Source of the DNA: Escherichia coli
Lineage (GTDB): Bacteria; Pseudomonadota; Gammaproteobacteria; Enterobacterales; Enterobacteriaceae
NCBI GenBank assembly: GCA_032372955.1
Contig: GCA_032372955.1_4725.1
DNA: 64,000 nt
Reading direction: 5' to 3' (one strand)
Part shown: in pieces, positions 1 to 64,000 of the stretch
Position numbering within the stretch: the first letter of the stretch is position 1
How the letters are laid out: every line of letters starts with the position of its first letter
The notes under the pieces: generated by a model
What the model was told of the DNA's origin: nothing
The model's database searches: none
The model's input: the letters and a program-made list of their open reading frames with translations, nothing else
Position numbers and translations under genes: made by a program

Positions 1-2
1 AA

Positions 3-206
3 GACGTAGAACAGGAAGCCAAAGCAATCATGGATGCGTATGATCTCCCGATTACAGCACCAATGGTTGATGAGCTTGTTGTTCGTTCAGGTGGTCAACA
101 CGCGCTGGCCATGTTGTCTGGCGACAGTCCGGTTGTCTTCCTGGATCAGTTACGTAACCACCTACGTTGTGACGTCGTTAAAGCGGGCAGCTTTAATCAT
201 TGGTAA
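3..206 (+). CDS. hypothetical protein, 5'-truncated at window edge
   Basis: Open frame from window start to TAA at 204-206 with protein-like composition; the track ORF 34..240 is in a different frame. Confidence 0.4.
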   Translation, partial: DVEQEAKAIMDAYDLPITAPMVDELVVRSGGQHALAMLSGDSPVVFLDQLRNHLRCDVVKAGSFNHW

Positions 207-360
207 AAAAGATGTTACGTTATATTGTGTACGGAAGTAATCGTTACCGTATTTAGGTGGTTTAGCTCAACTTACATCCTTTTTGTTATCTTTGATGCCT
301 GCTACCAGGGCCGTTATGGACACCGCGTCACATAACGTCCTTTCGTCGTGATGGACGAAC

Positions 361-393
361 CTCCTTACCCATGTGGGTAAGGAGGTACTTTTT
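361..393 (+). terminator. stem-loop with T-tract (intrinsic terminator-like)
   Basis: 10-bp perfect stem ctccttaccc/gggtaaggag with 4-nt loop, then T-run. Confidence 0.5.
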
Positions 394-399
394 ATGCCG
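391..399 (+). promoter_or_regulatory. TTTATGCCG element directly after hairpin (late-promoter-like)
   Basis: Exact 9-mer recurring after hairpins upstream of plus-strand genes. Confidence 0.35.
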
Positions 400-489
400 T
401 CATTTTGATGTAAGATCTTACCAGAACTCATTATTCTACGGATACATACGCCGTATATGAACTTTATTGTTAAGTAGGAATTTAAAAAG

Positions 490-1290
490 ATGCAAGAAGA
501 ACGCGATATGCCTAAATCACCAGATGTTATTATGCAAGCCTCTGAGAAAGCCACCAAGCTTGCTGTGAGTGTGTATGGCCCATGCCATCAAGAACTGTCT
601 TATGTCGATCTGCTTCATGCGGCTGAGCGCGCATTAGCGTGGACGTTGTATATTCACAAACACGCTTACCAGGCTTCTTTTAATGCGGTTAAAGAAGCTG
701 TTTCACCAATGCTGATTGACCTTGCAGGACGTAAAGCAATCGGGACAATATCCGCCGAAGAAGAACGTTCGACCCTTCATGAAATCCTGGGGGTGGCTGA
801 CGCATACGGTATTTCACTTGCGGTTATGGAACCGCAGCAGATTACTTTCGATGTATTGAACGATCGTGCATCTATCGTAAGACAACAAATTGGCCGTGCG
901 ATGGAACATCCGTCACTACCTGCTGTTTTGACGTATTTTAACACCGTATATTGGGGTTATACGTTACACCCAGAAATCGCCGCACCAGGTTCTGTTATTC
1001 CGTGCGTCGATCTGCTGATTCGTCTGTTGTGTAATACGACAATGGAGCCGCTGCGTTCATCGCACGTTCTGTTGACGGATGAAGAATTGGATGAGCTTCG
1101 CGCTATCTCTCCGACCGCACGCAGCATGGTGCAGTTATACCGCTACTTACAGAAAGCGGACGAACAAGACTTCATGTGGGAAGATCCGTCTGAAGGTGAC
1201 AGTGATGGGGAAGAAGATATCAAACAGACCCGCAATTACAAGGTGATTCGCTTCGCACGGAACGTTGCGGTATTATTGGAAAAAAGTTGA
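490..1290 (+). CDS. hypothetical protein
   Basis: 266-aa ORF; aggaa RBS-like sequence upstream. Confidence 0.55.
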   Translation: MQEERDMPKSPDVIMQASEKATKLAVSVYGPCHQELSYVDLLHAAERALAWTLYIHKHAYQASFNAVKEAVSPMLIDLAGRKAIGTISAEEERSTLHEILGVADAYGISLAVMEPQQITFDVLNDRASIVRQQIGRAMEHPSLPAVLTYFNTVYWGYTLHPEIAAPGSVIPCVDLLIRLLCNTTMEPLRSSHVLLTDEELDELRAISPTARSMVQLYRYLQKADEQDFMWEDPSEGDSDGEEDIKQTRNYKVIRFARNVAVLLEKS

Positions 1291-1313
1291 GGTCTATATT
1301 ACCTAACTGATAG
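1291..1313 (+). promoter_or_regulatory. TATATTAC element (early-promoter-like)
   Basis: ggtcTATATTACctaactg, about 120 nt upstream of gene 1426; same 8-mer upstream of four other genes. Confidence 0.45.
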
Positions 1314-1425
1314 AACGCAAGGAGTTTAAGAAGTAAACCTTAACCGACTTGTGTTTTCCCTATGAAGAAAGAATCTTCTGATTTTATCCTTTTGATCGAT
1401 CGAAAAAACTAATTGGAGTATTAAC

Positions 1426-1905
1426 ATGTCTGAAGCTGTAGAAACCACCGTAGCGACTGAAACCACTTCTAACGTACGTCCGGAAGTTCAGGCTCTTTCT
1501 GATAAAATCGCCGCTGGTATTAAACTGGACGAATCTGGTAGCCAGAAGCTAGGCAGTGATTTCCTGGGTACTCTGGTAACACCGGAAGAAAAAGAAATCC
1601 TGGAAAAAGCACAGAAACTGACCACGGATATCGGTCTGGCTCACGGTCTGGCGGTTGGCCGCGTTGGCGCGCAGTTCATGGCGGATAACAAACAGGTTGA
1701 CGTTGTTTCTGTAACCCTGCCGCTGGGCAAAGACGTTGTGTCTGCAACGGTTCAACGTAGCGCTGAAGTTGGTTTCGGCTCTAACGAGAAGAAACAGGTT
1801 TACGGACGCCTGACCACCGCGTATAAGAAATCTTTCCCAACAACTCAGGTTAAGCATATTCGCGACAACATCAGTGCGTATGCAGCTGAGCTGCTGAAAG
1901 ACTGA
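1426..1905 (+). CDS. hypothetical protein, strong codon bias suggesting high expression
   Basis: 159-aa ORF with ggag RBS; codon usage dominated by ctg/cgt/ggt/acc. Confidence 0.6.
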   Translation: MSEAVETTVATETTSNVRPEVQALSDKIAAGIKLDESGSQKLGSDFLGTLVTPEEKEILEKAQKLTTDIGLAHGLAVGRVGAQFMADNKQVDVVSVTLPLGKDVVSATVQRSAEVGFGSNEKKQVYGRLTTAYKKSFPTTQVKHIRDNISAYAAELLKD

Positions 1906-1933
1906 TTGTAACCTAACACGTCTCTCTGTATGA

Positions 1934-1990
1934 CCCCACCGTAGCCCTGTATGGGGTTGCGGTGGCGGTTATGTCAAGGTTTTATTTTTA
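1934..1990 (+). terminator. hairpin plus T-rich tract
   Basis: ccaccg...cggtgg stem followed by ttttattttta after the stop of gene 1426. Confidence 0.45.
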
Positions 1991-2008
1991 TCCTTTGGGG
2001 TTAGCGCT

Positions 2009-2422
2009 GTGTTTTTATACACCCTTCAATTAGCCAAACATCGTTGGCTTTCAGACACACGAGCGTTCCTACTGGACACGACGGTGAAAACAGGTAACCC
2101 GCTCTTCGCACCTTCATGGGAACTTGTTACAGGAATCAAATCAAAAACGTTAACCGAGGATGAATATACCGCAGGCTACTACACGCTTATGCGCAAAAGC
2201 TTTGTTGATCATACACCGGAATGGTTGGCTTTATTCTCCCATCCGGTTGTGGTGTTAGGGTGTTATTGTCCTGCAGGAAATTTCTGTCACCGTCATTTGC
2301 TTACCGATATCCTTGAAAAGATCGCCATTCAAGAACGATTTCATTTTGTTAGGGGAGGTGAGATAACCAGTAAGGAACAGCTCGATTCATTAATCGAGTT
2401 TTGGAATAAGGAGTTTGAGTAA
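2009..2422 (+). CDS. hypothetical protein (GTG start in track)
   Basis: 137-aa ORF; start codon uncertain. Confidence 0.4.
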   Translation: MFLYTLQLAKHRWLSDTRAFLLDTTVKTGNPLFAPSWELVTGIKSKTLTEDEYTAGYYTLMRKSFVDHTPEWLALFSHPVVVLGCYCPAGNFCHRHLLTDILEKIAIQERFHFVRGGEITSKEQLDSLIEFWNKEFE

Positions 2423-2961
2423 TGAGTGTTTTTCTTATCGGTGCAGCAAAACCTAACAACAACGAACTATTGGGTATTGCGGAAGAGTTGGATGAACATG
2501 GCATGATCGTTTACTCTATCGACAAAGCGCTCAAAAGACTGGAACGGTGGCGTAATCTCGTTACGGATACACTGGATCGACGTAGCATGGTCTACGGATA
2601 TATGTTAGAACAATACGATGTCGCCGATAGAGCATCCACCACGCGTTCTGGCGCATTGTTTAAGACAACAATAGGAAGTTACCAGTTCGGTGGATTAGAA
2701 TTGCTGGAAGCGTTATATAAGCTCTCAGAGGGCATTCATCACGATGATCTCGATGACCTTCGGGAATATGTGAATGAAAGACTCCCATTCGTGATTCCAG
2801 ACGCGCAACTGATGTTATTAACACAACGTGAGGAGGAACATCTTTACAAACTTGCTTGTACGACAATGCGTCATATTCGTCGTTATCGTAATCCTGAATT
2901 CATTGAATCCCAAGAATATCCTGATGTTATTTTCATTCGTGAAGCTAAGAACACACAGTAA
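2422..2961 (+). CDS. hypothetical protein
   Basis: 179-aa ORF; aaggag RBS; ATGA overlap with upstream stop. Confidence 0.55.
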   Translation: MSVFLIGAAKPNNNELLGIAEELDEHGMIVYSIDKALKRLERWRNLVTDTLDRRSMVYGYMLEQYDVADRASTTRSGALFKTTIGSYQFGGLELLEALYKLSEGIHHDDLDDLREYVNERLPFVIPDAQLMLLTQREEEHLYKLACTTMRHIRRYRNPEFIESQEYPDVIFIREAKNTQ

Positions 2962-2973
2962 ATAAACCATAAA

Positions 2974-3032
2974 CCTTCCTTCCCCGGCCTTGACGGCTAG
3001 GGAAGGAAGGGAGGTTAATATGCTTTTTTTTT
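2974..3032. terminator. bidirectional terminator hairpin between convergent genes
   Basis: ccttccttccc/gggaaggaagg 11-bp stem; T-run on plus side, A-rich tract on the other side. Confidence 0.55.
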
Positions 3033-3035
3033 ACG

Positions 3036-3926
3036 TTACACGCGAGGTGTTACGTTTTGATAAGTATTCGGTACCTCAAAGGTATCGTTGTTATCAAAGT
3101 CGAAGGTATAGCCAACCTTCTGCGCTGCCACAGCAGGATCGATGTCGCTCAGGTAAGCCGGACGGAAATCCGGGTTCACTTTAAGCAGGTTCATCTTATC
3201 CAGCAGACGTTGTGCGAAAGCACGTACGCCGTAGTTGGTCTGTGTTAACGCGGTGAACTGAATGCTCAATTCTACCACGTTTGGCGCATCGTTCTTGTTA
3301 CGACGTGATGTCCAGTCACCGGTACCGTGAGGCATCATGTTCGTGCACAGCCAGGCGTTAACCACTTTCTTGTGTTGACGGTCCGGCTCAACGAACAGCA
3401 TTGTTGCGCTACGATAATCCGCCAGCAGGTCGGTTGGACCACCGGTGGATACGATAGACGACAACATCGGATATTTGGCATCCGGATCCATCAACAGATA
3501 CGTGATCCATTGTTCCAGGAAGTAGCTAACGGAACGACCTTCTTTCTCATAGATCCCGAAAGTCGGGTTAGAGCGAGGACGTTTAACGTCAGAGACTTCT
3601 TCCTGGATTTCACCGGAACCAGAAACCGGGACGCTAACGAATTCAACTTCCAATCCGCGTTGCAGACCGGTAATCGAATGCGCAACCTCTTCTACCAACG
3701 CCTTCAGATAACCAATCTGTACATCCGGGTTAGGTAGATAGTTGAAACCACGTGGTGCCTCCAGCAGGAGACAGAACATTTGGTTCGGAATGTAGTTGGC
3801 GTTAGCAACGTACGTACCGATATTGCTGATGTACCCGTTTTGGGCACCCGCACGAATATCGACCATAGCCGCGTTGCTAAGAGCACCAACACCCTGTTCA
3901 CCGAGTAGGGTATTATCAGGACGCAT
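3036..3926 (-). CDS. putative tail tube protein
   Basis: 296-aa ORF immediately downstream of the 690-aa gene on the same strand; gaggag RBS. Assignment from size and gene order only. Confidence 0.4.
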   Translation of the reverse strand: MRPDNTLLGEQGVGALSNAAMVDIRAGAQNGYISNIGTYVANANYIPNQMFCLLLEAPRGFNYLPNPDVQIGYLKALVEEVAHSITGLQRGLEVEFVSVPVSGSGEIQEEVSDVKRPRSNPTFGIYEKEGRSVSYFLEQWITYLLMDPDAKYPMLSSIVSTGGPTDLLADYRSATMLFVEPDRQHKKVVNAWLCTNMMPHGTGDWTSRRNKNDAPNVVELSIQFTALTQTNYGVRAFAQRLLDKMNLLKVNPDFRPAYLSDIDPAVAAQKVGYTFDFDNNDTFEVPNTYQNVTPRV

Positions 3927-3941
3927 TATGGACTCCTCTCA

Positions 3942-6014
3942 TTACGCCGCTTCTGCTGCTTCGGTGTTACGACGCAGCCCGGTGATGGTAAACGTACCCA
4001 CGGTCATGCCTGGATCGCCGATCAGGCTGATATCGCCGTGATAGCTGAAGCCGTTGTAACCGTCTTCTTTATCCAGGTAGAAACGTCCCTTAACAGTCAC
4101 ATGGTCGTTGTAACGGCCTGTGGTGTATTCCAGGAAGCGTTCGCCCATCAGTTTCAGGAACAGCGTTTCATCCATTCCTGTAGTACCGGTGGTTTCTGCC
4201 CAGAGACGATAGCAGACACGAGTCAGATCGCAACCGATGATCACGTTGATCAACGAACGCCATACCGAACGGTCGTTATTGTAGATCGTGCCCCAAGCCG
4301 GGAAGAAGTTGGAATTACGGTTGTAGGTCTGAACATAGTTCAAGCCGTTTTCCCAATCACGATCACGGACCGTTGCGTTACGATACGTCTTGTTGATTTT
4401 ACGCATCGTTGTGACAACGTTACCAGGGTTGTTATCGATGCGGGTACCGCGGATAACACCATCCGAAGCACCCATGTAAGTTGCCAGTTTATTAGCAACT
4501 TCCAGCGTCAACGGAACTTTACCCAGGCTTGGCGCTTCGATGCTTTCACCGTATTGCATGAATACAGCGGCACGGCAAGCTGGGGTGTTGTAAAGCACGC
4601 TTTCTGGATGCAGACGATAGTAGTTACGCAGCATCGCACCCATGGAGCTTTCTTCATCGACATTCAGTTCCACACCCTTCCAGGTATGGGTTGACGCAAT
4701 GATCATGACATCCGGACGCAGAGACAAGACGTTTGCCATCGCCTTCTTCGTGTCGACTTTGTAACCAATGTCATACACGATGGAGAACGGATAGAAAGCC
4801 ATGTCTTCCAGATCTTCGCCCATTCTGCCGAACGATTCGAACTGCTGTTTCGCTAACGCATCGAAGGTATCCCAGTCGACGTCACCGTCGCTACCATCAA
4901 TTGCGTAGAAGGTGCTGGTACCATCAAAGATGACGCCGCCCTGATCCGCATCGAGAACTTCGATGGTTTGATAAGGGATGCCGTTGTAATCGACACCAGT
5001 GAAGATGTTCATCTGACCTTCGACGAATTCAACGTCGGTTAACAGATCGTTGTTAACTTTGCTTTCAGATTCGTACAGTTTCTTGACGACTTCATCGATG
5101 TTCTTCTGATAAAGATGCATCTGATCCATTGGAGCAAAGATCGGGGTATTACCCGTCTCATTATACTCGTAGGCATCAACGACCACTTTACCGAAGGACA
5201 GATCGGTTTCGTCATCAGGCTGGATAACACCTTCCTGCAACGCGAAGGTTTCTTGTTCCATGCCACTGATCGTACGAATGACCGTCGGCGCAGTACGTGA
5301 AGACTTGCGTTCCACGAACTGAATGCGGTACAGGAAAGCACCGATACGTTCGATGATATCGGTACGGGTAGGGTTGCTGCTCAGCGCGGTCGGTGCTTCC
5401 AGACGTAAGCCGATGTTGTCCCCTTCAGCACCACGCCAGCTCACCATTCCATCCAGAATAGGATAGTAGTTACTCTGGGTACCATCAGCTGCGGTCAGTT
5501 GTCCGATAACCACTTCATCTTTACCGAAAGCATTAGGTGCTACGGCATCTTTGTCGTGGTTAACAATCCAACGCATTTTCACCCCGTCAACGGTTTTATC
5601 GCCGTCAGGGATTTTGTTGCCGTCGGTGTCCTTCATAAAGGACCCGTCAGCGTTACGCTGGTAAACGACCAGTTTATCGGCGACCACTTCAACACCGATA
5701 CGGATGCGCGCTGCCGTTGCATCCGGCGCAACCAAACGTTTTGTGAAGATCGCGCTACCTGTAGAAGCCGCCTGGCGAGCAATCAGTGTTGCCGGAGAAG
5801 CGTACTTACTGCGGTAGTTCAGCATATCTTCACCGTAGACTGTAGACAGGGCGTCCCCCGTTAACAGCAAGGTGTCCTCTTTACCACGACCACCCTGAAT
5901 GAAAACATACGGGAGGTGAATGGGCGTGATCTCTGGGGCTGTAACCGGATCCGTGGTAAGACCCTCTTTAAAGCCCGTAAAAATCGCGCGAGGCGTGCTA
6001 TTCTTAAGCCTCAT
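3942..6014 (-). CDS. putative tail sheath protein
   Basis: 690-aa ORF with aaggag RBS, followed directly by a ~300-aa gene (sheath/tube arrangement typical of myoviruses). Size and context only. Confidence 0.4.
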   Translation of the reverse strand: MRLKNSTPRAIFTGFKEGLTTDPVTAPEITPIHLPYVFIQGGRGKEDTLLLTGDALSTVYGEDMLNYRSKYASPATLIARQAASTGSAIFTKRLVAPDATAARIRIGVEVVADKLVVYQRNADGSFMKDTDGNKIPDGDKTVDGVKMRWIVNHDKDAVAPNAFGKDEVVIGQLTAADGTQSNYYPILDGMVSWRGAEGDNIGLRLEAPTALSSNPTRTDIIERIGAFLYRIQFVERKSSRTAPTVIRTISGMEQETFALQEGVIQPDDETDLSFGKVVVDAYEYNETGNTPIFAPMDQMHLYQKNIDEVVKKLYESESKVNNDLLTDVEFVEGQMNIFTGVDYNGIPYQTIEVLDADQGGVIFDGTSTFYAIDGSDGDVDWDTFDALAKQQFESFGRMGEDLEDMAFYPFSIVYDIGYKVDTKKAMANVLSLRPDVMIIASTHTWKGVELNVDEESSMGAMLRNYYRLHPESVLYNTPACRAAVFMQYGESIEAPSLGKVPLTLEVANKLATYMGASDGVIRGTRIDNNPGNVVTTMRKINKTYRNATVRDRDWENGLNYVQTYNRNSNFFPAWGTIYNNDRSVWRSLINVIIGCDLTRVCYRLWAETTGTTGMDETLFLKLMGERFLEYTTGRYNDHVTVKGRFYLDKEDGYNGFSYHGDISLIGDPGMTVGTFTITGLRRNTEAAEAA

Positions 6015-6041
6015 GGAACTCTCCTTAATTTAAGGAAATTG

Positions 6042-6075
6042 TATGACATAATTGCACACGTGACACAATGTCATA
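6042..6075. promoter_or_regulatory. inverted repeat in divergent intergenic region
   Basis: tatgaca...tgtcata arms in the AT-rich spacer between the sheath gene and gene 6158. Confidence 0.25.
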
Positions 6076-6157
6076 GGCATAACGTAAAATATTACAATTA
6101 TGCGTAAATCTGTGTGCTTAACCCGTTTTCTTATATGCCGTAATAAAGGAATTACAT

Positions 6158-7105
6158 ATGTTCATCTCTCCTTACGACACAACTGTTGGAACAAAACTAA
6201 AAGGCATTGACCGTATCCGAACCGCTATCGAAGTTGCTTACGTCGGCGGATTGTTAAGTGCACCCGGTGAAGAAAGTGGCGTAAACACTCCCGTTCTCGA
6301 AGTCATCGGCAACAAAAATACGTTGGACGATATCCCTTCTTTCGGCCATCCGTTGGTCATTAAAACAGTGATGGACGGACAGCGCGTTGTTATTGACCAA
6401 CGCGCTTACGCACGCACCCCAACAGATACTTCACGCCCAGGATCGCGTACTACCGTTGTTAACGAACGTGAATATAACTTTCTTCAATCACGTGCGTATC
6501 TTCAGGTAGGATGGGAATCCTTGGGCACACGTCCTTTTGAACGTCTTGGCCCTATCCCGATGCGTGTCTTTTGTGATTGGATTAGCGGACAAATCACACA
6601 GCGTTTAGGGTTGGACCTTCAACAACGTCGCGATGTTGCCATCATAACAGCATGGTATTATCTTTGCTTGTTTAAAGATAGCCTTACAAATAATGAAAGA
6701 CTAACTATGGTGCGCACCATCCAGACAACGCTTCGTTACGATTTTGCGAGCATCGGTATCGTAACCGAAAACCTGGGTTATATCCCTAACATGGCAGCTT
6801 TCGTAACAGCATTAAAAGAAAGTAATATTAGTCCCCGTTTGAACACGTTAACCCAGGCGTTGTTGTTTGAAATCACCGCTTACAGCTGGGTTGGGGGTTA
6901 TAGTAAAGAAGTTGCTGGAATTGCTTTAGAGCATCCGCCAACATTTATTCTTTTATGCTCTGCTGCTGACCACGATCGTGGTTACCGTGATACCGTGTTG
7001 GCTCGTCTCATGGCCGATCAGCGTCGTTTGGCGCGCGATGTCAATGATTTCCAAGCCAACATGAAATACCTCCTGGAGGCATGCCGTGGTGTTGAACGCT
7101 TCTAA
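6158..7105 (+). CDS. hypothetical protein
   Basis: 315-aa ORF; aaagga RBS. Confidence 0.55.
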   Translation: MFISPYDTTVGTKLKGIDRIRTAIEVAYVGGLLSAPGEESGVNTPVLEVIGNKNTLDDIPSFGHPLVIKTVMDGQRVVIDQRAYARTPTDTSRPGSRTTVVNEREYNFLQSRAYLQVGWESLGTRPFERLGPIPMRVFCDWISGQITQRLGLDLQQRRDVAIITAWYYLCLFKDSLTNNERLTMVRTIQTTLRYDFASIGIVTENLGYIPNMAAFVTALKESNISPRLNTLTQALLFEITAYSWVGGYSKEVAGIALEHPPTFILLCSAADHDRGYRDTVLARLMADQRRLARDVNDFQANMKYLLEACRGVERF

Positions 7106-9680
7106 TCCTACAGCGCAATACTTGATAAATCATGCTGCGCTGAATGTGAACTGCCGTCCATTAATGGACAACCAGCATCGTATCAAGATGCGTCGTATTA
7201 CCGGAAAGACCGGCGCAGTAAAAAACTTTACGGCTTGGCATCGTACATTCAATCTTCCTGACGATACGAATACGTTCCATGTGTTTGTTATTGGACGACA
7301 TATGGGAGAGGATTTTAATGTTGGGGCTGGGCGGTTATGGTGGCGAGAACTCAGCAAGTTCTGTGAAGTGAAGGGATCGTATTACAATATCTATACCGAG
7401 GACGGTAAAGAATTCCCGTTGACATTAACGTGGACGGGTAATCTGGAAAACGAAACGATGCTGGTCTGTGTGCTAGACCAACCGAATATCGCTGACCTTG
7501 GCGTTGGTGATTATTACTGGCGCACTTATCTCAACGCTGACTTCGCAGAAGGCTATCCGTCATACACGAAACCGGCGGGGCGTGAAGTGCATGTCCTTGG
7601 GGGGATCGTAACCAGCTCGACACAGGTTCTACAGTGGCAGCGTCAGCTATACGCCTGGCGTAAAAAGATCCAGGAAACCGGTATCGGCTGGACGCACTGC
7701 AGTATCAACGGTGAAGCGGTTGAAGACATTCCGCCGACAAGTTTTAAGATCGGTGATAGCATTCAGGTCGTCTATGACGGTACCGTTGTTCATCGGTACA
7801 GCTTCCGTGTAGAAGATCTTAAAACGTACAACAGCGATCTGGACAAAAAAGTCAAGTATCTTATTCATCCACCGAAAGATGAAGTGGATACCAAGATCAG
7901 GTATCGTGATGACATTGATATCTACGTGAAAGGGCCTAACGGAAAAGGGCGTTATTACCATACCAACCAGGAAAATAGTATCCGCATGCTCACGCATCGT
8001 GATTACGGAATTCCTGTTGATTATGTCAGCTACTTCGTTGAACGGGTTGATGGAGCAGAATCGCTTCGTGATTTAACCCTGGAAGTGGTTGTCCGTGATA
8101 GCGGTTTGAAAACGCAGTTAACCTTCGAACATAACCGCATCCACGAATTGTATAAACTTCCAGACGACGTTATCGTCGGTGCGATGTTGGAACAGAACGC
8201 CAATATACCTGAGTTCTTTGCACGTACGCTTGAAGCCAGTGATTATACGCGCATCATGCGTAATAAGGAAAGCAATATCACGATCGACATGGTGACCTCC
8301 GCTTACGGGTATAATGCGATGGCAAAACTGGTTGCAGATAGTCCACAACGCGTTACCGACGATATGGGCACACCTACCGCTGAAGTACCATGGGGTTTGC
8401 GTGCAAATGCGACGTTCTTCGAGTACGACAGTGACGGTCTATTATTGGGTATCACGCAACATCCGGCAGGCCGACATTTTTATCCGCAATATGAAACCAC
8501 GTCCTATGTTGAGGGTCGATCGGGTGTTGGTGGGAGAACGCTTGATTACGTGATGGGTGTTGCCGACGTCCCAATCCGTGAGTGGGCGAGTTACCGCTGT
8601 TATAGCGTAAACCTTCGTAACGGACAACCTGTTGCGAACACATGGAAGGATGTTACCGACGATGCTTCTGTGGTAACGGAAGAGAACGGGGTAATAAAAT
8701 GGTCGTTGGATGGAAGAAAGCAAACCGGTTTAGTATTGTTCGACACCTACTTCTTAGCGTATAAGACCACAATACAACATCGTAACCACACCGTATGGTT
8801 GGATGTTACGACGGGTATTGATGTTGAATATCCGCTGCCTTTCGAACCCGGTCAAATCGAAGTATGGTTAGGTGACGAGCGAGCAACCAAAAGCTACAGC
8901 TTGGTACGCGATATCGATTATATCGTAAAATGGCCAACGATCGTAATCAACGCGAAACGGTATTTCAGTGAAGGGAACACACACACGGTTACCGTGAGAT
9001 GCACCGGTTTTCCGCGTACGGACTTAACCGGTGAAACCGTTTACGATACCGGTTGGACGATGCATAATCAGCTTTCTTACGACGATGTGTTTAATGTTCG
9101 TGACGATCACGTTGTTCGTATTGTGGTTGGTGGACGTATTTACGATCGTAGCGAAGTGGTTACCGCGGAGGACACGCAATACCCTGCCGACATCAAAGTT
9201 AACGATGGGGTACCTTATGCGATTTATCACGTTATTGCCCCTATCCGCGGTCTCGTGAACACAGACACGTATTATCTACGCGACAAAAGTCTTGAAACCG
9301 ATAAACGCGTTGAAGACTATATGTCCTTGTATTTCCCTCGTGTGAAGTATGATACGCCAGTAACGATCGAAAACAAATACCAGCTTATCAGCCCAACGTT
9401 GATGGCGGTAACGTACGATCTTATCAATGGTGTTATCGATCCCGATCCTGACATGCAGGACGTTAAACTGATGGATTTCATGGAGCCGTATAAATGGTTC
9501 TATGACTACGATCCTGCGTTACGTAATTACGATTGGCGGATGGTCTCTATTCATCCACACGACAGTTGGACGCCGCTTGAAGTTACGGTTAAACAACTGC
9601 GGTTCTTAGAACGCGTCAGTCGTGAGTTCTTGAAAGATCGCGTGGACTTCACGAAGTTTTACACAATCAAAGGTGAGTGA
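7086..9680 (+). CDS. hypothetical large protein (possible virion component)
   Basis: 864-aa ORF; GTG start with ggagg RBS 7 nt upstream; overlaps upstream gene. Confidence 0.5.
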   Translation: MVLNASNPTAQYLINHAALNVNCRPLMDNQHRIKMRRITGKTGAVKNFTAWHRTFNLPDDTNTFHVFVIGRHMGEDFNVGAGRLWWRELSKFCEVKGSYYNIYTEDGKEFPLTLTWTGNLENETMLVCVLDQPNIADLGVGDYYWRTYLNADFAEGYPSYTKPAGREVHVLGGIVTSSTQVLQWQRQLYAWRKKIQETGIGWTHCSINGEAVEDIPPTSFKIGDSIQVVYDGTVVHRYSFRVEDLKTYNSDLDKKVKYLIHPPKDEVDTKIRYRDDIDIYVKGPNGKGRYYHTNQENSIRMLTHRDYGIPVDYVSYFVERVDGAESLRDLTLEVVVRDSGLKTQLTFEHNRIHELYKLPDDVIVGAMLEQNANIPEFFARTLEASDYTRIMRNKESNITIDMVTSAYGYNAMAKLVADSPQRVTDDMGTPTAEVPWGLRANATFFEYDSDGLLLGITQHPAGRHFYPQYETTSYVEGRSGVGGRTLDYVMGVADVPIREWASYRCYSVNLRNGQPVANTWKDVTDDASVVTEENGVIKWSLDGRKQTGLVLFDTYFLAYKTTIQHRNHTVWLDVTTGIDVEYPLPFEPGQIEVWLGDERATKSYSLVRDIDYIVKWPTIVINAKRYFSEGNTHTVTVRCTGFPRTDLTGETVYDTGWTMHNQLSYDDVFNVRDDHVVRIVVGGRIYDRSEVVTAEDTQYPADIKVNDGVPYAIYHVIAPIRGLVNTDTYYLRDKSLETDKRVEDYMSLYFPRVKYDTPVTIENKYQLISPTLMAVTYDLINGVIDPDPDMQDVKLMDFMEPYKWFYDYDPALRNYDWRMVSIHPHDSWTPLEVTVKQLRFLERVSREFLKDRVDFTKFYTIKGE

Positions 9681-9682
9681 TA

Positions 9683-11416
9683 ATGGGAAGAGAGATTACC
9701 AATCCGGTGCTTTATGCACAACAGCATCCGGATAAACTCGCTATTCAGGATCTCGACAGACGCTATACCACCTATGCGTATAAAGAGATCTATAATGGCG
9801 TTGAAGAAGACTGGAAACTTTACGTTCCCAACGTGGATGATAAAGTTGAAGACTGGGATACGAATGCGGTGTACCGTGTTATCGCCGTAGACGATCGCAC
9901 AAAACTAAGTACCCTTAAACTTATCGGTCAGCTGTCTGCTCCGTTCGATGGCCAGGGCGACGGGACGACAACCTTTGAAGGTATCGATCCGACGTGGTCG
10001 TACGACACATGGCGTGTATTGATTAATACGAACACGATCCCAGCTACGATGAATATCGATCGTCGTTTCCATCTGCACGGCTCGGATATTCGACGTATCG
10101 CAGTGTTCCGCGGTTCTGATATTAGCGCCAAAGGCGAAATCATCAGTGCGATGTATGATAACAGCGGGAATAAGATCAGTGACTTTATTCCGTGTCAGCT
10201 TATCGCTTACAAAGATGGAACGAATAAAGCCATCTGGGCACCCCGTGAAGGCTACTGCATTAAACCCGTCGAAGATTTTGAGCAGGTGATGGTGGTGGGT
10301 TATGGTGACGGTCCGCAGCCGTTATCCATGAAGCGCATGATCGTTCGTATCACTGACTACGTGCGCACTCCAGACCAGGGTATTAAATATATTCTGGAAG
10401 ACGGGGTACGACTGAAATCAACATGGCTGAGCAGCAGCGATACCAAACTGCTTGAGTTACCGATCAACGTCAACCTGGACTCCGTTGACCTTCAGGCTGA
10501 AGTCACCTACAGTGATGGTTCCATTAAACATTGGCCGGTTACTGGTAACAAGGTTGTGTTGGATGGCCTTAACGTCTTCACGTCCCAGGTTATCAACAGC
10601 AAACACCCGCTGGCGTTACACTACTACCTGGATGACGATGAGGACACGTCCTACGCGTTACCTGGCGCAGTGAAACATATTAGTGTCCCTTATACCGTTG
10701 TTTCTAAAGAAGCGAAAGGGGCATACAGTGTTAAACTGTTCTGCTATCCGCAATGGGTATCTGATGCGGTGGGATACGAGCTGGTATTCTGGTTGTACAA
10801 CGTTGACCGTGAGCGATACTACAACGTAACCGATAAAGTACAATTGGCGCTGAACAGTCCTGAGTTTAATCCGAAGAAATACGGACAACCTCAGGAATTT
10901 GCGTACAACATCTGGTTAGATGAAGTCGATCCTACTGTTTACAAACGCGTACGTCATACGCAGACTATTCGAATGACGTTACTGCAAGCAGGTTCGGCAA
11001 CATCCGGTGATTACTGGACAGTAACGTTCAGTTCGCAAACAACGCCGACGACAACGGACGTGTACGGTCGTAATACGAAAGCGTTGTTTACTTACGATGT
11101 TGCTGGTAACGCGTATGTTGATTTGACGAACAAACACTCAGATCTGGGTGAATGGTTGAAGCAGCTTTACTACCCGATACATCCGCTCTATCTTGAGAAA
11201 ACGGAATCGAAAGCACCAGAACCGACCCACTTTGAAATCATGGTTGGTCCTAACGTGCAGAAACGTTTCGAAATCTCGCAATGGAATAGGAACAATAACG
11301 TCCCAGGTGGTACGGGACAGGATAACGCTAACCTGTATATCCGCTGGATTAAAGTACAGAATGGCGTCGACCTACATCTCGGTATCACAGCAGTCGTTAT
11401 TAGTAAAGTCGCATAA
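9683..11416 (+). CDS. hypothetical protein
   Basis: About 577-aa ORF; first ATG at 9683 (track start 9677 is GTG). Confidence 0.5.
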   Translation: MGREITNPVLYAQQHPDKLAIQDLDRRYTTYAYKEIYNGVEEDWKLYVPNVDDKVEDWDTNAVYRVIAVDDRTKLSTLKLIGQLSAPFDGQGDGTTTFEGIDPTWSYDTWRVLINTNTIPATMNIDRRFHLHGSDIRRIAVFRGSDISAKGEIISAMYDNSGNKISDFIPCQLIAYKDGTNKAIWAPREGYCIKPVEDFEQVMVVGYGDGPQPLSMKRMIVRITDYVRTPDQGIKYILEDGVRLKSTWLSSSDTKLLELPINVNLDSVDLQAEVTYSDGSIKHWPVTGNKVVLDGLNVFTSQVINSKHPLALHYYLDDDEDTSYALPGAVKHISVPYTVVSKEAKGAYSVKLFCYPQWVSDAVGYELVFWLYNVDRERYYNVTDKVQLALNSPEFNPKKYGQPQEFAYNIWLDEVDPTVYKRVRHTQTIRMTLLQAGSATSGDYWTVTFSSQTTPTTTDVYGRNTKALFTYDVAGNAYVDLTNKHSDLGEWLKQLYYPIHPLYLEKTESKAPEPTHFEIMVGPNVQKRFEISQWNRNNNVPGGTGQDNANLYIRWIKVQNGVDLHLGITAVVISKVA

Positions 11417-11430
11417 GGTAATACAACGAT

Positions 11431-11452
11431 GGAGGGTGCCGAGCACCCTCCA
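11431..11452 (+). other. GC-rich hairpin upstream of terminase RBS
   Basis: ggagggtgc/gcaccctcc stem, loop cgag. Confidence 0.4.
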
Positions 11453-11466
11453 TCGGAGGAGTTTAT

Positions 11467-13698
11467 ATGTCGATTGTCGATCCGAAGAAAATCATCCTGT
11501 TTGAGGAAGATTGGGATTATTTTCCTCAGGCTGTCCCACACTGGGAAACAACAAACACAAGTTGGCGTGATTTAGCGATCTTGTATCGCCGTGAATTCGG
11601 TGTCCGAAACTCTGCGTTTTTCATGGCGTTATTAAACCCAAGATTAATCGGTGTTGATCCCCACGCACCGAATTTGACGTCAGAACAGATTCAGATGATC
11701 AGTGCGGAATGCTATCTTAATCCATGGTACTTCTTCCGTGAAGTGATGCGTGTTCCGGCTAAAGCGGGTGATAACAAAATCTCATTCCGTGCTAACCGCG
11801 GTAACATTCCGATGCTCTGGGGGATATTTACCCGAACGAACTGGTATCAGATACAGATACGTCAGACGGGTAAATCCATGACCATGTTAGGGTTGTTCTG
11901 TTATCTAACCTATGTTCGTAGTCGAAACACCGAGGTTATTCAGTTAACAAAAGACGGTGATGCCCGCACGAAAACGGTAGAAGACGTGCGTAGTATACGC
12001 GATCTGCTGCCTGCATATCTCTGGACGCTGGATAGTCGCGATTCATCGAACAAAGAGAACGTGACCTACACGCGTTTCAAGAACAAGCTATCGGTAAAGA
12101 TTCCACGTTCGGATAAGAAACAAGCAACAAACATCGGTCGTGGTCTAACAACCCCGCTATTCCATAGCGACGAAACCGCGTTTACGAAATACATCGAAAT
12201 CATTGTTCCTGCTGGTATCGGTGCGATGGGTGCGGCACGCGATGAAGCATTAAGCAACGGTGACCTGACGAGTATCATCTACACGACAACGGCAGGTGAA
12301 TTGGATAAACGCGAAGGCAAATGGGCTTATGAAGTTTTCATGCGTTCCGCGCCGTTCTCTGAAAGTTTCTTTGACTGCCGTAACGAAAAGCATCTGCACC
12401 AGACGGTATTGAACAACGTACCGTGCGAGCTCAGCAAAGCGACCGTCAGGATCGGGGCACAATGGAACCATGCTCAGCTGGGCTTCAGTGACGAATGGTT
12501 AGCAAAAACCATGAACGAAACGGAAGGTGATAAACTTCAGAAAGACCGCGACTACATGAACATTTGGACCAACGGTTCAGCAGAAAGCCCGTTAACCGCC
12601 GAGATGGTTGAGATGATCATGGCAGGACAACGTGAAATCGACCATATCGAGATCTCACCTGAAGGCTACTGCATTAACTGGTATATACCCCGAGGTAAAA
12701 TCGAGACATACATGCAGAACAACAAGGTGGTTGCTGGTTTAGATACCAGTGACGCGATAGGTCGTGATGCTATCGGTTTGGTGATGGTGGATGTGGAAAC
12801 AGCAGAAGTTGTTGCGACAGGACGTTTTAATAAACTGAGCCTGCTTTCTTTTGCTCGTTGGATGGCCAACTTCATGATGCGTTTTAAGAACGTCACGTTG
12901 ATTCCTGAACGTAAAAGCAGTGCAATCATGCTGTTAGACGCAATTGAAGAGTTCTTGCGGCAAGCAGGCATCGACGTGTTCAAACGTGTATACAACACGA
13001 TTGTGGACAGACATGCTGATAACCCAGCGATGTTCGAAGACCTGAAATTACCATTAAGCATGCGTGATGAAAGTTGGTACGCTCAACGTAAACGGCACTT
13101 GGGTTTCACAACGGATGCACGCAAACGTATGGAGTTGTATTCCGACATCTTGATGGAAGGTATTGTAGAAACCCGCGGGCAGTTACGCGATAAGATGCTG
13201 TGTTCAGAGATTCTTGGGTTGGTTATTAAAGATGGGCGTGTTGACCACCAGGACGGAATGCACGACGACATGACGTTCGCATGGATGTTAGCGATGTGGT
13301 TCATCAAGCGCGCTAAGAAACAGATTCATTACGGTATCGATCCACTTAAAGTCATGAGTCGTTTACCGGCATCTGTGACGGGTGAAATCGATCCGTATGA
13401 AGCTTATCTTAACCAACAGCAAGCGAAGCTACGTCAACGCGTTGCTGAAATCTATGAGTTGCTTAAGACCGAAACCAACGGCCTTATCTTGGATCGATTG
13501 GAGGCAGAGCTTCTTACCTATAAAGGAAAAATACGCGGGGAGGATTCAGCGTCTGTCTCTATCGACGCGATGATTACGAAAGCGAGGGAGGAACGAGCGA
13601 ATACGTATCGTCAAATAAGTCGCTCTTCGAACGAACGGAATATTTCTCGTAATGCGTGGATGACGATGGGTCAATACCGACCAGGGGGTTTTTTCTAA
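11467..13698 (+). CDS. terminase large subunit
   Basis: 743 aa; Walker A-like IRQTGKS (compare T4 gp17 SRQLGKT); C-terminal nuclease-like motif DHQDGMHDDMTFAWMLA; ggagga RBS. Confidence 0.7.
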   Translation: MSIVDPKKIILFEEDWDYFPQAVPHWETTNTSWRDLAILYRREFGVRNSAFFMALLNPRLIGVDPHAPNLTSEQIQMISAECYLNPWYFFREVMRVPAKAGDNKISFRANRGNIPMLWGIFTRTNWYQIQIRQTGKSMTMLGLFCYLTYVRSRNTEVIQLTKDGDARTKTVEDVRSIRDLLPAYLWTLDSRDSSNKENVTYTRFKNKLSVKIPRSDKKQATNIGRGLTTPLFHSDETAFTKYIEIIVPAGIGAMGAARDEALSNGDLTSIIYTTTAGELDKREGKWAYEVFMRSAPFSESFFDCRNEKHLHQTVLNNVPCELSKATVRIGAQWNHAQLGFSDEWLAKTMNETEGDKLQKDRDYMNIWTNGSAESPLTAEMVEMIMAGQREIDHIEISPEGYCINWYIPRGKIETYMQNNKVVAGLDTSDAIGRDAIGLVMVDVETAEVVATGRFNKLSLLSFARWMANFMMRFKNVTLIPERKSSAIMLLDAIEEFLRQAGIDVFKRVYNTIVDRHADNPAMFEDLKLPLSMRDESWYAQRKRHLGFTTDARKRMELYSDILMEGIVETRGQLRDKMLCSEILGLVIKDGRVDHQDGMHDDMTFAWMLAMWFIKRAKKQIHYGIDPLKVMSRLPASVTGEIDPYEAYLNQQQAKLRQRVAEIYELLKTETNGLILDRLEAELLTYKGKIRGEDSASVSIDAMITKAREERANTYRQISRSSNERNISRNAWMTMGQYRPGGFF

Positions 13699-13712
13699 GA
13701 GTAGTCCGCAGA

Positions 13713-13736
13713 CTCCCCGTTAATACCGGCGGGGAG
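13713..13736 (+). terminator. hairpin after terminase gene
   Basis: ctcccc...ggggag stem immediately downstream of the stop. Confidence 0.35.
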
Positions 13737-13771
13737 ACTATAACGTATTATAATACTAACGACGTATAACG

Positions 13772-14092
13772 TTGAGGTACGCCATGGGCGATTCATTTGA
13801 TCATGACACACTTGAGCAATTACGTATTTTAATCAAACTTGTCGGGCAGCTGGAAACCGACGATAACTTAACAGATAACGCGCATTTTATTTTAAGCGAT
13901 AAGAACATCCTTGTCGAACGCATTCAAAATAAATGCCAACGTCTTCTGTTGTATGTAGAAGATCCTGATTGTTTAAGCGCTAGAACAAAACATCTATTCG
14001 ATGCGGGTATTCGTGTTTGCGCTCAATCGGAGGATCTTTTCTGTTGGCAAAGAGGTGTATTGTTTACGGCAAAAGGTCGCATTGAATTTTAA
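13772..14092 (+). CDS. hypothetical protein
   Basis: 106-aa ORF; gaggta RBS. Confidence 0.45.
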   Translation: MRYAMGDSFDHDTLEQLRILIKLVGQLETDDNLTDNAHFILSDKNILVERIQNKCQRLLLYVEDPDCLSARTKHLFDAGIRVCAQSEDLFCWQRGVLFTAKGRIEF

Positions 14093-14104
14093 GGCAAACA
14101 TAGT

Positions 14105-14153
14105 CCTCCTCTGGGTTCCATTCCCAGAGGAGGCTATGAGGCCTGAGCATTTT
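14105..14153 (+). terminator. hairpin plus T-tract
   Basis: 11-bp stem cctcctctggg/cccagaggagg, then atttttgg. Confidence 0.5.
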
Positions 14154-14285
14154 TGGTCTGTCGAGCACTGTGAGAGAACGACAGTTAACCAGGAGAGGAC
14201 AAACGACTTAAAGGGATGGTACTCCTGGGTGAAGCCCTATGCTTCAAATAATAACCAACGTCAGTAAAGTTTTACCGTTACGTTG

Positions 14286-15530
14286 TTAACGCGACATCGC
14301 ACGTCGAACGTAATAGTTACGGCTAAACACACGAAGCAGGATATACAGAAAGACACCAGTGCGTGTCGCTGCAGCCTCAGCGTCGTTTCTCGCGTTGGTT
14401 GCTTTCTTAATGACTTCAGAGCCGAGTTTACGCAGTTCTAACAGTTTCGGGTTGCTGGTGCGGTTAGACGTGTACACGTTACGCATGTAGAATAAGAACG
14501 TAAGATCGCGCATATCGACCTTATTCAAGATGATATACTCGATAGCATGCTCCATTACAAGCCGCAACATCTGAGAGACCTGCTTTCCGTCCTTTGTCGG
14601 CCGTTCTACGTTAGCGCTGATATAGCTTAACGCTCGCTCAAGGGATAAAAGATTGGTAGTATGATGCACGTCGAGTATGACGACCATGAGCTCACGTTTA
14701 ACGAAACTTGTTCGGTCATAAGCGATTTCGAACAGATATTGACGATAAGTGGTTTCGTTGCGTTTAATGTCGCGGACAGCGAGGCCGTCGTCTAATTCTA
14801 CAGTTTGAGAGGACGTGCCTATCTTCTTACCCTCTTCATACATCGCATAGTACGTATCGGTGATACGGTTGATAACCTTACGGATTCCGGTATTCACATC
14901 ACGTACAAAACGTTCGGCGACGCTATCAGGTTCCAGGGTTGACCAACGACTGAAATGTGTGCTATTACGCGCGATGATGGCATTACAGCGTTCGTCGATG
15001 TACTCATTCCAGCTATTCATGCGCTTGATGCCTGATTTGAGTGTTAACTCATCGTACGCCTTAATGGCGATAGCCGGATCAGCGTTATAAGGATAACGTC
15101 GTGCTACCAGACCGCAAATGAATTTATAATGGAGGACTTGCATTGCTGCAAGCATCCCGGCTTCACGAACCTTTTCTTTTTTGATTTGTTTGCTGTGGAA
15201 GATCGCATAAAGCAACCAACAGCAACTTAGGTTAAAGGCGTTTGAGGCAACACGGTTGGTCTGCGTATTGTAAAAGGGCAGTTTACTCAAATCGCGTCGT
15301 AAGCTTTCTTCATCCATCATCAAGACGTCGGAAAACCACATATCGTTATGTCTTGTTGTGAATCGGATTTTCTGTACACCTAACAGAACCCCACCGAAAA
15401 AACGCATATGTTCTTGGTCTTGCGTACGGAAGCGTGTCGCGTAACGGATAACCTGATTAACAAAATACTCGTCGATGTCAATGCCTTCCGCATGCGCATT
15501 AAACACCTGTAAAATAGAAGACATGAGCAT
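14286..15530 (-). CDS. hypothetical protein
   Basis: 414-aa ORF; start may be the second ATG at 15524 (better RBS spacing). Confidence 0.55.
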   Translation of the reverse strand: MLMSSILQVFNAHAEGIDIDEYFVNQVIRYATRFRTQDQEHMRFFGGVLLGVQKIRFTTRHNDMWFSDVLMMDEESLRRDLSKLPFYNTQTNRVASNAFNLSCCWLLYAIFHSKQIKKEKVREAGMLAAMQVLHYKFICGLVARRYPYNADPAIAIKAYDELTLKSGIKRMNSWNEYIDERCNAIIARNSTHFSRWSTLEPDSVAERFVRDVNTGIRKVINRITDTYYAMYEEGKKIGTSSQTVELDDGLAVRDIKRNETTYRQYLFEIAYDRTSFVKRELMVVILDVHHTTNLLSLERALSYISANVERPTKDGKQVSQMLRLVMEHAIEYIILNKVDMRDLTFLFYMRNVYTSNRTSNPKLLELRKLGSEVIKKATNARNDAEAAATRTGVFLYILLRVFSRNYYVRRAMSR

Positions 15531-15635
15531 GCTCCCTCAGATGGTAAACGTAATAAAGACTGTCATATCATCGCGAAATGGAGATTAAAATAAACCTACA
15601 TTACCTTCCTGATTACACTCGCGGAAGGCAATGCA

Positions 15636-16187
15636 ATGCCGTCCATACCACATAGGTCAGACATGAATATAGGATTAGAGTATATCGAATATGCATTAAC
15701 GTTCAACCTTTTCGAATTACATCGGCCCCTTCAATTGGGGTATTTGGTTAACGCCTCGGCAAACGAGGATAACTTCCAACTTCGGTTCACGCCACCGGGA
15801 TTACCCGACACGATCGTTGTCGAGGGTACCCTCGACAAACTTCGCGTTTATCTTCGTGACCCAGATGACCCTCAGCTTTTTTATCCTGGGTTCGCTTATA
15901 TGGTTAAAAACCATGTATTTCTCTTTACGGATACCGACATTGACGAGTGGTTTACTGAACAGTTTGCTGAATTCGGCTGTGTTACGGATTGGCGACACAA
16001 AGGCATGTCGCCATGCTGGATTCCCATTGAACGGTTTTGGGGTCATCAACATCAGCTTGGCTGTTATACGGTTGTTTTGGAAACCGCTGACTTCTTTGGG
16101 CATCGTGTATTACGCAACGCGAAATATGGTCGCGTCGTGGACCCATCAACGATAATTCATTCAGGTAAATTAAGGATTACAAGATGA
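15636..16187 (+). CDS. hypothetical protein
   Basis: 183 aa; ggaagg RBS. Confidence 0.5.
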   Translation: MPSIPHRSDMNIGLEYIEYALTFNLFELHRPLQLGYLVNASANEDNFQLRFTPPGLPDTIVVEGTLDKLRVYLRDPDDPQLFYPGFAYMVKNHVFLFTDTDIDEWFTEQFAEFGCVTDWRHKGMSPCWIPIERFWGHQHQLGCYTVVLETADFFGHRVLRNAKYGRVVDPSTIIHSGKLRITR

Positions 16188-16783
16188 GCTTTGTTCCAAC
16201 CTTTTCTAACGGTGTTGCAAGCGCTACACTTGACGACAACAATGTTACCGTGGAAATCCATCGCGGGTATCTTTCGGTGTATGATAACTCAACGGGATCG
16301 GATGCTTGTATATTCCGTTACCGTCTCGATGAAGATCGTTTCCAGATGGGCGCAATCTTCCAGAAGTTCGGTTTGGATTTCGAGACCCGCGTCGTCAGTG
16401 CGTTACAGCACAACCCGCTATGGATGATGTCAGCTGGCTTTACGCGTTGGCTTCACTACGGTGGCGATCCTCAAGCGGGCGTCATTCACTTCTTTCTGGA
16501 TAACGCCACCTACAACAACTGCATGGTTGTAGGTATTTCAATTAAACCAGAACAGTTACACCGACTGCTTTGTGTTGACGCATACATCGATGAAGACACA
16601 TTGCAAGATGATGCTGATCTCCTGCAGATGCTTATCAACGGAGATCCGTTAGACTTACGTCAACAAGCACCAACCGAACAAGTATGTTACACACCGACCT
16701 TTGCACCCGACCGAGTCCTGCACGGGCTTGGTGCGCTTTATGCGATGTTGATGGAGGTTTATGTCCCGTGCTTCAAAAATTAA
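16184..16783 (+). CDS. hypothetical protein
   Basis: 199 aa; overlaps upstream stop. Confidence 0.5.
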   Translation: MSFVPTFSNGVASATLDDNNVTVEIHRGYLSVYDNSTGSDACIFRYRLDEDRFQMGAIFQKFGLDFETRVVSALQHNPLWMMSAGFTRWLHYGGDPQAGVIHFFLDNATYNNCMVVGISIKPEQLHRLLCVDAYIDEDTLQDDADLLQMLINGDPLDLRQQAPTEQVCYTPTFAPDRVLHGLGALYAMLMEVYVPCFKN

Positions 16784-17121
16784 TGATTCCCAGCGTAAAT
16801 GCGGTCATTGATGATGAAACAAAAACCGTTCATGAAATCGTTGTTTCAGGAAACCATTACTACACCGTAAGCTGGTATCCACCAGATAACCGCATCTTTT
16901 TCAAACCGCATATCGAAATCCGTCGAGGAGATCATGAAGGATTGCTCTTGGGGTATATCCGACTCGACGGAGATAATACCCCACCCTGTTTTGAAAATGT
17001 GAACTTACACGATCCGCAACAATGGATAAAGATCATCGCTCAATCACGTTTATACAAGACGATGATAAAGAAGGAAGATGTATTCGAATCGTTAAAGGTT
17101 CATGCAGAAATAGGCTGTTAA
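16783..17121 (+). CDS. hypothetical protein
   Basis: 112 aa from internal Met MIPSVNAV; TAATG overlap with upstream stop. Confidence 0.4.
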   Translation: MIPSVNAVIDDETKTVHEIVVSGNHYYTVSWYPPDNRIFFKPHIEIRRGDHEGLLLGYIRLDGDNTPPCFENVNLHDPQQWIKIIAQSRLYKTMIKKEDVFESLKVHAEIGC

Positions 17122-17147
17122 CATAAAAGAGATAAACAGATACTACG

Positions 17148-17190
17148 CCGTCTCGAGTTGTCTCGAGACGGTAAGTTTATACTGTTTTGC
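17148..17190 (+). terminator. hairpin terminator
   Basis: 10-bp stem ccgtctcgag/ctcgagacgg then T-rich sequence. Confidence 0.5.
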
Positions 17191-17426
17191 TTATTCATTT
17201 GAGCAATACTGAATGCTTACTCTCTCCCTTAAAAAGGAGAGGGCCGGTAGGCCAGTATTACTTGGGAGAATGGGGAGGCGGGGAGCATTATATCTGTTTA
17301 CTATCTTTAGATAGGACATAGCTTAATAGAGATAAGAACACGTTATTAACAATACGTAAAACATAACCTCTTTTAAACTTAATATGTCAATTAAACAACA
17401 TATCAAACATACTAAGGATTTCTATC

Positions 17427-18464
17427 ATGGATCAATTACCAGGATTAGATAACATCACTTATTCAGCTTCTCTTGTTCTTAATCGTCACGTCATCGCTGT
17501 CACGAGTGGTATAGTACCACGGGAGTTGATAACGCAATCCCCTTGTTCGTTACTATTGCGTGTACAGCATACCAGCGTTCCTGTACACAAGCCCTTTGTT
17601 TACCCAGAGCGTGAAGACAAATGGTTAAAGATGGTGGAGGGCCCACTGCACTGGACAACGCTAGCAGATGAAGAAGGACTAAGTGACCAAGAGAAAGATG
17701 ACGTGTTCCTCAGCGTACGTAATCTGGCTGCTTTCGTCGTCGCTAGTCGTATGGATACCCATGAGGAACGCGTAGCCGAAATCGATAGCAAGTTACGTTA
17801 CCTACTCGCTAATCCGGCTCGTGAGCCATACGCTAAAGAAGAAGTCGACGGTGTTCTGTTTGAATATTACCAATTCGAAGTTAGTAATAATGACTTAGGA
17901 TCGACAATGGTGCCCACGGCACGTTTAGGCCAGGTATCAGATTTAATCCGTAATGATTGGCTTTATCGTACGCATCCTGTTTTCTTTGCGAAAGGCGATC
18001 AGCCGTTAATTACCGCAGCATTCATTGCAGGATACAATAAAGAAACCGATAAAGGTGAGATTTATCTCGCGGTTTATCGCGGCCATATCCCTATCAGTAC
18101 GGGCGGTAAGCTACAATTTTGGGGTATCGATTTCACTATCTTGGATTGCGGGTTACTGCTACGCGACAAACGTGCGTTAACGCTTCTGGATTATAACTTC
18201 CAGGATCTTACCGTAATGGATCTGAAGCAGGCTATTCCTATCATGGAGTATCCTACCAAAACCGGCGTTAAGAATTTCATCGCTGCTGCAGAGGAAAGCC
18301 CGTTAGGGACATGGCATGTTAGCCTGCAATACAACGGGACAGAATGGTATCGTGATAAACATGCTCCGGAAGTTGATCCTGCGTTAAAAGAGCGTTTATT
18401 ACGCGAGCTTGAACGATTCGTTGCAATGGAGAAAATGAACAATGACGTTAACAACGAACAATGA
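17427..18464 (+). CDS. hypothetical protein
   Basis: 345 aa; aagga RBS. Confidence 0.55.
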   Translation: MDQLPGLDNITYSASLVLNRHVIAVTSGIVPRELITQSPCSLLLRVQHTSVPVHKPFVYPEREDKWLKMVEGPLHWTTLADEEGLSDQEKDDVFLSVRNLAAFVVASRMDTHEERVAEIDSKLRYLLANPAREPYAKEEVDGVLFEYYQFEVSNNDLGSTMVPTARLGQVSDLIRNDWLYRTHPVFFAKGDQPLITAAFIAGYNKETDKGEIYLAVYRGHIPISTGGKLQFWGIDFTILDCGLLLRDKRALTLLDYNFQDLTVMDLKQAIPIMEYPTKTGVKNFIAAAEESPLGTWHVSLQYNGTEWYRDKHAPEVDPALKERLLRELERFVAMEKMNNDVNNEQ

Positions 18465-19266
18465 AGACACCAAAGATGCATTCGTGAGCGTTGAACTTGC
18501 GGATGTCTCTCTTATTGTCCGTGGCTATAAACCTGAACCTTATAAACAGGCGGCCGGTTTCAGACTCGCTCGGTCAGCAAGCCATTTAATGCCAGATGAG
18601 ATGGCGCTGATTACTGGTAAGATACGTTTGGTTTTTGAACCGGGTAATGACGGAAGAATACCCATTAGCACAACGTGTGTGGTATTCATTGATGACTATC
18701 CGTTGGTGCCTGTTGAATTGTCTACAGAACATCAATGGACCACCTTACCGATCACCCGTGGTTCATGCCAGAACTTTTCGTGTAAGACACCAATACTCCA
18801 AGAGATCTCTTCGTATAGCGACGGTGAACCGATACACACGTACGCACCGAAGTATTTCGACGACATCATTTTGTTCTTGTTGGATACGGATGATGTTGAG
18901 AAATACCTTCCTGAACGTACGACGTTCGTCAGCCCACGTAAACTGGAGATTGTTCGTGGCCGACCGCTGATGTTGGATCCAACCACCGAACGTCAACTCT
19001 TCACGTTACGTAAAGAAACCGATAACGATGGTCGAGAAGTGTGGGAGTTCCGCACGGATTATCTGTTGTTAAGTTTTATATTCCCGCAGGATCCGCATGA
19101 ACCCATTCAGGTTAAGCCGGGTAAATGGGGAGATGATGCATCGGATGAAGAACGCGTATCGATCGCGATGCAGTTGAAGATGATCATTCTTAGCGCGTTG
19201 CCTCGTTACGAGTGTTTACGGGATCGTATTTTCAACTACGTCGATACATCAGAAAGCGATAGTTAA
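18442..19266 (+). CDS. hypothetical protein
   Basis: 274 aa; ggaga RBS; overlaps upstream gene by 23 nt. Confidence 0.5.
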   Translation: MTLTTNNEDTKDAFVSVELADVSLIVRGYKPEPYKQAAGFRLARSASHLMPDEMALITGKIRLVFEPGNDGRIPISTTCVVFIDDYPLVPVELSTEHQWTTLPITRGSCQNFSCKTPILQEISSYSDGEPIHTYAPKYFDDIILFLLDTDDVEKYLPERTTFVSPRKLEIVRGRPLMLDPTTERQLFTLRKETDNDGREVWEFRTDYLLLSFIFPQDPHEPIQVKPGKWGDDASDEERVSIAMQLKMIILSALPRYECLRDRIFNYVDTSESDS

Positions 19267-19279
19267 TGAATAGGCTACC

Positions 19280-19654
19280 ATGGATAACATCAGCGTTATT
19301 CGTGAGTACCGTGCCGCCATTTATGTCGGCCCAATCGTCGATGTGTTAGACCTCGCTTTACGTTCGCCATTCCCTGACCCCGATGCGCGTCACCTGATGG
19401 TTGAATATGTCATTTTACAGGCCATCTTTGATTGTGGCCTGTTTTATTCTGATCAGTTAGCTTTGGCGTATTACTTCAAGCCGGAGATAACACAACTGTT
19501 GCAGGTGTTGTCGAGGAAGGTGCAGACAGATGTTCGTAAATGTGTTGTAGGTCAATTAGAGCCGAATTTCTGGTATCGATATGAATTCGAATTAGAAAGC
19601 GCTACATTGGAATACAACATGCTCCGGTTGGTGATGATCCGACAAGGAGTTTAA
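19280..19654 (+). CDS. hypothetical protein
   Basis: 124-aa ORF. Confidence 0.45.
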   Translation: MDNISVIREYRAAIYVGPIVDVLDLALRSPFPDPDARHLMVEYVILQAIFDCGLFYSDQLALAYYFKPEITQLLQVLSRKVQTDVRKCVVGQLEPNFWYRYEFELESATLEYNMLRLVMIRQGV

Positions 19655-19665
19655 GGAGGATCTTC

Positions 19666-19965
19666 ATGACGACGAAGAAGAAAGTAATGCCGAAGGCTGC
19701 GCATGGTATCTACGAATTGTGGTTATTGGATAAACACGGCTATAAGGTCTTAACGAAAGAAGAAGGACGTCATGTTAAAGCAGGACTCATGGTACTACAA
19801 GGTGAGTTGTTGCTAGATAATGGCACGTTGTTTCTGAATGGAAGGAAAATTGCTGTAAAACAAGGACGTCGATATGAGATTTGTTATCCGTTGCGTCCAG
19901 GTGCGATGAAGAATGCGCTTTACGCAAGTATGCGTGCTGCGATGAAACGGGAAGGGTTGTTATGA
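19666..19965 (+). CDS. hypothetical protein
   Basis: 99 aa; strong aaggagga RBS. Confidence 0.5.
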   Translation: MTTKKKVMPKAAHGIYELWLLDKHGYKVLTKEEGRHVKAGLMVLQGELLLDNGTLFLNGRKIAVKQGRRYEICYPLRPGAMKNALYASMRAAMKREGLL

Positions 19966-20498
19966 TGAGTGAGAAACCGCAAGTAAAGCTATATAAATCC
20001 GGCTATACGACAATAGAATACATTGAAGGGATTCACAAAAAGAAAGGTGCGGCGTATGTGCTGCATTATTCCAAACATCACGATACGCTATTTGCTTTTA
20101 CCGTAGTAAATATGCGAAATGTGAGTAGTAATGATATCGAACGTTGGTTAAATATCCATCCGACCGATGATCGTGTTCAATTTATCGTTACGCCATGTGT
20201 TGCGTTTTCTGGTAACGCCTATCGTTTTATGGATAGCGAAGACGGCGAATTATTTCTACGTTTGTATATCACCGACATTGCGAAGACAAGATCGACACCA
20301 TCATTGATCGTTGATGAGACAAAGACGCAATACGGTATTCAGTTCGATTGTTTACCGGACGATCTCATTTTCAGTAATAAGCTATCAACCTCGGCCTGTA
20401 TTATTGCTGCTGAATTTGCGAACGTGCTGAAAGTGTTTAAACGGCAAATACCTCCCTCGAAAACACCGAGGGAGGAAGCTGTTGTTAATCAGAAGTAA
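19962..20498 (+). CDS. hypothetical protein
   Basis: Start at internal MMSEKPQ (ATGATGA overlap with upstream stop). Confidence 0.45.
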   Translation: MMSEKPQVKLYKSGYTTIEYIEGIHKKKGAAYVLHYSKHHDTLFAFTVVNMRNVSSNDIERWLNIHPTDDRVQFIVTPCVAFSGNAYRFMDSEDGELFLRLYITDIAKTRSTPSLIVDETKTQYGIQFDCLPDDLIFSNKLSTSACIIAAEFANVLKVFKRQIPPSKTPREEAVVNQK

Positions 20499-21331
20499 CC
20501 GGTTTGTAGTCGAATGGCGCGACGTTTAGTTTGTGGATCGTTCCAGGCAGCAACGCCAGCCCACGTTTCGTTCAGGAATTCCTGATATGTGTTTTCAGCA
20601 TCAGCAAAGCGATCGATGTATTCCTTGAATGCACCGACTTCTTGTCCTTGTGCTGTAACACCTCTGTCAAGACGGATAACGGTTCTGTTGTAGATGTCAC
20701 TTTGCGTGGCGTATAAACAGAGTTTGTAGAAATCGTTCCAAACCTCCATGCTGAGGTTGGTAAGTTCCGGATCGTGGGCAAGGAAACAGCGTAGGCTCAG
20801 GGGAAATTGTACAGGCGTGACGTTGTTCACCATGATGGTGTTAGGCGCGATGATATCAACGTTGGCTGTACTAAGAACGTTCATGGGACCGAACGCGTTC
20901 ATCCCTTGCTGTAACGTGTTGCTTGCGGGGTTCCACCCACAAAGCTGACGTTGAAATTGGGTTTGGTTGAAAGCGCCCCATTGCCCGTTATAGTTTATTC
21001 CGTAGTTGTTCACGCTCCCTGAAATAATGGATAATGCGGACGTGATGTAACGTCCCTGCGTGGCTTCCAACGGAATGTGGAAAACATAACAGTTAATGGT
21101 GACTTCTTCGATAGTGACACCGGCATCATCAAGGGGGATAACGGTTTGTAGTCCCCCGTAGATATCGATGTCGCCGATAACCCGTTTACGGATTACCCAA
21201 TCGGTAATGATGTCTTCTACGGAACGAGGATAGCGATTACGCCAGTCGTAGCGATCGATATAGCAATACTGTAGGATATCTGCCGGTATTGTACGACAGA
21301 TACGATCTACACTGTAGTCAATAGCACCCAT
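20489..21331 (-). CDS. hypothetical protein
   Basis: 280 aa; aggggtga RBS on minus strand. Confidence 0.5.
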   Translation of the reverse strand: MGAIDYSVDRICRTIPADILQYCYIDRYDWRNRYPRSVEDIITDWVIRKRVIGDIDIYGGLQTVIPLDDAGVTIEEVTINCYVFHIPLEATQGRYITSALSIISGSVNNYGINYNGQWGAFNQTQFQRQLCGWNPASNTLQQGMNAFGPMNVLSTANVDIIAPNTIMVNNVTPVQFPLSLRCFLAHDPELTNLSMEVWNDFYKLCLYATQSDIYNRTVIRLDRGVTAQGQEVGAFKEYIDRFADAENTYQEFLNETWAGVAAWNDPQTKRRAIRLQTGYF

Positions 21332-21395
21332 GGGTCACCCCTTTAGCAAAGAAAGATTCATTGTGCGTTAAATACATATTAAGTTAGGAGTTCAC

Positions 21396-22376
21396 ATGCA
21401 AGAGAACCAAGTACATATTTGGGCTGTCGGTGGTTGTGGTGGCGAAATCGGCTCAGCATTTGAAGGCGAAGTCGCGAAAGGATTACACAGCATGACGTAT
21501 GTTGATACCAGCCGCGCTAACCTACGCGATAGCACACTGGGCGACGATCATATTTACATCTTTAAAGATGCAGCCGGTCGTGAGTTAGACGGTTCTGGTA
21601 AGAAGCGTGACGAGAACGCTGAACTGATCTGTTCGCAAATCCCAGGTATTCTCAATAAGCATACACCAGGTAAATTTAATATCGTGGTCTTTAGTTTGAG
21701 CGGTGGTTCAGGTTCTGTTGCCGGTCCTGCGTTGGTTGCTAACCTGCTGGAACGCGGTGAACGTGTGGTGTGTTGCATCGTTGCCTCGTTCGATGATGAG
21801 CGTCAGACGATCAACGCCGATCGCACCTTCAAAGGACTGATGGCGGCTGCAGAAGGGTTGAAGCGTCCAGTGATTGTTAGCTATCACATGAATGGCGAAA
21901 ATGGGAAATCAGAGCAGGATGTCAACCTGGATGTGCAGGTTGTTATCAGCCAGCTTTGCGTTCTGTTTTCTGGCGAGAACCGTCGTCTTGACAGCGCTGA
22001 CCTGGAAAACTTCTTAAACCATCCACGTGTTACCGGTTTGGAACCAACGATCACCGAACTGAATACGTTCATGGGATACGATTGGACGAAAGAGAACGAT
22101 AGCCCGATTGCTTTCTGTACGCTTTATCCGAAAGACGCGACAAAAGTCATGGGCGTTAGCGCTATTTACAGCTGCGATGGTTTTGTGCCTGAAAGCAGCC
22201 CAATTCGTGAAGCGACGTCGTTTGTTTTAAGTACCGATCGTTTAGGGGGTATTATCAAACAGATCGCGGACGAAGCGAAACGTTACATCGAACATCGTAA
22301 CGCGCGTCAACAGGCACCGAAAGTTGGTGACGAAACTGTAGCAGAAGCGAAGAATAGCGGTTTCTTGCTTTTCTAA
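21396..22376 (+). CDS. phuZ: PhuZ-type phage tubulin (tubulin/FtsZ-like GTPase)
   Basis: 326 aa; N-terminal WAVGGCGGEIG glycine loop and tubulin-signature-like FSLSGGSGSVAGP (compare GGGTGSG); aggag RBS. Confidence 0.8.
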   Translation: MQENQVHIWAVGGCGGEIGSAFEGEVAKGLHSMTYVDTSRANLRDSTLGDDHIYIFKDAAGRELDGSGKKRDENAELICSQIPGILNKHTPGKFNIVVFSLSGGSGSVAGPALVANLLERGERVVCCIVASFDDERQTINADRTFKGLMAAAEGLKRPVIVSYHMNGENGKSEQDVNLDVQVVISQLCVLFSGENRRLDSADLENFLNHPRVTGLEPTITELNTFMGYDWTKENDSPIAFCTLYPKDATKVMGVSAIYSCDGFVPESSPIREATSFVLSTDRLGGIIKQIADEAKRYIEHRNARQQAPKVGDETVAEAKNSGFLLF

Positions 22377-22413
22377 CACCGAACCAAAAAGTTCAAGTGA
22401 TTGGAGATGCGCT

Positions 22414-22614
22414 ATGTCGCTGTTTATCTGCGAACGTTGCGGTCATGTTGATAGTACCGAACTCGCTTACGAGAATCGACAAAGTGCTGGTCAGTTCCTG
22501 TGTACGAAATGCCAAGGCCGTCAATGGCATGGCTATTTTCCATATCAGCTGTATGACCCAGCAAAACACGCACATATCGTCAACCATCCTTCATTGAAAT
22601 TGGATGGTTATTAA
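22414..22614 (+). CDS. small zinc-ribbon protein
   Basis: 66 aa with CERCGH...CTKCQG (CxxC...CxxC). Confidence 0.45.
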   Translation: MSLFICERCGHVDSTELAYENRQSAGQFLCTKCQGRQWHGYFPYQLYDPAKHAHIVNHPSLKLDGY

Positions 22615-22623
22615 GTTCTATCG

Positions 22624-22650
22624 AGCCTGTCCTTCGGGGCAGGCTTTTAT
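22624..22650 (+). terminator. hairpin plus T-run
   Basis: gcctgtcc ttcg gggcaggc then ttttat. Confidence 0.5.
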
Positions 22651-22654
22651 GCCG
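22646..22654 (+). promoter_or_regulatory. TTTATGCCG element after hairpin (late-promoter-like)
   Basis: Exact 9-mer 14 nt upstream of the ATG of gene 22668. Confidence 0.4.
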
Positions 22655-22667
22655 CGTAGGAGAAAGC

Positions 22668-22988
22668 ATGGGAAAGTGGTGGGAGAAAATAAGAAAGCGG
22701 TTTAACGATTGGAATCAGGAACGGCAAGATCGTAAGGATATTGAAGTTATGCGTGGTTACCCAGCGTATACCAACACGTACCTTACGCTCTACTACAATC
22801 GCTCAAAGAAAGAATGGACATTTGAATGGGATGATTTGTTCGCTAACCCCAGACCTGCACATTGGCCATTCCACGACTGTGTTATGGTTGTCCCTCCAGA
22901 TACCAGAGCAACGGAGGATGAAATAAAGCGTGCTTGGGACGTCTTAGACGAAAGAGGTATCGGTGGTATTCGAAGAGGGAGAAAATGA
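22668..22988 (+). CDS. hypothetical protein
   Basis: 106 aa; aggaga RBS. Confidence 0.5.
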   Translation: MGKWWEKIRKRFNDWNQERQDRKDIEVMRGYPAYTNTYLTLYYNRSKKEWTFEWDDLFANPRPAHWPFHDCVMVVPPDTRATEDEIKRAWDVLDERGIGGIRRGRK

Positions 22989-23079
22989 CGTCAGAAACTC
23001 TCCTGCTTCGTTTTACGCCGTATATTTTAACTATTCCCAGATATCGTGTGTATAAACAATGGGGACTTAGGAAAAGAGT

Positions 23080-24057
23080 ATGACCAAGAGATTAGCCAGG
23101 ATCGATTTGTACACATTAGCATCGTGGGTTTCATTACCGCTTATCGATTGTCTGAGTTTGCATCATCAACGCCAGCTTTCTCCGAAGGAAAAAATGCAAT
23201 TAACCGAGTTGTTGGTGGATTTCGATCTTAATCAGAGAATGACCTGGACTCGACATGATCCTCGATATCGTCATGAATCGTTCGCAGATATTCTCGGCCC
23301 GATTTGGTACCAACCTGAATTTCGAGAAGACTTCGATGTTGTCCAGGGTATGGTAACCGAATATTTGTCTTATCATCACAATAAGCTGTTTGGTAAGAAC
23401 TGGTCGGATAACCGTATTTACGGAATAGAACGTGTGTGCGATTATGCCTATATTGTTGATCTTGGCCGCGTTCCTAAACGTCAAACAAAACCAACGCCGT
23501 TAAAAGCATTTGAGTTCCAAGAAACAGAGTATTGCGTCGATCGTAAATCAGCAACCGAACACGTTGTCCGCGTACGTAATAGTAATCCTCGAGTGATGGC
23601 GATGCCGTCAATTAACATTACGATCAATATCTGCCCGTCTGGCGCGATTGTTGAACGTCCCCAGGAGCTAACAGATGAACAATTTGAATGGCTTGGGCAA
23701 TTGGAAGAACTTCGATTGGCTCACGCAAAACGAAAAGCGGAACAACTCGCCAATGAACCCGTTTATATTAAACAAGGCCTTGCCCTTAAGGAGCGATTTA
23801 AACAACGCCGCTCCGTCTTCGGTCCGGTGCAACCCGTACTATATGAGTTTGGGGTTCCCGAGTACCGGATGGATGCTGAGTCGGTGGCAACCGCTTTCTT
23901 GGATAACGGTGAAATACATCGACAAGGTGCACGTTCTTCGGGTCCTTTTAGACCGGTTCGAGTCCAGCGTCCACGCAGACATCGGCATACTAAGTCGAGA
24001 ACAGGAAATGATGACGTGTCACGAGACATGGACCGATCTCATTACCGAACTTATTGA
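23080..24057 (+). CDS. hypothetical protein (3' end uncertain)
   Basis: 325-aa ORF; last ~40 residues are Arg-rich and low-complexity while the +1 frame becomes protein-like. Confidence 0.4.
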   Translation: MTKRLARIDLYTLASWVSLPLIDCLSLHHQRQLSPKEKMQLTELLVDFDLNQRMTWTRHDPRYRHESFADILGPIWYQPEFREDFDVVQGMVTEYLSYHHNKLFGKNWSDNRIYGIERVCDYAYIVDLGRVPKRQTKPTPLKAFEFQETEYCVDRKSATEHVVRVRNSNPRVMAMPSINITINICPSGAIVERPQELTDEQFEWLGQLEELRLAHAKRKAEQLANEPVYIKQGLALKERFKQRRSVFGPVQPVLYEFGVPEYRMDAESVATAFLDNGEIHRQGARSSGPFRPVRVQRPRRHRHTKSRTGNDDVSRDMDRSHYRTY

Positions 24058-24304
24058 GCGGGCTGGCGATACAGAACGTATTTTCAATGAAGACGATCCG
24101 TCGATGGAAAGGCATGTTGACGCTTACCATGCGGCCGCGTCAGAACTTACGAATCTCACCATGGCGCTGGAGCCTGTCTTCGGTAGTGAGTTTATTCACG
24201 TATGGGAACACATGTTGGAAGGGCCTTACAATTGGGCGTTGGAGAGTTACAATGCGGCCACCTTTGTTGCGATCTTTAGAGCAATTTCAGAGAGACGATT
24301 CTAA
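24008..24304 (+). CDS. hypothetical protein
   Basis: Protein-like frame from MMTCHETW with aggaa RBS; the track ORF 23675 upstream is less convincing. Confidence 0.4.
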   Translation: MMTCHETWTDLITELIERAGDTERIFNEDDPSMERHVDAYHAAASELTNLTMALEPVFGSEFIHVWEHMLEGPYNWALESYNAATFVAIFRAISERRF

Positions 24305-24413
24305 GCCGTCGGTTATTCCGCGCCCAAGTCAGGTTTCGATACATATTCGCACACCACAGACAGGGCGTCGGTACATCATCCCATTATTAAACTACAGTGA
24401 ATATCTGTTTTCG

Positions 24414-24737
24414 ATGCTCGATGAGCGATTACCTTATTTCTCACCGAACGGAAATTATGATATTCACACGTTGCTTTACGACACGATTGAACTGTATCTG
24501 TACAAACGGAATATCTCTGGCCGTGATGTCGACATGCAACTTGAGTTCGTTCTGGATGAAGTTTTCATGCATGAAGACTACGGCCATGATGAGAAGTTCG
24601 ATTTTCGTTGTCGTTTATCGGTGATGCGAAGCGAAGTTAACCAAATCCTTCGTACGTGGATTCCACGTGTAGAAGATTGGTGGCATTTCAATTTTACGTT
24701 AGATACGAGTATGACGTTATGGTTGGTGGTGGAATAA
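24414..24737 (+). CDS. hypothetical protein
   Basis: Protein-like part of track ORF 24054..24737 starting at MLDERLPYF; start uncertain. Confidence 0.35.
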   Translation: MLDERLPYFSPNGNYDIHTLLYDTIELYLYKRNISGRDVDMQLEFVLDEVFMHEDYGHDEKFDFRCRLSVMRSEVNQILRTWIPRVEDWWHFNFTLDTSMTLWLVVE

Positions 24738-25231
24738 TGCAATCAAAGCCGTCGGCATTTGTGCGTTATCGGCAGAAACCTAATTTTCTTAATGGGAAAG
24801 ATGACGGCGTGCGGATATCGGTGTGCTTGGAAACCGTACTGGCGATGTTGTACCAGCATATGGACAAGTATACTTTCTTCGACCGCATTAACGTATCGGC
24901 TTATGACGTGCTTCAGTATACGACGTATGAGTACTGGTCGTTACGTATGCAGCGACCATTTCAATCGTGGTATCCGCCGGTATATGAAATGATAAGCGAA
25001 GAACTGTGTCAGGAACTGGTTAGCGTAGATCATGACGGTGAGTATTATGAAGCCATTTATAGTTATGTTGACGCGATCCAGGAAACCGTTAATCTGATCT
25101 TCCCGTGCTTTGACTACTCGATGACGCAGATGTTAACGGCCAGTGGGTTATTACCGAAGACCGGCGAGAACAACCTCGAGCTAGAAGGAATTCATGGATA
25201 TGTTGCCTTTTTCAACATTGAATGTGGTTGA
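24737..25231 (+). CDS. hypothetical protein
   Basis: Start at MQSKPSAF; TAATG overlap with upstream stop. Confidence 0.4.
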   Translation: MQSKPSAFVRYRQKPNFLNGKDDGVRISVCLETVLAMLYQHMDKYTFFDRINVSAYDVLQYTTYEYWSLRMQRPFQSWYPPVYEMISEELCQELVSVDHDGEYYEAIYSYVDAIQETVNLIFPCFDYSMTQMLTASGLLPKTGENNLELEGIHGYVAFFNIECG

Positions 25232-25682
25232 TCGTGGAACAGATACCTATCGTCTGACGGTTACTATCCCTGATTGGTTACAAGCAGAGCTGAGCACCAT
25301 GAATGACCCAGAAGATCCGTTGCGCATAACAACGTTGTTGGTACTGGCGTTACGGTATCTTAATCGTCCCGTCTTGTCACGCGAGGCATTCGAGAATGCG
25401 TATATCCTCGGATACGTTAAACGTGAAGACATGGTGTTGTTTACGAAGATGCAGCTCTGTTTCTTAAATCAGCTATGTCTGTTCAATGTCGGACGTACAA
25501 CTAACGCACATCGTTACGGATGGGAGGTTGTACAAATCTATCCTACCGTTATGGTAGTATCTAGTTTTCGTCGTGCGTTGTGGGACGATCCAGAAAAGAC
25601 TGTGGCGTCGTTAATACATACGCCGAACAAGAGAAACACAGGATGGAAAAATACGCCACTGAGCGCCGTCGCCACGTTATAA
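25194..25682 (+). CDS. hypothetical protein
   Basis: 162-aa ORF overlapping neighbours. Confidence 0.4.
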   Translation: MDMLPFSTLNVVDRGTDTYRLTVTIPDWLQAELSTMNDPEDPLRITTLLVLALRYLNRPVLSREAFENAYILGYVKREDMVLFTKMQLCFLNQLCLFNVGRTTNAHRYGWEVVQIYPTVMVVSSFRRALWDDPEKTVASLIHTPNKRNTGWKNTPLSAVATL

Positions 25683-26041
25683 AACGCGATGACTACTATC
25701 TTGAGCAACTGCTCGAACAGGCGGTTAACGACATCTATAGTCAGGCAGAAGACGATTACTGTTTGTCTGGGTGGGGTACCGAAGGAAGGCAGATGCTGAT
25801 GAGGAATCTACTGCAAGAAATTGCGGATGTTGTCTTATCGGATATCGACGATGACTTTATCGATGAATACTGCGAGGAGAGATCGTTATCACGAAACCTT
25901 ATCGTGCGTATTATCGGACGTGTTTATTATCGTGTTGTCCAGGATATGGAATTCACAAAAACGTTTTATCGTGGCGGAACACTATCATCTATCCGGGTCT
26001 GGTCAGCGACGACTTTCGGATACGAATACATTTTTAAATAA
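25643..26041 (+). CDS. hypothetical protein
   Basis: Acidic protein from MEKYATERRR; start uncertain. Confidence 0.4.
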   Translation: MEKYATERRRHVIKRDDYYLEQLLEQAVNDIYSQAEDDYCLSGWGTEGRQMLMRNLLQEIADVVLSDIDDDFIDEYCEERSLSRNLIVRIIGRVYYRVVQDMEFTKTFYRGGTLSSIRVWSATTFGYEYIFK

Positions 26042-26052
26042 AGGATGCTATT

Positions 26053-26466
26053 ATGCCAGCTTCTGATTTAGAAAAGATTGGCTCTGTTGTGAGTTTTGAT
26101 GTGTACGCCCCAGAACTTGGGGTTAACTTCAACGGAGTAGAAATTAGCGCCGTGTACAATTATCGTACGGCTGTGCGCAACGGCCGTGATGTAGACGCCA
26201 TTCACCAACAGATTTATTCCCGGCTCCCGTCTAGTGTACCGAACGATCCGACGAGATACAATTACGTCGAGGTCATTACAGCCGATGGCGAGTATGTGAT
26301 TCTAGGGATTCCTTGGATTAAGGAGAGTACAATCGTTGTTACCAAGACACTGATCTATAAACCCAGCATCGTTATTGAGGATGCGACCGACGTGACGAAA
26401 ATTAATCAGATTCTTAATCAGGCAGGTTACACTAAGATTGTTGCTAACGACTTGATTAATCAGTAA
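26053..26466 (+). CDS. hypothetical protein
   Basis: 137 aa; aagga RBS. Confidence 0.5.
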   Translation: MPASDLEKIGSVVSFDVYAPELGVNFNGVEISAVYNYRTAVRNGRDVDAIHQQIYSRLPSSVPNDPTRYNYVEVITADGEYVILGIPWIKESTIVVTKTLIYKPSIVIEDATDVTKINQILNQAGYTKIVANDLINQ

Positions 26467-26662
26467 ACTTTTACATACAGTACTATATATTTTGAGTGGT
26501 TAGTGCCATCAGTGAAATAAGATAGATTCGTGTTTTTTATTCCTTCTTTGGCGAATCGCCTCTCGTGTTACAACCTCCCTCTGATCTAGCATCATTGTGC
26601 ACGAGAGAAGATCTTGTTTCACGAACATCATCGATATCTTTCTGTCAGTTATTATCCTTTTT

Positions 26663-26698
26663 AACCGATCTGGCTTCGGCTGGATCGGTTCTTTTTTA
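26663..26698 (+). terminator. hairpin plus T-run
   Basis: aaccgatc...gatcggtt stem then cttttttat. Confidence 0.5.
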
Positions 26699-26703
26699 TG
26701 CCG
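26695..26703 (+). promoter_or_regulatory. TTTATGCCG element after hairpin (late-promoter-like)
   Basis: Exact 9-mer about 60 nt upstream of gene 26766. Confidence 0.4.
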
Positions 26704-26765
26704 TCCTTCTTTTTTAACAGATATACGAGATGATGTAGACAGACTAAATAACTTTTGGAGGATTT

Positions 26766-28919
26766 ATGGAAAATCCGTTCTTTTACGATGAAAACGGATA
26801 TGGTCGTACGTTGGATATGACCAAAGAAGCGGTACAGGATTATACCCTGTTCTTAATGCGCACGCGTGGGATATCTCAGCAGGAAGCGTTGCAGTTTGTT
26901 CTTGAAACGGTTCGTCCTGGTGGAAAATACGGGATGGTTGATCCCGACTGCCTGGTATTAACACAGCGTACCGAAGGAAATCGAGAAAAAGAAGTCATCA
27001 AGTTCAGCCAATACTTCAACGATATTAAAGAAAATAATTTAATTATCACGCCGGTATGGGCTAACTGTTATCCGCGTGAAACACGTTCCAGTGTGTTAAG
27101 CGACTTCGCGGTTGAAAACGGTAAGTTGCGTAAGAAACAAAAGAAACAAATGTCGATAGCACAAGCACACGGACGTAAAGACGAAGCGGAGCTACACGAT
27201 AAACGACAAACCAACACCAAGTTAGACAACAACAGTTTGTCAGGAACCCAGGCGTCCAAGTTCAACCCTTTTTATAATCCGATTGCGCATCCAAGTTTAA
27301 CGACAACATGTCGCTGTGCTTCAGGTTCAGCCAATGCGAACAACGAACGCTTCCTTGCGGGCAATTTCCATTATTACGATTGTGATATCGCAATTGAAAA
27401 CATCGTGAGTATTGTCCGTAACAGCGATCGTAAGGCCATTGAGCAGGTAATGGTAAAATACAAACTGCATTACCCTACGCCGGAAGAGGTTTGGGCTAAC
27501 GTATCGAAATGCTTGCATCGATATACTTTCGACCCAGAGAAAGAGCTGACCATCCGGGAGCTAATTACCGGTTTAACGCCATTAGAACGCGCCTGCTACA
27601 TGTACAGCAATAACCTGTACTCGTTACGTGAGCTTAATCCTGAATTCGTTCGAGATTTTCTTGATTCGTTATGTGAGCTGGCATCCGAACCTGTTGAAAC
27701 GATGGAAGAGGCTAAAGCCATTATTGCTTCCATGGATAACAACACGGTCGCTTGGATCACAGCACAATGTACGGAGTTCTTGAATGGGGAGGCGATTTAC
27801 GTAGCGCTAGAAAAAGGAAATGAACTTGGTTATCGTCTTACCGCAGCAACGACAAAATTAATGCTGCAGCGTATCCAAAGCTACGCTGATTTGATTATGG
27901 CGTTCTGGCGTACCGAGAACCAACCGGCTGGAGTTTATGCTTTCCCGTCGGCAATCCGTGAAGTGGGTGTGTTGTCTGATACCGACTCGACGGTGTTTAC
28001 CTGCCAGGAGTGGGTTCAGTGGCGATTTGGAAATATGGAGATCAATCCAATTTCGACGCGCTTAGCAAACACGCTTATCTATCTGGTTACGCAGATTACG
28101 GTTCATCTGATGGCGATGTGTTCTGGTAATATCGGTGTAGCGAAAGAGCATATGTACGTGATGGAAATGAAGAACGAATATATGTTCTTGATTCTGTCGT
28201 TAACCTCGATGGGTAAAAACTATTACGGTTACATGACCATGCGTGAAGGGGTTCCTATCAATCCACCGAAGCTGGAATTGAAAGGTCCGGTTATGCGTGA
28301 TGCGTCAGCACCAAAAATGATCGTCAAACGTGTTGAACGCATGATGTGCGGTATCATGGATAAGCTGTTACGTAATGAGAAGATCAGCATTCGATTGGTT
28401 CTTGACGATATTATCTCGTTAGAAAACGAAATCGTTGAGTCCATGAAACGCGGTGATCCCGATTTCTTAACACGTGTTAAAGTGAAGCCACATGTTGCGG
28501 TAACGAAACAGTCTTACGATATGTGGGAAGAGGTGTTTGCTCAATCGTACGGCCATTGCCAGGAACCACCCTATATTGGGGTTCGTGTGCCGTTGGCGAC
28601 GAAGAACAAAACGCTTCTTAACGATTGGATTGATTCCTGGGAGGATAAAGGGTTACAACAACGTTTCCGTGATTGGATTGTACGTAACGATAAGAAAACG
28701 ATAAGCAACTTAACGATACCATTACCGGTGATCGAAGCCTCCGGGCTTCCCGATATCTTTATTCAAGGGATGGATATTCGTCGATTGATTTCTACGCTCG
28801 TGCGTTCGTATTACGCGTTAATGGAAAGTTACGGTATTTTCATCTCGAATAAAAACAATACATTGTTAGCCCAAGACATTGCAGCAAGTTATTTACCGAA
28901 GCGAGAAACCACAGAGTAA
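26766..28919 (+). CDS. hypothetical large protein
   Basis: 717 aa; ggagga RBS. Confidence 0.6.
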   Translation: MENPFFYDENGYGRTLDMTKEAVQDYTLFLMRTRGISQQEALQFVLETVRPGGKYGMVDPDCLVLTQRTEGNREKEVIKFSQYFNDIKENNLIITPVWANCYPRETRSSVLSDFAVENGKLRKKQKKQMSIAQAHGRKDEAELHDKRQTNTKLDNNSLSGTQASKFNPFYNPIAHPSLTTTCRCASGSANANNERFLAGNFHYYDCDIAIENIVSIVRNSDRKAIEQVMVKYKLHYPTPEEVWANVSKCLHRYTFDPEKELTIRELITGLTPLERACYMYSNNLYSLRELNPEFVRDFLDSLCELASEPVETMEEAKAIIASMDNNTVAWITAQCTEFLNGEAIYVALEKGNELGYRLTAATTKLMLQRIQSYADLIMAFWRTENQPAGVYAFPSAIREVGVLSDTDSTVFTCQEWVQWRFGNMEINPISTRLANTLIYLVTQITVHLMAMCSGNIGVAKEHMYVMEMKNEYMFLILSLTSMGKNYYGYMTMREGVPINPPKLELKGPVMRDASAPKMIVKRVERMMCGIMDKLLRNEKISIRLVLDDIISLENEIVESMKRGDPDFLTRVKVKPHVAVTKQSYDMWEEVFAQSYGHCQEPPYIGVRVPLATKNKTLLNDWIDSWEDKGLQQRFRDWIVRNDKKTISNLTIPLPVIEASGLPDIFIQGMDIRRLISTLVRSYYALMESYGIFISNKNNTLLAQDIAASYLPKRETTE

Positions 28920-28930
28920 CATAATCCACC

Positions 28931-28980
28931 ACCCCATCCTCCCTTCCCTTACGGGTTGGGAGGATGCAAGGGAAGAGGGA
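28931..28980. terminator. GC-rich structured element between convergent genes
   Basis: catcctccc/gggaggatg and cccttccc/gggaag pairings. Confidence 0.45.
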
Positions 28981-28985
28981 GGTGA

Positions 28986-30080
28986 TTATGCACCAGCAGG
29001 AAGAATTTTTAAGAGGTCGGCAACCTGTGCAATAACTTCACGTCTTAAATCGCCAGGTAACGGAGAGGATTCCCAGTTACCTTCTTTTAGACTCCGGTCG
29101 GCAGCACGGTACAGGTCATTATCGATTTGACTGCTGAACCCGACGCTTTCAGATACGTTTTGCAATGTGACGAGTTGTTGCCATAATGACAGACAACCCA
29201 GATCCCTTGCCCATCTCGTTTGTCGAAGATCGACGGTGTAGCCCATTCGGGTTGCTTGGTACTGATCCCCGTATAAACTCGGTATCTGTTTAAGCATGTC
29301 GGTGTAGCTTCGTCTTCTGCGTAATAAATGATGCTGTACAGACAGAACGACTTGACTGAATACGTTATCCAGGTCGTTAACGTAAATTGGTGATTTGAGT
29401 GGATTCTTAGCCGGAGATACCCATAAACAACGATTGCGTATAACAACATCGTTGTGTGAGTATAATGCGTTAACCAACGGAAAACTCGCAAGAAAGCTTG
29501 TAACCGGTTCTTTAACCACCCATTTACCGTCGTCGTTATGACCCATGACCAAAGACCACATTCGATACTGTAGCGCTAATAAAGGTACATCAACCATAAT
29601 GACCGCAAAACCTCGTCCTTCTTCAACCTGCTTTTGGTGAAGAGGAATGTAACGAAGATTTGCGTATGGGTGCGTCACGATTCTAACTGGTGACCAATTA
29701 CGCCAGTTGTCAAGAATGTCACGTGAAATAAGACGACTTTCACCGGTTGCGATAATAGCTTCGTGCAATCCTGGATAGAAAGCACCGTCGAATAACTTAC
29801 CCGCGTATCTTGATGTTGTCAACTTGACACGATTACCCAATTCTGGGGTAAGATCGAGAATCATGTCGTAGTAAGTTTGTACTGAGATGTCGTATCTCAT
29901 AGGGAGCTGTGCAAGCAGCAACGCAAGGATGTGATCGCTCTGAACCGCGAAGGTAAAACCCTGATAGTGGTTCTGGATTGTCTGTAGGTTTCTTTGAACT
30001 TCGCGTATTAGATAGTCTTTCTGAGGGACGGGTTGCACACCCGATGATGTTCGCGGGAGGTTATTTAAAACACGAAACAT
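28986..30080 (-). CDS. hypothetical protein
   Basis: 364 aa; acggag RBS. Confidence 0.55.
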   Translation of the reverse strand: MFRVLNNLPRTSSGVQPVPQKDYLIREVQRNLQTIQNHYQGFTFAVQSDHILALLLAQLPMRYDISVQTYYDMILDLTPELGNRVKLTTSRYAGKLFDGAFYPGLHEAIIATGESRLISRDILDNWRNWSPVRIVTHPYANLRYIPLHQKQVEEGRGFAVIMVDVPLLALQYRMWSLVMGHNDDGKWVVKEPVTSFLASFPLVNALYSHNDVVIRNRCLWVSPAKNPLKSPIYVNDLDNVFSQVVLSVQHHLLRRRRSYTDMLKQIPSLYGDQYQATRMGYTVDLRQTRWARDLGCLSLWQQLVTLQNVSESVGFSSQIDNDLYRAADRSLKEGNWESSPLPGDLRREVIAQVADLLKILPAGA

Positions 30081-30250
30081 ACGAACTCCGTAAGAAGATG
30101 GTAAACGGATATGACATTACTCTCAATAAGAGAAGTAAAAGTTTACAGACATATCCTGATTATATGTAGAAAGAATGTTGCTTCTCGGCAGCGTTCGCCT
30201 AGGGGTTTATATCGTTCAATGTGGTTACACCAATATTGAAAAAAATTTCA

Positions 30251-30270
30251 GGGTTATATTACCTAGGTGA
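30251..30270 (+). promoter_or_regulatory. TATATTAC element (early-promoter-like)
   Basis: gggtTATATTACctaggtg about 75 nt upstream of the chimallin candidate. Confidence 0.45.
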
Positions 30271-30334
30271 ATGAGCGAGTAGAAGCTGATTCAATGACGT
30301 CATTTAATAAAGTTTAAGAAAAGAGGAATCCCAA

Positions 30335-32230
30335 ATGGGCTTAGACGTACGTAATAACGGTAACGATAATGTAGAAATTCGTGCAGCTGAAACCCGCACC
30401 GCACAACGTGCTGATGAGGCGCTGGAAACCGCTGCAGATTTTGCCGACCGTCCTAAAGTAACTCATACGATGCGTACGATCAACCGTACACTGAGCCGTC
30501 GTATCAGCCGTAATACCGGCTCCGAGCAGGTACTGAATCTCCGTCGTCTGATGGAGAAATATCTGGAAGATACCCAGTTCAAAGACGACTTCATCTTTGT
30601 TGCGGTTGACCCGAACCAGTACAGCGTACCGTATCCGACCCTGGTTGTTATGAGCGGTGCAAAAGTTGGTGACCATAACCACTTCTTCGGTTACGTCCTG
30701 CCGCTGGTTGCTGGTTTGGCTCCGCTGCCGCGTCGTGAAGAACAAGGTCCGCATGGTAACATTCTGGTACCGCGTACCTGGGTTGATAACCTGAACGGTA
30801 CGTTCATCAACGAAGTCATGGCGGCAATGTATTCAGCTATTGGCGGTAAGTCTAACGGTACTGTTCGTATCGCTGGTCTGGCTGTGGTGACCAATGAAAT
30901 CACCGCTGAATCTGCGCATCTGGCAACCACCCTGCTGTCTGCTGCAGATAACGCAATCCAAACCGCGATCGAAATCCGTCTCGGTGATAAACTGGGTCTG
31001 CCGCAGTTCAACCTGGGCATGATGGCAAGCGATCAGCCAATCAGCAGCGTTCAGTACAACACCAGCGGTATGCAGGACAGCGATATTGTTGGTAACCCTG
31101 TGCGTTCTGACATCACTGTAACTATCTCTAACCGCATCCGTCAAGCGATGAGCGATTACGATAGTCAACAGCGTCTGGTCGCCACCACCGGTTACATTGA
31201 CCTGACCTACAGCCCGCAGAACCCGACCTTCAACCAAGGCCCTGTTCTGGTTAACGGTTATCCGGTACCGCCGACTGTACAATACCAGCCGCGTTACGTG
31301 ATGACCAGCGCTTACCCGCTGGAGCTGGATGCGTTCACACCGAACAGCTTCGTGCTGGGTCTGATTGGTACCATCGCTACGCTGAACAGCGGCATGGCAT
31401 GGGCACAGTCTTTAATCAGCAACGCGGCTCGTGGTATTGGTCCGCATAACCCAGGTGCTCTGGCGATGGTACTGGATCCGGAAGTTACCGCACCGCTGGA
31501 TCTGTCTACTCAAACCAACGAGCAGATTTACAAGTTCCTGCAACAGGTACTGTATCCGTCTCTGCTGATTTCTATCGACGTACCGGAAGAAGGCGAATAC
31601 AGCTGGCTGCTGCGTATGATCCCGGCGGCTGAGAAGATCTATACGGGTAATGTTGAAGGTAAAGTTCAGGAAGTCTCTGAAGGCTACAAAGCACTTTACC
31701 GTGCCTTCGATGATACTACCCTGGGTTGCTTCAGCAAGAAATATCAATACGGTCAACCGCTGGTCTACGCTACCGGTAACCGTATCCCGCTGGGTTACTA
31801 CAACCACCAGGATGGTCACCGTCACGATATTCGTGATATGGACGATCTGTACATGATGAACATCACTAACCCTGATACCGTAGAAGCTTGGGAAGACAGC
31901 TTCGACCGTACCGATATGACGATGTCTCAGCGTGTTGTCGCTCGTCACGAAATCATCGATCGTGTTCTGTCTGGTAGCTGGGAACAAACCGGCTGGGCAA
32001 TGCGTTACGACTTCGATCCGTTAGCACTGCAGGCGCTGATCGAAGCTGCGGCTGATGCTGGCTTCACCATCCGTCCTGAGAACATCCAGCATCTGGCAGG
32101 TACCGCTGTTCGTGGTAACATGGCAGCACGTGCTCGTGGTCTGGGTAACATCTCCGGTAACATCTACGCACGTAGCGATCGCCCGAATGTTGGCGGTAAC
32201 AACATGGGTGGGGCATTCAACCTGTTCTAA
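30335..32230 (+). CDS. chmA: putative chimallin (phage nucleus shell protein, ChmA-like)
   Basis: 631 aa (about 70 kDa); very strong codon bias; TATATTAC element upstream; sits immediately upstream of the RNAP beta-prime N-terminal gene and about 9 kb from phuZ, matching the recalled phiKZ gp54-gp55 order. No sequence comparison was possible. Confidence 0.55.
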   Translation: MGLDVRNNGNDNVEIRAAETRTAQRADEALETAADFADRPKVTHTMRTINRTLSRRISRNTGSEQVLNLRRLMEKYLEDTQFKDDFIFVAVDPNQYSVPYPTLVVMSGAKVGDHNHFFGYVLPLVAGLAPLPRREEQGPHGNILVPRTWVDNLNGTFINEVMAAMYSAIGGKSNGTVRIAGLAVVTNEITAESAHLATTLLSAADNAIQTAIEIRLGDKLGLPQFNLGMMASDQPISSVQYNTSGMQDSDIVGNPVRSDITVTISNRIRQAMSDYDSQQRLVATTGYIDLTYSPQNPTFNQGPVLVNGYPVPPTVQYQPRYVMTSAYPLELDAFTPNSFVLGLIGTIATLNSGMAWAQSLISNAARGIGPHNPGALAMVLDPEVTAPLDLSTQTNEQIYKFLQQVLYPSLLISIDVPEEGEYSWLLRMIPAAEKIYTGNVEGKVQEVSEGYKALYRAFDDTTLGCFSKKYQYGQPLVYATGNRIPLGYYNHQDGHRHDIRDMDDLYMMNITNPDTVEAWEDSFDRTDMTMSQRVVARHEIIDRVLSGSWEQTGWAMRYDFDPLALQALIEAAADAGFTIRPENIQHLAGTAVRGNMAARARGLGNISGNIYARSDRPNVGGNNMGGAFNLF

Positions 32231-32256
32231 TGGAAGAACGTTCGATGTAATCTGAC

Positions 32257-32305
32257 GGGAGGGAGGGCAACCTCCCTCCCTTATACGTCCTAACGTTCTT
32301 TTTCA
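32257..32305 (+). terminator. hairpin plus T-run
   Basis: gggagggagg gcaa cctccctccc 10-bp stem then ttcttttt. Confidence 0.55.
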
Positions 32306-32322
32306 TTTGTAGGAGATACCCC

Positions 32323-33672
32323 ATGGCCATCATGCTCGATATCGTGAGTTTCGATAGACAGCTCGCAGAACTTCCTTTTACGCCGATTTTGTTGAATGAT
32401 TACGATACAAAAGTCGTCGAAGAGAAGAAGAAATTAAACAGTTTTATTACCCGTGTTTACTCCAGCGATACGTTGGATATCACGCCACAATGTGGTTGTG
32501 GTTTCTACAATCGTGGTGAGCTACTCGGCACGGTGTGTCCAAACTGTAAAACGGTTGTAACCTACCCAGCAGAACAAGAGATTCGTTCGACGGTTTGGGC
32601 GCGTGTTCCTGAAGGAATCGATGCGTTCATTAACCCGTTGGTCCATCTCGTGCTGGCAAGCGAGTTGAATATCAAAAGCTTTGAAACGATGACGTGGCTA
32701 ATTGATGCCAGTTACCGTCCAAATGTAAAACGACCCATCGAACTCAAGAACTATCTGGAGCAGCAATTCGATGTATTCGGGATACGGCGCGGTGTAAATA
32801 GCTTTATACAGAACTTCGATCGCATCATGGAGATCTTGTATAAAGGACCTACGTTACGTGGACCGAAGAACACGGAGAAAGTTGACACACTACGAGAATT
32901 CATCCGTATCCATCGTGATAAGTTCTTCAGTCAGTATATCAGCTTTCCTGCGGCCATGATGTTCGTTATCGAGAATACGCCAACCGGTCGTTATGCGGAT
33001 AGCAAAATGGAAGGTGCGATCGATGCTATCGGTACGTTGAACAGTATCTATCATCCAACAACACCTTTGAGCGCCAGAAAGAAAGAAAACTGGATGGCGA
33101 AAGTGCAATTGAAGCTGCTGCAATACCATGCGGCGATTTTCGATGAGTTCATCGGTAAGAAGAAAGGTATTACACGTAAAAACATATTAGGTACATTACA
33201 TCCATTCACCACGCGTACCGTAATCAGTTCGATAACAGCGAACCATCGTTATTATCATCTGCATTTCCCATACGCGCCATTTACTTTAACCAATAAAGAA
33301 CATATCCAATCCAAGTTATTCCATCGTGGTTATTCGCCAAGAGCAGCACGTGCGTTCGTTGCGGAACATGTTCGCAATTATCATCCGATGATGAGCGAGC
33401 TGCATGATGAGCTTATTGCTGATACACCGTTCGATGGGATTGTGTGTGGTTTTGTTCGAAACCCATCACTTGACCGAAGCAGTAACCAATGTCTTGAAAT
33501 CACCAAGGTTAAACGCGATCCGCAGGATAACACCATCGGGTTAAGCGTGATGATCTTGAAAGGGTCGTTAGGCCCAGTAACGCAGAAATGTTGTTACGAG
33601 GAACTCCCTAATGCGGGAACCTACTTAGAGCCTTGTCCACCAACCACGTCTGGGAACAGAGTGTGGGGCTGA
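32323..33672 (+). CDS. multisubunit RNA polymerase beta-prime-like subunit, N-terminal fragment (exon 1; ORF as drawn reads into an intron)
   Basis: Zn-finger CGCGFYNRGELLGTVCPNCK aligns to E. coli beta-prime C70-C88; RTVISS (cf RSVITV) and RNPSLDR (cf RAPTLHR) follow; the ORF stops before any NADFDGD and group I intron cores start at about 33685. True exon 1 end is probably near 33565. Confidence 0.7.
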   Translation: MAIMLDIVSFDRQLAELPFTPILLNDYDTKVVEEKKKLNSFITRVYSSDTLDITPQCGCGFYNRGELLGTVCPNCKTVVTYPAEQEIRSTVWARVPEGIDAFINPLVHLVLASELNIKSFETMTWLIDASYRPNVKRPIELKNYLEQQFDVFGIRRGVNSFIQNFDRIMEILYKGPTLRGPKNTEKVDTLREFIRIHRDKFFSQYISFPAAMMFVIENTPTGRYADSKMEGAIDAIGTLNSIYHPTTPLSARKKENWMAKVQLKLLQYHAAIFDEFIGKKKGITRKNILGTLHPFTTRTVISSITANHRYYHLHFPYAPFTLTNKEHIQSKLFHRGYSPRAARAFVAEHVRNYHPMMSELHDELIADTPFDGIVCGFVRNPSLDRSSNQCLEITKVKRDPQDNTIGLSVMILKGSLGPVTQKCCYEELPNAGTYLEPCPPTTSGNRVWG

Positions 33673-34856
33673 ACTAATCATTCAGGTACGGTAAAAGCGG
33701 CAAGGATTGGGGAATCCGCAGCGAAGTCTCCAGAACGGAGATGTGCTCAACGACTATCGCTTACGGGCGTTAGGGCCAAGCGGTGTGGGAAACCACCGGT
33801 CATTTGACCGCCGAAATGGGAGCCCCGACCAGATAATGCTGAGGGTGAAAGATATAGTCTCTTCTTACGTGAAAGACGTAAGCAGTACCTTAGGTACGGG
33901 TATGGAGTAGCGAACCATACTGAAGATTTAGATAATGCAGATTTCAGTTTTTTCAATTAAATCAATAACTTACGATGATTTATTGATACCGTCGGGATCT
34001 GGTTTCTGGTAACAGGAACATAGTTAAAACTCTCTAATTGACGGGAAGTTTCTGTAATCGGACTACACACCAACTCATCGTGGTGACACAGATGAGGGCC
34101 AGCGTAATGAACTGGGTACGGTAAAAGAGGTAGGACGGGAATAATCCGCAGCGAAGCATCTCAACAAGAACGTTCACCTGATTATAGGAATCCACGAATG
34201 TTCGTTAAGATGTGTGCTCACAGACTATCGAAAGACGCGATGTCGAGTAGAGTAGGCTCTGTTAAACACAGACCCAAACGGGAGACTCCTCGCAACGAGG
34301 ATGAAGATATAGTCGATAAACAGCGACGGGGATGCTTAATCATAGGCCCTGCCTTCCGAAAGGAAGAGCTTGGATTCCGTGAATTGCTGGGAAGGGCTAA
34401 GGCCGCTACGCCTCGTAAGAGGAACCGATAAGGTAGAAACAAGGTAGCGGATGTACGCGGCTTCAATGACAATCCCTTCGGGGATGCCTACCGTACATGA
34501 CAATGTTCGATCAGCAGCGAAGCTCCGTTTAGGAGAACGTTCAACGAATACGTGGTCTCAAGCGAGATCCAGCGCGGAAGTCCTACGTTCCATTTGGAAT
34601 ATGGATAAGATGTATTCTGGACATTCCGGTAACACCGGAAGCTGCAGGTAAAGCTGCGGGTATGAGGTAGCGACTCATGCTGAACACTACGATGAACAAC
34701 CATATCGTCCCAGACATTTGGACTGCGAAACATTTCGGGCGTTTTCGACCCGAACTCGGTATGATGGATAATAACGTACCTTTTAAGGTATCTAAGAAAT
34801 GTGAACATCAGTCACCGGTTATTTCTACCATTGACTGTTGGTTCAACGAATTCGTG
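33566..34856 (+). other. non-coding region with two or more tandem ORF-less group I intron cores
   Basis: Core 1: P-like 33685-33705, Q-like aatccgcagcgaag 33713-33726, R-like gctcaacgactatcg 33745-33759, S-like aagatatagtc 33849-33859. Core 2: P-like 34115-34134, Q-like 34144-34157, R-like gctcacagactatcg 34216-34230, S-like aagatatagtc 34304-34314. R/S closely match Tetrahymena GUUCACAGACUA / AAGAUAUAGUC and pair GACTA with TAGTC. Third partial Q-like copy at 34510-34522. Boundaries approximate. Confidence 0.7.
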
Positions 34857-34931
34857 GAGGGCGATGACGTAGAACCTTATCTTGACGAAATAGAAGCAAC
34901 TAACAACCATTGCTAAAGGAGGACGCCTGTA

Positions 34932-35570
34932 ATGGCGCAAATATTTACAGGTGGACGAGACAGTTATCGTGCACTGAGGTTCGGAGAAATGTCCTCCGGT
35001 CTCGATAAAAGCTTTATGGAGTACGGCCACAAGCTGATGAATAGCCTCGGCGGCGCAAGCGAACACGTAAAGCATTTTTACGCTGAATCGTTAGCAACGT
35101 TCGACGCATTCAATCAGATAAACTATGCTGAACTCCGTAAGACGCTGTTGAGACAATCGGAGAACATCTTCCATGACGATGTGGTTATGCCATGTATCAC
35201 CGTGGAAGACTTCCGTGCCGCAAACGGCATATCTCGACAACTGATCATGGCGTGCCCTGAATTACGTACGAAGGCACAGCGTCAGCAGATCGAGGGGTAT
35301 GCTGAATGTTACACCGATCCGTTCAGTACGTTCAGTAATGAACTGCATCCGGACTACATGCGTGTAACAGACGGTGTGTTGATAACCGATCCTAAAACAG
35401 ATGAAACGTGGAGTATTTCCTACGAGTTTGATGATCATGAACTCGACCTACCAGAACTGAGTATCGATGATAAAGCAATTACATTAACCAACTGGGACAT
35501 GGCACGTATCCTACTGCAAGTTCCTGATGGCGAAGATTTCACCAATATCGCCGGTGGTAAATTAGGTTAA
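34932..35570 (+). CDS. hypothetical protein
   Basis: 212 aa; aaggagga RBS. Confidence 0.55.
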   Translation: MAQIFTGGRDSYRALRFGEMSSGLDKSFMEYGHKLMNSLGGASEHVKHFYAESLATFDAFNQINYAELRKTLLRQSENIFHDDVVMPCITVEDFRAANGISRQLIMACPELRTKAQRQQIEGYAECYTDPFSTFSNELHPDYMRVTDGVLITDPKTDETWSISYEFDDHELDLPELSIDDKAITLTNWDMARILLQVPDGEDFTNIAGGKLG

Positions 35571-35585
35571 TCCATTTAATGGCTG

Positions 35586-35610
35586 CCCTCCCTGCCTTAT
35601 GCAGGGAGGG
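35586..35610 (+). terminator. hairpin
   Basis: ccctccctgc cttat gcagggaggg 10-bp stem. Confidence 0.5.
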
Positions 35611-35619
35611 TTTATGCCG
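35611..35619 (+). promoter_or_regulatory. TTTATGCCG element after hairpin (late-promoter-like)
   Basis: Exact 9-mer about 35 nt upstream of the probable start at 35653. Confidence 0.4.
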
Positions 35620-35652
35620 CATGCAATCTTAAAATTGAAAACGAGGACAATC

Positions 35653-36450
35653 ATGAGTGTAAAACGTACTTCTCTGGGCTATCGTCGCATTGCGAGCCTG
35701 GCAACCCAAGAGGATATTATCTATCGTATCGAACACGATAAATTAGAATTTACCATGAACGACGCAGCCAATATCTGCGGTCGTTTAAACATTGAACGCG
35801 ATAGCAATAATGCGATGTATGTTGCCGCATTGTATTTTAATGGACGGTTGATTGAAACGAGTTTCAGCGTTGATCGCTTTGAGGATACCAGTAGCAGAGT
35901 GAAAACATTGATGGCGAACATGTTCGTCCGTACGTATTTACGTACACGTATTTCACGTTACGTTGGAAACGGTTTATCGGAAACAGAAGAGCATGGCTTA
36001 CGTCGCGGACTTTATAAATTGCTTTTAGAATTGCTGCCTACGCGGTACGGTATTACGGTTCCTGATGTGGATGATGTGTACTGGCGAGATACGTTGGACT
36101 GGATGCTGTATCAGATTTCCGAGACGACCTCCGACCTTCGTTATACCCGAAGCTTAAAAGGAGGAAGCTATGCCGTATACCGCAGCCTTCGTTATAATGA
36201 ACAGCAACATAAGGCGATGATAGTCACACGTCTTGTCTTCACGGTGAAAAGCGGATTAGGAGATACAGCTAACATTGAACCTTTCTCTGAGAAAAGCCAG
36301 TATACGACACATCTCATCGAACCCGTCGATTGTGTTACTGACGATCATACGCTCGATCGTTACGCACGACAGATCTGGCAGACGCTGACGTTACCGCATA
36401 TGGACATCGGTCTTCAGTCGTATACGCATCGTGATAGGAGAACACGTTAA
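35653..36450 (+). CDS. hypothetical protein
   Basis: Start at MSVKRT with gagga RBS; the track's N-terminal extension from 35599 overlaps the hairpin. Confidence 0.5.
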   Translation: MSVKRTSLGYRRIASLATQEDIIYRIEHDKLEFTMNDAANICGRLNIERDSNNAMYVAALYFNGRLIETSFSVDRFEDTSSRVKTLMANMFVRTYLRTRISRYVGNGLSETEEHGLRRGLYKLLLELLPTRYGITVPDVDDVYWRDTLDWMLYQISETTSDLRYTRSLKGGSYAVYRSLRYNEQQHKAMIVTRLVFTVKSGLGDTANIEPFSEKSQYTTHLIEPVDCVTDDHTLDRYARQIWQTLTLPHMDIGLQSYTHRDRRTR

Positions 36451-36459
36451 TCCAACATT

Positions 36460-36479
36460 TTTCACGGCTATATTACTTA
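36460..36479 (+). promoter_or_regulatory. TATATTAC element (early-promoter-like)
   Basis: tttcacggcTATATTACtta, a 20-mer identical to 59740-59759. Confidence 0.5.
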
Positions 36480-36569
36480 AGTGATGTACAACATCAATCG
36501 ACTGTATAAGGCATATCACATTGTCCTTATATTGGAAATTAAATCCTAACGAAATCCGAGGATAGTAAA

Positions 36570-37034
36570 ATGACTTTAGCACAAGAAACCCAAATTCTGT
36601 TTATCCTGTCTCTCATCCTGGGCGCAGGTCTTATAATTTATTTAGCAGTAGCAGGTATGCGGTTACGTGAAGATGATAAACTTTATCAGATGACCGCCAA
36701 CTGGTTATTACGTCGTATCAACAAAGACTACGACAGCAGCTACTGTGAATTACTCGACAATCTGTCCAAAGACTGGATTCGTGCTTACGCTTACCCTGTT
36801 CGCCGTATGGCACAGCTGAGCAAGAAGTGGTTCAAAGCCAATCCGCGCACGACAATCAAACTCAACGGTATGGAACAAGCAAAGGTAATGACTTGGTTAC
36901 TTAACTTCGAACAGTATCCTGAAAATTGGAAAGTGGCCAAGATTCGTACAAACCGTTCCCTGGATGAAGTTATTCGTTTAGCGGCAGAGTTGCGCGGTCG
37001 TAATGTTAACGACGTTATCGCAGCTTTGGTTTAA
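36570..37034 (+). CDS. hypothetical membrane protein
   Basis: 154 aa; N-terminal hydrophobic helix LFILSLILGAGLIIYLAVAG. Confidence 0.5.
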   Translation: MTLAQETQILFILSLILGAGLIIYLAVAGMRLREDDKLYQMTANWLLRRINKDYDSSYCELLDNLSKDWIRAYAYPVRRMAQLSKKWFKANPRTTIKLNGMEQAKVMTWLLNFEQYPENWKVAKIRTNRSLDEVIRLAAELRGRNVNDVIAALV

Positions 37035-37048
37035 GTATTTTTGCGGTC

Positions 37049-37096
37049 TCTCCCTACCTTCGGGTGGGGAGGGGCTGCCCATTCTTTTTTATTTTT
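37049..37096 (+). terminator. hairpin plus T-run
   Basis: tctccctacc ttcg ggtggggag then cttttttatttttg. Confidence 0.55.
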
Positions 37097-37152
37097 GTAA
37101 CTTTCTACGAATTTCCACCACCCTATGAAATGAAAAGCTTGAGGAGAACGGA

Positions 37153-37602
37153 ATGATCCATTTTGATGGTAATAGCAGCCAGCATTTTTCCTTTGAGGTC
37201 GAACAAACAAACAGTACCTTGGTCGGACGTTTCGGTGATGGTAACACACCGTTGTTTACCTACACGTACATGCTCAATAATGAACAACCGATGCGAATTA
37301 ACGCGACCAACTTCATGGCGGCGTTATGGGTGATCTACGGACTTAAAGTCGCCAACAGTAAATCGTACGCCTACAATAACTTTTTTCATGCTTGGTGGCA
37401 GCTTGAGTGTTATAATCGATTAAAGATTCCCGTACCTAAACATCCAGCAGAGTTGTCCGATATTGTTTATTTGGACTGTGGGTATATCGATATGCATACG
37501 CGAACATTTTACGCACCACGCACCAATGTATCCATGCCCGTCGAACTGGAGTTAGGGCATATGCCTAACTACGATAGATTGGTTGGAATGAATTACGCTT
37601 AA
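37153..37602 (+). CDS. hypothetical protein
   Basis: 149 aa; gaggag RBS. Confidence 0.5.
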   Translation: MIHFDGNSSQHFSFEVEQTNSTLVGRFGDGNTPLFTYTYMLNNEQPMRINATNFMAALWVIYGLKVANSKSYAYNNFFHAWWQLECYNRLKIPVPKHPAELSDIVYLDCGYIDMHTRTFYAPRTNVSMPVELELGHMPNYDRLVGMNYA

Positions 37603-37615
37603 AGAGGAGTTCCTC

Positions 37616-38023
37616 ATGGCATCGAATCCGTTACCTGGGCTGTCGAGCTTTTTAACCGCGTCGGGAAAAAAGCTGGATGGGTTAATGACCAATTTCGCAA
37701 TATCGAATTATTCCCAGTCGTATTGCTACCAAGGCTCTATCGTTTCACTACCGTACCTCATTGCAACGTCGCAGTATAGCGCACCCAAATTGGAAGATGC
37801 GACATACCGGATGTTGTATGATTATTTAATGCGTTATTACGATCGCGTGGAATTGAAAGTCCGTGTCAAGTATATCGATCCGACGACGGAACGTGTCGAT
37901 CTCCAGATTGGTGGGATTGTCACAGAGAAAGGTATATCGTACGATTTGGGCGGTGTTCTGCGATCCGAGCGTGGTAATTTTATCAAGTGGCAGGAGGAAG
38001 TAAATGAAGGCGCGCCAAACTAA
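37616..38023 (+). CDS. hypothetical protein
   Basis: 135 aa; agagga RBS. Confidence 0.5.
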   Translation: MASNPLPGLSSFLTASGKKLDGLMTNFAISNYSQSYCYQGSIVSLPYLIATSQYSAPKLEDATYRMLYDYLMRYYDRVELKVRVKYIDPTTERVDLQIGGIVTEKGISYDLGGVLRSERGNFIKWQEEVNEGAPN

Positions 38024-38786
38024 CAGCAACGTTAGCGAAGGAACGGATTTATTGGGGTATCCGGCTGGGGTGGTGGTTGTAAATGAAGAAGAGCGCATCC
38101 GTCGCGCTCAGGATCCGTCCATCCCGAAAACAAGACCGGACATGTGGCAGGAGCTGGTAGACAACAGCGAGCTTCTACGAAAAGGTTTACAGGAGATGAC
38201 GCGTCCCAACATCCTGCCTGAATCGCTGTTTGTTAAACATTTCTTGTATCCGTTCGCAGGAATGTTTTCGCAGGATCCTGAATACGCGGAGATGCTGAGT
38301 AATAGCACCATTGTTCACGATTGGTGCAAGATAGCAGGCCAACCGCATCGTGCTGTTAATATTGTTGCTGATGGGAATAACAACAAGGTTCTGTTTACGG
38401 TACCAGCTATCTTTATCCGGACACGTTCATACATCAATCGTGACCCCAATACGTGTTTCCTCGCGATGGTGGACAAAGCACGCCGACAGTATAACTTCAA
38501 TCCTGAAAGCGCTAAAGCTTACGTCGACCATCAGCTTGATCGCTTTGCCCCAAATGAAAGCAAAGACCATGTTGTTGCTGATTACGTGCAATGGCTTCGG
38601 ATTTTTGACCATTATAACGTACCCCTTTACGACGTTCGTGATGGTTCACGTCGTACGGTAAAAGAGCGTGGGTTATTAAATGGATTGAATCTGGCCAGAA
38701 CTTCTTCAACAACTGCGTCGGTGGGTAGTAGAAACATGCCGTCTACGACGGGGACTATTAGCAGCAGCAACTTAGAGGAATTCTGA
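38004..38786 (+). CDS. hypothetical protein
   Basis: 260 aa; ggaggaag RBS. Confidence 0.5.
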   Translation: MKARQTNSNVSEGTDLLGYPAGVVVVNEEERIRRAQDPSIPKTRPDMWQELVDNSELLRKGLQEMTRPNILPESLFVKHFLYPFAGMFSQDPEYAEMLSNSTIVHDWCKIAGQPHRAVNIVADGNNNKVLFTVPAIFIRTRSYINRDPNTCFLAMVDKARRQYNFNPESAKAYVDHQLDRFAPNESKDHVVADYVQWLRIFDHYNVPLYDVRDGSRRTVKERGLLNGLNLARTSSTTASVGSRNMPSTTGTISSSNLEEF

Positions 38787-39928
38787 TGCGGGACTTCAGT
38801 CGAAATAAAACGCCTGGGGTATTACGTGGAATCAACTTGTCGGATATTCACTTTATCCATCGTCAAACACCGACAGTAAACCTGATTAGCCAACTACGTT
38901 ACTACATCACAAAAGAAGATCCTGCGCTGCTTGATGTGATTACGTTCAGTGGCGATGTCTTCGATCGTATTACGACATTTGTGACGAGTGATGTGGTTGC
39001 TGTTCGTGCCTGGGGTACCTGGTTGTTACGGTATGCGAGAAAACACGATATTACGTTGATCTTTCTTGAGGGTACCAATTTACACGACCAGAAGCAAAGC
39101 CAGTGGTTCGTTGAACAGAACGAGGTCATGGAGATAGGAGCGAAAGTTCGTTATTACGATGATCTCTGCATGGTTGATGAAGACTTCGGTTTAAAAGTGC
39201 TTTATCTTCCAGATAACTACAGCCACGATCCGGATGTGACGTTGTCGGCTGTGAACCGACTTATTGATGAGAAGGGATCGCCGGACTTCATTCTGATGCA
39301 CGGCGCGTTCGAATATCAGCTTCCACCAGAAGCGTTAAAAGCGACATGTGTTCATAGCAGCGATGCATATAACGCAATGGTAGAGAAGACCCAAGGGTGG
39401 GTCGTGAGCGGGCATATCCACTTACAATCCCAGAAAGGACGTATCATGGTTGGTGGTTCGTTCGGCCGCTTGTCGCATGGCGAAGAAGGTCCAAAGGGGT
39501 ACCTCCGTTATACGTTAACAGAATCGTTTAACGACCAGTGGGAATTTGTTGAGAACAAGAAAGCAGATGTCTACAAGACGATAAAACTGCACGGTCTTGT
39601 TGGAGATGAAATCATTCGTGTGTTGGAACGGGAACTGGCTCCATTGAAGAAGGGCGATCATATTCGAATACGCTGCGATAAGGAAGACGATGCGGCGAAA
39701 ACGTTTCGTTCCATTCCTTCTTTGTATCCAGGCTTTGTCTGGTCAATTAAAACGGACGCCAAGAACAACCAGTCGCTATTAAAGAACAGTTTTGTCAATA
39801 ACGTTATCGAGAAAGGCGGAGACTTGACAAAGGACAACGTTAAGCGTTTGTTGGTCGAACGCATTCGTAATAAATACCCGAACGTTGATGCCTTAAAGGT
39901 TTCTGCTTGGCTTGATACGTTGCCATGA
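38786..39928 (+). CDS. Mre11/SbcD-like metallophosphoesterase nuclease
   Basis: 380 aa with ordered calcineurin-like motifs: LSDIHF (DxH), SGDVFDR (GDxxD), EGTNLHD (GNH[DE]-like), LMHG, SGHIH (GHxH). Confidence 0.55.
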   Translation: MRDFSRNKTPGVLRGINLSDIHFIHRQTPTVNLISQLRYYITKEDPALLDVITFSGDVFDRITTFVTSDVVAVRAWGTWLLRYARKHDITLIFLEGTNLHDQKQSQWFVEQNEVMEIGAKVRYYDDLCMVDEDFGLKVLYLPDNYSHDPDVTLSAVNRLIDEKGSPDFILMHGAFEYQLPPEALKATCVHSSDAYNAMVEKTQGWVVSGHIHLQSQKGRIMVGGSFGRLSHGEEGPKGYLRYTLTESFNDQWEFVENKKADVYKTIKLHGLVGDEIIRVLERELAPLKKGDHIRIRCDKEDDAAKTFRSIPSLYPGFVWSIKTDAKNNQSLLKNSFVNNVIEKGGDLTKDNVKRLLVERIRNKYPNVDALKVSAWLDTLP

Positions 39929-39947
39929 TAAGAAGGAGTTGTGGGGT

Positions 39948-40745
39948 ATGAGCGATATGTACGCCCGCACGTTAGGTGATTATCCTTTATCGGTGGGGAC
40001 GTCAGCAACATTATCAGCCGTGCAGCAACAGCCAGAAACACAGATGGATTGGTTGTTCAACCTTCGTACTTTAGCACGCAATTTCGTTGAAAGCTTTGAA
40101 GACGTTGAACAACATAAATTACCGTTATCGATGATAACGGGGGATTTTCAAAACGAGTTACTGCAGCTAAGGCAGTTGGTGAATGAACTCGTTCCCCATA
40201 TTCGCTTGCGGATATATGCGCCAACCTATGCGTCAATAAAGCGTGTTTATCCGCACGCGATACATAAGGAGCCACACACCGAAAAACAAAAAGGACTCGC
40301 TACACTTTATCGTGGGTTGATGGCGTCTGTAGATCGACTCCCTAATATCGAATCGATGGATTGTAAATTACCCACGATAACCAAGACATCGTATATCACC
40401 ACGCACTATGTTTCTGACTTGTTGGCAAGAACCGGTTTTGGTGAACTTATTTTGGTAGAAAGCCATACCGGAACTTTGAAACGAAAACATCAGTGGTCAA
40501 CCAAACTTACTGGTGGGGATCGTCCAGAGGTTGCGAACCTTCCATTTACAAAGATGACCTTGGGGACGTTCGGTGACCAAGCCGTACAGTTCAACAGCGG
40601 GCCGGTGAAAATAAAAAGGATGTTGTTAGATCTTGCGAAACAGAGTCAGTGGAATCCATTAACAACGGAAGACCGTACACGCTTTGGCGTCAACCAGTTA
40701 CGTGACCCCTTTGCAAAACGTTTTCTGTTGGACATGTTCCGCTGA
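39948..40745 (+). CDS. hypothetical protein
   Basis: Start at MSDMYART with aaggag RBS 9 nt upstream. Confidence 0.5.
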   Translation: MSDMYARTLGDYPLSVGTSATLSAVQQQPETQMDWLFNLRTLARNFVESFEDVEQHKLPLSMITGDFQNELLQLRQLVNELVPHIRLRIYAPTYASIKRVYPHAIHKEPHTEKQKGLATLYRGLMASVDRLPNIESMDCKLPTITKTSYITTHYVSDLLARTGFGELILVESHTGTLKRKHQWSTKLTGGDRPEVANLPFTKMTLGTFGDQAVQFNSGPVKIKRMLLDLAKQSQWNPLTTEDRTRFGVNQLRDPFAKRFLLDMFR

Positions 40746-40818
40746 GGCTGTAATTTTTAACTAATATTGACTATCATCTGAACCAGAAATTGATTCACAC
40801 TACGTAACGAGGCTGAAA

Positions 40819-41610
40819 ATGAGCAATTGGAATTCGGGCAGTAAACCACAAGGAAACATTATTCCTACAGCGTATGACGACAACAACTGGAAACTGTGGG
40901 CGGACGAAAAGGTTGAGGGCGGTAATTCAGTCCCCTCATTGAAAATTAGCGTTGCTAAGAATCAACCGCGTATCACGGTTTACACTGGTCGTAAAGACCA
41001 GCAGGGTCGCGCTGAAAGCATTTGGGCACGCATGAGCTCATACGCGTTCTATAACCTGCTTGCGATCCTCGAGCAGGTTGCTAAGGGTAAGCCAGGCCAA
41101 CGCTTTGCGATGAAGAACGAAAAGGTTATCGACGATCGCAATAACCCAGGTAAGAAGAAACAGATTACCGAAAGTACAACGTGGGTTGGTAAGAACGATG
41201 ATGGTTCGGTATATATCGCTGTAACAGCATACCAAAAACCAAACATCCAATTCGTATTCAAGCCACCGCGTTTCCACGCTCTGGTTGATGAGTCTGGACA
41301 ACCTTTACAGATCGGGGTTGTTTCTCCGCTTTGTGCGTTGGAATTTGTACGTATTCATCGCGCGGTGTTGCCGAGCATCCTCGCAACCAATTTCGACGGT
41401 GAAAGCCGTAGCGTAAGTAATGGTGGCAACAATAACTATAACCGTAACAATAACAACGGCGGCGGTAACCGTAATGCTGGTAACGGCCAGTACAACGGTA
41501 ACTCTAACGCATCAAGTTCGGCTTCAGTGGCCCCTGATACCCGTTGGGATGCGCCAAGCGCAAATGACGACGATGATCCGTCCGTAGCCTTTGATGGCTT
41601 AGCGTTCTAA
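40819..41610 (+). CDS. hypothetical protein with Asn/Gly-rich linker and acidic C-terminal tail (SSB-like architecture)
   Basis: 263 aa; C-terminus NGGNNNYNRNNNNGGGNRNAGNGQYNGNSN...SANDDDDPSVAFDGLAF. Confidence 0.45.
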   Translation: MSNWNSGSKPQGNIIPTAYDDNNWKLWADEKVEGGNSVPSLKISVAKNQPRITVYTGRKDQQGRAESIWARMSSYAFYNLLAILEQVAKGKPGQRFAMKNEKVIDDRNNPGKKKQITESTTWVGKNDDGSVYIAVTAYQKPNIQFVFKPPRFHALVDESGQPLQIGVVSPLCALEFVRIHRAVLPSILATNFDGESRSVSNGGNNNYNRNNNNGGGNRNAGNGQYNGNSNASSSASVAPDTRWDAPSANDDDDPSVAFDGLAF

Positions 41611-41745
41611 CAATGCTTTAGCATCGCATTCTGAGTCTTCGATTCAGAAGGTAACGCGAATATTTTCCGTTAGTGCAAGGTGTCTCGCTTCGGCGGGATG
41701 CCTTGCATGCTGAGCGATAACTCAGCCGGAATCCAAAATTATTCA

Positions 41746-41765
41746 CGCTTATATTACCTTTGTGG
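41746..41765 (+). promoter_or_regulatory. TATATTAC element (early-promoter-like)
   Basis: cgctTATATTACctttgtgg about 60 nt upstream of the start at 41815. Confidence 0.45.
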
Positions 41766-41814
41766 TAGACGTCATAGAATACGTTTTAACAGGGAACCGC
41801 GAAAAGAGGTTGTT

Positions 41815-43401
41815 ATGCACATAGTGCCCGTCATTACGACGCAAGGAAAAGAAAAGCTGGATCACTATCTCATCAAACACCGTGATGGACGTACTGTGGA
41901 ATTTTCAGGTCAGGGTTACATCAAGATTGATGGGGATATGGCTAGCAATCAGATGCGGGAGATTAACAAGTATCTCGCCTGGATAGAACAAAAGAACCCA
42001 CGTCGAATTGACGACATCTTTGAAGGGTTCGTTAAAGCACGTGAAGCGATGGATAACTACATTGCTCCACAACAACAAATGGAGGAGTTGAGCCGCGCTG
42101 TTGGTGAAATTTACAAACCGGTTGTGTATGAAGAGATTCTGGCATTGTGTAATACCCCAGGTTGGGTAAAATTACCGCCGGACATGAAAACAACATTAGG
42201 TGAGGATGATATACCCGAGAAAACCTATTTACGAAATGATTACGTTGAGTTAACGGCGTTAGCGATCTACGTCCGTCTGATGGTGCCGATTTGGGCAGAG
42301 TTTCTGATTGACGCAGGGAAAACGTACGGGACGGTCCGTAAAGAAGAAGTGGCTATGTCGCTGATGTATAAAACACGCATTCATGATATCGCCGCTTACG
42401 ACCGACTGGAAGACTATATCCGCGCACAAACGGGTGATAAAAAGATCACGCTGTCGATGACCGTGGATTACATGTCGACGGAGAAAGTACCCGGTTGGTT
42501 GCGTTCACAAGCCATCGTTCGTCGTCTCGCTGTACGCGATTTGGACCAAGCTGTACAGCCTGTCGTTAAAGATGGGGTGTTGGTGAGTTGTACGCATCTG
42601 GTAACGTTAATCTTTAGCTATGTGAATAACCTTTGTACGGAACGACGTTTCAGTGGACCGATTCGTGAGAAAACCCCACGAGGAAACGCGCAAGATGAAG
42701 ACAGTCAAGGCGTGATCGATGCGTTGATGGTGAAAGATAAACGTTCACCGCGTGTACTCATTCTTGACATCGCCTATCTTACCCAGATGGAACGTGTGTT
42801 GCACGACGTCGACGAAACGGCACCTTACGGTAAAGTTGAAGACATGTATGCGCGTATCGCAAAACGTTACGATGGATACACGTACGCTAAACACGATGAC
42901 ACCGTTGAGTTAAAACCAATCAACCGCGGATGCCGAGCACTGGCACAATGGTTGCTTGATAGCCATCTTCCGGCGAGAAGTCTGGCACCGATTGAAGCCG
43001 TGCATCAGGCAAAAGCGTTAGCCATCGCAGCGTGCTTGTTAGACCATTGGGGTTTTCCTCAACTGGCCGCGCTGACCGTAGGTATCCAGGTTAAACGCGA
43101 CGATGTTTATCAGATTATCCACCAATTAAAACCACAGGAGATCATTACTGTCAATAAATTGTATCCACACGCCATGTATGAAGATGAACGTACAACTTTA
43201 CCGGTTGTCGGTATTAACATGGTGGCCGATGCGTTTTGTGAATGGGACTGGGATGTTTCAGCAGCAGGCCCGGAAATCCTTGAGAAAGTCCCAGCTGACC
43301 GTAAAGGATTGATGCTTTGTCCAGCAGATATCCGTCAGCAGCTTGTGCAATTAGTTGTTCGATTAAATGAACACGTAGTAAATTTAAGAGGAAAAAAATA
43401 A
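41815..43401 (+). CDS. hypothetical protein
   Basis: 528 aa from MHIVPVITTQ with agagg RBS; the track's N-terminal extension from 41680 overlaps the promoter-like element. Confidence 0.55.
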   Translation: MHIVPVITTQGKEKLDHYLIKHRDGRTVEFSGQGYIKIDGDMASNQMREINKYLAWIEQKNPRRIDDIFEGFVKAREAMDNYIAPQQQMEELSRAVGEIYKPVVYEEILALCNTPGWVKLPPDMKTTLGEDDIPEKTYLRNDYVELTALAIYVRLMVPIWAEFLIDAGKTYGTVRKEEVAMSLMYKTRIHDIAAYDRLEDYIRAQTGDKKITLSMTVDYMSTEKVPGWLRSQAIVRRLAVRDLDQAVQPVVKDGVLVSCTHLVTLIFSYVNNLCTERRFSGPIREKTPRGNAQDEDSQGVIDALMVKDKRSPRVLILDIAYLTQMERVLHDVDETAPYGKVEDMYARIAKRYDGYTYAKHDDTVELKPINRGCRALAQWLLDSHLPARSLAPIEAVHQAKALAIAACLLDHWGFPQLAALTVGIQVKRDDVYQIIHQLKPQEIITVNKLYPHAMYEDERTTLPVVGINMVADAFCEWDWDVSAAGPEILEKVPADRKGLMLCPADIRQQLVQLVVRLNEHVVNLRGKK

Positions 43402-43402
43402 A

Positions 43403-44989
43403 ATGATCCCGATGAATGTTCGTGAAATCCTGATGGTTGAAACCGCACCGTACAACAACGTACAACGTCGTCCACTACGATTCCACGCAGATAGCATGCG
43501 TAGCATCGAAGACTTTATTAACACGACGCGGTTCGGTACGGCAACAACACCATCAGCAATCAATAAGCTTGCAACCGGGTTGTTGCAGCAGTCTGCAGAA
43601 CCTGAGGGGGTTTCGGAGATTGCGAATGGTTGGGGCACACGCCGTTTCCATTTCATGATGGCTGTAGAAGAATCCTTGGCTCTCGCACCAGGAACCAAGC
43701 GTGTCCATTACATTTCTGGATACACCGACCATTCTGTAAGCCTTGATGCGTTTACAACGCGTGCTATCGATCTGCCGAATGAACTGGTGTTCTTCTTCAC
43801 GAATGTAATCCAGGTAACCGAAACAACCACAACGGATATGTTCGGTAAGCAAATCGTTCGTGCAACCCCGATGGATGCAACGAACCTGTTGACTGGTGCA
43901 TACGACCCCGTTAATCGCGATGTTCAGTTCAGTACTCGTGTTCAGGATACGCTGACTTATGCATCGACCGCACGTTGGGTAGGCAATGGTGGTTTTGATA
44001 ACCAGTTCATGGACCCAGCGATGCAGAACGTGATGCAGCAGTTCGATCCCGCCTACGCTGACGTGGTTCATCGTACATCCTACCCACCGCAGCCGGAACC
44101 GGTTTTCCGTGGTGTGGAGGCAGCAATGTGTTTCGCAACGGAGAAAATCAAACCAGCTAGTGCCGATACGAACATCCCAACCATCTATCTAAGAAAAGCC
44201 TTCGATAATGTTGGGGCTATTCGTCAAACGTACGAAAGCGGGTCTCATCCAGGTAGCGCAGAGAACGAGGATATTTACGTAGAAGCCGCTCAAGCTGTTC
44301 GTGAAGAACCGTTGGTTGCGCATCCAGTATTCGGTGCGATTATGCGTGATGAAGGATTCGCTTTCAGCGGTAGCCTGAGTTGGGCTGACATGAAACGGAT
44401 GTTCGGTGAACATATCCGTGACGTCTTAACGTTATTCCCGTATGTGGAAGCCCGTCGCGGTACATCAGCAACCACCGAGTTTGGTTGGATGCCGACCGAC
44501 AGCCAGAGCTGGGATGTGATCGATTATCCAACGCTGTATTGTTCATCGCTTGCTGCAATGATGCCTGCTGCCATGACGTATCGCATGTTGGAATCGTTCC
44601 GTTTCATTGCTGACAACCACGGTCACCCAGAACTCGGTATCATGCCAGGTCAATGGGCGGTTGCGGTTACCGACGCCGTACCGTTCATTAAAGGATACGA
44701 TTGTAACCGTGCTGCTGAACAAATGCGTTCTGACATGATTACCAATATCCTACCCTCCATGTTGGGCAACAACCCGAATGCGGTTATGGTGAGCGGCGCG
44801 ATTAACCTGTTCCTGGACAGCCAGTTCAAGATCAGCGTTGACGGTTCTGCACCGATTCCGTACACCATGCCGAACATCAACCCATCCGCATACAGCCCGC
44901 TGCTCAACCGTAGCCAGCAGGAGGTGTATAAGCTGAGCGTTGATTTGTTTAACCTGGTGGATGCGGTAACTACCAAAGGCAACTTCTAA
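43403..44989 (+). CDS. hypothetical protein
   Basis: 528 aa; agagga RBS. Confidence 0.55.
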   Translation: MIPMNVREILMVETAPYNNVQRRPLRFHADSMRSIEDFINTTRFGTATTPSAINKLATGLLQQSAEPEGVSEIANGWGTRRFHFMMAVEESLALAPGTKRVHYISGYTDHSVSLDAFTTRAIDLPNELVFFFTNVIQVTETTTTDMFGKQIVRATPMDATNLLTGAYDPVNRDVQFSTRVQDTLTYASTARWVGNGGFDNQFMDPAMQNVMQQFDPAYADVVHRTSYPPQPEPVFRGVEAAMCFATEKIKPASADTNIPTIYLRKAFDNVGAIRQTYESGSHPGSAENEDIYVEAAQAVREEPLVAHPVFGAIMRDEGFAFSGSLSWADMKRMFGEHIRDVLTLFPYVEARRGTSATTEFGWMPTDSQSWDVIDYPTLYCSSLAAMMPAAMTYRMLESFRFIADNHGHPELGIMPGQWAVAVTDAVPFIKGYDCNRAAEQMRSDMITNILPSMLGNNPNAVMVSGAINLFLDSQFKISVDGSAPIPYTMPNINPSAYSPLLNRSQQEVYKLSVDLFNLVDAVTTKGNF

Positions 44990-45005
44990 TCCATAGGTCC
45001 CCTGT

Positions 45006-45028
45006 TGTAGGGGGGACCGTTGACGTAA
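45006..45028 (+). other. GC hairpin downstream of gene 43403
   Basis: ggtcccc tgttgta ggggacc; no T-run. Confidence 0.35.
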
Positions 45029-45045
45029 AGAAAAGGAAATACAAT

Positions 45046-46326
45046 ATGTCGAAGCTTATCGAAGCTTATCGCAAAGCACTACAGAGCGTTAACTATTTTG
45101 AGAATGACGCCCACGAATTAGAATATCGTTTTACGGATGGGGATGGTAAAGTTGTTGCGGTTGCCGCTACCGTGGAAAGCATGCCGCTGCTGATGCCGGT
45201 TTCCGAAGTTCGTACCGGAAATCAGCTGGCTGAACGTGTGCTGTTCCATCCGCTAAGTGAAGACGTGATGAACGGCGAATCGGAAGTACTTCAGTTCCTG
45301 CGTCGTGCGATGGTTGTTCGTTTTAATGCCACGCTATGCTCCATGCTGATTTGGATGGTTGAAACCGCAATCAATCCTAAAGAAGCAAAACGTTTCGGAC
45401 CGAAGCAAAAAGAGTTCTTCAACATCCTTGCGGACGCCAGCGATAAAACATTAACGACCCTGGGCAAACTGGTCACCGTTTGGCTGAAACGTGACACACC
45501 GTATACGCTGTCCAAAATTTATCTTCGTCGTACTGGTGCAACCTACATGGGTAAGAAGATGACCCGTGTTGCGGTCGTTACTTTCCCGTTCATGGAAGAA
45601 GAACACATCAGCACGAAAGATAAGAAAACGTACTGGTGTGGTGTTGAGATTTCCAAGAAAGATCTTAACATGCTGAGAAACCTGGTTGAGTACGTTATCC
45701 CGCACGCGGGCGAAGTAAGTGAAACGTACAATGCTGGGTCAAGCGATCCTCATGCTCCGTATTTCGATTGTCTTATCCACAGCTTCGCTAAGCTGATGGA
45801 ACCGCTGAACCATCTCATCAAACTGTTTGGTGATAAGTACGACGGTAAAGAGAACGGTTATTGTGATGTTACCTGGGTCGAGGATTTTGAACCGATCAAT
45901 CAACATCGTGGTCAGATTCCGCCAGCGAAATACAACATGGGTGTAACGCTGAACAGTCGTCCACAGCCGACGGTTAAGCCAAACCCATCAGCAGCTGCAC
46001 ATGAAGGTATGCAACCGCGTCCTGCTTCAACAGGCAGTGTGATCGATAACCTGTTGGGTAAAACCGCACCTGTCCAACCTAATCAGTGGGAAAGTGGTGG
46101 TAACCAACCGGCAGGTAATAGTACGTTTGATGCGTTGATGAACCGTGTTGCGGAACGTAACGGTACGATGTTCAATAATGCTGCTTGGCCAGGCATGGGC
46201 ATGCAACCTGCTGGGTGGGGGATGCCGCCAGCACCGCAGTCGCCAAACGGTTTACGTCGTCGTGCTGAGATGGAACGTAACAACATCCTGAGCGCGTGGA
46301 CAGGACATACTGTAAATCGTTTCTGA
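45046..46326 (+). CDS. hypothetical protein with Pro/Gln/Gly-rich C-terminus
   Basis: 426 aa; aagga RBS; 10-nt tandem duplication gaagcttatc x2 at the start. Confidence 0.55.
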   Translation: MSKLIEAYRKALQSVNYFENDAHELEYRFTDGDGKVVAVAATVESMPLLMPVSEVRTGNQLAERVLFHPLSEDVMNGESEVLQFLRRAMVVRFNATLCSMLIWMVETAINPKEAKRFGPKQKEFFNILADASDKTLTTLGKLVTVWLKRDTPYTLSKIYLRRTGATYMGKKMTRVAVVTFPFMEEEHISTKDKKTYWCGVEISKKDLNMLRNLVEYVIPHAGEVSETYNAGSSDPHAPYFDCLIHSFAKLMEPLNHLIKLFGDKYDGKENGYCDVTWVEDFEPINQHRGQIPPAKYNMGVTLNSRPQPTVKPNPSAAAHEGMQPRPASTGSVIDNLLGKTAPVQPNQWESGGNQPAGNSTFDALMNRVAERNGTMFNNAAWPGMGMQPAGWGMPPAPQSPNGLRRRAEMERNNILSAWTGHTVNRF

Positions 46327-46357
46327 TGTATTAAGTCATCGAACGACGGCATAAATG

Positions 46358-46386
46358 CCCTCCCTACGCTTTACGCTGTGGGAGGG
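46358..46386. terminator. bidirectional hairpin between convergent genes
   Basis: ccctccc ... gggaggg. Confidence 0.5.
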
Positions 46387-46391
46387 TTATC

Positions 46392-46757
46392 TTAAGCGCT
46401 GTAGTGGATTGTGCGGTACTGTTGTTTTAATGTGTTGATTGCGCTTGTATCGACAATCTTCATGGTTAGAACATCGGCGGTGTATTCCGTAGGGTCGCGA
46501 TAACCATTGAGTCTCATGGTTATCCAGTGCATTGGTTCACTGCCCTCACCGAGCAGAACACGGCACAATCCATAAAAGTTACCATCGAATTCGTAGGCGC
46601 GTTCGGGTGGTATGTCTATCGTAGAGACCAGTCCGGCATTTTTGAAATATTCCAGATGCATCTCAACAACGTTCCTGAAATCAAGATCGTGGATGAGGTC
46701 ATCGGGGTTTGTCTTAAGAAAGTCGTTCAGGGGCGTGTTAGACATGACGTACCTCAA
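46392..46757 (-). CDS. hypothetical protein
   Basis: 121 aa; gaggta RBS on minus strand. Confidence 0.5.
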   Translation of the reverse strand: MRYVMSNTPLNDFLKTNPDDLIHDLDFRNVVEMHLEYFKNAGLVSTIDIPPERAYEFDGNFYGLCRVLLGEGSEPMHWITMRLNGYRDPTEYTADVLTMKIVDTSAINTLKQQYRTIHYSA

Positions 46758-46776
46758 TTCGATAATAGGAAGTCCT

Positions 46777-48945
46777 ATGCATTATAAAGAAAAACCTCTT
46801 TATGAATCTGTGAAGCAGGCAATCGCTGAAGGTAAAATCATTCCCATTAAACAGGAGTATACTGGCGTAGGGACTGGACTTAACGGGCTACTGCATTATA
46901 ACTCAGCACAGCGCGCTGCGATGTTTGGTGGACATCTTAGCCAAGCGTTGGTTATCAAAGATGCGAAACCGTCCCGACTGACGACGGGGATCGAATACCA
47001 GTACGGACAGAACACGTGGTCAGTAGAGTTTCCAGTCGAATCTCGCATCATAGATATCATCCCACGTTTCCAACCGGGGCATACAGCAAACAGCATCAAA
47101 ACAAACACGATGCATTACGTGCTGTATGAAAACCAAGAGGATGGTAACCGTCACGAGCTACGCTTGCTTGAAGTGCCTGAGCATCACATCATGCATCAGC
47201 AGTACGGTTTCCGTTTTCGACCAACCAACTTGTTCCATTCCCTTCGTCGAGGCCAGATCGTACCGCGATATTCTCGTTTGATGGAAAGCCCAGCGATCAA
47301 TCAAGAAACGCGCGAGTGGGGTTACGGTCGCGATTGCAAAGTGTGTTTCGGTAGCTTCTATCAATGTATCGAGGATGGTGGTGTTGCCCGTCGTGGTGTA
47401 TTGAAGCATTTCACCAGTACCGGCATTGAGAAGCGAACGATCACATCAGGTAAATCACGATACCCAATCAATCTCTACGGTGATGATGAGGTATATCAAG
47501 CAATACCCGAGAACGGTGAGCGTATTCGTAAGGATGGGTTGCTTGCCGCAACACGCGAAATCGATCCTATCCTTAGCGTTGTTGACATGATGACGTGTAA
47601 CCTTCAGCGTGTGGATTATGTTTACGACGATCTCACTTACGCTGAACCGAATGCGCGTGTAACGGATATCGATGTTGTCAGTGATCGACATCGTCGTTCT
47701 GGACGTCAAGCCCGCGAGCGTGCGATTATGATGGAAGAGAAGATGCGTCCTCCGTATCGTCAATTCCTGAAATACGAGAACGCAATCGGTTTGCTTTACA
47801 CCCGAATTCAGGATGCTGTTCGTAAGTACGAACGTGAACGCGTTGGTACGTCGATACGTCATCATCAAACGGTGATGTGGTGGTTGAACCTGGCTGATGC
47901 TGAACACGGTATTGATATCCGCAATCCTAACGGACAGCTACGTCATGTGTTACCAACCCGCGATTACCGTAAAGAGAATCTCGATGATTGGCGTGTGACC
48001 ATCACGTACACGTATGACGTTGTTCCAGGTATCGGGTTTAAATTCACCGGTATGGCGGGTGATAAATTCGTTGTAACCGACATCATGGAAGACGATGAAA
48101 TGCCGGTTGACCAATGGGGTAACGTTGCGGACTTCATGTTCGACGATAGTACGGTAATCAAAAGGATGAGTTTAAGTCGTGTTAACGCACCGTACATCAA
48201 CGGCGTTGGCGATCAGATCATGCGTGAACTGAAACCGGTGATGGATGCAGGCGATCTGGAGACCGCTTGGAACACACTGATGCGCTACTACTATATCGTC
48301 AGTCCTGAATTCGTGGAACAGGTTGTTGAAAAATACTGTATCACGGATGAGGATAAATGGGATCATTTACGGTACGTACAACGCCACGGTACGGAAGTTT
48401 ATATCCCGACGGACAGTATCGCAGCCGGTTCAGAACGTATGGAGAATCTGATTCGTGAGTTCCCGTTGAAGAAAGGTCCTGTACGGTATCGTGGACGTTC
48501 TGGGCAATGGCGGACAACCAAGAACGATATTGCGATCGGCGACACGTACATCATGATGTTGGAGAAGACGGCGAACGACTGGTCAGCTGTGGGTATTCCT
48601 AAACTGCAAGCGCACGGATTACCGTCGAAACTCAGTAATAGCGATAAATACAGTTCTCCGGGTAAAGAGCAACCGACTCGTTACTGTGGTGAATCTGAAC
48701 ATCGTGAAGTTACCGCCTTTGCTGGCGGATGGTTCGCAAGCGTCTTTATGGATTATGCGAACAATCCAAAACAGGTGGATAGCATCACTGAAAGCATCTA
48801 CGCGACCGATAAGCCGTCAGCGATTCCTATTGCGACCAACTTCGAGAAGTATCCCATTGGCGGTAACCGTGCGTTGAGGATTCTGTATCATCAGCTGAAC
48901 GTTGCTGGCGGACAAATCATCGACGCAGATGACTGCGAAAGCTAA
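46777..48945 (+). CDS. multisubunit RNA polymerase beta-like subunit, C-terminal fragment
   Basis: [33 protein letters not shown]...RMSLSRV aligns to E. coli RpoB [61 protein letters not shown] aligns to GGQRFGEMEVWALEAYGAA. Start moved to ATG 46777 (aggaag RBS) because the track start 46612 overlaps the divergent gene. Confidence 0.8.
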   Translation: [722 protein letters not shown]

Positions 48946-48956
48946 CGAGGTATACG

Positions 48957-49367
48957 ATGGATCATTCGGATAGCGTGATAGCAATGATTACGCCACATCT
49001 GTTGCGCAACCTTCCAGCACCGAACGTCAAAACGAAGAATCATAATCGTCTTCTTGGATTATATCGAGACTGGCGGGATTCTGAAGGATTGACACGGATC
49101 GCGAACATCGATGCGGCTTATGATGCATTTCGTGACGAACACGATGAAAACGGCAATCTTAAGCCCATTGCAGCGCAGTTACGTAAAGATGTCGGTGATG
49201 ATGAAGTTCGCGATCTCCGCATCTGCGAAGAGGTTGCTACGAAGACCGCTCGGGGGTTAATGTTGCTGGAACTCTTCGGTGAACAAGGCCGTACCGAATT
49301 GCAGTCTGAACTTATCGCTTGCTTCGAAGACACGTTGTTAGAATTTAAAGATCGTCCTCCTTTCTGA
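48957..49367 (+). CDS. hypothetical protein
   Basis: 136 aa; gagg RBS. Confidence 0.5.
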   Translation: MDHSDSVIAMITPHLLRNLPAPNVKTKNHNRLLGLYRDWRDSEGLTRIANIDAAYDAFRDEHDENGNLKPIAAQLRKDVGDDEVRDLRICEEVATKTARGLMLLELFGEQGRTELQSELIACFEDTLLEFKDRPPF

Positions 49368-49387
49368 TGCATATTACGCCTCCTCCT

Positions 49388-49417
49388 GCCCATGTGGTGG
49401 GAGGAGGATGTTTATGC
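49388..49417 (+). terminator. GC-rich hairpin
   Basis: cctcctcc ... ggaggagg. Confidence 0.45.
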
Positions 49418-49420
49418 TGA

Positions 49421-49429
49421 TTAAAGGGA
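49421..49429 (+). promoter_or_regulatory. TTTATGCTG element after hairpin (late-promoter-like)
   Basis: One-mismatch variant of TTTATGCCG, about 50 nt upstream of the start at 49477. Confidence 0.35.
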
Positions 49430-49476
49430 CGGTTTATTTTAACTGCTTAACACTAGAATGTGAAGACTTAAAGAGG

Positions 49477-49833
49477 ATCCCTGGTATGAGTGATAACGAA
49501 AATCGTTCCGTAGCAGTGAACTACGTCAACAATTTAATCTTGCAAGAACTTACTCGTGATGCAGTAAGGGCATCAAATAAGCTAGGTTTTATCAACCACC
49601 ACGGACACATCATCGACATTAACAATCCTGACTGCCAGATCGTCGACATACGCAGCCAGGTCGAACACGTCGCTAACGTCATGGTTAAAGCTGAATACTG
49701 GCTGGAAACCATGAAAGAGCATGTTATCCAACCCCAACAATTAGATATCGACGTTGATGAAATTATTGAACAAGTTGAAGAGTCGTTCAATGAACTTGTC
49801 AACCACCGTATCGAAAAAGTTTTAAAGTTTTAA
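49477..49833 (+). CDS. hypothetical acidic protein (paralog of 49867)
   Basis: Start at MSDNENRS with aagagga RBS; shares NNLILQELTRDAV with RKLTLQELARPIG in the next gene. Confidence 0.45.
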   Translation: MPGMSDNENRSVAVNYVNNLILQELTRDAVRASNKLGFINHHGHIIDINNPDCQIVDIRSQVEHVANVMVKAEYWLETMKEHVIQPQQLDIDVDEIIEQVEESFNELVNHRIEKVLKF

Positions 49834-49866
49834 ACGATTGCTAACATTCACCTGAGGAAAAACATA

Positions 49867-50229
49867 ATGAACTTAATTCGCAAATTAACACTGCAAGAAC
49901 TGGCCCGTCCAATCGGTATTGAGGCAGCACTGCATGATGAAGATAGCAATGCGCTACAAGTCGCCGTGTTTACAGCAACCACGAACTACGCTGTTGATGT
50001 AGGTACCATTGAACCCGTACGTAGTTTTGAAGAAGATGCAACCGTTATTGATACCGTTGCTCAAAACGTCGCACAGGGTTTGGTTGTACTTGACCTGGCT
50101 GGTGATGCTGGTGAAGAAGCACTGCGCGAAGCGATGGCTGATTACGCAGCTAACTGGGATACCACCGTCACAATGAAAACATTCGATGGTTCTGAAGAGG
50201 AAGATACGGAAGAAGACAGCGTAGAATAA
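49867..50229 (+). CDS. hypothetical acidic protein (paralog of 49477)
   Basis: 120 aa, strongly acidic C-terminus GSEEEDTEEDSVE; gagga RBS. Confidence 0.5.
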   Translation: MNLIRKLTLQELARPIGIEAALHDEDSNALQVAVFTATTNYAVDVGTIEPVRSFEEDATVIDTVAQNVAQGLVVLDLAGDAGEEALREAMADYAANWDTTVTMKTFDGSEEEDTEEDSVE

Positions 50230-50243
50230 TAAACACGAATAAC

Positions 50244-50295
50244 CCTCCCTCTCCCATGCGGAGGTGGGAGGGAATTATGTCGTTGTTTTTATTTT
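50244..50295 (+). terminator. hairpin plus T-run
   Basis: ccctccctctcc catgc ggaggtgggaggg then ttgtttttatttt. Confidence 0.55.
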
Positions 50296-50386
50296 CCGTT
50301 ATTTCTGACGGAAATAAAGCAATATATGCAAAGGCAACGTATATCCAACATGTCATCTATTTCTACGTAGAAGAGGAAATGAGATT

Positions 50387-50872
50387 ATGGAGATAGCACA
50401 CGCCAACATATACGGCGATGGGTTAACGGTATATGAAGAAACATGGGCGAATGAACGAATTGTTTGGCTTAACGGATTCAATGTCAAAACGATCGAGGAT
50501 CCTTCGTTAGGCGTCGCATATACGTATCCTGTCGATACCTTAGAACAGCTATTTCAGGATATTCGTAACGACCTCATTGAAGTGGAGGGTGTGGATGGAA
50601 CGGTTTATGGCCGAGTCGATAAGTTCGGACGTGACCTTCGAGGCGATCATCCAAACATCATTTCTATTGGTGTTTATCCGTATTCGACATTCCCGTTTGT
50701 TGATGGCGTTTATGTTATCCGACCAAAGTTGGTTGGTGAAGAAAACGTATACCGTAACGATAAAGGATTGCGTGTGACCGAAGTGAGACAGATAAAGGGC
50801 TTCATTCTCACGGTTGTTTCGGATATATCAGACGCTATGGATCCGTACGCTCTACGACAGAAAGCCGGGTAA
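50387..50872 (+). CDS. hypothetical protein
   Basis: 161 aa; gagga RBS. Confidence 0.5.
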   Translation: MEIAHANIYGDGLTVYEETWANERIVWLNGFNVKTIEDPSLGVAYTYPVDTLEQLFQDIRNDLIEVEGVDGTVYGRVDKFGRDLRGDHPNIISIGVYPYSTFPFVDGVYVIRPKLVGEENVYRNDKGLRVTEVRQIKGFILTVVSDISDAMDPYALRQKAG

Positions 50873-51017
50873 TGTCGCCGACTTTTACTCCGGCAGTGGA
50901 GATATATTAACACCTACATAACCTAAGAGAAGGGATTCCCGATGCTATCATGGCGATAGTAAATTCCAACGGAATTGGTAAACCGTATGATAAAACCATT
51001 TAAATCGGAAAGTAATA

Positions 51018-53024
51018 ATGATTACAACACAGACAACCACCACGAAACGTCGTGTGAGGGCACGCGAGCTTATGCATTGGCCGGTTGATGAGGTGTTCGA
51101 ATGGGCACAGCCTAATGACCGTGTGTATATCGAGATGGACGATGGCGTTCATGAATTGCGTGCACGACGCATTTTCTTTAGTTACATGCACTGGTCTGTG
51201 CATCGCATGTATCCTGAGACCCCACTAACAAAAGAGAACCTGGTTGATAAACGCAAGTTCACAGCGGGTTCATCGGTTGCGTTGCAAAGCGCAGCGTATC
51301 GTCAATGCATGTATGCTTATCCACAAGAGAATCGTGAGGTTCTCTGGAAAGCATTGTTCGATATGTTTAACAATGTGTATAACTTCTTTACGTATGCGTT
51401 GGAGGAATACGTAACAACGATTTGCGCGGACGATTTTTATCAGATTACCGTACACCCCGAAGTTAAGAAAATCATCGCCGAAGCGGAACCCACCCGCGAA
51501 GGTATCGAAAGCGCATACAAGAAACTGACAAAGGTACTGAGCACCGATAAAACGTTACACGCAAACCCTATTGCACGTGCGGTAAGAACCGAACACGTTT
51601 CGATCGGACAGGTGCTGCAGTGTATTGGGATGCGTGGATTCTTGACTGATATTAACTCCGAGATATTCCGTGACCCAGTGATGCGGTCATACGCAGCTGG
51701 TTTGATCTCTCTTCCAGACAGCTTGAAAGAAAGTCGTTCTGCGGCAAAATCGTTGCTGTTCAACAAAGAGCAGATTAAAAAGTCTGAATATTTCGGTCGT
51801 GAACTTCAGATAGCGACAGCGGTTGTACAACGACTCCATCCTGGTGATTGTGGTAGTAAAGAGACCATCCCGATGCCAATCCGTGATGAGACCGACCTGC
51901 GTGGCTTCCACGGTCGATTCATTATTCGTGACGACGGTTCGTTGGTAGCGATACAACCACACATGAAAGAATTGATCGGCACCACAGTGCGCATGCGCTC
52001 TGTTAACTATTGTCATCATCCCGATCCTGCTGGGGTATGTACGACGTGTTACGGTGAATTAAGTCATAACTTCGCATTGACTGATAATGTCGGCGACGGT
52101 GCAGCGCGTACCTGTTCGCAACAGGTAACGCAGAACATTCTTTCTACCAAACACCACGATGGTTCGTCAACGGTATCCACAGCACCAATCCCACCGGAAT
52201 ATCAACATATCCTTCGCTACAGCCAGAACATGAACGACATCAAACTCGCACGTGAGCTGAAAGGTAAACACGTGTTGATTAAGATGAAGTTAGGTCTTGC
52301 GAACATGTTGTACGACGTAGCGGAAGCGGAAGAAATCAGTTCGCTGATACCGCAACGTCTGTTTAACATGACGCTTTGCGATATGGAGATTTACGACAGG
52401 AAAGATGAAAGCTATCGTAAGCTCAAAGTCAATTTCGATTTCTGTGGTCGTCCTGTTGTACCGAGTAAAGCGTTTATCCGGTATCTCAAACGCCATAGCT
52501 GGGAAGTGACGTCTGACGGGATTGTGATTTTCGACTTGAAACATTGGGACAATTCACGTACGTTATTCCAGATGCCGTTAATCCACAAAAACATGATGGA
52601 ATACGCAAAAGAAATCGAACGTGAATTCAAATTCGGGAAAGGTTCTTTCAGTGCCGGATTCCTCTCGGAAGACGAAGCAACACCGGAAGAAGTTGCAAAC
52701 GTGCTGTACTATTGGCATCGCCTGTGTGCTCAGCGTCTGCGAATGAACCTTTCGCATCTCGACGTTATTCTCTACGCCAGCATGATTCGTTCACCGCACA
52801 CGAAAGATTATCGCATGCCGAAACAGGGAACAACACGATACTTCAGTACCTTCAAGAAGAACATGAACATGCGCTCCTTGAGTATGAAGTTCGCTCACCA
52901 AGAGCAGCTGGATGCGTTCCAAAACCCGAACAGTTATATCCCAACCATGAAGCCGGATCATCCGATCGACTACATGCTGTTACCGCGTAAAGAACCTAAA
53001 CCGGAGGATGTAATCACGTTATGA
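51018..53024 (+). CDS. multisubunit RNA polymerase beta-prime-like subunit, C-terminal fragment
   Basis: VRMRSVNYCHHPDPAGVCTTCYGELS aligns to E. coli RpoC [22 protein letters not shown] (Zn-binding region); GDGAARTCSQQVTQNILSTKHHDG aligns to [28 protein letters not shown]. Confidence 0.75.
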   Translation: MITTQTTTTKRRVRARELMHWPVDEVFEWAQPNDRVYIEMDDGVHELRARRIFFSYMHWSVHRMYPETPLTKENLVDKRKFTAGSSVALQSAAYRQCMYAYPQENREVLWKALFDMFNNVYNFFTYALEEYVTTICADDFYQITVHPEVKKIIAEAEPTREGIESAYKKLTKVLSTDKTLHANPIARAVRTEHVSIGQVLQCIGMRGFLTDINSEIFRDPVMRSYAAGLISLPDSLKESRSAAKSLLFNKEQIKKSEYFGRELQIATAVVQRLHPGDCGSKETIPMPIRDETDLRGFHGRFIIRDDGSLVAIQPHMKELIGTTVRMRSVNYCHHPDPAGVCTTCYGELSHNFALTDNVGDGAARTCSQQVTQNILSTKHHDGSSTVSTAPIPPEYQHILRYSQNMNDIKLARELKGKHVLIKMKLGLANMLYDVAEAEEISSLIPQRLFNMTLCDMEIYDRKDESYRKLKVNFDFCGRPVVPSKAFIRYLKRHSWEVTSDGIVIFDLKHWDNSRTLFQMPLIHKNMMEYAKEIEREFKFGKGSFSAGFLSEDEATPEEVANVLYYWHRLCAQRLRMNLSHLDVILYASMIRSPHTKDYRMPKQGTTRYFSTFKKNMNMRSLSMKFAHQEQLDAFQNPNSYIPTMKPDHPIDYMLLPRKEPKPEDVITL

Positions 53025-54595
53025 AGTTAGCTCGTATCGACGTCTTCTCGCATGGCATGAGGCTGAGCGGATACGGACTTCGATTTGCCCATCTTATCGG
53101 CCATTACCTTCGAGACCGTTGTTTGCATCTGAGGAAACGGCGTGACCCTCGTACACGGAGAATGGTTACCGATACCATAAACACGTATGCCGCGGCAAGA
53201 AGCGATTATAGCGAGGTATACTTACTCCGCGAACAGTTGAAATCGTTTTTGGATTTTATCTTTTCCCGAGGGATACGAAAAGAGTGGTTGGAAATCGTCT
53301 ATCACGATCCGGTACCAGGTAAGGAAGTGGAGTTCGTAAAGAAATGGAAGTTTCCATGGCGTGAAGATCAGCAAGAATGGTTGGAGTACATGGACGGGGG
53401 TAAGGATACCCCCTTCAGAATGAGCCTAAACACCGCTCAAACGGGGTCGGGTAAAACAGCCATGTCTCAGGAGATTACCTTCCGACGCGGTGTACGGACG
53501 GGCATCATTCTGTCGCCGAGATACATGCCAGGCTGGCGAAGCTCACTACTGAACTTCTTCGGAATGGAACCAGGGGACGTTATCGAGATACGCGGGAACG
53601 CTAAGGAGGATCCACCGCATCCCGACATTCCTCGTTACAGTATGTTGGAGTTTCAAACCTTGGTTGAACAAGGTGAACTCGACTTCAAAATCGCATTGTT
53701 CTCCTTGAACATGTTCCAACGTTATATTGCGGACTACGAGAAGAATAACTGCGTTGCGCCATATGCCTTTCATCCCGCTGAGTTTTGGGAAAAGACCGGC
53801 ATAGGTTTGCTGATTCATGACGAGTGTCACGAAGCATTGCATTTCTTGTTTAAGGTCAAGTGTTACGCCAATATTCCGGAAATCATTTATCTGTCGGCAA
53901 CAGCGGTATCCGATGATCCGTTTATCGAACAGATGCTGTATTTGATGTATCCGAAAGAAGCCCGTTATGCGAAAGGCGAATACAAGAAATACATTGCGGT
54001 AAATGCGGTAACGTACCGACTACGCAGTACAGATAAAGTCAGATACAAAGGGTTTGGTGGAGCTTATTCGCACACGATATTCGAACAGTCTATCATGAAG
54101 AACAAGCAACTCAAACTCGCGTATTTTAACTTCATCTATACCGTTATTATCAAGGGTTTCATGAACCAGTATCAGGAAGGTATGAAGATGCTGGTGTATT
54201 GTGCGACCGTTGATATGTGTAAGTCGTTGTCGCATTATCTCAGTGAACGTATTCCTGAGCTAGAGATCGGTCCTTATACTGCTGAAGAAGATTTCATGGT
54301 CTTGCTGGATAACGATATTAGCGTTACGACAGTGAAATCGGCAGGTACCGGTATCGACCTTCCTGACTTGGTGATGACGTTCATGACGTTAGCGATGGGG
54401 TCACGAACCGGCAACATTCAGGTGTTGGGACGACTGCGTCAGCTGAAAGGGAAGTTTGAAGGAATGACGCCAACGTTCTGGTATCTGGTATGTACTTCTA
54501 TCGAAGCGCACCGTAAATACCATCAGCGCAAGGTGGAGTTCTTCAGCGACAAAGTGCTTACCCAGCGTGTTATCGATGAAGATTTTGAATTGTAA
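53021..54595 (+). CDS. SF2 DEAD/DEAH-box family helicase
   Basis: Walker A AQTGSGKT; motif II LLIHDECHEA; motif III YLSATAV; motif V/VI KSAGTGIDLPD and QVLGRLRQ. Confidence 0.75.
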   Translation: MKLARIDVFSHGMRLSGYGLRFAHLIGHYLRDRCLHLRKRRDPRTRRMVTDTINTYAAARSDYSEVYLLREQLKSFLDFIFSRGIRKEWLEIVYHDPVPGKEVEFVKKWKFPWREDQQEWLEYMDGGKDTPFRMSLNTAQTGSGKTAMSQEITFRRGVRTGIILSPRYMPGWRSSLLNFFGMEPGDVIEIRGNAKEDPPHPDIPRYSMLEFQTLVEQGELDFKIALFSLNMFQRYIADYEKNNCVAPYAFHPAEFWEKTGIGLLIHDECHEALHFLFKVKCYANIPEIIYLSATAVSDDPFIEQMLYLMYPKEARYAKGEYKKYIAVNAVTYRLRSTDKVRYKGFGGAYSHTIFEQSIMKNKQLKLAYFNFIYTVIIKGFMNQYQEGMKMLVYCATVDMCKSLSHYLSERIPELEIGPYTAEEDFMVLLDNDISVTTVKSAGTGIDLPDLVMTFMTLAMGSRTGNIQVLGRLRQLKGKFEGMTPTFWYLVCTSIEAHRKYHQRKVEFFSDKVLTQRVIDEDFEL

Positions 54596-54663
54596 CGATA
54601 GCGTTTGGTGGAATCAAAAATCAATGAGGGGCCTCGAAGCAGGCCCTTATAACCGGAGCATGT

Positions 54664-55557
54664 ATGTCACAAGTAAGAGGCGTGAAACAAATCGCCAATT
54701 TAATGATGTTAAGTGGTGAGACACAGCAGGAACGTGAGCTGGTCTTCTTTGGTAAACTGGCTGAAGACGGTGTTGAACGTCTTCGTCAAGTCGCATCAAA
54801 AATCGAACATATGGTGCAACATCAATGGTTGTTTGATAACACAGCCGTTGGTGGTGTGAAAGGTCAGGTGCGCGCACGTGCGATACAGATCGATAACGAA
54901 GAACCGAAATACATCATGACTACGAAGGTGTATCGCGGTCCAGGTGATGCAACGGAAAGCGAAGTCGAAATTCCGGTCGAGATGTTTGACGCGATCGAAC
55001 GTATGGCTCCTGAAGGCCAAGCGAAAACACGTTACACCGTAGAAAGCGCTGATGGTCTGGCATGGGAAGTTGACGTCATCTATACACGAGACCACCAGGT
55101 TGTTGAGTGGACGAAGATCGATATTGAAATTCCGGCTGGAACTTATCTTCGTGAAAATCCGACGTTGCCTGAAGCGTTGAGTGATGTGTTTGTGCAGATG
55201 ATCGATCGTCCTCACGCAAAACGTACGGATGAAGAGAACGCTATTCTTGACGATCTGTTCAAGAACAAATTCTACATCAAGAACGATAAGGTTGTGGTGA
55301 GCAAACTTCCTGAAGGGTTTGAACGCTTTGTTGATCCTAAGGTCGTCATTGAAATGCTGATGCCTGCCATCGAACCTCTCGTAAATATGATTCCAGCGTT
55401 AAGCTACAACGAGAAGTATTTTGATTTCGATGAAGAAGGTCAGCTGAAAAGCGCTTTACAAGAACTCAAGCATGCCGCACTCAGTGTCTTACGTTTAAGT
55501 AAGAAGAACAACGAAGAGTGTGATTGCGACCAAGATAAGAATGGAGAAAATGAATGA
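54664..55557 (+). CDS. hypothetical protein
   Basis: 297 aa; ggag RBS. Confidence 0.5.
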   Translation: MSQVRGVKQIANLMMLSGETQQERELVFFGKLAEDGVERLRQVASKIEHMVQHQWLFDNTAVGGVKGQVRARAIQIDNEEPKYIMTTKVYRGPGDATESEVEIPVEMFDAIERMAPEGQAKTRYTVESADGLAWEVDVIYTRDHQVVEWTKIDIEIPAGTYLRENPTLPEALSDVFVQMIDRPHAKRTDEENAILDDLFKNKFYIKNDKVVVSKLPEGFERFVDPKVVIEMLMPAIEPLVNMIPALSYNEKYFDFDEEGQLKSALQELKHAALSVLRLSKKNNEECDCDQDKNGENE

Positions 55558-55892
55558 ACGTACAACAAATCTGTTTAATCGATGATCAGTTCAGTGAAAT
55601 TAACGGTGAGCGTTACAATGTTGTAAGCTGGACGCTTTCGATGGTCCAGGCTGCTGAACAATTCCCGATGGACAAACACAGCCCTGAAGCGTTCCGCGAT
55701 GTCTATAAACAAACCCAGCTGGTTGACCGTAAACTACCCGAAGGTTACGACGACGAGAAACTACTGAACGATATTAAGCGTGCGTTCGCCTTACACATGC
55801 TAACCTTAACCGAAGACGATCCTTTAGAAATCCCTGACGAGTGGCTTATCTACGATATGGAAGCCTACTTCATGAAAGAACTCTGGTTCTAA
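55554..55892 (+). CDS. hypothetical protein
   Basis: 112 aa; ggaga RBS; ATGA overlap with upstream stop. Confidence 0.5.
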   Translation: MNVQQICLIDDQFSEINGERYNVVSWTLSMVQAAEQFPMDKHSPEAFRDVYKQTQLVDRKLPEGYDDEKLLNDIKRAFALHMLTLTEDDPLEIPDEWLIYDMEAYFMKELWF

Positions 55893-55910
55893 ATTAAATT
55901 GACATAAACC

Positions 55911-55967
55911 TTCCTCCCCGCCCGTTATGGGTAGGGAGGAAGATATGCTAACTATTTTTTTTTTTAC
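55911..55967. terminator. bidirectional hairpin with long T-run
   Basis: cttcctccc ... gggaggaag then a T11 run, between convergent genes. Confidence 0.55.
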
Positions 55968-57415
55968 TCGGTGAAGTGTGGTTTATAACCAGCCTGCCAT
56001 GCGGCGGTCATGGCGTCGTAGTTGATGTGTGAAGTGCCTGCCGGGAATGTCCAACCACTCAGATCCTGATTGAACGCGAAGCACCCAGACAACATATTGT
56101 TTGCATTCTTAACAGACGAAACATCCCACGAACCGATCGGTTGGTTGAATGTAGCGCAACCGTAGAAGAGGTCCTTCATTGAAGTAATGTTGCGGGTGTT
56201 CCATTTGGTGATGTTCACGTCGTTAATAACGCTGCATCGCGTAAACATACCTTCTAACGATGTCCAGTATGCCGGGATATAATCGGGAACCTTAGTTAAA
56301 CTGTTCGCCGCAAGGAATGATGGGGCCTTAGGTAATCCGTTGTTCCAGTCAACGATTTCAGTGATGTTACCACCGGTGAAGCTTTGCTGTACCTCTGTAT
56401 CTTCAACATTGGTAGGGGTACCCGTAGCGACGATCGTACGTTCCGTAGTGTCCGCATAAGTGTGCCGATATTCATTATCGCCTGAGTCCTGCGTCGTCTT
56501 ATTCCCATCACCCCAATCGATATTGACATTTGTCCAACCATCTAATGACAATATAATGCTGCCGCCTTTTGTTTTAAGAACGTATTGGATTGGTTTAGGT
56601 GAAGCGTGACCAACAACCATAGCACCCTTAAGGCTACCGATAACCCAATCTTTCTTGGTGGTTACCAGTAACTCGGCGTCACCGTATGACCGCACCTCTA
56701 CTCTACGAGCGTCTTCGCTTCCGTTAATTGTCTGCATTGCTTGTTGCATTTGTTCGCTGGTAATATCACCATAACGAACCATGACGTTCAGGATATTCTG
56801 GAAGTACGCAGCGTCAAGGACACCTTCAGTTGTTTCGGCATTTCCGTTTTCGCCGATAACCGAGGTTGTTGCTAACAGTAACGAACCAGATGTGTCAGCT
56901 TCAACGCCATCCAGATAAACCAGATTCGTAAGATTGGTTTGCTTGATGATCGTAATCAAGCTCAACGTATCGTTAGCGATATTGAACTGAAGATTACCAG
57001 CCCAAACATAAGACGTGTTTGCAACCGGAACCGTAATGTCTTTAATACCGGTGTCTTCGAACGTAATCTGCTTATTCAGCTCGGATTCGAGGAAGTCGAC
57101 GGTTGTGTCGAATACCAATCCGTAACGTTCAGCGATCGTGTTGATGATATCCCTTACGGCGGTATCATTTTTAACGATAACCCGTAACGGGATCCCAGTG
57201 AAGTTTTTAGCGATGTCTCGACGGATATAGGTCAGGGACTGCTCGTTAAAGTAACGGCTAGCATCGTTCGGTTTGATCGTAACAACAACCGTTCCGGGCA
57301 CTTCGCTTACCGGTTCAGTTAGTTCAAATTTTACGTCGTCTAATGTCAGCTGTAAGCTGTTTTTGCTATTTACTAACGCGAGAAGTTCGTCTTTCCAGCT
57401 TTGTTTGAGTTTCAT
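55964..57415 (-). CDS. BspA-like/DUF285-type repeat protein (candidate fibre or adhesin)
   Basis: 483 aa; C-terminal repeats GMFTRCSVINDVNITKWNTRNITSMKDLFYGCATFNQPIGSWDVSSVKNANNMLSGCFAFNQDLSGWTF match the F..C..FNQ.I..WDVS.V..M pattern. Confidence 0.45.
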   Translation of the reverse strand: MKLKQSWKDELLALVNSKNSLQLTLDDVKFELTEPVSEVPGTVVVTIKPNDASRYFNEQSLTYIRRDIAKNFTGIPLRVIVKNDTAVRDIINTIAERYGLVFDTTVDFLESELNKQITFEDTGIKDITVPVANTSYVWAGNLQFNIANDTLSLITIIKQTNLTNLVYLDGVEADTSGSLLLATTSVIGENGNAETTEGVLDAAYFQNILNVMVRYGDITSEQMQQAMQTINGSEDARRVEVRSYGDAELLVTTKKDWVIGSLKGAMVVGHASPKPIQYVLKTKGGSIILSLDGWTNVNIDWGDGNKTTQDSGDNEYRHTYADTTERTIVATGTPTNVEDTEVQQSFTGGNITEIVDWNNGLPKAPSFLAANSLTKVPDYIPAYWTSLEGMFTRCSVINDVNITKWNTRNITSMKDLFYGCATFNQPIGSWDVSSVKNANNMLSGCFAFNQDLSGWTFPAGTSHINYDAMTAAWQAGYKPHFTE

Positions 57416-57481
57416 TTATTCTGCCTTATTAAATAAGTACAACGCATATACGTCATACGATCTTGCAACAAATACAGCATA

Positions 57482-57509
57482 AAGCTCTGCATGATGTCAG
57501 GTAGAGCTT
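57482..57509 (-). terminator. hairpin downstream of minus-strand helicase gene
   Basis: aagctct ... agagctt arms. Confidence 0.35.
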
Positions 57510-57514
57510 CTTAA

Positions 57515-59596
57515 TCACCATTCCAAGAACGCAGGTCGTGGTTTAATATCGTATTCCGTGGTGTTTACGGTAACGTATTGATCGTATCCTTCCATCGCCA
57601 ACGTTTCTTGCAAGTTAACATCATCTTGCTTGTTCACAACATATTTGACACCCGTGATTTCTTCAACAAGCTGTCGACTTAACTCCATGATTTCGTGGCT
57701 ACGTGTAGAAACGTTACCCTCGCTTCCCGTATCTAACATGAAACGATAAATCCGAACAGGTTGCGTTTGCCCTACACGGTCAAGACGGCTGATGGCTTGG
57801 ATTTCATCGGATGAACGCCATGGGTTGTTCAGGAAAAGACCGACATTACACATCAGCATCGGAACCCCTTCAGCTAAGCTATCAAATGTTGCGATAGCGG
57901 GACCGCTGTCAGGATCATCGCGTAAGCGAGCAAGTATCTGGTTGATGTTCTTGTTGGTCTTCCCGTAAATGGGTTCAGGTAAGAAACCCGCATCACGAAG
58001 CATGTTGTCGACGCGCTCAACCACCTGAACGTACGACGTGAAGATCAACACTTTGGCTTCAGCGTTGTTGATGTACCCTTCGAAGTCGATGTACTCCACC
58101 ATGTCGACATGACACCGAATGCGGGCTGCACCTAGAACACGGGCCAACGCTTCACCCTGAATTTTCAACCCAACGTACTTGATGACACTCTTGGCGTCTT
58201 TGAAAGCAATCCTTAAATCGGAAGGAAGAACCGGCATGATAGAACGTTTTTCAAACGCATTGCAGAACATCGCATCTTCTTTGTCTCTGACGGGATCGTA
58301 ACCTTTCTGGAAACGAGCGACGATCGATTCGTATCGAGATAGCTCTTTACGTTCTCCGTCGGTACGAATAGTCTTACGATAGTAGTCCAAGGCGTCATCA
58401 AAAATCTTTCTGTAGTGTCCCCAGTTATCCTTGTAATACTTCGCCCGATCGCGTACAAATATCGCCATGTCGTCGCGGATACTCGAGATGGTATAATCGC
58501 TGCCGTTAGGGAGCTTCACGTAAACATCCTGAACTTCCGGTCGGGTTTTACGATAAGCTTCTTTAGGTACAACATGCATCATGAACCCAAGACGATGTCT
58601 GAGGATATCGTTAGCGCGACTGCTGGTTAAACCGTAAATCGCTTTGAAGCTATCGACCACCTGTCCTTGGAACATCGGGTCGATACAACCTAAACATGGG
58701 ATCATCTCAGAACCCATCTGTTTAACGGGCGTACCCGACATAAACAAGACATGCACATCCGCATTCATGGTCTGACGCATCGTCTGTACGAGATCAACCA
58801 ATCGTTGGGAACGTTGGCTGTTCTTGTCGTTGAAGTTATGGCTTTCGTCAACCACGATCAACACGCGCTTCGCTGTGCGTTTATGCTTGATCATTACATC
58901 GTTTAATAAACCCATCGACTCGTAATGCAGAAAATAATACTTATCGCTTTTCTGCAACTGTGATGGTGGCATTGTATCTGACCAGAACGCGGTTTCTGTT
59001 GCGGGGTCAACGATGGCTTTGTTTACATCGGATTGCCATGCTGAACGCATGGTGTTCTTAGGACAGCAGACCACAAATACATCGACGTTCATTGCGGCGC
59101 TTAAAGCCAATGCGGTGATTGTTTTACCGGCACCAGCACCCATCGCACACACGTATCCTTTCAGTCGGTATTTAGGTACGTTACGGTTATAGATGTCGAT
59201 AAACTCATCTTGATAATCGAACAGGGAGAGCGTTAGCATTTTGTTCATGCGTGCTTTATCGAGGATTGCAGGTTGTTCGATTGTGGTATTTTGCAGCCAC
59301 GTTTCCTGCAGCAGTACCTCAATAAGGTGTTTCAGCATGCGTTTGTTACTGCGGGTATTCTTTGCTTCGATGATCGTTTCGAGAATATAAACGAAATCGG
59401 GAAGGTAAAAGTTGTGGAGACTGAGTCCACTAGAAGAGAAATTACGAAACATATGTTTCATAAATCGGGAGGTACCCCATATTCGCTGAATGTCATCTGA
59501 AAGACGCCAGGCATCGATACCCCCGATATGCACGGTGTTGTTACTCTGATTTTTAACCGCTATTCGGTTCATTAAACGATTGATTCTATCCAACAT
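57515..59596 (-). CDS. SNF2-family helicase/ATPase
   Basis: Walker A GAGAGKT; DExH VVDESHNF; motif III MSGTPVKQ; motif VI QAISRLDRVGQTQPVRIYR. Start set at ATG for MLDRINRL; the track extends to 59644. Confidence 0.8.
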   Translation of the reverse strand: MLDRINRLMNRIAVKNQSNNTVHIGGIDAWRLSDDIQRIWGTSRFMKHMFRNFSSSGLSLHNFYLPDFVYILETIIEAKNTRSNKRMLKHLIEVLLQETWLQNTTIEQPAILDKARMNKMLTLSLFDYQDEFIDIYNRNVPKYRLKGYVCAMGAGAGKTITALALSAAMNVDVFVVCCPKNTMRSAWQSDVNKAIVDPATETAFWSDTMPPSQLQKSDKYYFLHYESMGLLNDVMIKHKRTAKRVLIVVDESHNFNDKNSQRSQRLVDLVQTMRQTMNADVHVLFMSGTPVKQMGSEMIPCLGCIDPMFQGQVVDSFKAIYGLTSSRANDILRHRLGFMMHVVPKEAYRKTRPEVQDVYVKLPNGSDYTISSIRDDMAIFVRDRAKYYKDNWGHYRKIFDDALDYYRKTIRTDGERKELSRYESIVARFQKGYDPVRDKEDAMFCNAFEKRSIMPVLPSDLRIAFKDAKSVIKYVGLKIQGEALARVLGAARIRCHVDMVEYIDFEGYINNAEAKVLIFTSYVQVVERVDNMLRDAGFLPEPIYGKTNKNINQILARLRDDPDSGPAIATFDSLAEGVPMLMCNVGLFLNNPWRSSDEIQAISRLDRVGQTQPVRIYRFMLDTGSEGNVSTRSHEIMELSRQLVEEITGVKYVVNKQDDVNLQETLAMEGYDQYVTVNTTEYDIKPRPAFLEW

Positions 59597-59636
59597 AATC
59601 GCGCTCGATTTAATAGAATGTATGATAAAAACTCCT

Positions 59637-59664
59637 CCCCACACCTTTCCTGGGGAGGAGGCCG
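59637..59664. other. GC-rich hairpin in divergent intergenic region
   Basis: 9-bp stem ctcctcccc/ggggaggag. Confidence 0.35.
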
Positions 59665-59739
59665 GGGATGTCCCTTAAAATGACGTCATTCGACAATCCA
59701 TAAAATACGATGGGCATCGAAACGGACCAACACAAATCC

Positions 59740-59759
59740 TTTCACGGCTATATTACTTA
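59740..59759 (+). promoter_or_regulatory. TATATTAC element (early-promoter-like)
   Basis: tttcacggcTATATTACtta, identical 20-mer to 36460-36479; about 50 nt upstream of gene 59805. Confidence 0.5.
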
Positions 59760-59804
59760 CGTGGGTAAAGAAAATTTATTAATAGATTCAAAGAGGTACG
59801 TGCG

Positions 59805-60491
59805 ATGAAATCTTTATATTCGTTGGATTGTTTAAATTTCTTATCTCAGGAAACACGCGCTGAAGTAATTGAAAATATTCGGAAGAACGATCTTGCCCAT
59901 CAAGAAGAACATGTGCTTGCTGTTGTTGAACTGGCAAATGAACTTGCTGATGTGGTTGGTATCATCAAGCCCACGGAACGTCGTCGTCTATTAACGGCTG
60001 CTTTTATGCATGATATCGCTTGCCACGAAAACAGAACATACCACCACCTTATCGGGGGTATTCGTGCGTCGGTTATACTGCTTCGTAACGAGCAGCATAT
60101 TTTCACACCGGAAGACATCGAGGAGATACGCGTACTTATTGCTGAGCATCGTGCGTCGTATTCTGGTCCACGTAGCTCGGTTGCTTCTCAGGTGCTTCGT
60201 CTGGCGGATATGGGTCGTCTCGATAGCGAACGTTTTGGTATCCGTGCAATCGAACATCGTTACGGTCAGATGAGCAAAGAGTTCGCATTACAGGAAACCG
60301 CCGACTATCTTATTTCTAAATTTGCGCCTGATGGCTACGCTTGGATTACGTATCCGGCGTTAGGTCAGCAACTTTATATGAAAGAGATTGCGGTGATTAA
60401 ATCGCTCTGTGCGGATCGTGATAAACTCATTGCTTATTTGGATGATGTTTATACGTATGTTGAAAAGAAACATGGTGAAATCATGTGTTAA
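59805..60491 (+). CDS. HD-domain phosphohydrolase-like protein
   Basis: 228 aa with H...HD...D pattern (EEHVLAV, FMHDIACH, LIAEHRASY, LRLADMGRLD). Confidence 0.45.
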   Translation: MKSLYSLDCLNFLSQETRAEVIENIRKNDLAHQEEHVLAVVELANELADVVGIIKPTERRRLLTAAFMHDIACHENRTYHHLIGGIRASVILLRNEQHIFTPEDIEEIRVLIAEHRASYSGPRSSVASQVLRLADMGRLDSERFGIRAIEHRYGQMSKEFALQETADYLISKFAPDGYAWITYPALGQQLYMKEIAVIKSLCADRDKLIAYLDDVYTYVEKKHGEIMC

Positions 60492-60513
60492 ACATGAAAG
60501 CGGAGAATAATGA

Positions 60514-60996
60514 ATGAGTATCGTTGATTTAACATTAACAGAAGTTGGTGATGGTATTGAGGTTTCGATGAAAACCTCCGACGATCGCACCGTTGTTGCT
60601 AAACTGGAAGAAACCCTGTACGGCAATTACGTGGTGGGCGTTTCAGGGAAGGTGAGTATGTATCGCCTGGCTGGTATTTTAAGCGTCTTTGATGGGGGAT
60701 TGCTGCCGTCCGACCAACTCGAGCTCCAGAACAAATTGATCGACAATGACTTCTACACGGAAAATGTGAAAGTCTTTGGTTACAGCATGATGGGTGGTGT
60801 ATTTAGCGCCGCGACGAACACGCTTAACTTCGGTACCCAACAACTGATTCAGTTCAGTATCGAAAAGGGTAAACTGAAAACGGCGTGGAAAGGCAGCGCT
60901 GCATTCACACCAACCGATCTTCTGCTTACTTCCGCAGAACAGCATTTAAAAGCAAGTAAATCGGGTCGTGCGTTTCTGGAGCAATTAAATCAATGA
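60514..60996 (+). CDS. hypothetical protein
   Basis: 160 aa; ggaga RBS. Confidence 0.5.
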   Translation: MSIVDLTLTEVGDGIEVSMKTSDDRTVVAKLEETLYGNYVVGVSGKVSMYRLAGILSVFDGGLLPSDQLELQNKLIDNDFYTENVKVFGYSMMGGVFSAATNTLNFGTQQLIQFSIEKGKLKTAWKGSAAFTPTDLLLTSAEQHLKASKSGRAFLEQLNQ

Positions 60997-61550
60997 CCCC
61001 GGCCATCTTCTTTATGTCGGATACCCATTTTGATAGCGAGCGTACCTGGACGTATTCACGCCGTCCGTTCGCAAGCGTCGCTGATATGAACCAGCACATG
61101 CTGAAAGCCATCAACAAGCTTCCAAAGAACAGTGTGTTGTGGCATTTAGGTGATTGGGGTAAGTTCGAGTTCGTGGAAGCCATTCGTTCTGATATCCAGG
61201 TTCAATTGGTATTGGGGAATTGGGACGAAGACGCATACAAAGCAACAGGATTAAGCTTTGAAGCGTGGCGTGATAAATTGCTCGGTATGGGGTTTGCTGC
61301 GGTTTATGAACATCCGTTGGTATTGCCGATTAGCAATGACGAATCCTACTGGCTATGCCATAAGCCCAGCGAAAGAAACCCAGGCTACTTTAATTTATTC
61401 GGTCATATTCATCGCTGTATGTTAGCGAAGGCTAACGGACTTAATGTCGGCGTTGATCAGCATTTCTATGCGCCGATTAGTTTGGACACCGTGCGTTTTT
61501 GGCGTAATGCGATAGAAAATCATTACGACGAAGAAGTATGGATGGAGTGA
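60993..61550 (+). CDS. calcineurin-like metallophosphoesterase
   Basis: 185 aa with MSDTHF (DxH), HLGDWG (GD), LGNWDED (GNH[DE]-like), GHIHRC (GHxH). Confidence 0.7.
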   Translation: MTPAIFFMSDTHFDSERTWTYSRRPFASVADMNQHMLKAINKLPKNSVLWHLGDWGKFEFVEAIRSDIQVQLVLGNWDEDAYKATGLSFEAWRDKLLGMGFAAVYEHPLVLPISNDESYWLCHKPSERNPGYFNLFGHIHRCMLAKANGLNVGVDQHFYAPISLDTVRFWRNAIENHYDEEVWME

Positions 61551-61560
61551 TCATTAACCA

Positions 61561-61578
61561 CCCTCCCTTCGGGGAGGG
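61561..61578 (+). terminator. hairpin
   Basis: ccctccc ttcg gggaggg. Confidence 0.5.
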
Positions 61579-61587
61579 TTTATGCTG
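61579..61587 (+). promoter_or_regulatory. TTTATGCTG element after hairpin (late-promoter-like)
   Basis: 30 nt upstream of gene 61617. Confidence 0.35.
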
Positions 61588-61616
61588 CGTTACCAGCACC
61601 TGTTAAGGAGATAAAG

Positions 61617-61892
61617 ATGTCTCGATCATCGACACACCCTGATCCCTGGAAACGATTTCTTAAGGAGCTTCATTATCATGTCGCAGCTCGACCCGGTTTG
61701 AGCGCACACCAAATGGAAATCGTTCTACAGGCGTTACTCATACGACACCCTCAAGTTACACGTATTAAATCATTCATTGGATCTGGAGAGTTCTATGCTT
61801 GCAAAAACTGTTTTAGCCGTCGTGACCATTACATCTACTTCTATTATCGCGCGGTTCCTTCGTCAATGACGGGTCGCGGTGTGGATTTTTAA
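61617..61892 (+). CDS. hypothetical protein
   Basis: 91 aa; aaggag RBS. Confidence 0.5.
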   Translation: MSRSSTHPDPWKRFLKELHYHVAARPGLSAHQMEIVLQALLIRHPQVTRIKSFIGSGEFYACKNCFSRRDHYIYFYYRAVPSSMTGRGVDF

Positions 61893-61966
61893 CACATGAC
61901 TACGGTAAAAATTAACGGTTTTTCATGTTCGTATAGGACATGAAAACAAACAATAAAGGCGTTAGA

Positions 61967-62401
61967 ATGAAGAATTCCATTGTTCGTCACGATTCGGATC
62001 GCGGGTTTTTTATCGATACGGATATCCTTCACGATATTTATTTCAATGACGATCGTGAATTAGCTGAGCTTGTAGACCAACGCTCGGAGACAATCGTCGC
62101 TGCTGGAGGAATATTTAAACCTCAACGATGGGAGGGACTTGATGTTAGTATCCGTCCCATCATCAGCCGAGAAACGCCTTTTGAATTACTCTTTATTTTC
62201 TCACCCCGATCGTTACCTGATGAACAACCGACAACGTTATCCTTAACGGCTGAAGTTGGTTATTGGTCGTACCATATCGAACAAAACGGCGTGGTACGTG
62301 AGGGTACGCTCGAACCTTTGGAATTAAAGAAGTTTCTTGGTACCATCAAAGACCAAGAACGTAAACGTAACCGTGCAATACGGAAACAAAACCGGAATTA
62401 A
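61967..62401 (+). CDS. hypothetical protein
   Basis: Start at MKNSIVRH (aaagg RBS) rather than the track start 61940. Confidence 0.45.
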   Translation: MKNSIVRHDSDRGFFIDTDILHDIYFNDDRELAELVDQRSETIVAAGGIFKPQRWEGLDVSIRPIISRETPFELLFIFSPRSLPDEQPTTLSLTAEVGYWSYHIEQNGVVREGTLEPLELKKFLGTIKDQERKRNRAIRKQNRN

Positions 62402-62456
62402 TTTATTAGCAATCTCGACCACAGAAATCGGTCACTTTTAATAGGAATTGAAAAGA

Positions 62457-62978
62457 ATGAAAAAGTTGTTTCTTGCGGCTTTATTTATTACGGCTTCAGC
62501 ACATGCTTGGGATTATAGCGAACTGGAAACCGGACACGCCAAACTAGGCACGATGTATACCTGGTCATCAGCAGAAGTCAGTGCACCAACCGCCCTGGAA
62601 GTTAACTGCTTGTCTACGGGAGGCGCGTGGGTAAAACTGGATACGGAAGATGAAGGTTATCAGGCACCTCTTCTTCGTGACTATCCGGGTATCGTTAAAA
62701 TCACGATTGGAACCGTTGATGGAATCAGTTATTTCAATGGAGAAACCGATCTTAACTTCTGGTCGAAGGGTGGACAACAGCGTTTGGTGAACTTCGTTAG
62801 TGAATTGAATCAAGCGTTGACCATTTCGGTGTTAACCGATGATGGTAAAACGTACCGCGTTCGTCCGATCGAACCGGAGATGCGAATCGATGTCCGTAAA
62901 TGTCCAGCGGGTGTGCCAGCAATGGTTGACCCCAACACGCGTACCGTACGCACACCTGAAGAAATGAACGCACTTTAA
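62457..62978 (+). CDS. predicted secreted protein with N-terminal signal peptide
   Basis: MKKLFLAALFITASAHA then W: basic N-region, hydrophobic core, AxA-type site; the track start at 62448 is TTG. Confidence 0.5.
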   Translation: MKKLFLAALFITASAHAWDYSELETGHAKLGTMYTWSSAEVSAPTALEVNCLSTGGAWVKLDTEDEGYQAPLLRDYPGIVKITIGTVDGISYFNGETDLNFWSKGGQQRLVNFVSELNQALTISVLTDDGKTYRVRPIEPEMRIDVRKCPAGVPAMVDPNTRTVRTPEEMNAL

Positions 62979-62993
62979 CATGGAGGAAGGTGG

Positions 62994-63257
62994 ATGGGCG
63001 TACCCATCCACCTTCACGAGGCTATTATGGCGAAGAAACCAAAGAAACGTAATAAGAGATACAATCCGAATAAACGTTCGAAGTTTACGCTGGTTTACAT
63101 GACGGACACTGAGTTCCAGGAAGCCAATCGACGTCATCGTTGTCTACGGGAAGCTTACCTCAATGAACATGGCTCTAAGGTTCTAACGGCTGCTGACGAT
63201 GTTCCTGAAGAACAGTTTACCGATATTCAGTTATTCTTATCAAAAGGAATTCAATAA
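62994..63257 (+). CDS. hypothetical basic protein
   Basis: 87 aa; ggaggaagg RBS; Lys/Arg-rich N-terminus. Confidence 0.5.
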   Translation: MGVPIHLHEAIMAKKPKKRNKRYNPNKRSKFTLVYMTDTEFQEANRRHRCLREAYLNEHGSKVLTAADDVPEEQFTDIQLFLSKGIQ

Positions 63258-64000
63258 TGAAAACGCTTATTGATACGACATGCCCTCATTGCGGACACGA
63301 CATTTCGCTGGCATCGATTCGTTACGATATGTTTTCGGATATGCCGTTGCCGAACACGTGCTATGTTTGTACTAGCTGTTTGAAAACCGTTAAGGTATTT
63401 GTTGTCGATAACAGCGCAGAACGCCATATTTCGTTTTTACCATCGGATGAAAAACACGAAGCGATTTGGTCGATTATTTTCTCTAATACAACTCGCCCAG
63501 CCAATCCGTTTGTTTCCAGTACATCGATGGCTGTTGATGTCGATTGTTTTATGTCTGAGTTAACCTTGGGTACCGTCGAACATATTAATGCGATCGCCGA
63601 TCTTTATATTGGTCAGTCGTTGAATCAAGGGCATCTGTCACCAAACGGGACTCTCTGTATCGAAGGAGACAACTACGAAGAGGCGATGTCGCATTACCGC
63701 ACGCATCTGACGATACCCATGCGCTACATCAGCGATATTCAAGAAGCCGCACTTTTCGCAACCGATCTTGCGTGGTTATTTAATGCGGTTATCCATCAAG
63801 CAAATGAGGGTACGTTGTTGCAGAAAGTTGATGGTAAGATCGGCTGGTGCCACAGCGTGCGTAGTGCGGTTGTGATCGATTACTTATTGCGTAATCGGTG
63901 GATTGCCCAACTGTTTAATTATTGGTATCAATACGTCTTGGATTACGACGTTGAGCCGGTTCTTTACAGTGCTGATGGTAGCGTCTGGTTGTCGCATGGG
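63257..64000 (+). CDS. hypothetical protein, 3'-truncated at window edge; N-terminal Cys cluster
   Basis: Frame open from ATG 63257 (TAATG overlap) to the end of the window; CPHCGH...CYVCTSC. Confidence 0.45.
   Translation, partial: MKTLIDTTCPHCGHDISLASIRYDMFSDMPLPNTCYVCTSCLKTVKVFVVDNSAERHISFLPSDEKHEAIWSIIFSNTTRPANPFVSSTSMAVDVDCFMSELTLGTVEHINAIADLYIGQSLNQGHLSPNGTLCIEGDNYEEAMSHYRTHLTIPMRYISDIQEAALFATDLAWLFNAVIHQANEGTLLQKVDGKIGWCHSVRSAVVIDYLLRNRWIAQLFNYWYQYVLDYDVEPVLYSADGSVWLSHG

Follow-up and report, generated by a model that had tools for sequence, protein, structure and literature searches.

Hairpin-coupled TTTATGCYG repeats in a Goslar-like jumbo phage are very probably strand-specific terminators of a type known from phiKZ

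The window, by which we mean the whole stretch of 64,000 nucleotides analysed here, is 97.7% identical to the Escherichia coli phage Goslar (Chimalliviridae) and comes from a close relative of it. It encodes chimallin, PhuZ, and RNA polymerase beta and beta' fragments of a split-subunit enzyme, and thus the chimallivirus transcription apparatus; the comparison with phiKZ in the preliminary description was apt, as the phage is phiKZ-like. Counted over the two strands, it contains 8 exact copies of the nonamer TTTATGCYG, where 1.03 would be expected (the maximum count in 100 dinucleotide shuffles was 3). Six lie on the plus strand, starting at 391, 22646, 26695, 35611, 49411 and 61579, and two on the minus strand (46347-46355 and 57475-57483). 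Five of the six plus-strand positions had been reported correctly, the remaining one had been placed at 49421 instead of 49411, and the minus-strand pair is new. All eight copies have a GC-rich hairpin 0-4 nt before the motif, more than had been claimed for these repeats, with folding energies of -16 to -26 kcal/mol at seven sites and -9.7 kcal/mol at the weaker copy at 57475. The stems (8-16 bp in the exact sites and their variants) are mostly of the form CCTCCC...GGGAGG, several of them with UUCG loops. The genes downstream of the motif sites are annotated as DNA polymerase and small hypothetical proteins, not as late structural genes.

The first plus-strand element (359..399) consists of a 12 bp hairpin (359-386, -21.8 kcal/mol), the spacer ACTT and TTTATGCCG at 391-399; it follows the head-maturation-protease homolog, and the gene at 490 starts 90 nt farther on. 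At 22623..22654 a hairpin with a UUCG loop (22623-22646) runs into TTTATGCCG (22646-22654), with the next start codon only 13 nt on, at 22668. The element at 26663..26703 (hairpin 26663-26690 with UUCG loop, CTTT, TTTATGCCG at 26695-26703) precedes the DNA polymerase gene by 62 nt, and one IMG/VR relative carries TTTATGCTG there. At both of these sites a terminator is annotated in Goslar. The remaining plus-strand copies are 35585..35619 (hairpin 35585-35611, TTTATGCCG at 35611-35619, 33 nt before the next start), 49379..49419 (hairpin 49379-49407, ATG, TTTATGCTG at 49411-49419, 63 nt) and 61560..61587 (hairpin 61560-61579 with UUCG loop, TTTATGCTG at 61579-61587, 29 nt). The distance to the next plus-strand start thus ranges from 13 to 90 nt, and the earlier figure of 15-65 nt has to be corrected. 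On the minus strand, the element at 46347..46387 (hairpin, CA, TTTATGCCG from 46355 down to 46347) is found 3' of a lone minus-strand gene (46392..46757) and runs into the convergent gene 45046..46326, so that no gene follows it on its own strand. The other (57475..57509; hairpin 57484-57507, TTTATGCTG from 57483 down to 57475) lies between a helicase gene and the gene 55964..57415; its Goslar counterpart has a perfect stem but TTCATGCTG, and is annotated as a terminator.

Relaxing the motif adds members of the same class. On the plus strand these are 1936..1975 (13 bp hairpin 1936-1965, CGG, TTATGTC), in which the G.U pairs of the stem are valid on that strand only, 17147..17184 (hairpin 17147-17172, AAG, TTTATACTG, with TATA in place of TATG), 32257..32290, 3' of the chimallin gene (hairpin 32257-32280 with its G-rich arm first, TTATACGTCC), and 50249..50283 (hairpin 50249-50272, AATTATGTCGT). 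Two-sided copies appear at convergent gene ends. One, at 2967..3033 (hairpin 2974-3010), separates genes 2422..2961 (+) and 3036..3926 (-) and has GAGGTTAATATGC followed by a run of nine T on its plus flank and TTTATGG on its minus flank. Another, at 14099..14138 (hairpin 14105-14133), stands between 13772..14092 (+) and 14286..15530 (-) with flanks CTATG (plus) and ACTATG (minus). The third, at 55903..55947 (hairpin 55908-55944), lies between 55554..55892 (+) and 55964..57415 (-), with ATATGCTAAC and then a T run on the plus side and TTTATGTC on the minus side. At a few sites a long T run is added or substituted (37043-37096, 3023-3033 and 55958 onward). The variant described at 6131 does exist, as TTATATGCCG at 6131-6140 (+), with the tail-sheath gene and the gene at 6158 diverging on either side of it. 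It lacks a hairpin and does not belong to the class; it is one of just two complete hairpin-less intergenic TATGCYG copies in the Goslar record, a number at chance level.

The coupling between word and hairpin holds well beyond the exact matches. The most enriched 5-mers after strong hairpins of the window are TTATG, TTTAT and TATGC (p = 5e-11 to 2e-8), and TATG is present in 15 of 45 strong-hairpin flanks against a background of 4% (p = 1e-10). Intergenic TATGCYG occurs 24 times in Goslar, where about 4.7 copies are expected, and 21 of these are directly 3' of a hairpin; the three others, one of them clipped at the start of the record, do not exceed chance. The Goslar-wide profile is TATG-C(22/36)-Y(28/36)-G(22/36)-T(18/36). 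Between the window and Goslar, TATG was kept in 12 of the 13 TATG-bearing elements compared, while loops and flanks vary. The association extends to the family: in Erwinia phage RAY and Klebsiella phage Eowyn the top words after strong hairpins are TTATG, TATGC and TGCCG, and in Ralstonia phage RSL2 the top word is CTATG.

Gene context is what separates the two readings of these elements. According to the preliminary description they are junctions at which the hairpin ends the upstream RNA and the non-virion polymerase restarts at the G of the adjacent TATG. It is correct that TATG is the core of phiKZ late promoters and that its G is +1; this core is necessary there (Yakunina et al., 2015, PMC4666361; IUCrJ 2026, PMC12809450), and TATG is present at all eight sites. 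The polymerase pocket that binds TATG in the non-template strand has half of its residues identical in the Goslar homolog, a co-directional gene follows 13-90 nt downstream at seven of the eight sites, and the hairpin-less TTATATGCCG sits in a promoter-only region ahead of a structural gene. Moreover, the 13 nt between motif and start codon at 22646 leave no space for another promoter, so that either read-through or a start at TATG is needed at that site. However, in Goslar TATG just after an intergenic hairpin stem is about as frequent where the gene on that strand faces a convergent neighbour (12/22) as in tandem arrangements (24/56); it is found in 3 of 43 antisense cases (p = 4e-5 against sense-convergent), in none of 15 in divergent, promoter-only regions and in 10 of 339 in coding sequence. 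The window gives the same picture (tandem 10/17, convergent 6/7, antisense 1/15, divergent 0/4, coding 1/83). The word is located 3' of a same-strand gene whatever follows: it tracks the upstream gene and not the downstream one. As TATG follows hairpins wherever a gene ends, not where one begins, a stop-and-restart junction is unsupported.

The flanks and the mapped transcript ends of phiKZ lead to the same conclusion. TATG by itself is known to be insufficient for late-promoter activity in phiKZ. Late promoters of that phage have AT-rich upstream sequence (T-9 A-8 A-7 T-6, then C-4), A or T after the G and no hairpin, and the model late promoter P119L lies in a divergent region, also without one. 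Instead of an AT-rich, G-free tract from -9 to -6, the elements here have a G-rich stem (-13 to -6, reaching up to -5) and C-Y-G-T after the G. Their base at -7 is G, whereas late promoters show A at this position in 73% and G in 0%; at +1 they have C or T, and C is found there in 9% of late promoters. In their flanks the elements thus agree with the terminators of phiKZ and differ from its late promoters, which read T-A-A-T-n-C-TATG followed by A or T. Our comparison with phiKZ drew on 126 of its 149 start sites and 118 of its 133 termination sites, as taken from a machine-read PDF. At an end-mapping resolution of ca. 2 nt and with not every start detected, no mapped start lay within 3 nt of the G in any of 92 hairpin-plus-TATG elements, whereas 28 of the 92 had a mapped 3' end within 4 nt of it. 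The real starts were 6-49 nt farther on, at early, middle or late motifs of their own, including a second TATG. With hairpin-less copies at chance level in addition, we consider a transcript start at these TATG words quite improbable. Of the proposed junction, the terminator half stands, the hairpins having the appearance of transcript ends; the promoter half fails.

We believe that the hairpin followed by TTTATGCYG is, with high probability, a strand-specific, factor-independent (intrinsic-type) terminator, as found throughout the nucleus-forming jumbo phages (Chimalliviridae). The TATG is part of the stop signal, and its other role, as core of the late promoters in phiKZ, is no reason to take these sites for starts. 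In 37 of 56 cases the sense strand gives the more stable hairpin, against 4 for the opposite (mean -17.7 versus -14.9 kcal/mol), an excess expected of a structure that acts in RNA. We found no 5'- or 3'-end mapping for Goslar or for this phage in the literature searched, and we therefore infer termination here from the homology of the signal. When the upstream gene is transcribed, the element would fold in the RNA into a GC-rich hairpin, whose 5' arm is usually rich in C and whose 3' arm is rich in G, often with a UUCG-type loop; a short U-rich tract, (U)UUAU, and then G-C-Y-G-(U) come next. By analogy, RNA 3' ends are predicted here, and the responding enzyme would be the multisubunit polymerase that the phage itself encodes, releasing the RNA within or just past UUAUG; the next gene would be served by read-through or by a separate promoter farther downstream.

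Two other readings were considered. In one, the polymerase does not release the RNA at these points; nucleases would instead trim it back as far as a hairpin that protects it, or cut it within the single-stranded UUAUG. Trimming could yield the phiKZ ends, which fall 3-8 nt past the stem, and the RNA-level, sense-strand-specific hairpins are in its favour, but a choice of 201phi2-1 terminators from across the motif classes of that phage halted transcription between two reporter genes when no infection was present. The conserved G-Y-Y-G-T also reaches past the mapped 3' end, which is easier to understand as a signal in DNA or to the polymerase than as one in RNA already gone, and we regard processing as very improbable. 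The other reading takes the G-rich 3' arm (GGAGG) and the ATG 3-8 nt on as a ribosome-binding site and start codon of the downstream gene or of a leader peptide. The arrangement does resemble a ribosome-binding site, gp183 begins at the internal ATG of the motif (the 35585..35619 site) in the Goslar annotation, and at 35614 and 49414 the ATG shares its frame with the gene that follows. Five of the eight, however, open frames of only 4-22 codons with no shared peptide, and one opens an antisense frame within a convergent gene; the stem sequesters the bases that resemble a ribosome-binding site, the mapped 3' ends of phiKZ coincide with the ATG, and the conservation of G-C-Y-G-T is not codon-like. 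Translation starts are thus an extremely improbable explanation.

Under the terminator reading, one feature is not accounted for by a simple hairpin-plus-U model, namely the conserved G-C-Y-G-T past the U-rich tract. As to the TATG itself, its presence at terminators may be more than coincidence: a tentative and rather doubtful suggestion is that the non-template-strand pocket of the beta-like subunit, which reads TATG at late promoters, might also capture TATG during elongation and cause a sequence-specific pause. Right after hairpin formation, such capture would keep the active site over the G, so that a short, interrupted U tract suffices for release. Consistent with it are the phiKZ 3' ends within 2-3 nt of the G, the conservation of the word across hosts and the identity of 7 of 14 pocket residues in the Goslar homolog, against 24% identity overall. 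It is weakened by the published description of the transcribing complex, in which the pocket is incomplete, and by the phiKZ terminators, of which only about half have G after TTAT. If true, one 4-mer would mark both the beginning and the end of an RNA, told apart by flank context alone. That the same 4-mer is found at late-promoter starts and at the terminator release sites of a sigma-less polymerase makes pausing and termination a testable question.

In practical terms, the hairpin with (T)TTATGCYG(T) should mark transcript ends reliably, and with their strand, in Goslar-like phages and in other enterobacterial chimalliviruses. GenBank records annotate only part of such sites, and at least once, in gp183, the ATG of the motif has been mistaken for a start codon. 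The sites also give likely operon boundaries and limits to polar effects for CRISPRi-ART, antisense oligomers and transposon mutagenesis.

The consensus elemental pause of E. coli RNA polymerase is reportedly G-10, Y-1, G+1. If the RNA ended at the U that precedes the G, the present elements would have Y at -1, G at +1 and G-rich sequence near -10. This is no more than a resemblance: the two enzymes have diverged strongly, and the elements show no specific conservation of G at exactly -10. Canonical bacterial intrinsic terminators share with them the GC-rich hairpin, the U-rich stretch and release a few nt past the stem. However, in place of an uninterrupted tract of ca. 6-8 U there is a short, interrupted UUUAU (3-6 U, A, U), followed by the conserved G-C-Y-G-T.

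The closest likeness is to phiKZ, in which 61 termination sites mapped by experiment carry the motif BCCYCCCCHWWDGGGRRGGBYTTATKYYGT (Putzeys et al., 2024, Microlife; PMC10914365). The GC-rich CCYCCC...GGGRGG stem-loop is followed there by YTTATKYYGT, and the Goslar-wide (T)(T)TATG-C-Y-G-T is the same word, in the window as TTTATGCYG 0-4 nt past the stem. Counted from the base that follows TTAT, the mapped 3' end fell between -3 and +2 nt in 52 of 62 phiKZ terminators with a hairpin and TTAT. Thus TATG is shared by both classes in phiKZ, with the G as +1 at late promoters and the RNA 3' end within ca. 2-3 nt of it at terminators. Copies in that phage are also 3' of genes, often preceding the next promoter, and two-sided between convergent genes. 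Even where all genes of a block run in one direction, the phiKZ copies have palindromic flanks (CATAA-hairpin-TTATG), whereas one-directional copies here have the word on the sense side only. G follows TTAT in most copies here, against the lower proportion in phiKZ, which also differs in host and in GC content (37% versus 46% in this phage). In 201phi2-1, "motif A" was detected at 59 sites and strongly resembles the phiKZ motif according to its authors, on whose own description our likening of it to the elements here relies (Poppeliers et al., 2024; PMC11512511). Of eight selected 201phi2-1 terminators, spanning motif classes, several performed at least as well as the positive control in a terminator trap, blocking transcription between two reporter genes (PMC11512511). 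The elements described here are therefore not new in kind, and belong to the terminator type already known from the phiKZ and 201phi2-1 motif.

The window matches the minus strand of a nucleus-forming jumbo phage, Escherichia phage Goslar, at 97.7% identity; chimallin, PhuZ, tail sheath and terminase genes are present in it, as are several for RNA polymerase fragments, so the phiKZ-like phage guessed in the preliminary description was the right one. Searches of the window for known RNA families and tRNAs gave no hit at gathering scores. The word TTTATGCYG (Y being C or T) occurs eight times in it versus 1.03 expected (maximum of 3 in 100 shuffles), and all eight copies have a hairpin 0-4 nt ahead. 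Six exact matches start on the plus strand at 391, 22646, 26695, 35611, 49411 and 61579, and two lie on the minus strand (46347-46355 and 57475-57483). The preliminary description had five of the plus-strand positions right, put the copy at 49411 at 49421 and overlooked the two minus-strand copies; its variant TTATATGCCG at 6131 is present, without a hairpin. A looser word (TTATGTC, AATTATGTCGT, TTTATACTG or TTATACGTCC) recovers more hairpin-coupled copies in the window, and also two-sided copies where convergent genes end. The most enriched 5-mers 3' of strong window hairpins are TTATG, TTTAT and TATGC.

These elements had been proposed as junctions at which the hairpin ends one transcript and the next begins at the adjacent TATG. 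A promoter element would be expected to depend on a downstream gene, and a terminator element on an upstream gene of the same strand. Using the Goslar annotation, we took every intergenic hairpin with a folding energy of -10 kcal/mol or below and scored whether a TATG began between -2 and +10 nt from the end of the stem. When the hairpin was read in the sense of the upstream gene, TATG was present in 24/56 cases in Goslar (window, 10/17) if the next gene was co-directional and in 12/22 (6/7) if it was convergent, with no difference between the two (p = 0.45). The frequencies were 3/43 (1/15) on the antisense side (p = 4e-5 versus sense-convergent), 0/15 (0/4) in divergent, promoter-only regions and 10/339 (1/83) inside coding sequences, the background being 3-7%. 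The clearest case, at 46347 on the minus strand, follows a lone minus-strand gene (46392..46757) and leads straight into a convergent gene. Intergenic TATGCYG occurs 24 times in Goslar (ca. 4.7 expected), in 21 cases directly 3' of a hairpin, and only two complete intergenic copies are hairpin-less, one of them the 6131 variant; the excess is wholly hairpin-coupled. Exact 9-mers without a hairpin number four in Goslar, all of them intragenic, which is the number expected by chance. Both the anatomy of the elements and their dependence on context are direct observations. Reading the ATG as a start codon behind a ribosome-binding site is highly improbable, as only 2/8 ATGs share the reading frame of the next gene, the rest opening frames of 4-22 codons.

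A stand-alone promoter was also considered and rejected: a listing of Goslar's divergent upstream regions, 40 in all, shows no TTTATGCYG-like consensus, and four of them have instead the early-promoter-like TATATTAC. Mapped phiKZ early promoters have this word as their core (..GTATATTAC..), and by analogy its sites are likely early promoters of the virion polymerase. On the plus strand of the window it is carried by GGGTTATATTACCTAGGTG (30255-30275), 65 nt ahead of the chimallin gene, and by GGCTATATTACTTACGTGG (59742-59762), ahead of the gene at 59805. A 12-nt palindrome, AATGACGTCATT, adjoins both (at ca. 30300 and ca. 59680), following the first site and preceding the second. On the minus strand, two isolated genes, 14286..15530 and 28986..30080, have the 12-mer CGTTTACCATCT 15-20 nt ahead of their start codons (within 15530-15570 and 30080-30120); it includes TTTACC, which recalls AAanTTACc, the middle-promoter word of phiKZ.

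The core of phiKZ late promoters, read by the non-virion RNA polymerase, is TATG with the G as +1, necessary and not sufficient (PMC4666361). For the distance test we took 126 of the 149 phiKZ start sites and 118 of the 133 termination sites from a preprint supplement and verified them on the genome sequence. In 52/62 phiKZ terminators with hairpin and TTAT, the 3' end falls between -3 and +2 nt relative to the base that follows TTAT. In 28 of 92 hairpin-TATG elements a 3' end was mapped at most 4 nt from the G, and in no case does one of the 126 starts come within 3 nt of it. The nearest starts lie 6-49 nt beyond, on early, middle or late motifs of their own, two of them on a second TATG (e.g., CTTATGCTATG), and the model late promoter P119L is without a hairpin. 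Late promoters of phiKZ are flanked upstream by T-9, A-8, A-7 (73% A, 0% G), T-6 and C-4, with A or T after the G (C in 9%); its terminators are G-rich from -13 to -7, with T at -4 and Y (86%), Y (92%), G (58%) and T (78%) after the G. The window sites match the terminator class. Thus the terminator half of the proposed junction stands, while context and phiKZ maps both speak against the promoter half, and restart at the adjacent TATG is quite unlikely.

The sense hairpin is the more stable in 37/56 cases and the antisense one in 4/56, partly owing to G.U pairs that are A.C mismatches on the opposite strand. Pairing of TTATG with an upstream CATAA, as a stem extension, holds for phiKZ flanks and was discarded here, the one-directional window sites being without the upstream partner. 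Between window and Goslar, TATG is retained in 12/13 TATG-bearing elements compared while loops invert and flanks drift; the sole exception, 57475, is TTCATGCTG in Goslar. One IMG/VR relative has C swapped for T at the degenerate position. No informative covariation was found in the phage collection and IMG/VR, where the relatives found were too close (96-99% identical). Some apexes are exactly reverse-complemented with respect to Goslar, with stems kept (359-386, ATGT/ACAT; 1936-1965, CCCTGTATGGGG/CCCCATACAGGG; 35585-35611, CTTAT/ATAAG), and look like loop inversions by template switching at inverted repeats.

Other differences and annotations deserve mention. At 33545-34323 (plus strand) the window is without 1065 nt that bear an HNH endonuclease gene in Goslar, and has 368 nt extra at 33564-33931. 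Tandem sub-threshold group I intron matches (33545-33881, 30 bits; 33996-34323, 44 bits; gathering score 50) lie just after or overlap the end of the RNA polymerase beta' ORF (32323..33672). A strong minus-strand hairpin followed by TTTTTATC (59629-59663), annotated as a terminator in the Goslar record, occupies the divergent region 5' of the helicase gene, ca. 40 nt downstream of TTTTATGG, and could be a 5'-UTR attenuator yielding a short RNA, by analogy with P112/T102 of phiKZ. The start of gp183 annotated in Goslar is the ATG at 35614 (plus strand), inside the terminator word TTTATGCCG; the second in-frame ATG (35653), with GAGG ahead, is a more plausible start. Finally, the two ends of the Goslar record (27 and 237279) share TATGCCGTCAAGCAA, which indicates that the assembly has a terminal repeat containing one such terminator.

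We consider it very probable that the window elements are intrinsic-type terminators; that they are RNA processing sites is less likely even than restart. The hairpin would fold in the transcript of the upstream gene, the RNA would be released within or just after UUAUG, and the next gene would be fed by read-through or its own promoter. The elements also have a conserved G-C-Y-G-T, which goes beyond a plain model of hairpin plus U tract. The literature search retrieved no transcript-end mapping for Goslar, and we infer 3' ends at these elements in the window phage. An attractive candidate idea is that the polymerase pocket that binds promoter TATG might re-read it as a pause signal (the Goslar homolog has 7/14 identical contact residues versus 24% identity overall). 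It is weakened by the pocket being described as incomplete or closed in the transcribing complex, i.e., during elongation, in a structural paper that nowhere mentions pausing or termination (PMC12809450). The practical value lies in annotating transcript ends in Goslar-like phages.

After strong hairpins, TTATG, TATGC and TGCCG are the top enriched words in Erwinia phage RAY and Klebsiella phage Eowyn, and the related CTATG in Ralstonia phage RSL2; therefore the signal tracks the phage's own transcription machinery across hosts. Phage T4, with only 8 strong hairpins in 50 kb, was a weak negative control. Long-read transcript mapping of phiKZ gave BCCYCCCCHWWDGGGRRGGBYTTATKYYGT, a hairpin and then TTATKYYGT, as common to 61 terminators, in a main text that nowhere mentions TATG (PMC10914365). 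A closely similar motif is common to 59 terminators of 201phi2-1, a selection of which, spanning its motif classes, functioned in a terminator trap (PMC11512511). Judged by sequence, the window element is this terminator motif of phiKZ and 201phi2-1.

Follow-up and report, generated by a model that had tools for sequence, protein, structure and literature searches.

The region from position 21,396 to 34,916 of the window, i.e., of the whole 64,000-nucleotide stretch of DNA analyzed in this study, represents, with a probability of roughly 90%, the conserved core block of a chimallivirus (a jumbo phage that forms a nucleus) of the same species as Escherichia phage Goslar, in which the gene for the N-terminal part of the β′ subunit of the non-virion RNA polymerase (nvRNAP) is split by introns. 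The window is collinear with the genome of vB_EcoM_Goslar (NC_048170/MK327938), in which gp201 is PhuZ and gp189 is ChmA, over all 64 kb at a nucleotide identity of 96–98% (97.8% for the region itself), and both phages have the same species-level genome. The order of the genes is that of gp39...gp49-gp50-gp52-gp54-gp55 in the Pseudomonas phage phiKZ, including the strand pattern, with the phiKZ proteins sharing just ~20–40% identity with their counterparts in the window. A previous sequence-only reading had proposed a PhuZ tubulin, a chimallin and an nvRNAP β′ N-terminal gene in phiKZ-like order. All three were present in this order, and their open reading frames lie exactly where that reading had placed them. 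Its further suggestion of a nucleus-forming jumbo phage is supported by the identity with the Goslar species as well as the PhuZ and chimallin matches, and the suggested enterobacterial host agrees with the 96–98% identity to a phage of E. coli.

The β′ N gene begins at position 32323 of the plus strand, 92 nt downstream of the 631-aa gene chmA, and consists of four exons, two of them micro-exons of only 13 nt, and three group I introns without an ORF (A, B, and C); the joined product has a length of 497 aa. The sequence-only reading had noted that the 631-aa gene directly precedes the β′ N gene, similar to phiKZ gp54 and gp55. Indeed, gp54, which is the nuclear shell protein of phiKZ, adjoins gp55, and the 449-aa open reading frame starting at 32323 matched phiKZ gp55 (PDB 7ogp_A) with an E-value of 1e-59. 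The identification as nvRNAP-like β′ N was thereby corroborated, but the gene is not a single open reading frame; it includes three introns and runs to 34916. The alignment of the 449-aa product ended at aa 414, the open reading frame continues for 107 nt into intron A, and collinearity with Goslar is lost at 33563/33564. Exon 1 (32323..33565) ends with ...AAA GGG U. It is followed on the same strand by exon 2 (AUAAUGCAGAUUU; 33932..33944), which completes the codon of Y, encodes N, A and D and opens the codon of F, and by exon 3 (CGACGGGGAUGCU; 34324..34336), which completes the F codon and encodes D, G, D and A; both micro-exons were assigned by reading frame, motif and the gapless alignment with gp55. 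Exon 4 (34692..34916, plus strand; MNNHIVPDIW... to the stop codon), which was assigned by the gp55/gp56.1 alignment and corresponds to residues 443–495 of phiKZ gp55/gp56.1, is the in-frame portion of a 79-aa open reading frame (34677–34916) that is annotated as a hypothetical protein in Goslar.

When the exons were joined, the score against gp55 increased from 205 bits to 255 bits, with many cellular β′ and RPB1 chains being newly matched. The spliced product aligned without gaps to residues 41–495 of phiKZ gp55 and matched 7ogp_A with an E-value of 1e-74 across its residues 21–476. Splicing would yield the junction peptide GYNADFDGDAMNNHIVPDIWTAK, and introns A, B and C would have to self-splice for the Mg-binding loop YNADFDGDAM to be restored, as this loop with the catalytic NADFDGD motif is present only once all four exons are joined. 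In an allele lacking introns B and C (L013) the corresponding stretch ...GATTTCGACGGGGACGCGATGAAC can be read continuously. That the transcript is actually spliced, and in which order, we infer from the sequence. The product would be the N-terminal half of the nvRNAP β′ subunit, and this polymerase would transcribe middle and late genes inside the phage nucleus. Homologues of the partner subunits gp68 (within 41698–43401), gp71 (46777–48945) and gp74 (51018–53024) are also encoded in the window.

It could be argued that β′ N is just the 449-aa open reading frame or a decaying pseudogene, with 33566–34691 being debris of dead mobile elements and 34677–34916 an independent gene. The public Goslar annotation treats the region as separate genes in the same way, the Rfam scores of all introns lie under the gathering cut-off, and the window retains no homing endonuclease gene. 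However, the 449-aa open reading frame lacks the catalytic motif, and only the proposed joins restore, exactly and in frame, both this motif and the 75 residues homologous to gp55 that come after it. Moreover, introns B, C and D (the latter being a paralogue of C in related phages) show double substitutions which preserve their structure, the three-intron arrangement is maintained in six assemblies, and only one of 497 residues distinguishes the spliced product of the window from that of Goslar. Both a gene limited to the 449-aa open reading frame and a decayed gene appear very unlikely.

The presence/absence alleles described below fix the boundaries of the three introns, all of which are located on the plus strand: intron A comprises 366 nt (33566..33931), intron B 379 nt (33945..34323) and intron C 355 nt (34337..34691). 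None of them contains an endonuclease ORF in the window. A search of 1.5 kb with the group I intron model RF00028 yielded 30.4 bits (E-value 1.7e-5) for intron A, 44 bits (1.5e-9) for intron B and 17.6 bits (0.12) for intron C, all of them below the curated gathering score of 50 bits. These three matches, all within the β′ N gene, were the only ones in the window, and the match to intron B reached its terminal G. Each intron is preceded by U and ends with G. For intron A, P1 is formed by GGGUC/GGCCC and places a U.G pair at the 5′ splice site, and the fold is conserved with four covarying pairs. Its proposed P10, which leaves the first exon nucleotide unpaired, was not recovered by a simple automated scan. 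In the window intron B lacks any P9, and its guide (33989–34001) pairs in every copy over 7 bp with exon 2 and over 6 bp with exon 3, so that P1 (including the U.G pair) and P10 together occupy 13 contiguous guide nucleotides; between the window and Goslar this pairing shows two double compensatory changes. The splice-site pairing evidence is weakest for intron C, with a P1 of just 3 bp (GCU/GGC, including the U.G pair) and a P10 of 4 bp, and the copy of this intron in L005 has a C instead of the U before the splice site. Yet, in an alignment of introns C and D, 99.4% of the cells pair in a P2–P9.2 structure including the P7 pseudoknot, and 35 of 89 pairs, among them three of the six P7 pairs, have changed on both sides, compared to one to three in slid controls. 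Covariation thus demonstrates the predicted RNA structure of the introns, and A, B and C appear to be self-splicing group I introns.

Among 13 Goslar-like genomes, which are 96–98% identical, four insertion sites (GGGU^AU, GCU^GAC, GAUUU^C, and GCU^AUG) were found within 31 nt, in at least five combinations of occupancy. Each of the four sites is represented by alleles with and without a precise insertion; where A, B, C or D is absent, the same codons run on uninterrupted. Goslar itself does not contain intron A, but harbors introns B and C at the same sites as the window, intron C being unannotated. Its annotation includes an RNAP β′ gene with Intron_gpI and an HNH gene, adjacent to chmA. The Goslar intron B has a length of 1440 nt and includes a P9 stem of 14 bp that encloses an I-HmuI-like HNH gene; in the window this P9 stem together with the HNH gene (1065 nt) is missing. 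Conversely, the window has the additional intron A of 366 nt, which is separated from the downstream intron B by 13 nt. Seven synonymous differences between the window and Goslar fall within the 39 exon nucleotides surrounding the insertion sites, compared to about 2.3% elsewhere. In L013, intron A carries an HNH ORF of 323 aa and no further intron is present; this HNH ORF and that of the Goslar intron B are both I-HmuI-like, but only 27% identical to each other. The window has lost both HNH homing endonuclease genes which are carried by introns A and B in its relatives.

Both the additional 366 nt and the missing HNH gene lie where intron-like 3′ ends are repeated, and intron A shares an identical stretch of 31 nt with intron D of L005, which might point to an assembly or chimera artefact in the window. 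As five further contigs of independent origin (L006, L007, L008, L012, and L014) show the arrangement of A, short B and C as well, such an artefact is hardly conceivable. Among the six assemblies, intron A diverges by up to 9%.

Introns A, C and D as well as the phiKZ intron have a common 3′ domain, and C and D additionally share the same 3-nt P1 target (GCU) and guide position. One tentative and, on balance, rather doubtful idea is that group I introns compete for the 31 nt coding for YNADFDGDAM as a landing strip, on which one family has hopped between neighboring sites through either ectopic homing or reverse splicing, and that stacked ORF-less introns are tolerated or perhaps even favored as immunity to the HNH nickases of relatives. 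Stacking with 13-nt micro-exons might be tolerated because the phage nucleus uncouples transcription from translation. Occupied homing sites are generally immune to the homing enzyme. The intron-occupied sites of the window are, by analogy, presumably immune to the HNH enzymes of its relatives, with homing itself likewise being presumed.

In phiKZ (gp55/gp56/gp56.1) the gp55 homologue is likewise split within the NADFDGD codons by an HNH-carrying intron, whose 3′ domain resembles those of A, C and D. This single intron is, however, inserted at N^A (AAU^GCU), a fifth site that is unused in the Goslar-like genomes. Twort orf142 reportedly contains three group I introns (as described by Landthaler and Shub in 1999), and the DNA polymerase and terminase genes of Bastillevirinae harbor two or three introns (PMC11878797). 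The introns of the window lie 13 nt apart in one catalytic motif, and their occupancy varies among nearly identical genomes. In PhiPA3, the intron endonuclease gp210 is located in the virion RNAP β gene (Birkholz et al. 2024, PMC11620839). There, a group I intron that encodes an HNH endonuclease also lies beside the catalytic aspartates of a chimallivirus RNAP gene, but the polymerase (virion RNAP) and the subunit are different, only a single intron is present, and the introns of the window lack an endonuclease gene. A further parallel is the haloarchaeal MCM helicase with its clustered intein sites (PMC10643990), where several mobile self-splicing elements compete for neighboring insertion sites within a single conserved active-site region and the sites are variably occupied. 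These are, however, inteins of archaeal chromosomes which are spliced at the protein level, whereas the elements of the window are RNA introns in a phage.

The gene upstream of β′ N, chmA (30335..32230, plus strand), encodes the Goslar chimallin ChmA. The 631-aa product, put forward as a chimallin candidate by the sequence-only reading, aligned over its full length including both termini (residues 1–631) to the Goslar chimallin PDB 7sqt with 1404 bits, differs from Goslar ChmA in 14 of 631 aa, and also matched the chimallins 8fne, 7sqq and 8igg, including those of phiPA3 and 201phi2-1. The Pfam family PF25677 (Chimallin_Phikzvirus) was matched with 94.9 bits (cut-off 27) at residues 19–596. 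A capsid or other virion structural protein without a role in the nuclear shell, for which only the high codon bias would equally speak, is refuted by these structure and Pfam matches and can practically be dismissed. The codon bias noted before is indeed the most extreme of the 35 ORFs of at least 200 aa in the window (Nc 34.1, Fop 0.80; next Nc 41.2). A promoter-like motif (TTTCAGGGT-TATATTAC-CTAGGTGA; 30246..30270, plus strand), a putative promoter, is located 65 nt upstream of chmA, and in its extended form the motif occurs in five plus-strand copies, each upstream of a gene. Judging from the extreme codon bias and this upstream motif, chmA is probably very strongly expressed. ChmA would self-assemble into a single-layer protein shell enclosing the phage DNA, and such a shell has been demonstrated for Goslar gp189 in infected cells (PMC9891218).

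The 326-aa product of phuZ (21396..22376, plus strand), which starts 8.9 kb upstream of chmA, in line with the previous estimate of about 9 kb, is a phage tubulin of the PhuZ type, as had been proposed. It matched the solved tubulin/FtsZ-type chain PDB 9pm9 with an E-value of 4e-220 and the phiKZ PhuZ structure 3zbp with 8e-29 (3r4v: 6e-15); the score for Pfam PF00091 (29.9 bits) was slightly under the cut-off of 33, whereas solved PhuZ structures were matched strongly. Only one residue differs from Goslar PhuZ (D229E). The glycine-rich nucleotide-binding signature SLSGGSGS (GGSGS) is kept at residues 100–107, and so is D199-S-A-D202 of the T7 loop with its catalytic aspartate, D202 being the residue changed in the Goslar PhuZ mutant D202A, which blocks rotation of the nucleus (PMC9891218). 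In Goslar, GTP-dependent dynamic filaments of gp201 position or rotate the nucleus (PMC9891218). PhuZ of the window is accordingly predicted to hydrolyze GTP, and by analogy to Goslar its filaments would form a vortex rotating the phage nucleus.

The "about eleven small uncharacterized genes" reported between phuZ and chmA agree in number with the Goslar annotation, but not all of them are small or uncharacterized. Eight small plus-strand ORFs without assigned function (22414..26041; Goslar HOV27_gp235–gp242) differ from Goslar in zero to two aa. The first one (22414–22614) showed weak zinc-ribbon Pfam matches (E-value about 0.002), and 22668–22988 yielded the sole PHROG match among the eight (phrog_5903, unknown function). 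They are followed by a homologue of phiKZ gp49 (26053..26466, plus strand; PF20287, 124 bits; BLASTP 9e-19), an SH3-fold protein associated with phage DNA polymerases, and by a divergent family B DNA polymerase of 717 aa (26766..28919, plus strand; PF20286, 679 bits), a homologue of phiKZ gp50, which is annotated as DNA polymerase and occupies the corresponding relative position. The block would thus supply a divergent family B (replicative) DNA polymerase plus its SH3-fold partner. On the minus strand, 28986..30080 encodes a 364-aa homologue of phiKZ gp52 (BLASTP 1e-15; phrog_3938, 3e-53), which is annotated as structural head protein.

The nucleus module as such is already known and well studied in Goslar, and its detection adds nothing new: GFP fusions of gp189 (ChmA) and gp201 (PhuZ) and the PhuZ mutant D202A have been published (PMC9891218), and this experimental work has been reviewed (PMC12908238). 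The phage of the window is a further strain of a model chimallivirus with solved PhuZ and ChmA structures and published cell biology. New is the four-exon, three-intron structure of the β′ N gene along with its variation in the population. It reveals that the public annotation of the Goslar nvRNAP β′ N gene is incomplete, as the coding sequence runs into an intron, neither a second intron nor a 13-nt exon has been annotated, and the final exon is listed as a hypothetical protein; expressing or modelling the polymerase requires the correct 497-aa sequence. Furthermore, natural Goslar-like phages constitute a ready allelic series for work in E. coli, in which the number of introns ranges from one to three and HNH genes are either present or missing. 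This series could serve tests of homing, marker exclusion and intron competition inside the phage nucleus, building on the work on PhiPA3 gp210.

The sequence-only reading had placed a phage-nucleus module, with a PhuZ-type tubulin, a putative chimallin and a non-virion RNA polymerase (nvRNAP)-like beta-prime gene in phiKZ-like order, at 21396-34916; this observation was confirmed and its interpretation is supported. The phuZ product (21396-22376) matches PDB entry 9pm9 with an E-value of 4e-220 and the PhuZ of phiKZ with 8e-29. From the PhuZ of Escherichia phage vB_EcoM_Goslar it differs solely by D229E, and it keeps the GGSGS signature as well as D202, whose mutation to alanine in Goslar PhuZ halts nucleus rotation (PMC9891218). 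The chmA product (30335-32230) matches the Goslar chimallin (7sqt) end to end with 1404 bits and the Pfam chimallin family with 94.9 bits. The adjoining ORF (32323-33672) has its match, with an E-value of 1e-59, in phiKZ gp55, which forms the N-terminal part of beta-prime in the solved nvRNAP. The proposed neighbourhood of the two genes holds, and the beta-prime N gene proves to be intron-split.

Between phuZ and chmA, eleven small uncharacterised genes had been proposed. The count is right, but three of them are neither small nor anonymous, namely a gp49 homologue with an SH3DP domain (26053-26466), a divergent family B polymerase (26766-28919) and a gp52 homologue on the minus strand (28986-30080); the remaining eight matched no informative family. 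The 66-aa ORF directly after phuZ (22414-22614) showed weak zinc-ribbon matches of the TFIIB and Elf1 types (E ~0.002, below cut-offs). The gene order of the window is that of the phiKZ record, which runs gp39 (PhuZ), gp49, gp50 (DNA polymerase), gp52 (minus strand), gp54 (nuclear shell protein), gp55, gp56 (HNH) and gp56.1. Downstream of the beta-prime N gene, and again in phiKZ order, lie homologues of the nvRNAP subunits gp68 (41698-43401; 7ogp chain B), gp71 (46777-48945; 7ogp chain C) and gp74 (51018-53024; 7ogp chain D). Counting gp55, the window thus encodes four of the five subunits of the nvRNAP. No solved relative was found for the 528-aa ORF at 43403-44989.

The strong codon bias ascribed to the 631-aa chimallin gene was read correctly, as chmA is the extreme among 35 long ORFs, with an Nc of 34.1 and an Fop of 0.80, the latter calculated with an assumed list of optimal codons. 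ChmA is also the fastest-evolving protein of the block, with 14 of its 631 residues substituted relative to Goslar as against zero to six differences in the neighbouring proteins. Among eight Goslar-like genomes, seven of the 12 positions at residues 436-447 are variable and residues 76-94 were flagged as well, the row of L012, one of the relatives, being distorted in this comparison by a 1-residue indel. The variable stretch at 436-447 may be a surface patch under diversifying selection.

An extended motif, composed of an A-rich run, TTTCAsGGy, TATATTAC and yTnnGTGr, occurs in five copies, all on the plus strand (1295, 30255, 36469, 41750 and 59749). Four of them lie 48-93 nt upstream of a start codon, including those of chmA and of the gp68-like nvRNAP subunit gene. 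The chance expectation for the 8-mer in the window is 2.2, both strands together. The string TATATTAC resembles what we take to be the phiKZ early promoter core, and the motif is regarded here as a putative promoter. A literature search for the string TATATTAC yielded nothing informative, and no promoter sequence came from the 201phi2-1 transcriptome paper.

A megablast search of 21396-34916 against the phage collection matched Goslar as the single species (97% query cover, 97.8% identity), and piecewise BLAST extends the collinearity to the full 64 kb of the window, which correspond to Goslar 203238-138549 in reverse complement with 96-98% identity. The nucleus module is already known, having been characterised experimentally in the same species (PMC9891218). 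Only two large differences separate the window from Goslar, both within 21396-34916: the window carries 368 additional bases at 33564-33931 and lacks 1065 Goslar bases with an HNH endonuclease gene. The gp55 alignment of the 449-aa ORF ends at residue 414, exactly where collinearity with Goslar breaks. While Rfam gave no match anywhere in the window at gathering thresholds, a permissive E-value scan of it returned just three group I intron matches, all confined to 1.1 kb, with scores of 30.4 (intron A), 44 (intron B) and 17.6 bits (intron C).

According to the resulting gene model, exon 1 ends with ...AAA GGG U at 33565 and is followed by intron A (33566-33931), exon 2 (33932-33944; AUAAUGCAGAUUU), intron B (33945-34323), exon 3 (34324-34336; CGACGGGGAUGCU), intron C (34337-34691) and exon 4, which starts with AUG AAC AAC CAU at 34692 and has its stop codon at 34916. 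Each intron is directly preceded by U and has G as its last base. Splicing of all three, which we infer from sequence, would join a CDS of 1494 nt encoding 497 aa with LKGYNADFDGDAMNNHIVPD, and the predicted product contains the tryptic peptide GYNADFDGDAMNNHIVPDIWTAK. It aligns without gaps to residues 41-495 of phiKZ gp55, the score rising from 205 to 255 bits on joining, and bacterial, archaeal and eukaryotic beta-prime/RPB1 chains enter the match list once the exons are spliced. The same joins applied to Goslar give a product differing at one of 497 residues. Two other candidate positions for the 3′ splice site of intron C, behind G34679 and behind G34682, were discarded, as they make the protein 3-4 residues longer at this point than beta-prime of phiKZ and bacteria and offer poorer P10 pairing. 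The public Goslar annotation of this gene (L001 13927-17215) is incomplete: the CDS overruns the start of intron B by 16 nt, neither exon 3 (13 nt) nor intron C (355 nt) is marked, and exon 4 is labelled as a hypothetical protein with its start codon within intron C.

The guide of intron B (33989-34001; CCGUCG-GGAUCUG) pairs with 6 nt at the start of exon 3 and 7 nt at the end of exon 2, forming a contiguous P10/P1 in which a U.G pair marks the point of cleavage, a geometry that is identical in all eight copies. Goslar has synonymous changes in the exon here (GCC GAC UU versus GCA GAU UU in the window), and its guide reads GAGUCGG instead of GGAUCUG, amounting to two double compensatory changes. 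As the Rfam score of intron C is weak, it was aligned with intron D, a paralogue found in relatives (72% identical). The C/D family shares P2, P3, P4-P6, a P7 pseudoknot, P8, P9, P9.1 and P9.2, with 99.4% of cells paired as against 34-44% in slid controls and both sides changed in 35 of 89 pairs as against 1-3; in P7, three of six pairs covary. The P1 of intron C is short. In one relative (L005) intron C (5619/5620) is preceded by GCC and not GCU, which would give a C:G pair before the 5′ splice site instead of the usual U.G wobble. For intron A, RNAalifold recovers a conserved core and a P1 of GGGUC/GGCCC whose U.G pair lies at the splice site, covariation being scarce because the copies of this intron are 96% alike. 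The P1 that Rfam itself proposes here (GAUGAUCUU/AGGGUCGUU) was discarded, as the splice site would then fall within a stretch that aligns collinearly with Goslar exon. A simple P1/P10 scan recovered the guide for intron B and partly for C, and chose spurious sites for A and D.

Eleven further Goslar-like loci were collected by an exon 1 search of IMG/VR and metagenomes. All four insertion sites, GGGU^AU (A), GCU^GAC (D), GAUUU^C (B) and GCU^AUG (C), are crowded into 31 nt at the NADFDGD codons, and across 13 Goslar-like genomes, 96-98% identical, they are occupied in five combinations: A, short B and C (the window, L006, L007, L008, L012 and L014), B with HNH and C (Goslar), D and C (L005), D only (L009, L010 and L011), and A alone, its P1 loop holding a 323-aa ORF (L013). 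A wholly intron-less allele was absent from the 13 genomes. Alleles without a given intron read continuously through the same codons, which fixes the intron boundaries. The long intron A of L013 (860-2240) lies in a genome without B and C, and its ORF reaches with the last codons into the internal guide (GCCC) and P2. The ORFs of this intron and of Goslar intron B both encode I-HmuI-like HNH/NUMOD proteins, with 27% mutual identity. In Goslar, a perfect P9 stem of 14 bp (UUACGUGCACCGAC...GUCGGUGCACGUAA; L001 15556-16620) closes the loop that contains the HNH gene. Intron B of the window has no P9; three bases (34320-34322) stand in place of stem and gene, as do 1-3 bases in five other contigs, a pattern that resembles gain or loss of one whole hairpin-bounded cassette. 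The exon flanking the sites shows seven synonymous differences in 39 nt between window and Goslar, compared with ~2.3% elsewhere, which fits co-conversion or selection for P1 pairing. A 31-nt 3′ stretch is identical between intron A of the window and intron D of L005 and suggests mosaicism by recombination. The introns are presumably mobile by homing.

HNH-bearing introns are already known in chimallivirus RNAP genes, from phiKZ gp55/gp56 (PMC11512511) and PhiPA3 gp210 (PMC11620839), as are phage genes with multiple introns (PMC11878797). The original Goslar paper does not mention introns. In the literature covered, which was partial, no description was found of three introns spaced by 13 nt inside a single catalytic motif, of combinatorial intron occupancy among near-identical phages or of a corrected Goslar beta-prime N gene model; because of this partial coverage, priority is not claimed. 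A BLAST search with intron A against phages returned nothing closer than a distant resemblance of the intron core, located in the DNA polymerase genes of phages that are not related. The phiKZ gp55 intron (L015 21187-22576) adds a fifth position, AAU^GCU, which lies 3 nt upstream of D, and the 3′ end of this intron (GCUGCACGUAAUGGUGCGGGUAUCAAUUAACGACUGAUACUGAACAAUACG) is clearly homologous to the 3′ domains of introns A, C and D. As a side finding, the intron array is well supported. In a tblastn survey of the phage collection, gp55 homologues were found in ~290 records, and of 59 alignments sampled at even spacing, 17 ended at residues 417-433, the catalytic motif. These belong to phages of Pseudomonas, Salmonella, Aeromonas, Vibrio, Klebsiella and Serratia, which suggests that gp55 homologues may be interrupted at the catalytic motif in many lineages.

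Follow-up and report, generated by a model that had tools for sequence, protein, structure and literature searches.

The interrupted beta-prime gene

The analyzed window, a stretch of 64,000 nucleotides (64 kb), comes from a Goslar-like chimallivirus that is ~98% identical to Escherichia phage Goslar according to sequence comparison. Judged by homology, its chimallin gene is followed by the phiKZ gp55 homologue, which encodes the N-terminal part of beta-prime in the non-virion RNA polymerase (nvRNAP), and then by a 212-aa ORF; the intronless relative L004 has the same synteny. The beta-prime ORF (32323-33672, 449 aa) ends without an NADFDGD motif, and our translation agreed with the first-pass annotation on this point. 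Unspliced, it would end with ...SGNRVWG at the stop at 33672. The annotation had placed the interruption between 33566 and 34856. Intron 1 (I1) does begin at precisely 33566, but the interruption stops at 34691 and the gene runs on to a stop at 34916. What had been described as ~1.3 kb of noncoding sequence is a 1126-nt interval (33566-34691) that holds two 13-nt exons, encoding (Y)NADF and DGDA. The region of the gene had been named correctly as near the catalytic center, but the introns lie inside the NADFDGD-coding sequence itself. The features are listed here:

32323-33565, plus strand: exon 1, predicted nvRNAP beta-prime N-terminal part, ending ...ATC TTG AAA GGG T
33566-33931, plus strand: I1, 366 nt, ORF-less group I intron, IA-like, terminal G is G33931
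33932-33944, plus strand: exon 2, 13 nt, AT AAT GCA GAT TT, encoding (Y)NAD(F)
33945-34323, plus strand: intron 2 (I2), 379 nt, ORF-less group I intron, IA-like, no P9, terminal G is G34323
34324-34336, plus strand: exon 3, 13 nt, C GAC GGG GAT GCT, encoding (F)DGDA
34337-34691, plus strand: intron 3 (I3), 355 nt, ORF-less group I intron, terminal G is G34691
34692-34916, plus strand: exon 4, ATG AAC AAC CAT ... TGC TAA, encoding MNNHIVPD...NNHC and ending the gene

When the four exons (1243, 13, 13, and 225 nt) were joined, a 497-aa protein reading ...LKGYNADFDGDAMNNH... was obtained. The predicted spliced RNA across all three junctions (marked by slashes) is ...TTGAAAGGGT/ATAATGCAGATTT/CGACGGGGATGCT/ATGAACAACC, with GGGGATGCT/ATGAACAAC at the exon 3-exon 4 junction, and the predicted tryptic peptide spanning the splice junctions is GYNADFDGDAMNNHIVPDIWTAK. 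The spliced protein shows gp55-family homology including the Mg-binding motif NADFDGD and aligns collinearly with both the uninterrupted homologues and phiKZ gp55 (PDB 7OGP). It matched chain 7OGP_A with an E value of 1e-74 over residues 21-476, and the alignment was unbroken across all three exon junctions. A Pfam domain search found PF00623 in the conceptually spliced protein (36.9 bits; cut-off, 25.3 bits) and did not find it above the cut-off in the unspliced ORF 32323-33672.

The end of exon 1 is backed by Goslar, which lacks I1 and reads AAA GGT T/AT AAT GCC contiguously. Exon 2 restores the frame and the motif, encodes the first catalytic Asp of NADFDGD, and is the counterpart of Goslar's contiguous TAT AAT GCC GAC TT. 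The second and third catalytic Asp residues are encoded in exon 3. Inclusion of both 13-nt exons would be obligatory, since skipping both (26 nt) shifts the frame and skipping either one loses NADFDGD codons. All uninterrupted homologues checked (13/13) read NADFDGDx[M/L]N (P0002 reads NADFDGDAMNHH). Goslar and the assembly L008 have CGACGGTGACGCT, and the only splice site that follows a U in all alleles is the one after GCT. Exon 4 was placed by the restored frame, the uninterrupted homologues, and the alignment of the spliced protein to 7OGP_A. The 79-aa ORF at 34677-34916 (hypothetical gp185 in Goslar) is an ORF-calling artefact whose start ATG sits within the P9.2 stem of I3.

Three other boundaries were considered and rejected. 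A 5' splice site of I3 after U34333 (DGD/MNNH) disagrees with all homologues, which have DGDx[M/L]N, and in Goslar and L008, which read GAC, no U precedes it. A 3' splice site of I3 after CUG (34682) would yield DGD-NTT-MNNH, also at odds with the homologues, and the 3' ends of I1 and I3 align in register. For I1, the P1 of the RF00028 alignment (GAUGAUCUU with AGGGUCGUU) would put the splice site inside exon 1, contradicting Goslar's exact intronless junction.

Group I cores and exon guides

The covariance-model scan with RF00028 that the first-pass annotation had proposed was run as a permissive search. It was significant for I2 (33996-34323; 44 bits; E 1.8e-9, window-wide 6.3e-8) and for the I1 region (33545-33881; 30.4 bits; E 2e-5; locally 2.1e-5, window-wide 7.4e-4), and it gave a partial match for I3 (34375-34579; 17.6 bits; E 0.14). 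The I2 match ends exactly at 34323. All of these matches are sub-threshold: none in the window reached the Rfam gathering score of 50 bits (best, 44, 30.4, and 17.6 bits), a cut-off that is an annotation threshold and not a structural criterion. I1 and I2 are the only matches with E ≤ 0.1 across the whole 64 kb. For comparison, the I2 of Goslar (annotated as Intron_gpI in GenBank) scored 46.9, the T2P intron 80.4, and the LucasX intron 54.7.

Base-by-base checking found the core helices P3, P4, P6, P7, and P8 in canonical order, with the P3/P7 pseudoknot, in each of I1, I2, and I3, and in all three introns the strands of these helices are complementary throughout or nearly so. The earlier proposal of tandem endonuclease-free group I introns in the beta-prime gene is supported. 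The suggested pairing of GACTA with TAGTC was likewise found in both introns concerned, as a GACUA-UAGUC P7 at 33752-56 with 33855-59 in I1 and at 34223-27 with 34310-14 in I2. Seven introns share the strand order P3-P4-P4'-P7-P3'-P7', and among them P7 reads GACUA/UAGUC, GAAUA/UAUUC, GAGUA/UACUC, or GAUCA/UGAUC. In I3, P7 is formed by GAAUA (34546-50) with UAUUC (34613-17), P3 by UUCCGUG with CGCGGAA, and P4 by UGCUGG with UCAGCA. The P7 of I3 also has a G-C pair at what would correspond to the guanosine-binding site of Tetrahymena.

The first-pass annotation had described two near-identical sets of core elements and a third, partial Q-like copy at 34510-34522. The elements lie at the places given: the Q element AATCCGCAGCGAAG (P4 3' strand) at 33713, at 34143, and with one mismatch at 34509; the R element TGTGCTCAaCGACTATCG / TGTGCTCACAGACTATCG at 33742 and 34213; and the S element AAGATATAGTC at 33849 and 34304. 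However, I1, I2, and I3 are only 57-59% identical overall and have just short core stretches in common, for which reason a tandem duplication of one intron was also rejected. The supposed partial copy is the complete third intron, whose R and S elements were hidden because P4 and P7 co-varied (GAAUA/UAUUC). The P element was apparently taken to be the shared 13-mer GGTACGGTAAAAG (33685 and 34115), but the P4 5' strands are at 33612-33617 in I1 and 34039-34045 in I2.

A U precedes every 5' splice site and a G ends every intron (3/3), and each intron has a P1 with a wobble pair and a P10. In I1, P1 is formed by GGGUC (33562-66) with GGCCC (33571-75), including the wobble U33565.G33572, and P10 by UAAUG (33933-37) with CGUUA (33566-70), 5 bp. 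In I2, CAGAUUU (33938-44) pairs with GGAUCUG (33995-34001) in a 7-bp P1 with the wobble U33944.G33995, and CGACGG (34324-29) pairs with CCGUCG (33989-94) in a 6-bp, G+C-rich P10; the two guides are directly adjacent and thus make one continuous 13-nt guide. In I3, GCUUA (34334-38) pairs with UAGGC (34343-47), including the wobble U34336.G34345, and AUGA (34692-95) with UCAU (34340-43), giving a 4-bp P10; the exon part of this P1 is 3 bp only (GCU/GGC). The three guide sequences are mutually distinct. P1 of I2 differs from that of Goslar by two compensatory double changes (CAGAUUU in the exon and GGAUCUG in the guide here; CCGACUU and GAGUCGG, respectively, in Goslar). The guide pairings tile both micro-exons, exon 2 having a dual role, with nt 2-6 in P10 of I1 and nt 7-13 in P1 of I2. 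Thirteen nucleotides may be near the minimum for an exon that can be P10 for one ribozyme and P1 for the next. A twintron was rejected: the 13-nt segments between the introns are needed for NADFDGD and the frame, and each intron pairs its P1 and P10 with exon sequence.

Covariation was tested in the I3 family using six sequences. In these, 97.4% of the cells were paired, and P7 was 100% paired with covarying pairs. Thirty pairs were changed on both sides, compared with 6.6 ± 2.2 in shuffles (0/500) and 1-2 in slid controls, and the compensatory changes run throughout the intron, including the P3/P7 pseudoknot. MAFFT alignments of distantly related introns (A3 and A6) misalign P4'/P6 and were left out of the pair counts. 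The unconstrained minimum free energy (MFE) fold of I3 recovered P2, P3, P4, P8, and P9 (z -3.04); I2 had a z of -2.65, and I1 was not significantly lower than shuffles (z -1.3), all of these scores being supporting evidence that is weak alone, as the pseudoknot cannot be represented. In relatives, a small number of substitutions disrupt pairing in peripheral helices predicted by energy alone.

Subgroup IA (T4 td/nrdB type) is said to have been defined by Michel and Westhof in 1990 through the extra helices P7.1/P7.2 between the P7 5' and P3 3' strands. This interval contains hairpins in I1 (33758-33810), I2 (34228-34275), and I3 (34552-34570); all three agree with subgroup IA in this respect, and the assignment stops at "IA-like." As the first-pass annotation had reported for HNH, GIY-YIG, and LAGLIDADG, Pfam found no endonuclease domain in any ORF of at least 66 aa inside the region on either strand, and none of the introns has a homing endonuclease of the HNH, GIY-YIG, LAGLIDADG, or His-Cys type. 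No homologue of the Goslar endonuclease gp186 is present within the 64-kb window, and the introns encode no candidate maturase.

Intron turnover, proposed splicing and alternatives

Intron content at this site differs between relatives. Goslar lacks I1, with contiguous AAA GGT TAT AAT GCC GAC TT, and has I2, I3, and the 13-nt exon 3. L007 lacks both I1 and I2 and reads GAC TTT GAC GGT GAT GCC; the absence of I1 is exact in Goslar and L007 alike. L004 has no intron at all (GGG TAT AAC GCT GAC TTT GAT GGT GAT GCC ATG AAC). The close relatives examined thus comprise three intron configurations at one site, and the more distant syntenic relative has none. Two further assemblies, L005 (Logan SRR5130533) and L008 (IMG/VR 3300045988), share the three-intron layout. 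In these two, substitutions in I1 are mostly in loops or pair-preserving. The three assemblies differ by 1-3%, and the micro-exon differences between alleles are synonymous only, with the catalytic codons kept. In Goslar, the 14-bp P9 stem of I2 houses gp186, the gene for a 336-aa HNH/NUMOD1 endonuclease. In the I2 of the window, the HNH gene is cleanly absent and the stem is missing, only 9 nt (GAUAAACAG) lying between P7 and the terminal G. About 1/5 of the metagenomic homologues are cut inside the codons for NADFDGD. These observations mark the catalytic-site codons of the non-virion polymerase as a hot spot where introns come and go, a point relevant to the part that intron endonucleases were recently proposed to play when nucleus-forming phages compete.

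We consider it highly probable (about 90%), from the sequence and the modeled structures, that three different ORF-less group I introns interrupt the nvRNAP beta-prime gene and are removed from one precursor. We infer both the splicing and its autocatalytic nature. In the proposed mechanism, (i) one precursor transcript would span 32323-34916, (ii) each intron would form a separate ribozyme core (P3-P8, including the P3/P7 pseudoknot), and (iii) the internal guide would pair with the upstream exon end (P1, U.G at the cleavage site), with the same guide region aligning the downstream exon (P10). Two transesterifications per intron would follow, with guanosine attack after U33565, U33944, and U34336 and ligation after G33931, G34323, and G34691. 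The three reactions would yield an mRNA for the 497-aa protein with an intact Mg-binding NADFDGD. The introns would have entered a conserved target through homing driven by endonucleases, and their endonuclease genes would have been lost since or never possessed.

The missing P9 of I2 or the 3-bp exon part of P1 in I3 could make unaided self-splicing inefficient. The strongest alternative, which we hold to be unlikely, is that the introns are real and excised in vivo, with one or more (I2 and I3 being the candidates) unable to self-splice efficiently and dependent on a protein cofactor or the conditions of the phage nucleus. It is suggested by the absence from I2 of the 14-bp P9 stem of Goslar's copy, by the exon part of I3 P1 being GCU/GGC only, and by Bastillevirinae phages, in which some predicted introns are spliced in vivo and not in vitro (PMC11878797). 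However, the introns encode no maturase that could assist, and the unusually strong P10 of I2 beside its 7-bp P1 could set the 3' splice site without P9. If splicing is assisted or inefficient, three serial ribozyme steps would throttle production of the non-virion polymerase.

It is very improbable that only two introns are functional, with 34337-34691 as a decayed remnant and the gene expressed, its frame unrestored, as the 449-aa fragment plus the 79-aa ORF. The weak, partial RF00028 match of I3 and the Goslar annotation, in which the 79-aa ORF is a separate hypothetical protein, would fit such a remnant. Yet every core helix of I3 is present, the 30 covarying pairs support the structure, and the intron is 98.6% identical in Goslar, a lab-propagated phage. 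Moreover, retention of I3 would leave intron sequence after the third Asp codon, whereas its removal yields DGDAMNNH exactly as in the uninterrupted homologues, and the position of the 79-aa ORF's ATG in P9.2 also argues against this reading. The in-frame stop codons after exon 1 and the public annotation, which has no gene model across the region, might point to a pseudogene or an assembly artefact with the polymerase function supplied by another gene, but we judge this the least probable reading, as the layout is identical in three independent assemblies, the micro-exons keep their catalytic codons despite synonymous differences, exon and guide co-vary, and synteny is conserved as in L004.

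Comparison with known systems

The arrangement of three group I introns, probably removed from one precursor, has known parallels. Both introns at NADFDGD (phiKZ gp55/gp56) and multi-intron phage genes with short exons (Twort) are already known, and apart from being extreme, the locus is an ordinary instance of the phenomenon known from phiKZ. Literature searches on group I introns in Goslar, group I introns at NADFDGD, and the Goslar nvRNAP turned up no account of the triple arrangement, nor did the Goslar genome paper or the chimallivirus core-genome paper.

The orthologous locus of Goslar itself (gp247/gp186/gp185, NC_048170) is ~98% identical and is annotated with one Intron_gpI feature and three separate ORFs, with no spliced gene. 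Goslar is a model nucleus-forming phage, and this annotation breaks up an essential polymerase subunit, listing a truncated ORF, an endonuclease, and a "hypothetical protein" in its place. The locus shows how the real product, the predicted spliced 497-aa protein, can be called. It also offers a natural test bed for how neighboring ribozymes fold without interference, how short an exon serving two guides can be, and how exon skipping is avoided.

Another chimallivirus, PhiPA3, has a group I intron with the endonuclease gp210 at a conserved site of a gene for a virion RNAP subunit (Birkholz et al. 2024, PMC11620839). The endonuclease targets the empty site and spares an allele already occupied by the intron. 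That system has a different polymerase subunit, a single intron, and an active endonuclease, whereas the introns of the window encode none. Selection may, although we consider this somewhat doubtful, maintain the endonuclease-free stack as occupied homing sites, in which case it would not be inert debris. If so, three adjacent targets in the most conserved 30 nt of an essential polymerase gene would be interrupted, conferring immunity to co-infecting Goslar-like intron endonucleases such as gp186, a defensive counterpart of the interference competition by PhiPA3 gp210.

Twort orf142 has three group I introns and a short internal exon, with two of the introns related to each other (PMC10136302, citing Landthaler and Shub 1999). 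Its short exon has 23 nt and is partly skipped, whereas the window has two consecutive exons of 13 nt. Exons shorter than ~4 codons flanked by group I/II introns are regular in mitochondrial genes (PMC10352661), but these are organellar and usually depend on the help of a maturase or another protein; the mini-exons described here are in a bacteriophage gene.

Close counterparts are the Phikzvirus genes gp55/gp56/gp56.1 of phiKZ, in which a group I intron with an HNH endonuclease occupies the same gene family and target motif; PMC11512511 cites introns in the RNAP genes of phiKZ. In the Phikzvirus T2P, the intron separates the N codon of NADFDGD from the A codon (AAT/GCG), and its 3' end, GGGTATGG..CGA.CCATACTGAAC, resembles the ends of I1 and I3. 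Endonuclease-containing, degenerate, and ORF-less intron versions coexist among relatives. In the phiKZ type, one intron is present here, whereas the window has three, at other positions (T/AT, TT/C, and GCT/ATG), all endonuclease-free and with two 13-nt exons between them.

Anatomy of the interrupted beta-prime gene

The stretch from 32323 to 35570 matched a nucleus-forming jumbo phage, Escherichia phage vB_EcoM_Goslar, with 97.7-98% identity (BLAST), and the upstream ORF 30335-32230 is the counterpart of chimallin, the Goslar nuclear shell protein. The ORF 32323-33672 encodes the N-terminal part of an RNA polymerase subunit of beta-prime type. Its translation ends without the NADFDGD motif, in agreement with the first-pass annotation, which also placed tandem, ORF-less group I introns here. 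The finding is real and the intron interpretation is supported, with a corrected anatomy comprising three introns, of which I3 was added here:

33566-33931, plus strand: intron I1, 366 nt; P1 GGGUC/GGCCC (exon/guide), P10 UAAUG/CGUUA, P7 GACUA/UAGUC
33945-34323, plus strand: intron I2, 379 nt; P1 CAGAUUU/GGAUCUG (exon/guide), P10 CGACGG/CCGUCG, P7 GACUA/UAGUC
34337-34691, plus strand: intron I3, 355 nt; P1 GCUUA/UAGGC (exon/guide), P10 AUGA/UCAU, P7 GAAUA/UAUUC

Conceptual joining of exons 1 to 4 (32323-33565, 33932-33944, 34324-34336, and 34692-34916) yields 1494 nt in frame, encoding a 497-aa protein that contains ...GLSVMILKGYNADFDGDAMNNHIVPD.... The alignment of this protein runs uninterrupted across the junctions with phiKZ gp55, the N-terminal beta-prime subunit of the non-virion RNA polymerase (nvRNAP; PDB 7OGP_A; E 1e-74). 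It passed Pfam PF00623, which the unspliced ORF failed. Exon 2 carries the codon for the first Asp, and exon 3 (C GAC GGG GAT GCT, 34324-34336, the source of DGDA) carries those for the second and third; I2 interrupts the Phe codon. The protein resumes at 34692 with ATG AAC AAC CAT.

At the gathering threshold, Rfam gave no match in the 64 kb. The group I intron model RF00028 was rerun in E-value mode on 33300-35100, a scan that had been suggested with the initial reading, and three plus-strand matches were obtained, those to I2 and I1 being significant although below the gathering threshold:

33996-34323, plus strand: RF00028, 44 bits, E 1.8e-9, full model (I2)
33545-33881, plus strand: RF00028, 30.4 bits, E 2.1e-5, full model (I1)
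34375-34579, plus strand: RF00028, 17.6 bits, E 0.14, P3 to P3' covered (I3)

Only the first two matched window-wide at E <= 0.1. The positions given earlier for the repeated core elements (Q, R, and S) were confirmed; I3 scored low, and its R and S elements had gone unseen, because the P7 sequence varies.

All three introns contain P2, P3, P4, P6, P7, and P8, in a strand order that forms the P3/P7 pseudoknot; each has a U.G wobble pair at its 5' splice site and ends in G. They also carry additional hairpins between P7 and P3', a trait of subgroup IA. P9, P9.1, and P9.2 are present in I1 and I3, the 3' ends of which are alike (repeat D1). In I2, the P10 strand lies immediately 5' of the P1 strand, giving an unbroken 13-nt guide with complementarity to the joined exons. 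Pairings tile the whole of exon 2 (nt 2-6, P10 of I1; nt 7-13, P1 of I2). Exon 3 contributes nt 1-6 to P10 of I2 and nt 11-13 to P1 of I3.

An identical 13-mer, GGTACGGTAAAAG, was found in the P5-P4' region of I1 and I2 (33685-33697 and 34115-34127), although these introns are otherwise ~57% identical. Its sixth base is C, T, or G across alleles. The 13-mer perhaps makes a tertiary contact.

Boundaries and evidence for selection on structure

BLAST against the Goslar locus (NC_048170) broke the region into three blocks. Window positions 33564-33931 are missing from Goslar, 1065 nt of Goslar containing the HNH/NUMOD1 endonuclease gene gp186 are missing from the window, and the remainder is collinear. 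Since Goslar reads contiguously across the site (...ATC CTC AAA GGT TAT AAT GCC GAC TT/C AGT...), I1 is exactly 33566-33931, preceded by U33565 and ending with G33931. Uninterrupted metagenomic homologues confirmed every junction: P0002 (65% identity, 496 aa) has ...LILKGYNADFDGDAMNHH, P0003 has AYNADFDGDEMNNH, and NADFDGDx[M/L]N was present in 13/13 of those checked.

Synonymous sites differ immediately upstream of I1 (33553-33565): the window reads TTG AAA GGG T, compared with CTC AAA GGT T in Goslar (NC_048170 locus, 2729-2741) and CTT AAG GGA T in the metagenomic relative L007, both alleles without I1. The window GGG codon is the partner of the I1 guide GCCC; thus, the exon wobble positions track the presence of I1, as the result of a co-conversion tract or of selection acting on P1.

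In P1 of I2, two base pairs are replaced on both sides in a compensatory manner between the window and Goslar (A-U to C-G, U-A to C-G), and a third changes from U.G to U-A; these changes couple the guide to synonymous positions in the exon. The three-intron layout recurs in the relatives L005 (Logan SRR5130533, ~99% identity) and L008 (IMG/VR 3300045988, 96.8%). Substitutions in their I1 copies are located in loops and bulges or turn G.U into G-C or A-U, and in L008 the P9.1 hairpin is swapped for a different, still hairpin-forming sequence. L007 (IMG/VR 3300011560) carries an I3 orthologue with 85% identity. Its 52 substitutions comprise 22 at unpaired positions, 26 that preserve a pair, and 4 that disrupt one, and 11 pairs are doubly compensated. 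In a six-sequence alignment of I3 analyzed with our own structure model, 97.4% of cells were paired, and both sides had changed in 30 pairs; shuffled controls gave 6.6 +/- 2.2 such pairs (0/500) and slid controls gave 1-2. P7 itself was 100% paired, with one position varying between AU, GC, and UA. Across seven introns, P7 has four different sequences, complementary every time.

Insertion sites, absence of endonucleases, and origins

The site is a hot spot: across the chimalliviruses examined, close relatives included, six distinct insertion points (slashes) fall within ~30 nt:

GCT/CCA: LucasX intron
T/AT: I1
AAT/GCG: phiKZ-type T2P intron, with HNH gp56 there in phiKZ
GCT/GAC: L007 intron A
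TT/C: I2
GCT/ATG: I3

Allele states at the locus in Goslar-like phages
No intron: L004, a syntenic but more distant relative
I2 with endonuclease, and I3: Goslar
I1, ORF-less I2, and I3: window, L005, L008
Introns A and B, with an 18-nt exon between: L007

Among the metagenomic homologue clusters, 14/73 are ORFs ending within or just after the NADFDGD codons, at at least five different positions. Such ORFs (among P0025-P0065) stop after NA, NAD, DFD, DFDG, or DFDGD. P0052 ends at RN/PSL, which hints at an additional insertion site in the conserved RNPSL motif.

L007 intron A (4252-4601) is inserted after NA (AAC GCT/GAC). Its 5' part and core are I3-like (77% identity, same GCU/GGC P1), and its final 31 nt match the end of the window I1 exactly. 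This points either to recombination among co-resident introns or to an ectopic insertion behind a different GCU. The L007 I3 orthologue (IMGVR_UViG_3300011560_000001, 4602-4976) is preceded by C, not U (GAT GCC/AGAGCC), so P1 would have C-G in place of the U.G wobble that group I introns almost always have. The C may be a sequencing error or an exception that is tolerated, or the allele may be impaired in splicing.

As initially proposed, the introns are endonuclease-free: no endonuclease domain was found in the six ORFs of 66-106 aa within the interval, and no gp186 homologue in the 64 kb. In Goslar, gp186 is housed in a 14-bp P9 stem (TTACGTGCACCGAC / GTCGGTGCACGTAA), the whole of which is replaced by ACA in the window. 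The public Goslar annotation (NC_048170 locus, 1501-4789, corresponding to window 32323-34916) has gp247 ending in ...NADFSFFN*, lists gp185 (79 aa) as a hypothetical protein, and marks one Intron_gpI feature only. Its I3 (4210-4564) and the 13-nt exon CGACGGTGACGCT (4197-4209) are unannotated, and the Goslar nvRNAP beta-prime N-terminal subunit therefore lacks a correct gene model.

The pairwise identity of I1, I2, and I3 is 57-59%, and they thus represent separate acquisitions, not duplications. The phiKZ-type intron is nearest to I1 (68-72%). The I1 core (window 33713-33816 and 33747-33924) has 83.5% identity to positions 46-152 of Escherichia phage Av-05. It is ~70% identical to sequences overlapping the DNA polymerase genes in three Escherichia phages (TH18, 18-1-2, and Av-05); in Av-05, an HNH endonuclease gene adjoins. 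These sequences are presumably introns, so related introns circulate among unrelated coliphages.

Splicing and comparison with known systems

From this anatomy, we infer that expression of the gene would likely involve three group I splicing reactions on a single precursor, each of the standard type and independent of the others. The three guides are mutually distinct, and in engineered tandem introns distinct guides favor exon inclusion over skipping (PMC10136302). Inclusion of both micro-exons would be obligatory, because losing 26 nt shifts the frame and removes the Asp triad. I2 lacks P9 and the exon pairing of I3 is only 3 bp, features that could make unaided splicing inefficient; we consider it rather unlikely that at least one intron needs a cofactor or particular conditions.

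RNAP genes of jumbo phages are already known to harbor group I introns, as in PhiPA3 gp210 (PMC11620839) and phiKZ gp55/56, gp71-73, and gp178-180 (PMC11512511). Each of I1, I2, and I3 is likewise an ordinary IA-like group I intron in a known kind of target. In the literature searchable here, we found neither a Goslar-type locus described as a spliced gene nor any phage reported to have two 13-nt exons in succession. The unusual aspect is how densely the introns are packed, with three of them in 26 nt of coding sequence. Mini-exons of < 4 codons are common in mitochondria (PMC10352661). Twort orf142 is one phage gene with three introns and a 23-nt exon, and Coxiella 23S rRNA has a 34-nt exon (PMC10136302), whereas the window has two consecutive exons of 13 nt.

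Follow-up and report, generated by a model that had tools for sequence, protein, structure and literature searches.

Genes for split RNA polymerase subunits and two SF2 helicases in a relative of the jumbo phage Goslar

Gene content of the locus and its relationship to Goslar

A stretch of 64,000 nucleotides (contig GCA_032372955.1_4725.1 of an assembly assigned to Escherichia coli), here called the window, was analysed for genes of a non-virion RNA polymerase (nvRNAP) and their neighbours. The following features were identified:

32323..34916, plus strand: gene of the nvRNAP beta-prime N-terminal subunit, homolog of phiKZ gp55/56.1 and Goslar gp247+gp185, with three group I introns
32323-33565, 33932-33944, 34324-34336 and 34692-34916, plus strand: exons of the beta-prime N gene
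41815..43401, plus strand: fifth, sigma-like nvRNAP subunit, homolog of phiKZ gp68 and Goslar gp175, ATG at 41815
43403..44989, plus strand: PicA/Imp1 nuclear protein importer, homolog of phiKZ gp69 and Goslar gp174
46777..48945, plus strand: beta C-terminal subunit of nvRNAP in one uninterrupted gene, orthologous to phiKZ gp71-73 and to Goslar gp171
48957..50872, plus strand: insertion of small ORFs of no detectable family, corresponding to Goslar gp170-gp166 and absent between phiKZ gp73 and gp74
48957-49367, 49408-49833, 49867-50229 and 50387-50872, plus strand: small ORFs within this insertion
51018..53024, plus strand: beta-prime C-terminal subunit of nvRNAP, orthologous to phiKZ gp74 and to Goslar gp165
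53021..54595, plus strand: non-virion SF2 helicase with a weak resemblance to XPB/Rad25, orthologous to phiKZ gp75, RAY gp250 and Goslar gp164
54664..55892, plus strand: two conserved hypothetical genes, homologs of Goslar gp163 and gp162 (named after the Goslar annotation)
55964..57415, minus strand: virion fibre protein with DUF7941 and leucine-rich repeats (DUF285/BspA-like), homolog of Goslar gp161
57515..59596, minus strand: SF2 ATPase of the SNF2 family, associated with the virion and orthologous to phiKZ gp203 and to Goslar gp160

The window shows 95–97% nucleotide identity to Goslar, a nucleus-forming E. coli jumbo phage, and is collinear with Goslar positions 203238-141525; for the segment 46612-53024 the identity is 95.2%. 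Goslar carries gp171, gp165, gp164, gp161 and gp160 in the same order, with amino acid identities of 99.9%, 99.7%, 97.9%, 95.4% and 98.8%, respectively, and the nucleotide divergence of 3–9% is nearly all synonymous. In the Goslar annotation gp164 is a Rad25-family helicase and gp160 a DEAD/DEAH box helicase. Furthermore, tblastn revealed that the gene order of phiKZ gp54-gp75 is kept across positions 30335-54595. The nvRNAP C-terminal subunit genes of a Goslar relative are thus real but ordinary, having already been characterised, and their helicase neighbours are known as well.

All features named in a preliminary description of this DNA lie where it had placed them. Its core, a split RNA polymerase next to two helicases and with no beta N-terminal fragment, stood up to the analysis, whereas its view of the virion question and the phiKZ counterpart that it gave for one fragment did not.

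The split beta and beta-prime subunits

The ORF at 46777-48945 starts with an ATG at 46777 and encodes 722 aa, of which residues 420-601 align to positions 1063-1241 of E. coli beta, identifying the product as the C-terminal part of beta. A phmmer search aligned residues 33-712 with residues 17-692 of phiKZ gp71-73 (PDB 7OGP_C, E 5.7e-86), and the family phrog_3295 was matched with E 1.2e-180. Both lysines of the double-psi beta-barrel motif FKMTDFHGGKG are aligned in the match to 7OGP_C; the conserved beta lysines used for comparison were K386/K394 (PMC8287921). As had been proposed, the gene therefore encodes an RNA polymerase beta C-terminal fragment. Its phiKZ counterpart is gp71-73 and not gp123, which had been suggested and is the other beta-like piece. 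In phiKZ the gene is broken between gp71 and gp73 by a separately annotated ORF (gp72), while it forms a single ORF in the window.

The product of the ORF at 51018-53024 (668 aa) aligns to positions of about 668-910 of the rpoC model (1147 positions) and also matches beta-prime chains in the PDB, in agreement with its earlier reading as a beta-prime C-terminal fragment. Residues 11-654 aligned with residues 4-671 of phiKZ gp74 (PDB 7OGP_D, E 1.3e-86, phmmer), and phrog_3015 was matched with E 4.7e-170. Models of cellular RNA polymerases (Pfam, NCBIfam) matched both fragments weakly and below their cut-offs, as is expected since this clade is very divergent. The preliminary description would have been contradicted by profile searches lacking any similarity to RNA polymerase subunits; the PHROG searches gave such similarity with E values of about 1e-180 and 5e-170, and the matches of both fragments are far beyond chance.

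The two genes could also be regarded as decaying, non-functional remnants of an acquired cellular rpoB/rpoC pair, considering that they are split and that their similarity to cellular RNA polymerase models is very weak and under every curated cut-off. Nevertheless, both ORFs are intact and can be aligned over their whole length with an active enzyme of known structure, and the catalytic-site lysines are kept. The beta C product is identical to Goslar gp171 at 721 of 722 residues (64 synonymous and 1 nonsynonymous codon differences) and the beta-prime C product to gp165 at 666 of 668 (68 synonymous and 2 nonsynonymous). This selection pattern, 132 synonymous against 3 nonsynonymous differences for both genes together, already refutes decay, to which we assign practically no probability.

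The separation of the two genes by 2 kb had been taken as a feature of phiKZ-type split polymerases. Both the split and the spacing (2072 bp) are found here, but in phiKZ the distance between gp73 and gp74 is only 31 bp, so that the spacing is not a trait of phiKZ. Four ORFs of 120–161 aa lie in the gap, which also contains the position of a 31-codon ORF annotated as gp167 in Goslar. Searches of the small ORFs against PHROG and Pfam gave no match. Their amino acid identity to Goslar (74–98%) is below that of the flanking genes; the homolog of Goslar gp169 is 74% identical and comprises 141 aa in the window compared to 116 aa in Goslar. A 2-kb block of small ORFs is present between the beta C and beta-prime C genes of Goslar as well. 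The gap is an insertion of unannotatable small ORFs in the Goslar lineage and not a general property of phiKZ-type phages.

Assignment to the non-virion enzyme

The preliminary description considered it impossible to tell from sequence whether the fragments belong to the virion (vRNAP) or the non-virion enzyme. This view proved wrong: orthology scores and synteny, together with the Goslar proteomics, make the question decidable, with full-length orthology to nvRNAP subunits and the gene order of phiKZ gp68-gp75. In the comparison of phiKZ gp74 with its virion paralogs, which had been suggested as a check, the beta-prime C product scored 294.8 bits against gp74 and at most 17.8 bits against the virion proteins (17.8 for Goslar gp78, 5.2 for phiKZ gp80). 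For the beta C product, phiKZ gp71/gp73 gave 140.5+123 bits, whereas the scores with the virion paralogs Goslar gp207 and phiKZ gp178 were −1.3 to −1.9 bits. We conclude that the fragments are almost certainly the beta C and beta-prime C subunits of the five-subunit nvRNAP of a Goslar-like chimallivirus, and no evidence contrary to this assignment was found.

If the fragments were instead vRNAP subunits, they would be packaged in the virion, injected with the DNA and used for transcription of early genes. Both enzymes are indeed split beta/beta-prime polymerases, the similarity of beta-prime C to Goslar gp78 is faint but present, and two genes for virion proteins lie 3–6 kb downstream on the opposite strand. 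However, the full-length best matches are to non-virion subunits, with a margin of 277 bits for beta-prime C, and beta C shows no significant match to gp178 or gp207. The synteny is with phiKZ gp68-gp75 and not with the gp176-gp180 or gp79-gp80 regions. None of the vRNAP subunits searched for (phiKZ gp178, gp149, gp180 and gp80; Goslar gp207, gp196, gp205 and gp78) maps to the window, and the Goslar vRNAP proteins gp78, gp196, gp205, gp207 and gp210 (Goslar Table S4) are encoded outside the equivalent stretch of Goslar. According to Goslar Table S4, gp171, gp165, gp175 and gp247 are labelled nvRNAP, with copy numbers per virion estimated at 0 to 0.6; for gp171 and gp165 the Goslar proteomics gave 0 to 0.25 copies, compared to about 13 to 21 for vRNAP subunits. 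A virion origin is therefore extremely improbable and effectively refuted already. Orthology, synteny and purifying selection derive from the present analysis, while presence in or absence from the virion was measured on the near-identical Goslar proteins and is taken from the literature.

Further subunits of the enzyme are encoded upstream. The sigma-like protein matches phiKZ gp68 (phmmer E 5.5e-32) at a syntenic position, and exon 1 of the beta-prime N gene matches PDB 7OGP_A (E 3.9e-59). The PicA gene lies next to the sigma-like gene; its product is identical to Goslar PicA (gp174) at 528 of 528 residues, and phiKZ gp69 was also matched by tblastn. Queries with phiKZ gp123 and Goslar gp39 for the beta N-terminal subunit gave no tblastn match in the window at E ≤0.01, in line with the earlier statement that this fragment is missing. 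The candidate Goslar beta N homolog gp39 is located at Goslar positions 39828-41624, about 100 kb away and far outside the equivalent stretch, which explains why it is not found here. The missing subunit reflects the limit of the window and is no argument against membership in the nvRNAP; the completeness of the enzyme in the present genome is consequently deduced from Goslar.

For the phiKZ nvRNAP (gp55/56.1, gp68, gp71-73, gp74, gp123; PDB 7OGP, 7OGR, 8QUE, 9RJS), four of the five subunits have full-length homologs in the window, with amino acid identities of only 24–31%. In both enzymes beta-prime is split after the double-psi beta-barrel, likewise in cyanobacteria. The nvRNAP of Bacillus phage AR9 (PDB 7S00, 7S01, 7UM0) resembles the window enzyme in its split beta and beta-prime subunits and in a fifth subunit for promoter specificity, but is far more distant, with partial alignments (E 2.3e-17 for beta C, 1.3e-13 for beta-prime C); the genome of AR9 contains uracil, and this phage does not form a nucleus.

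Judging from phiKZ homology, beta C would contribute one double-psi beta-barrel with the two conserved lysines and the flap, and beta-prime C is predicted to carry the bridge helix and the trigger loop. They would assemble with beta-prime N, which holds the catalytic NADFDGD motif, the sigma-like subunit and beta N (gp39 in Goslar) to an enzyme without alpha or omega subunits. By analogy with the biology of phiKZ and Goslar, the subunit genes may be read early by the injected vRNAP and the proteins made in the cytoplasm, from where they would enter the phage nucleus with its chimallin boundary by import. There the nvRNAP would transcribe late, and possibly middle, genes without the host RNA polymerase. 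A promoter search for the nvRNAP cluster identified none.

Two helicases of different functional sets

The helicase gene following beta-prime C begins in an ATGA overlap (ATG 53021-53023, TGA 53022-53024), as previously noted, and is preceded by GGAGGA 12 nt upstream. Goslar shows the same overlap, and gp74 and gp75 of phiKZ overlap as well, by 17 nt; the helicase is probably co-translated with beta-prime C. Its product was assigned to SF2 by Walker A (AQTGSGKT), motif II (DECH) and a match to phrog_16 (E 1.5e-26), with Pfam ResIII and DEAD remaining under their cut-offs. It matches phiKZ gp75 by tblastn (E 1.7e-50, 28% identity over 520 aa), and phiKZ gp75 and Erwinia phage RAY gp250 occupy the same place directly after beta-prime C. 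In RAY, gp248 is nvRNAP beta 2, gp249 nvRNAP beta-prime 2 and gp250 a nuclear SF2 helicase. The protein is of this conserved non-virion SF2 type, with the nuclear location seen in the RAY ortholog and a putative role in replication or transcription. A sequence search of the PDB found no solved relatives. An XPB/Rad25 equivalog was rejected, with an NCBIfam score of 29 bits (cut-off 610) and a match restricted to residues 254-509.

The SNF2-type ATPase noted earlier on the opposite strand was substantiated by Pfam domains above their cut-offs: SNF2-rel_dom (31.9 bits, cut-off 24.9), Helicase_C (30, 23.5) and ResIII (47.4, 22.5). The protein carries GAGAGKT and DESH motifs, matches SNF2-family remodellers in the PDB (SWR1, ISWI and SNF2 chains) and is related to phiKZ gp203 (tblastn E 1.2e-118, 32% identity over 668 aa). 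Like phiKZ gp203 and RAY gp131, a virion SF2 helicase, it belongs to the virion-associated SF2/SNF2 proteins with a presumed helicase role; Goslar proteomics gave about 10.6 copies of gp160 per virion, roughly the copy number of vRNAP. With 16.7 bits in the RapA model (cut-off 576) it is no RapA equivalog. The neighbouring fibre gene matches Pfam DUF7941 (E 1e-24) and DUF285 (E 1.2e-21); a DUF7941/LRR fibre protein is described in bioRxiv 10.64898/2026.04.21.720040, and about 111 copies of gp161 per virion were found in Goslar. Of the two hypothetical genes in between, the first matches phrog_14791 (E 1.4e-18), and a Pfam search with both gave no match.

One might regard the polymerase genes and both helicases as one module, the helicases being dedicated motors of the polymerase. 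The overlaps of the first helicase gene with beta-prime C in the window and in phiKZ, an adjacency shared by 138 of 238 phage records (one tblastn place spanning both genes), the location of RAY gp250 in the phage nucleus, where nvRNAP works, and a sole NCBIfam match to XPB, a transcription/repair translocase, all speak for this idea. But the XPB score is far below its cut-off, the purified and solved phiKZ nvRNAP, which is active on late promoters, does not include gp75 among its five subunits, and one phiKZ study places gp75 among phage DNA replication proteins. Moreover, the SNF2 ATPase is packaged in virions, its gene lying in a convergent unit with the virion fibre gene, and is thus no partner of nvRNAP at the time nvRNAP is made. 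We consider such a module unlikely. Functionally, the helicases fall into separate sets: the first is a nuclear, non-virion protein, and the second is packaged in the virion. The convergent minus-strand unit is likewise distinct in function from the nvRNAP cluster.

Introns in the beta-prime N gene

The NADFDGD codons of the beta-prime N gene are interrupted by three group I introns in tandem, which leave two micro-exons of 13 nt. The motif is in frame only after removal of the three intron-like inserts, with exons summing to 1494 nt; when exon 4 was taken to begin 12 nt earlier, the spliced product aligned across NADFDGD with uninterrupted homologs. The U|...G| rule (the 5′ exon ends with U, the insert with G) holds for each of the three inserts. 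They scored 44, 30.4 and 17.6 bits with Rfam RF00028, whose gathering score of 50 bits was reached nowhere in the window, while insert copies in sister genomes match RF00028 over its full length (E 3e-5 to 3e-3). In phiKZ this gene is interrupted by a single intervening segment, which carries an HNH gene, in contrast to three introns without an HNH gene in the window. These introns vary among Goslar-like genomes: Goslar lacks exactly insert A, and thus has one intron fewer, plus an HNH gene (gp186) that the window lacks, and contig NFYZ01000026.1 lacks exactly inserts B and C.

Relationship to phage Goslar and gene content

Among GenBank phage records, megablast matched 46612-53024 only to Escherichia phage vB_EcoM_Goslar (95.2% identity, 100% of the query), a nucleus-forming jumbo phage of the Chimalliviridae. 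In local alignment the window is collinear with Goslar 203238-141525, reversed, with the exception of two indels near 33.5-34.3 kb. Furthermore, tblastn of the window ORFs revealed that 30335-54595 follows gp54 (chimallin) to gp75 of Pseudomonas phage phiKZ in unbroken collinearity. Goslar RefSeq labels gp171 and gp165 as "RNA polymerase beta subunit", and then gp164 as "DNA helicase".

Genes of the window. Within 1-46326, genes without a phiKZ counterpart listed here were named by collinearity with annotated Goslar genes.
3942-6014 (-), tail sheath
11467-13698, terminase large subunit
21396-22376, PhuZ tubulin
26766-28919, DNA polymerase
30335-32230, chimallin
from 32323, beta-prime N, phiKZ gp55 homolog
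38786-39928, SbcD-like nuclease
41815-43401, sigma-like fifth subunit, phiKZ gp68 homolog
43403-44989, PicA/Imp1 importer, phiKZ gp69 homolog, 100% identical to Goslar gp174
45046-46326, role unassigned, phiKZ gp70 homolog
46777-48945, beta C, phiKZ gp71-73 homolog
51018-53024, beta-prime C, phiKZ gp74 homolog
53021-54595 (+), helicase, phiKZ gp75 homolog
55964-57415 (-), DUF7941 and LRR fibre protein, neighbour of the SNF2 ATPase gene, called upstream
57515-59596 (-), SNF2-type ATPase, phiKZ gp203 ortholog

The window is thus correctly labelled as carrying four of the five subunit genes of the non-virion RNA polymerase (nvRNAP), together with chimallin, PicA and the two SF2 helicases conserved in chimalliviruses. 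All gene boundaries of the preliminary description, which had centred on polymerase fragments and helicases at 46777-59596, were reproduced (46777-48945, 51018-53024, ATGA at 53021, opposite-strand ORF 57515-59596). No beta N-terminal subunit was found within the 64-kb window, again in agreement with that description.

Beta C and beta-prime C as non-virion subunits

The ATG of beta C lies at 46777. A mechanical ORF reaches upstream to 46612, but no homolog alignment extends into the extra part, which also overlaps with a conserved gene on the minus strand. Both products had been described as C-terminal RNAP fragments, and this is borne out by nearly full-length matches to the phiKZ enzyme in a search of all PDB sequences: beta C aligned with gp71-73 (7OGP chain C, E 5.7e-86) over residues 33-712 of 722, and beta-prime C with gp74 (7OGP chain D, E 1.3e-86) over residues 11-654 of 668. 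In the PDB sequence search 46777-48945 matched E. coli beta only at residues 1063-1241 and therefore represents the C-terminal part, while beta-prime C aligned to the part of cellular beta-prime with bridge helix and trigger loop. The cellular RNAP models of Pfam and NCBIfam stayed below their cut-offs and were insufficient alone to name the subunits, which were named by PHROGs and the PDB sequence search instead.

The preliminary description had held that virion and non-virion enzyme cannot be told apart from sequence. We compared both proteins directly with all paralogs, taken from a 250-kb stretch of phiKZ and from the parts of the Goslar genome that encode the virion polymerase (vRNAP). 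For beta C, the two gp71-73 exons gave 140.5 and 123 bits, and the beta-like proteins of the virion enzyme, phiKZ gp178 and Goslar gp207, gave values below 0. Beta-prime C reached 294.8 bits against gp74, versus 17.8 against Goslar gp78 and 5.2 against phiKZ gp80. From these scores and the gp54-gp75 collinearity, both genes encode non-virion subunits, an assignment for which sequence alone is sufficient and which settles the question for this enzyme. The beta C counterpart is gp71-73 and not gp123, as had been proposed; gp123 is the other beta-like piece, the homolog of which is not in the window.

The assignment confirms an existing annotation. The window proteins are identical to Goslar gp171 at 721 of 722 residues (beta C) and to gp165 at 666 of 668 (beta-prime C), so that genes 99.7-99.9% identical are already annotated and experimentally classified in Goslar. 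Virion mass spectrometry identified gp78, gp196, gp205, gp207 and gp210 as the five vRNAP subunits, whereas the copies per virion listed for "nvRNAP" proteins in Table S4 were 0 for gp171, 0.25 for gp165, 0.58 for gp175 and 0.49 for gp247 (bioRxiv 10.64898/2026.04.21.720040). Codon differences to Goslar were almost exclusively synonymous (64 synonymous and 1 nonsynonymous in beta C, 68 and 2 in beta-prime C); hence both genes are under strong purifying selection.

Window 48060-48100 was compared with phiKZ 64459-65708, where gp72, annotated as an ORF of its own, interrupts the beta C gene between the gp71 and gp73 parts, at a point corresponding to residue ~429 of the window protein. Unlike in phiKZ, the beta C genes of the window and of Goslar are uninterrupted at this point.

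The two polymerase genes are indeed separate and 2 kb apart here, but this spacing is not a phiKZ-type feature, since gp73 and gp74 are only 31 bp apart. The gap (48957-50872) holds four ORFs of 120-161 aa and the position of a 31-codon ORF, Goslar gp167. The four ORFs had no PHROG or Pfam match and share 74-98% aa identity with Goslar, compared to 99.7-99.9% for the flanking polymerase genes. The gap is a lineage-specific insertion of accessory genes and not a property of split RNAPs. A 12-bp GC-rich hairpin is located at 49379-49407, between the first and second gap ORFs.

The phiKZ-type nvRNAP consists of five polypeptides and lacks alpha and omega subunits; gp71-73 supplies the flap and one double-psi beta-barrel, in which two lysines contact DNA, gp74 the bridge helix, trigger loop and zinc finger, and beta-prime N the Mg-binding DFDGD, while gp68 occupies the sigma position and is required for assembly of the active enzyme and promoter binding (PMC8287921, PMC7598289). 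Both DNA-contacting lysines align in the window beta C. In phiKZ the subunits are early-gene products made by the injected vRNAP, the enzyme transcribes late promoters in vitro, and chimallivirus nvRNAP acts within the chimallin shell (PMC8287921, PMC7598289). By orthology, the window enzyme would likewise be expressed early by the injected vRNAP and would then carry out late transcription in the chimallin shell.

A sigma-70 scan of 41000-60500 yielded 25 promoters (31 +/- 5 in shuffled sequence) and 14 terminators (19 in shuffles) and carries no information in the case of a phage that encodes polymerases itself. The lower number of sigma-70-like matches than in shuffled sequence fits independence from host RNAP. 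An exact k-mer search of the same cluster region revealed no convincing repeated phage promoter motif.

Two different SF2 helicases

The first helicase gene (53021-54595) starts, as previously described, within the end of beta-prime C: ATGA at 53021-53024 comprises both stop and start codon, with GGAGGA 12 nt upstream. The protein contains Walker A (AQTGSGKT) and motif II (DECH). It is the ortholog of phiKZ gp75 (E 1.7e-50), the start of which likewise overlaps the gp74 end, by 17 nt, and of RAY gp250, a core-genome SF2 helicase inside the phage nucleus encoded directly after the nvRNAP genes gp248 and gp249. The only curated-family match was XPB, at 29 bits versus a cut-off of 610, and the PDB sequence search gave no significant match. 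Goslar gp164 is listed as "Rad25-family helicase" with 0.39 copies per virion in Table S4 (bioRxiv 10.64898/2026.04.21.720040).

The C-terminal 200 aa of beta-prime C were joined to the N-terminal 330 aa of the helicase as a chimeric tblastn query. Of 238 phage records, 138 covered at least 80% of this query in a single place, and the linkage of the two genes is therefore old and conserved. In Noxifer (NC_041994.1 58463-60016), RisingSun (MF459646.1 39942-41405) and GXNNA8 (PV400810.1 2664-4190) the beta-prime C end and helicase start align by tblastn as a single piece in the same reading frame. In some chimalliviruses the two genes may form a fusion, or no more than one stop codon may lie between them.

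The ATPase gene at 57515-59596 exceeded the cut-offs of three Pfam families (ResIII, SNF2-rel_dom and Helicase_C), in line with its earlier description as an opposite-strand SNF2-type ATPase, and its product matched SWR1, ISWI and SNF2 chains in the PDB. Its phiKZ ortholog is gp203, annotated as virion protein, with 32% identity over 668 aa and E 1.2e-118. Goslar virions contain ~10.6 copies of the Goslar ortholog gp160 (range 7-17), which is close to the numbers for the vRNAP subunits gp207 and gp78, and ~111 copies of the homolog of the fibre protein 55964-57415 (bioRxiv 10.64898/2026.04.21.720040). Because of the gp203 annotation and these copy numbers, the minus-strand genes are a unit for virion proteins that faces the nvRNAP cluster in convergent orientation and is not part of it. 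The two helicases are different things, one of the gp75/RAY gp250 type and the other a gp203-type virion ATPase.

One phiKZ study places gp75 among the phage DNA replication proteins. The gene arrangement, shared by phiKZ and Goslar and seen in 138 of the 238 phage records, would speak for a dedicated nvRNAP accessory translocase instead of a replication helicase, and packaging of the SNF2 ATPase at a vRNAP-like copy number for a RapA-like recycling partner of the injected vRNAP; we consider this pair of roles rather unlikely. Possible accessory roles of the first helicase in the phage nucleus are promoter opening, termination or R-loop clearance.

In the sister genome IMGVR_UViG_3300011560_000001 (~14688-15371) the helicase gene carries an in-frame insertion of ~227 codons exactly within the Walker A codons, at a position equivalent to window ~53455. 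The sequence reads GSGK, then AIPLN...WQCT...VTHN as insertion, then TAMSQ; the insertion thus ends in His-Asn with Thr next, as inteins do, and it had no Rfam or Pfam match. The window allele is without this insertion.

Intron-like inserts in the beta-prime N gene

Goslar lacks the last part of the mechanical ORF 32323-33672. At gathering thresholds Rfam found nothing in the whole window; only its E-value mode revealed three tandem group I intron-like matches with scores of 44, 30.4 and 17.6 bits, none of which reached the gathering score of 50. All six boundaries were set by comparison with alleles missing each insert. The Goslar sequence is ...AAAGGTTATAATGCCGACTTC (KGYNADF), and at this place in the window AAAGGGT is followed by 366 nt and then ATAATGCAGATTT; the metagenomic contig NFYZ01000026.1 reads ATAATGCTGATTTCGACGGGGACGCGATGAACAAC (YNADFDGDAMN), without inserts B or C.

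Exons and introns of the beta-prime N gene.
32323-33565 (+), exon 1
33566-33931 (+), intron A, 366 nt
33932-33944 (+), exon 2, 13-nt micro-exon
33945-34323 (+), intron B, 379 nt
34324-34336 (+), exon 3, 13-nt micro-exon
34337-34691 (+), intron C, 355 nt
34692-34916 (+), exon 4, in Goslar annotated as separate ORF gp185

All three inserts lie inside codons of the catalytic NADFDGD motif (gene 32323-34916), and in three of three the 5' exon ends in U and the insert in G. Their removal restores a product reading ...KGYNADFDGDAMNNH...; the exons total 1494 nt and encode 497 aa reading ...LKGYNADFDGDAMNNHIVPD, and the junction peptide predicted by the three-intron model is GYNADFDGDAMNNHIVPDIWTAK. 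An earlier model, in which exon 4 began 12 nt further upstream, aligns over the conserved motif with the genes of 201phi2-1 and RAY, which are uninterrupted. With that model, a 150-aa query across all junctions was covered to at least 80% in 87 phage records. A 3' splice site of intron C at 34679 was rejected, as the intron-less allele shows DGDA/MNNH, which sets it at 34691. The minimum-free-energy z-score of intron A (-1.34) was not significant. The exon 1/intron A junction had no exact match in IMG/VR, and it occurs slightly different in one IMG/VR contig with the same layout.

Among five Goslar-like genomes, intron content differs at this 30-nt site.

Inserts in Goslar-like genomes.
Goslar (169281-168217), B (with HNH gene gp186) and C
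Window (33566-34691), A, B and C, without an endonuclease gene in any of the three
IMGVR_UViG_3300045988_173921, A, B and C inferred from collinearity with the window (96.7%, only 4 gaps)
NFYZ01000026.1 (6620-8024), A only, which carries a 322-aa ORF whose I-HmuI-like/HNH matches were sub-threshold
IMGVR_UViG_3300011560_000001 (5241-5924), an intron at a fourth site (NA/DF) and C

Group I introns are already known in chimallivirus polymerase genes, and the phiKZ homolog is known as joined over an intervening segment, the PDB chain being gp55 fused to gp56.1. Other chimalliviruses carry single inserts nearby, before NADF in phiKZ and LucasX, after DGD in PA7 and after DFDG in 2050HW, whereas PCH45, 201phi2-1 and RAY have no such insert. 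Among the papers searched, none described this arrangement in Goslar. The catalytic-loop codons of beta-prime N are a landing pad where group I introns vary from strain to strain, the only lead of research value in this analysis. The locus would offer a natural test case if competition between co-infecting phages depends on intron content, an effect shown for PhiPA3 gp210. The core of intron A is similar to that of B and its 3' end to that of C, and synonymous differences between window and Goslar cluster around the intron A site.
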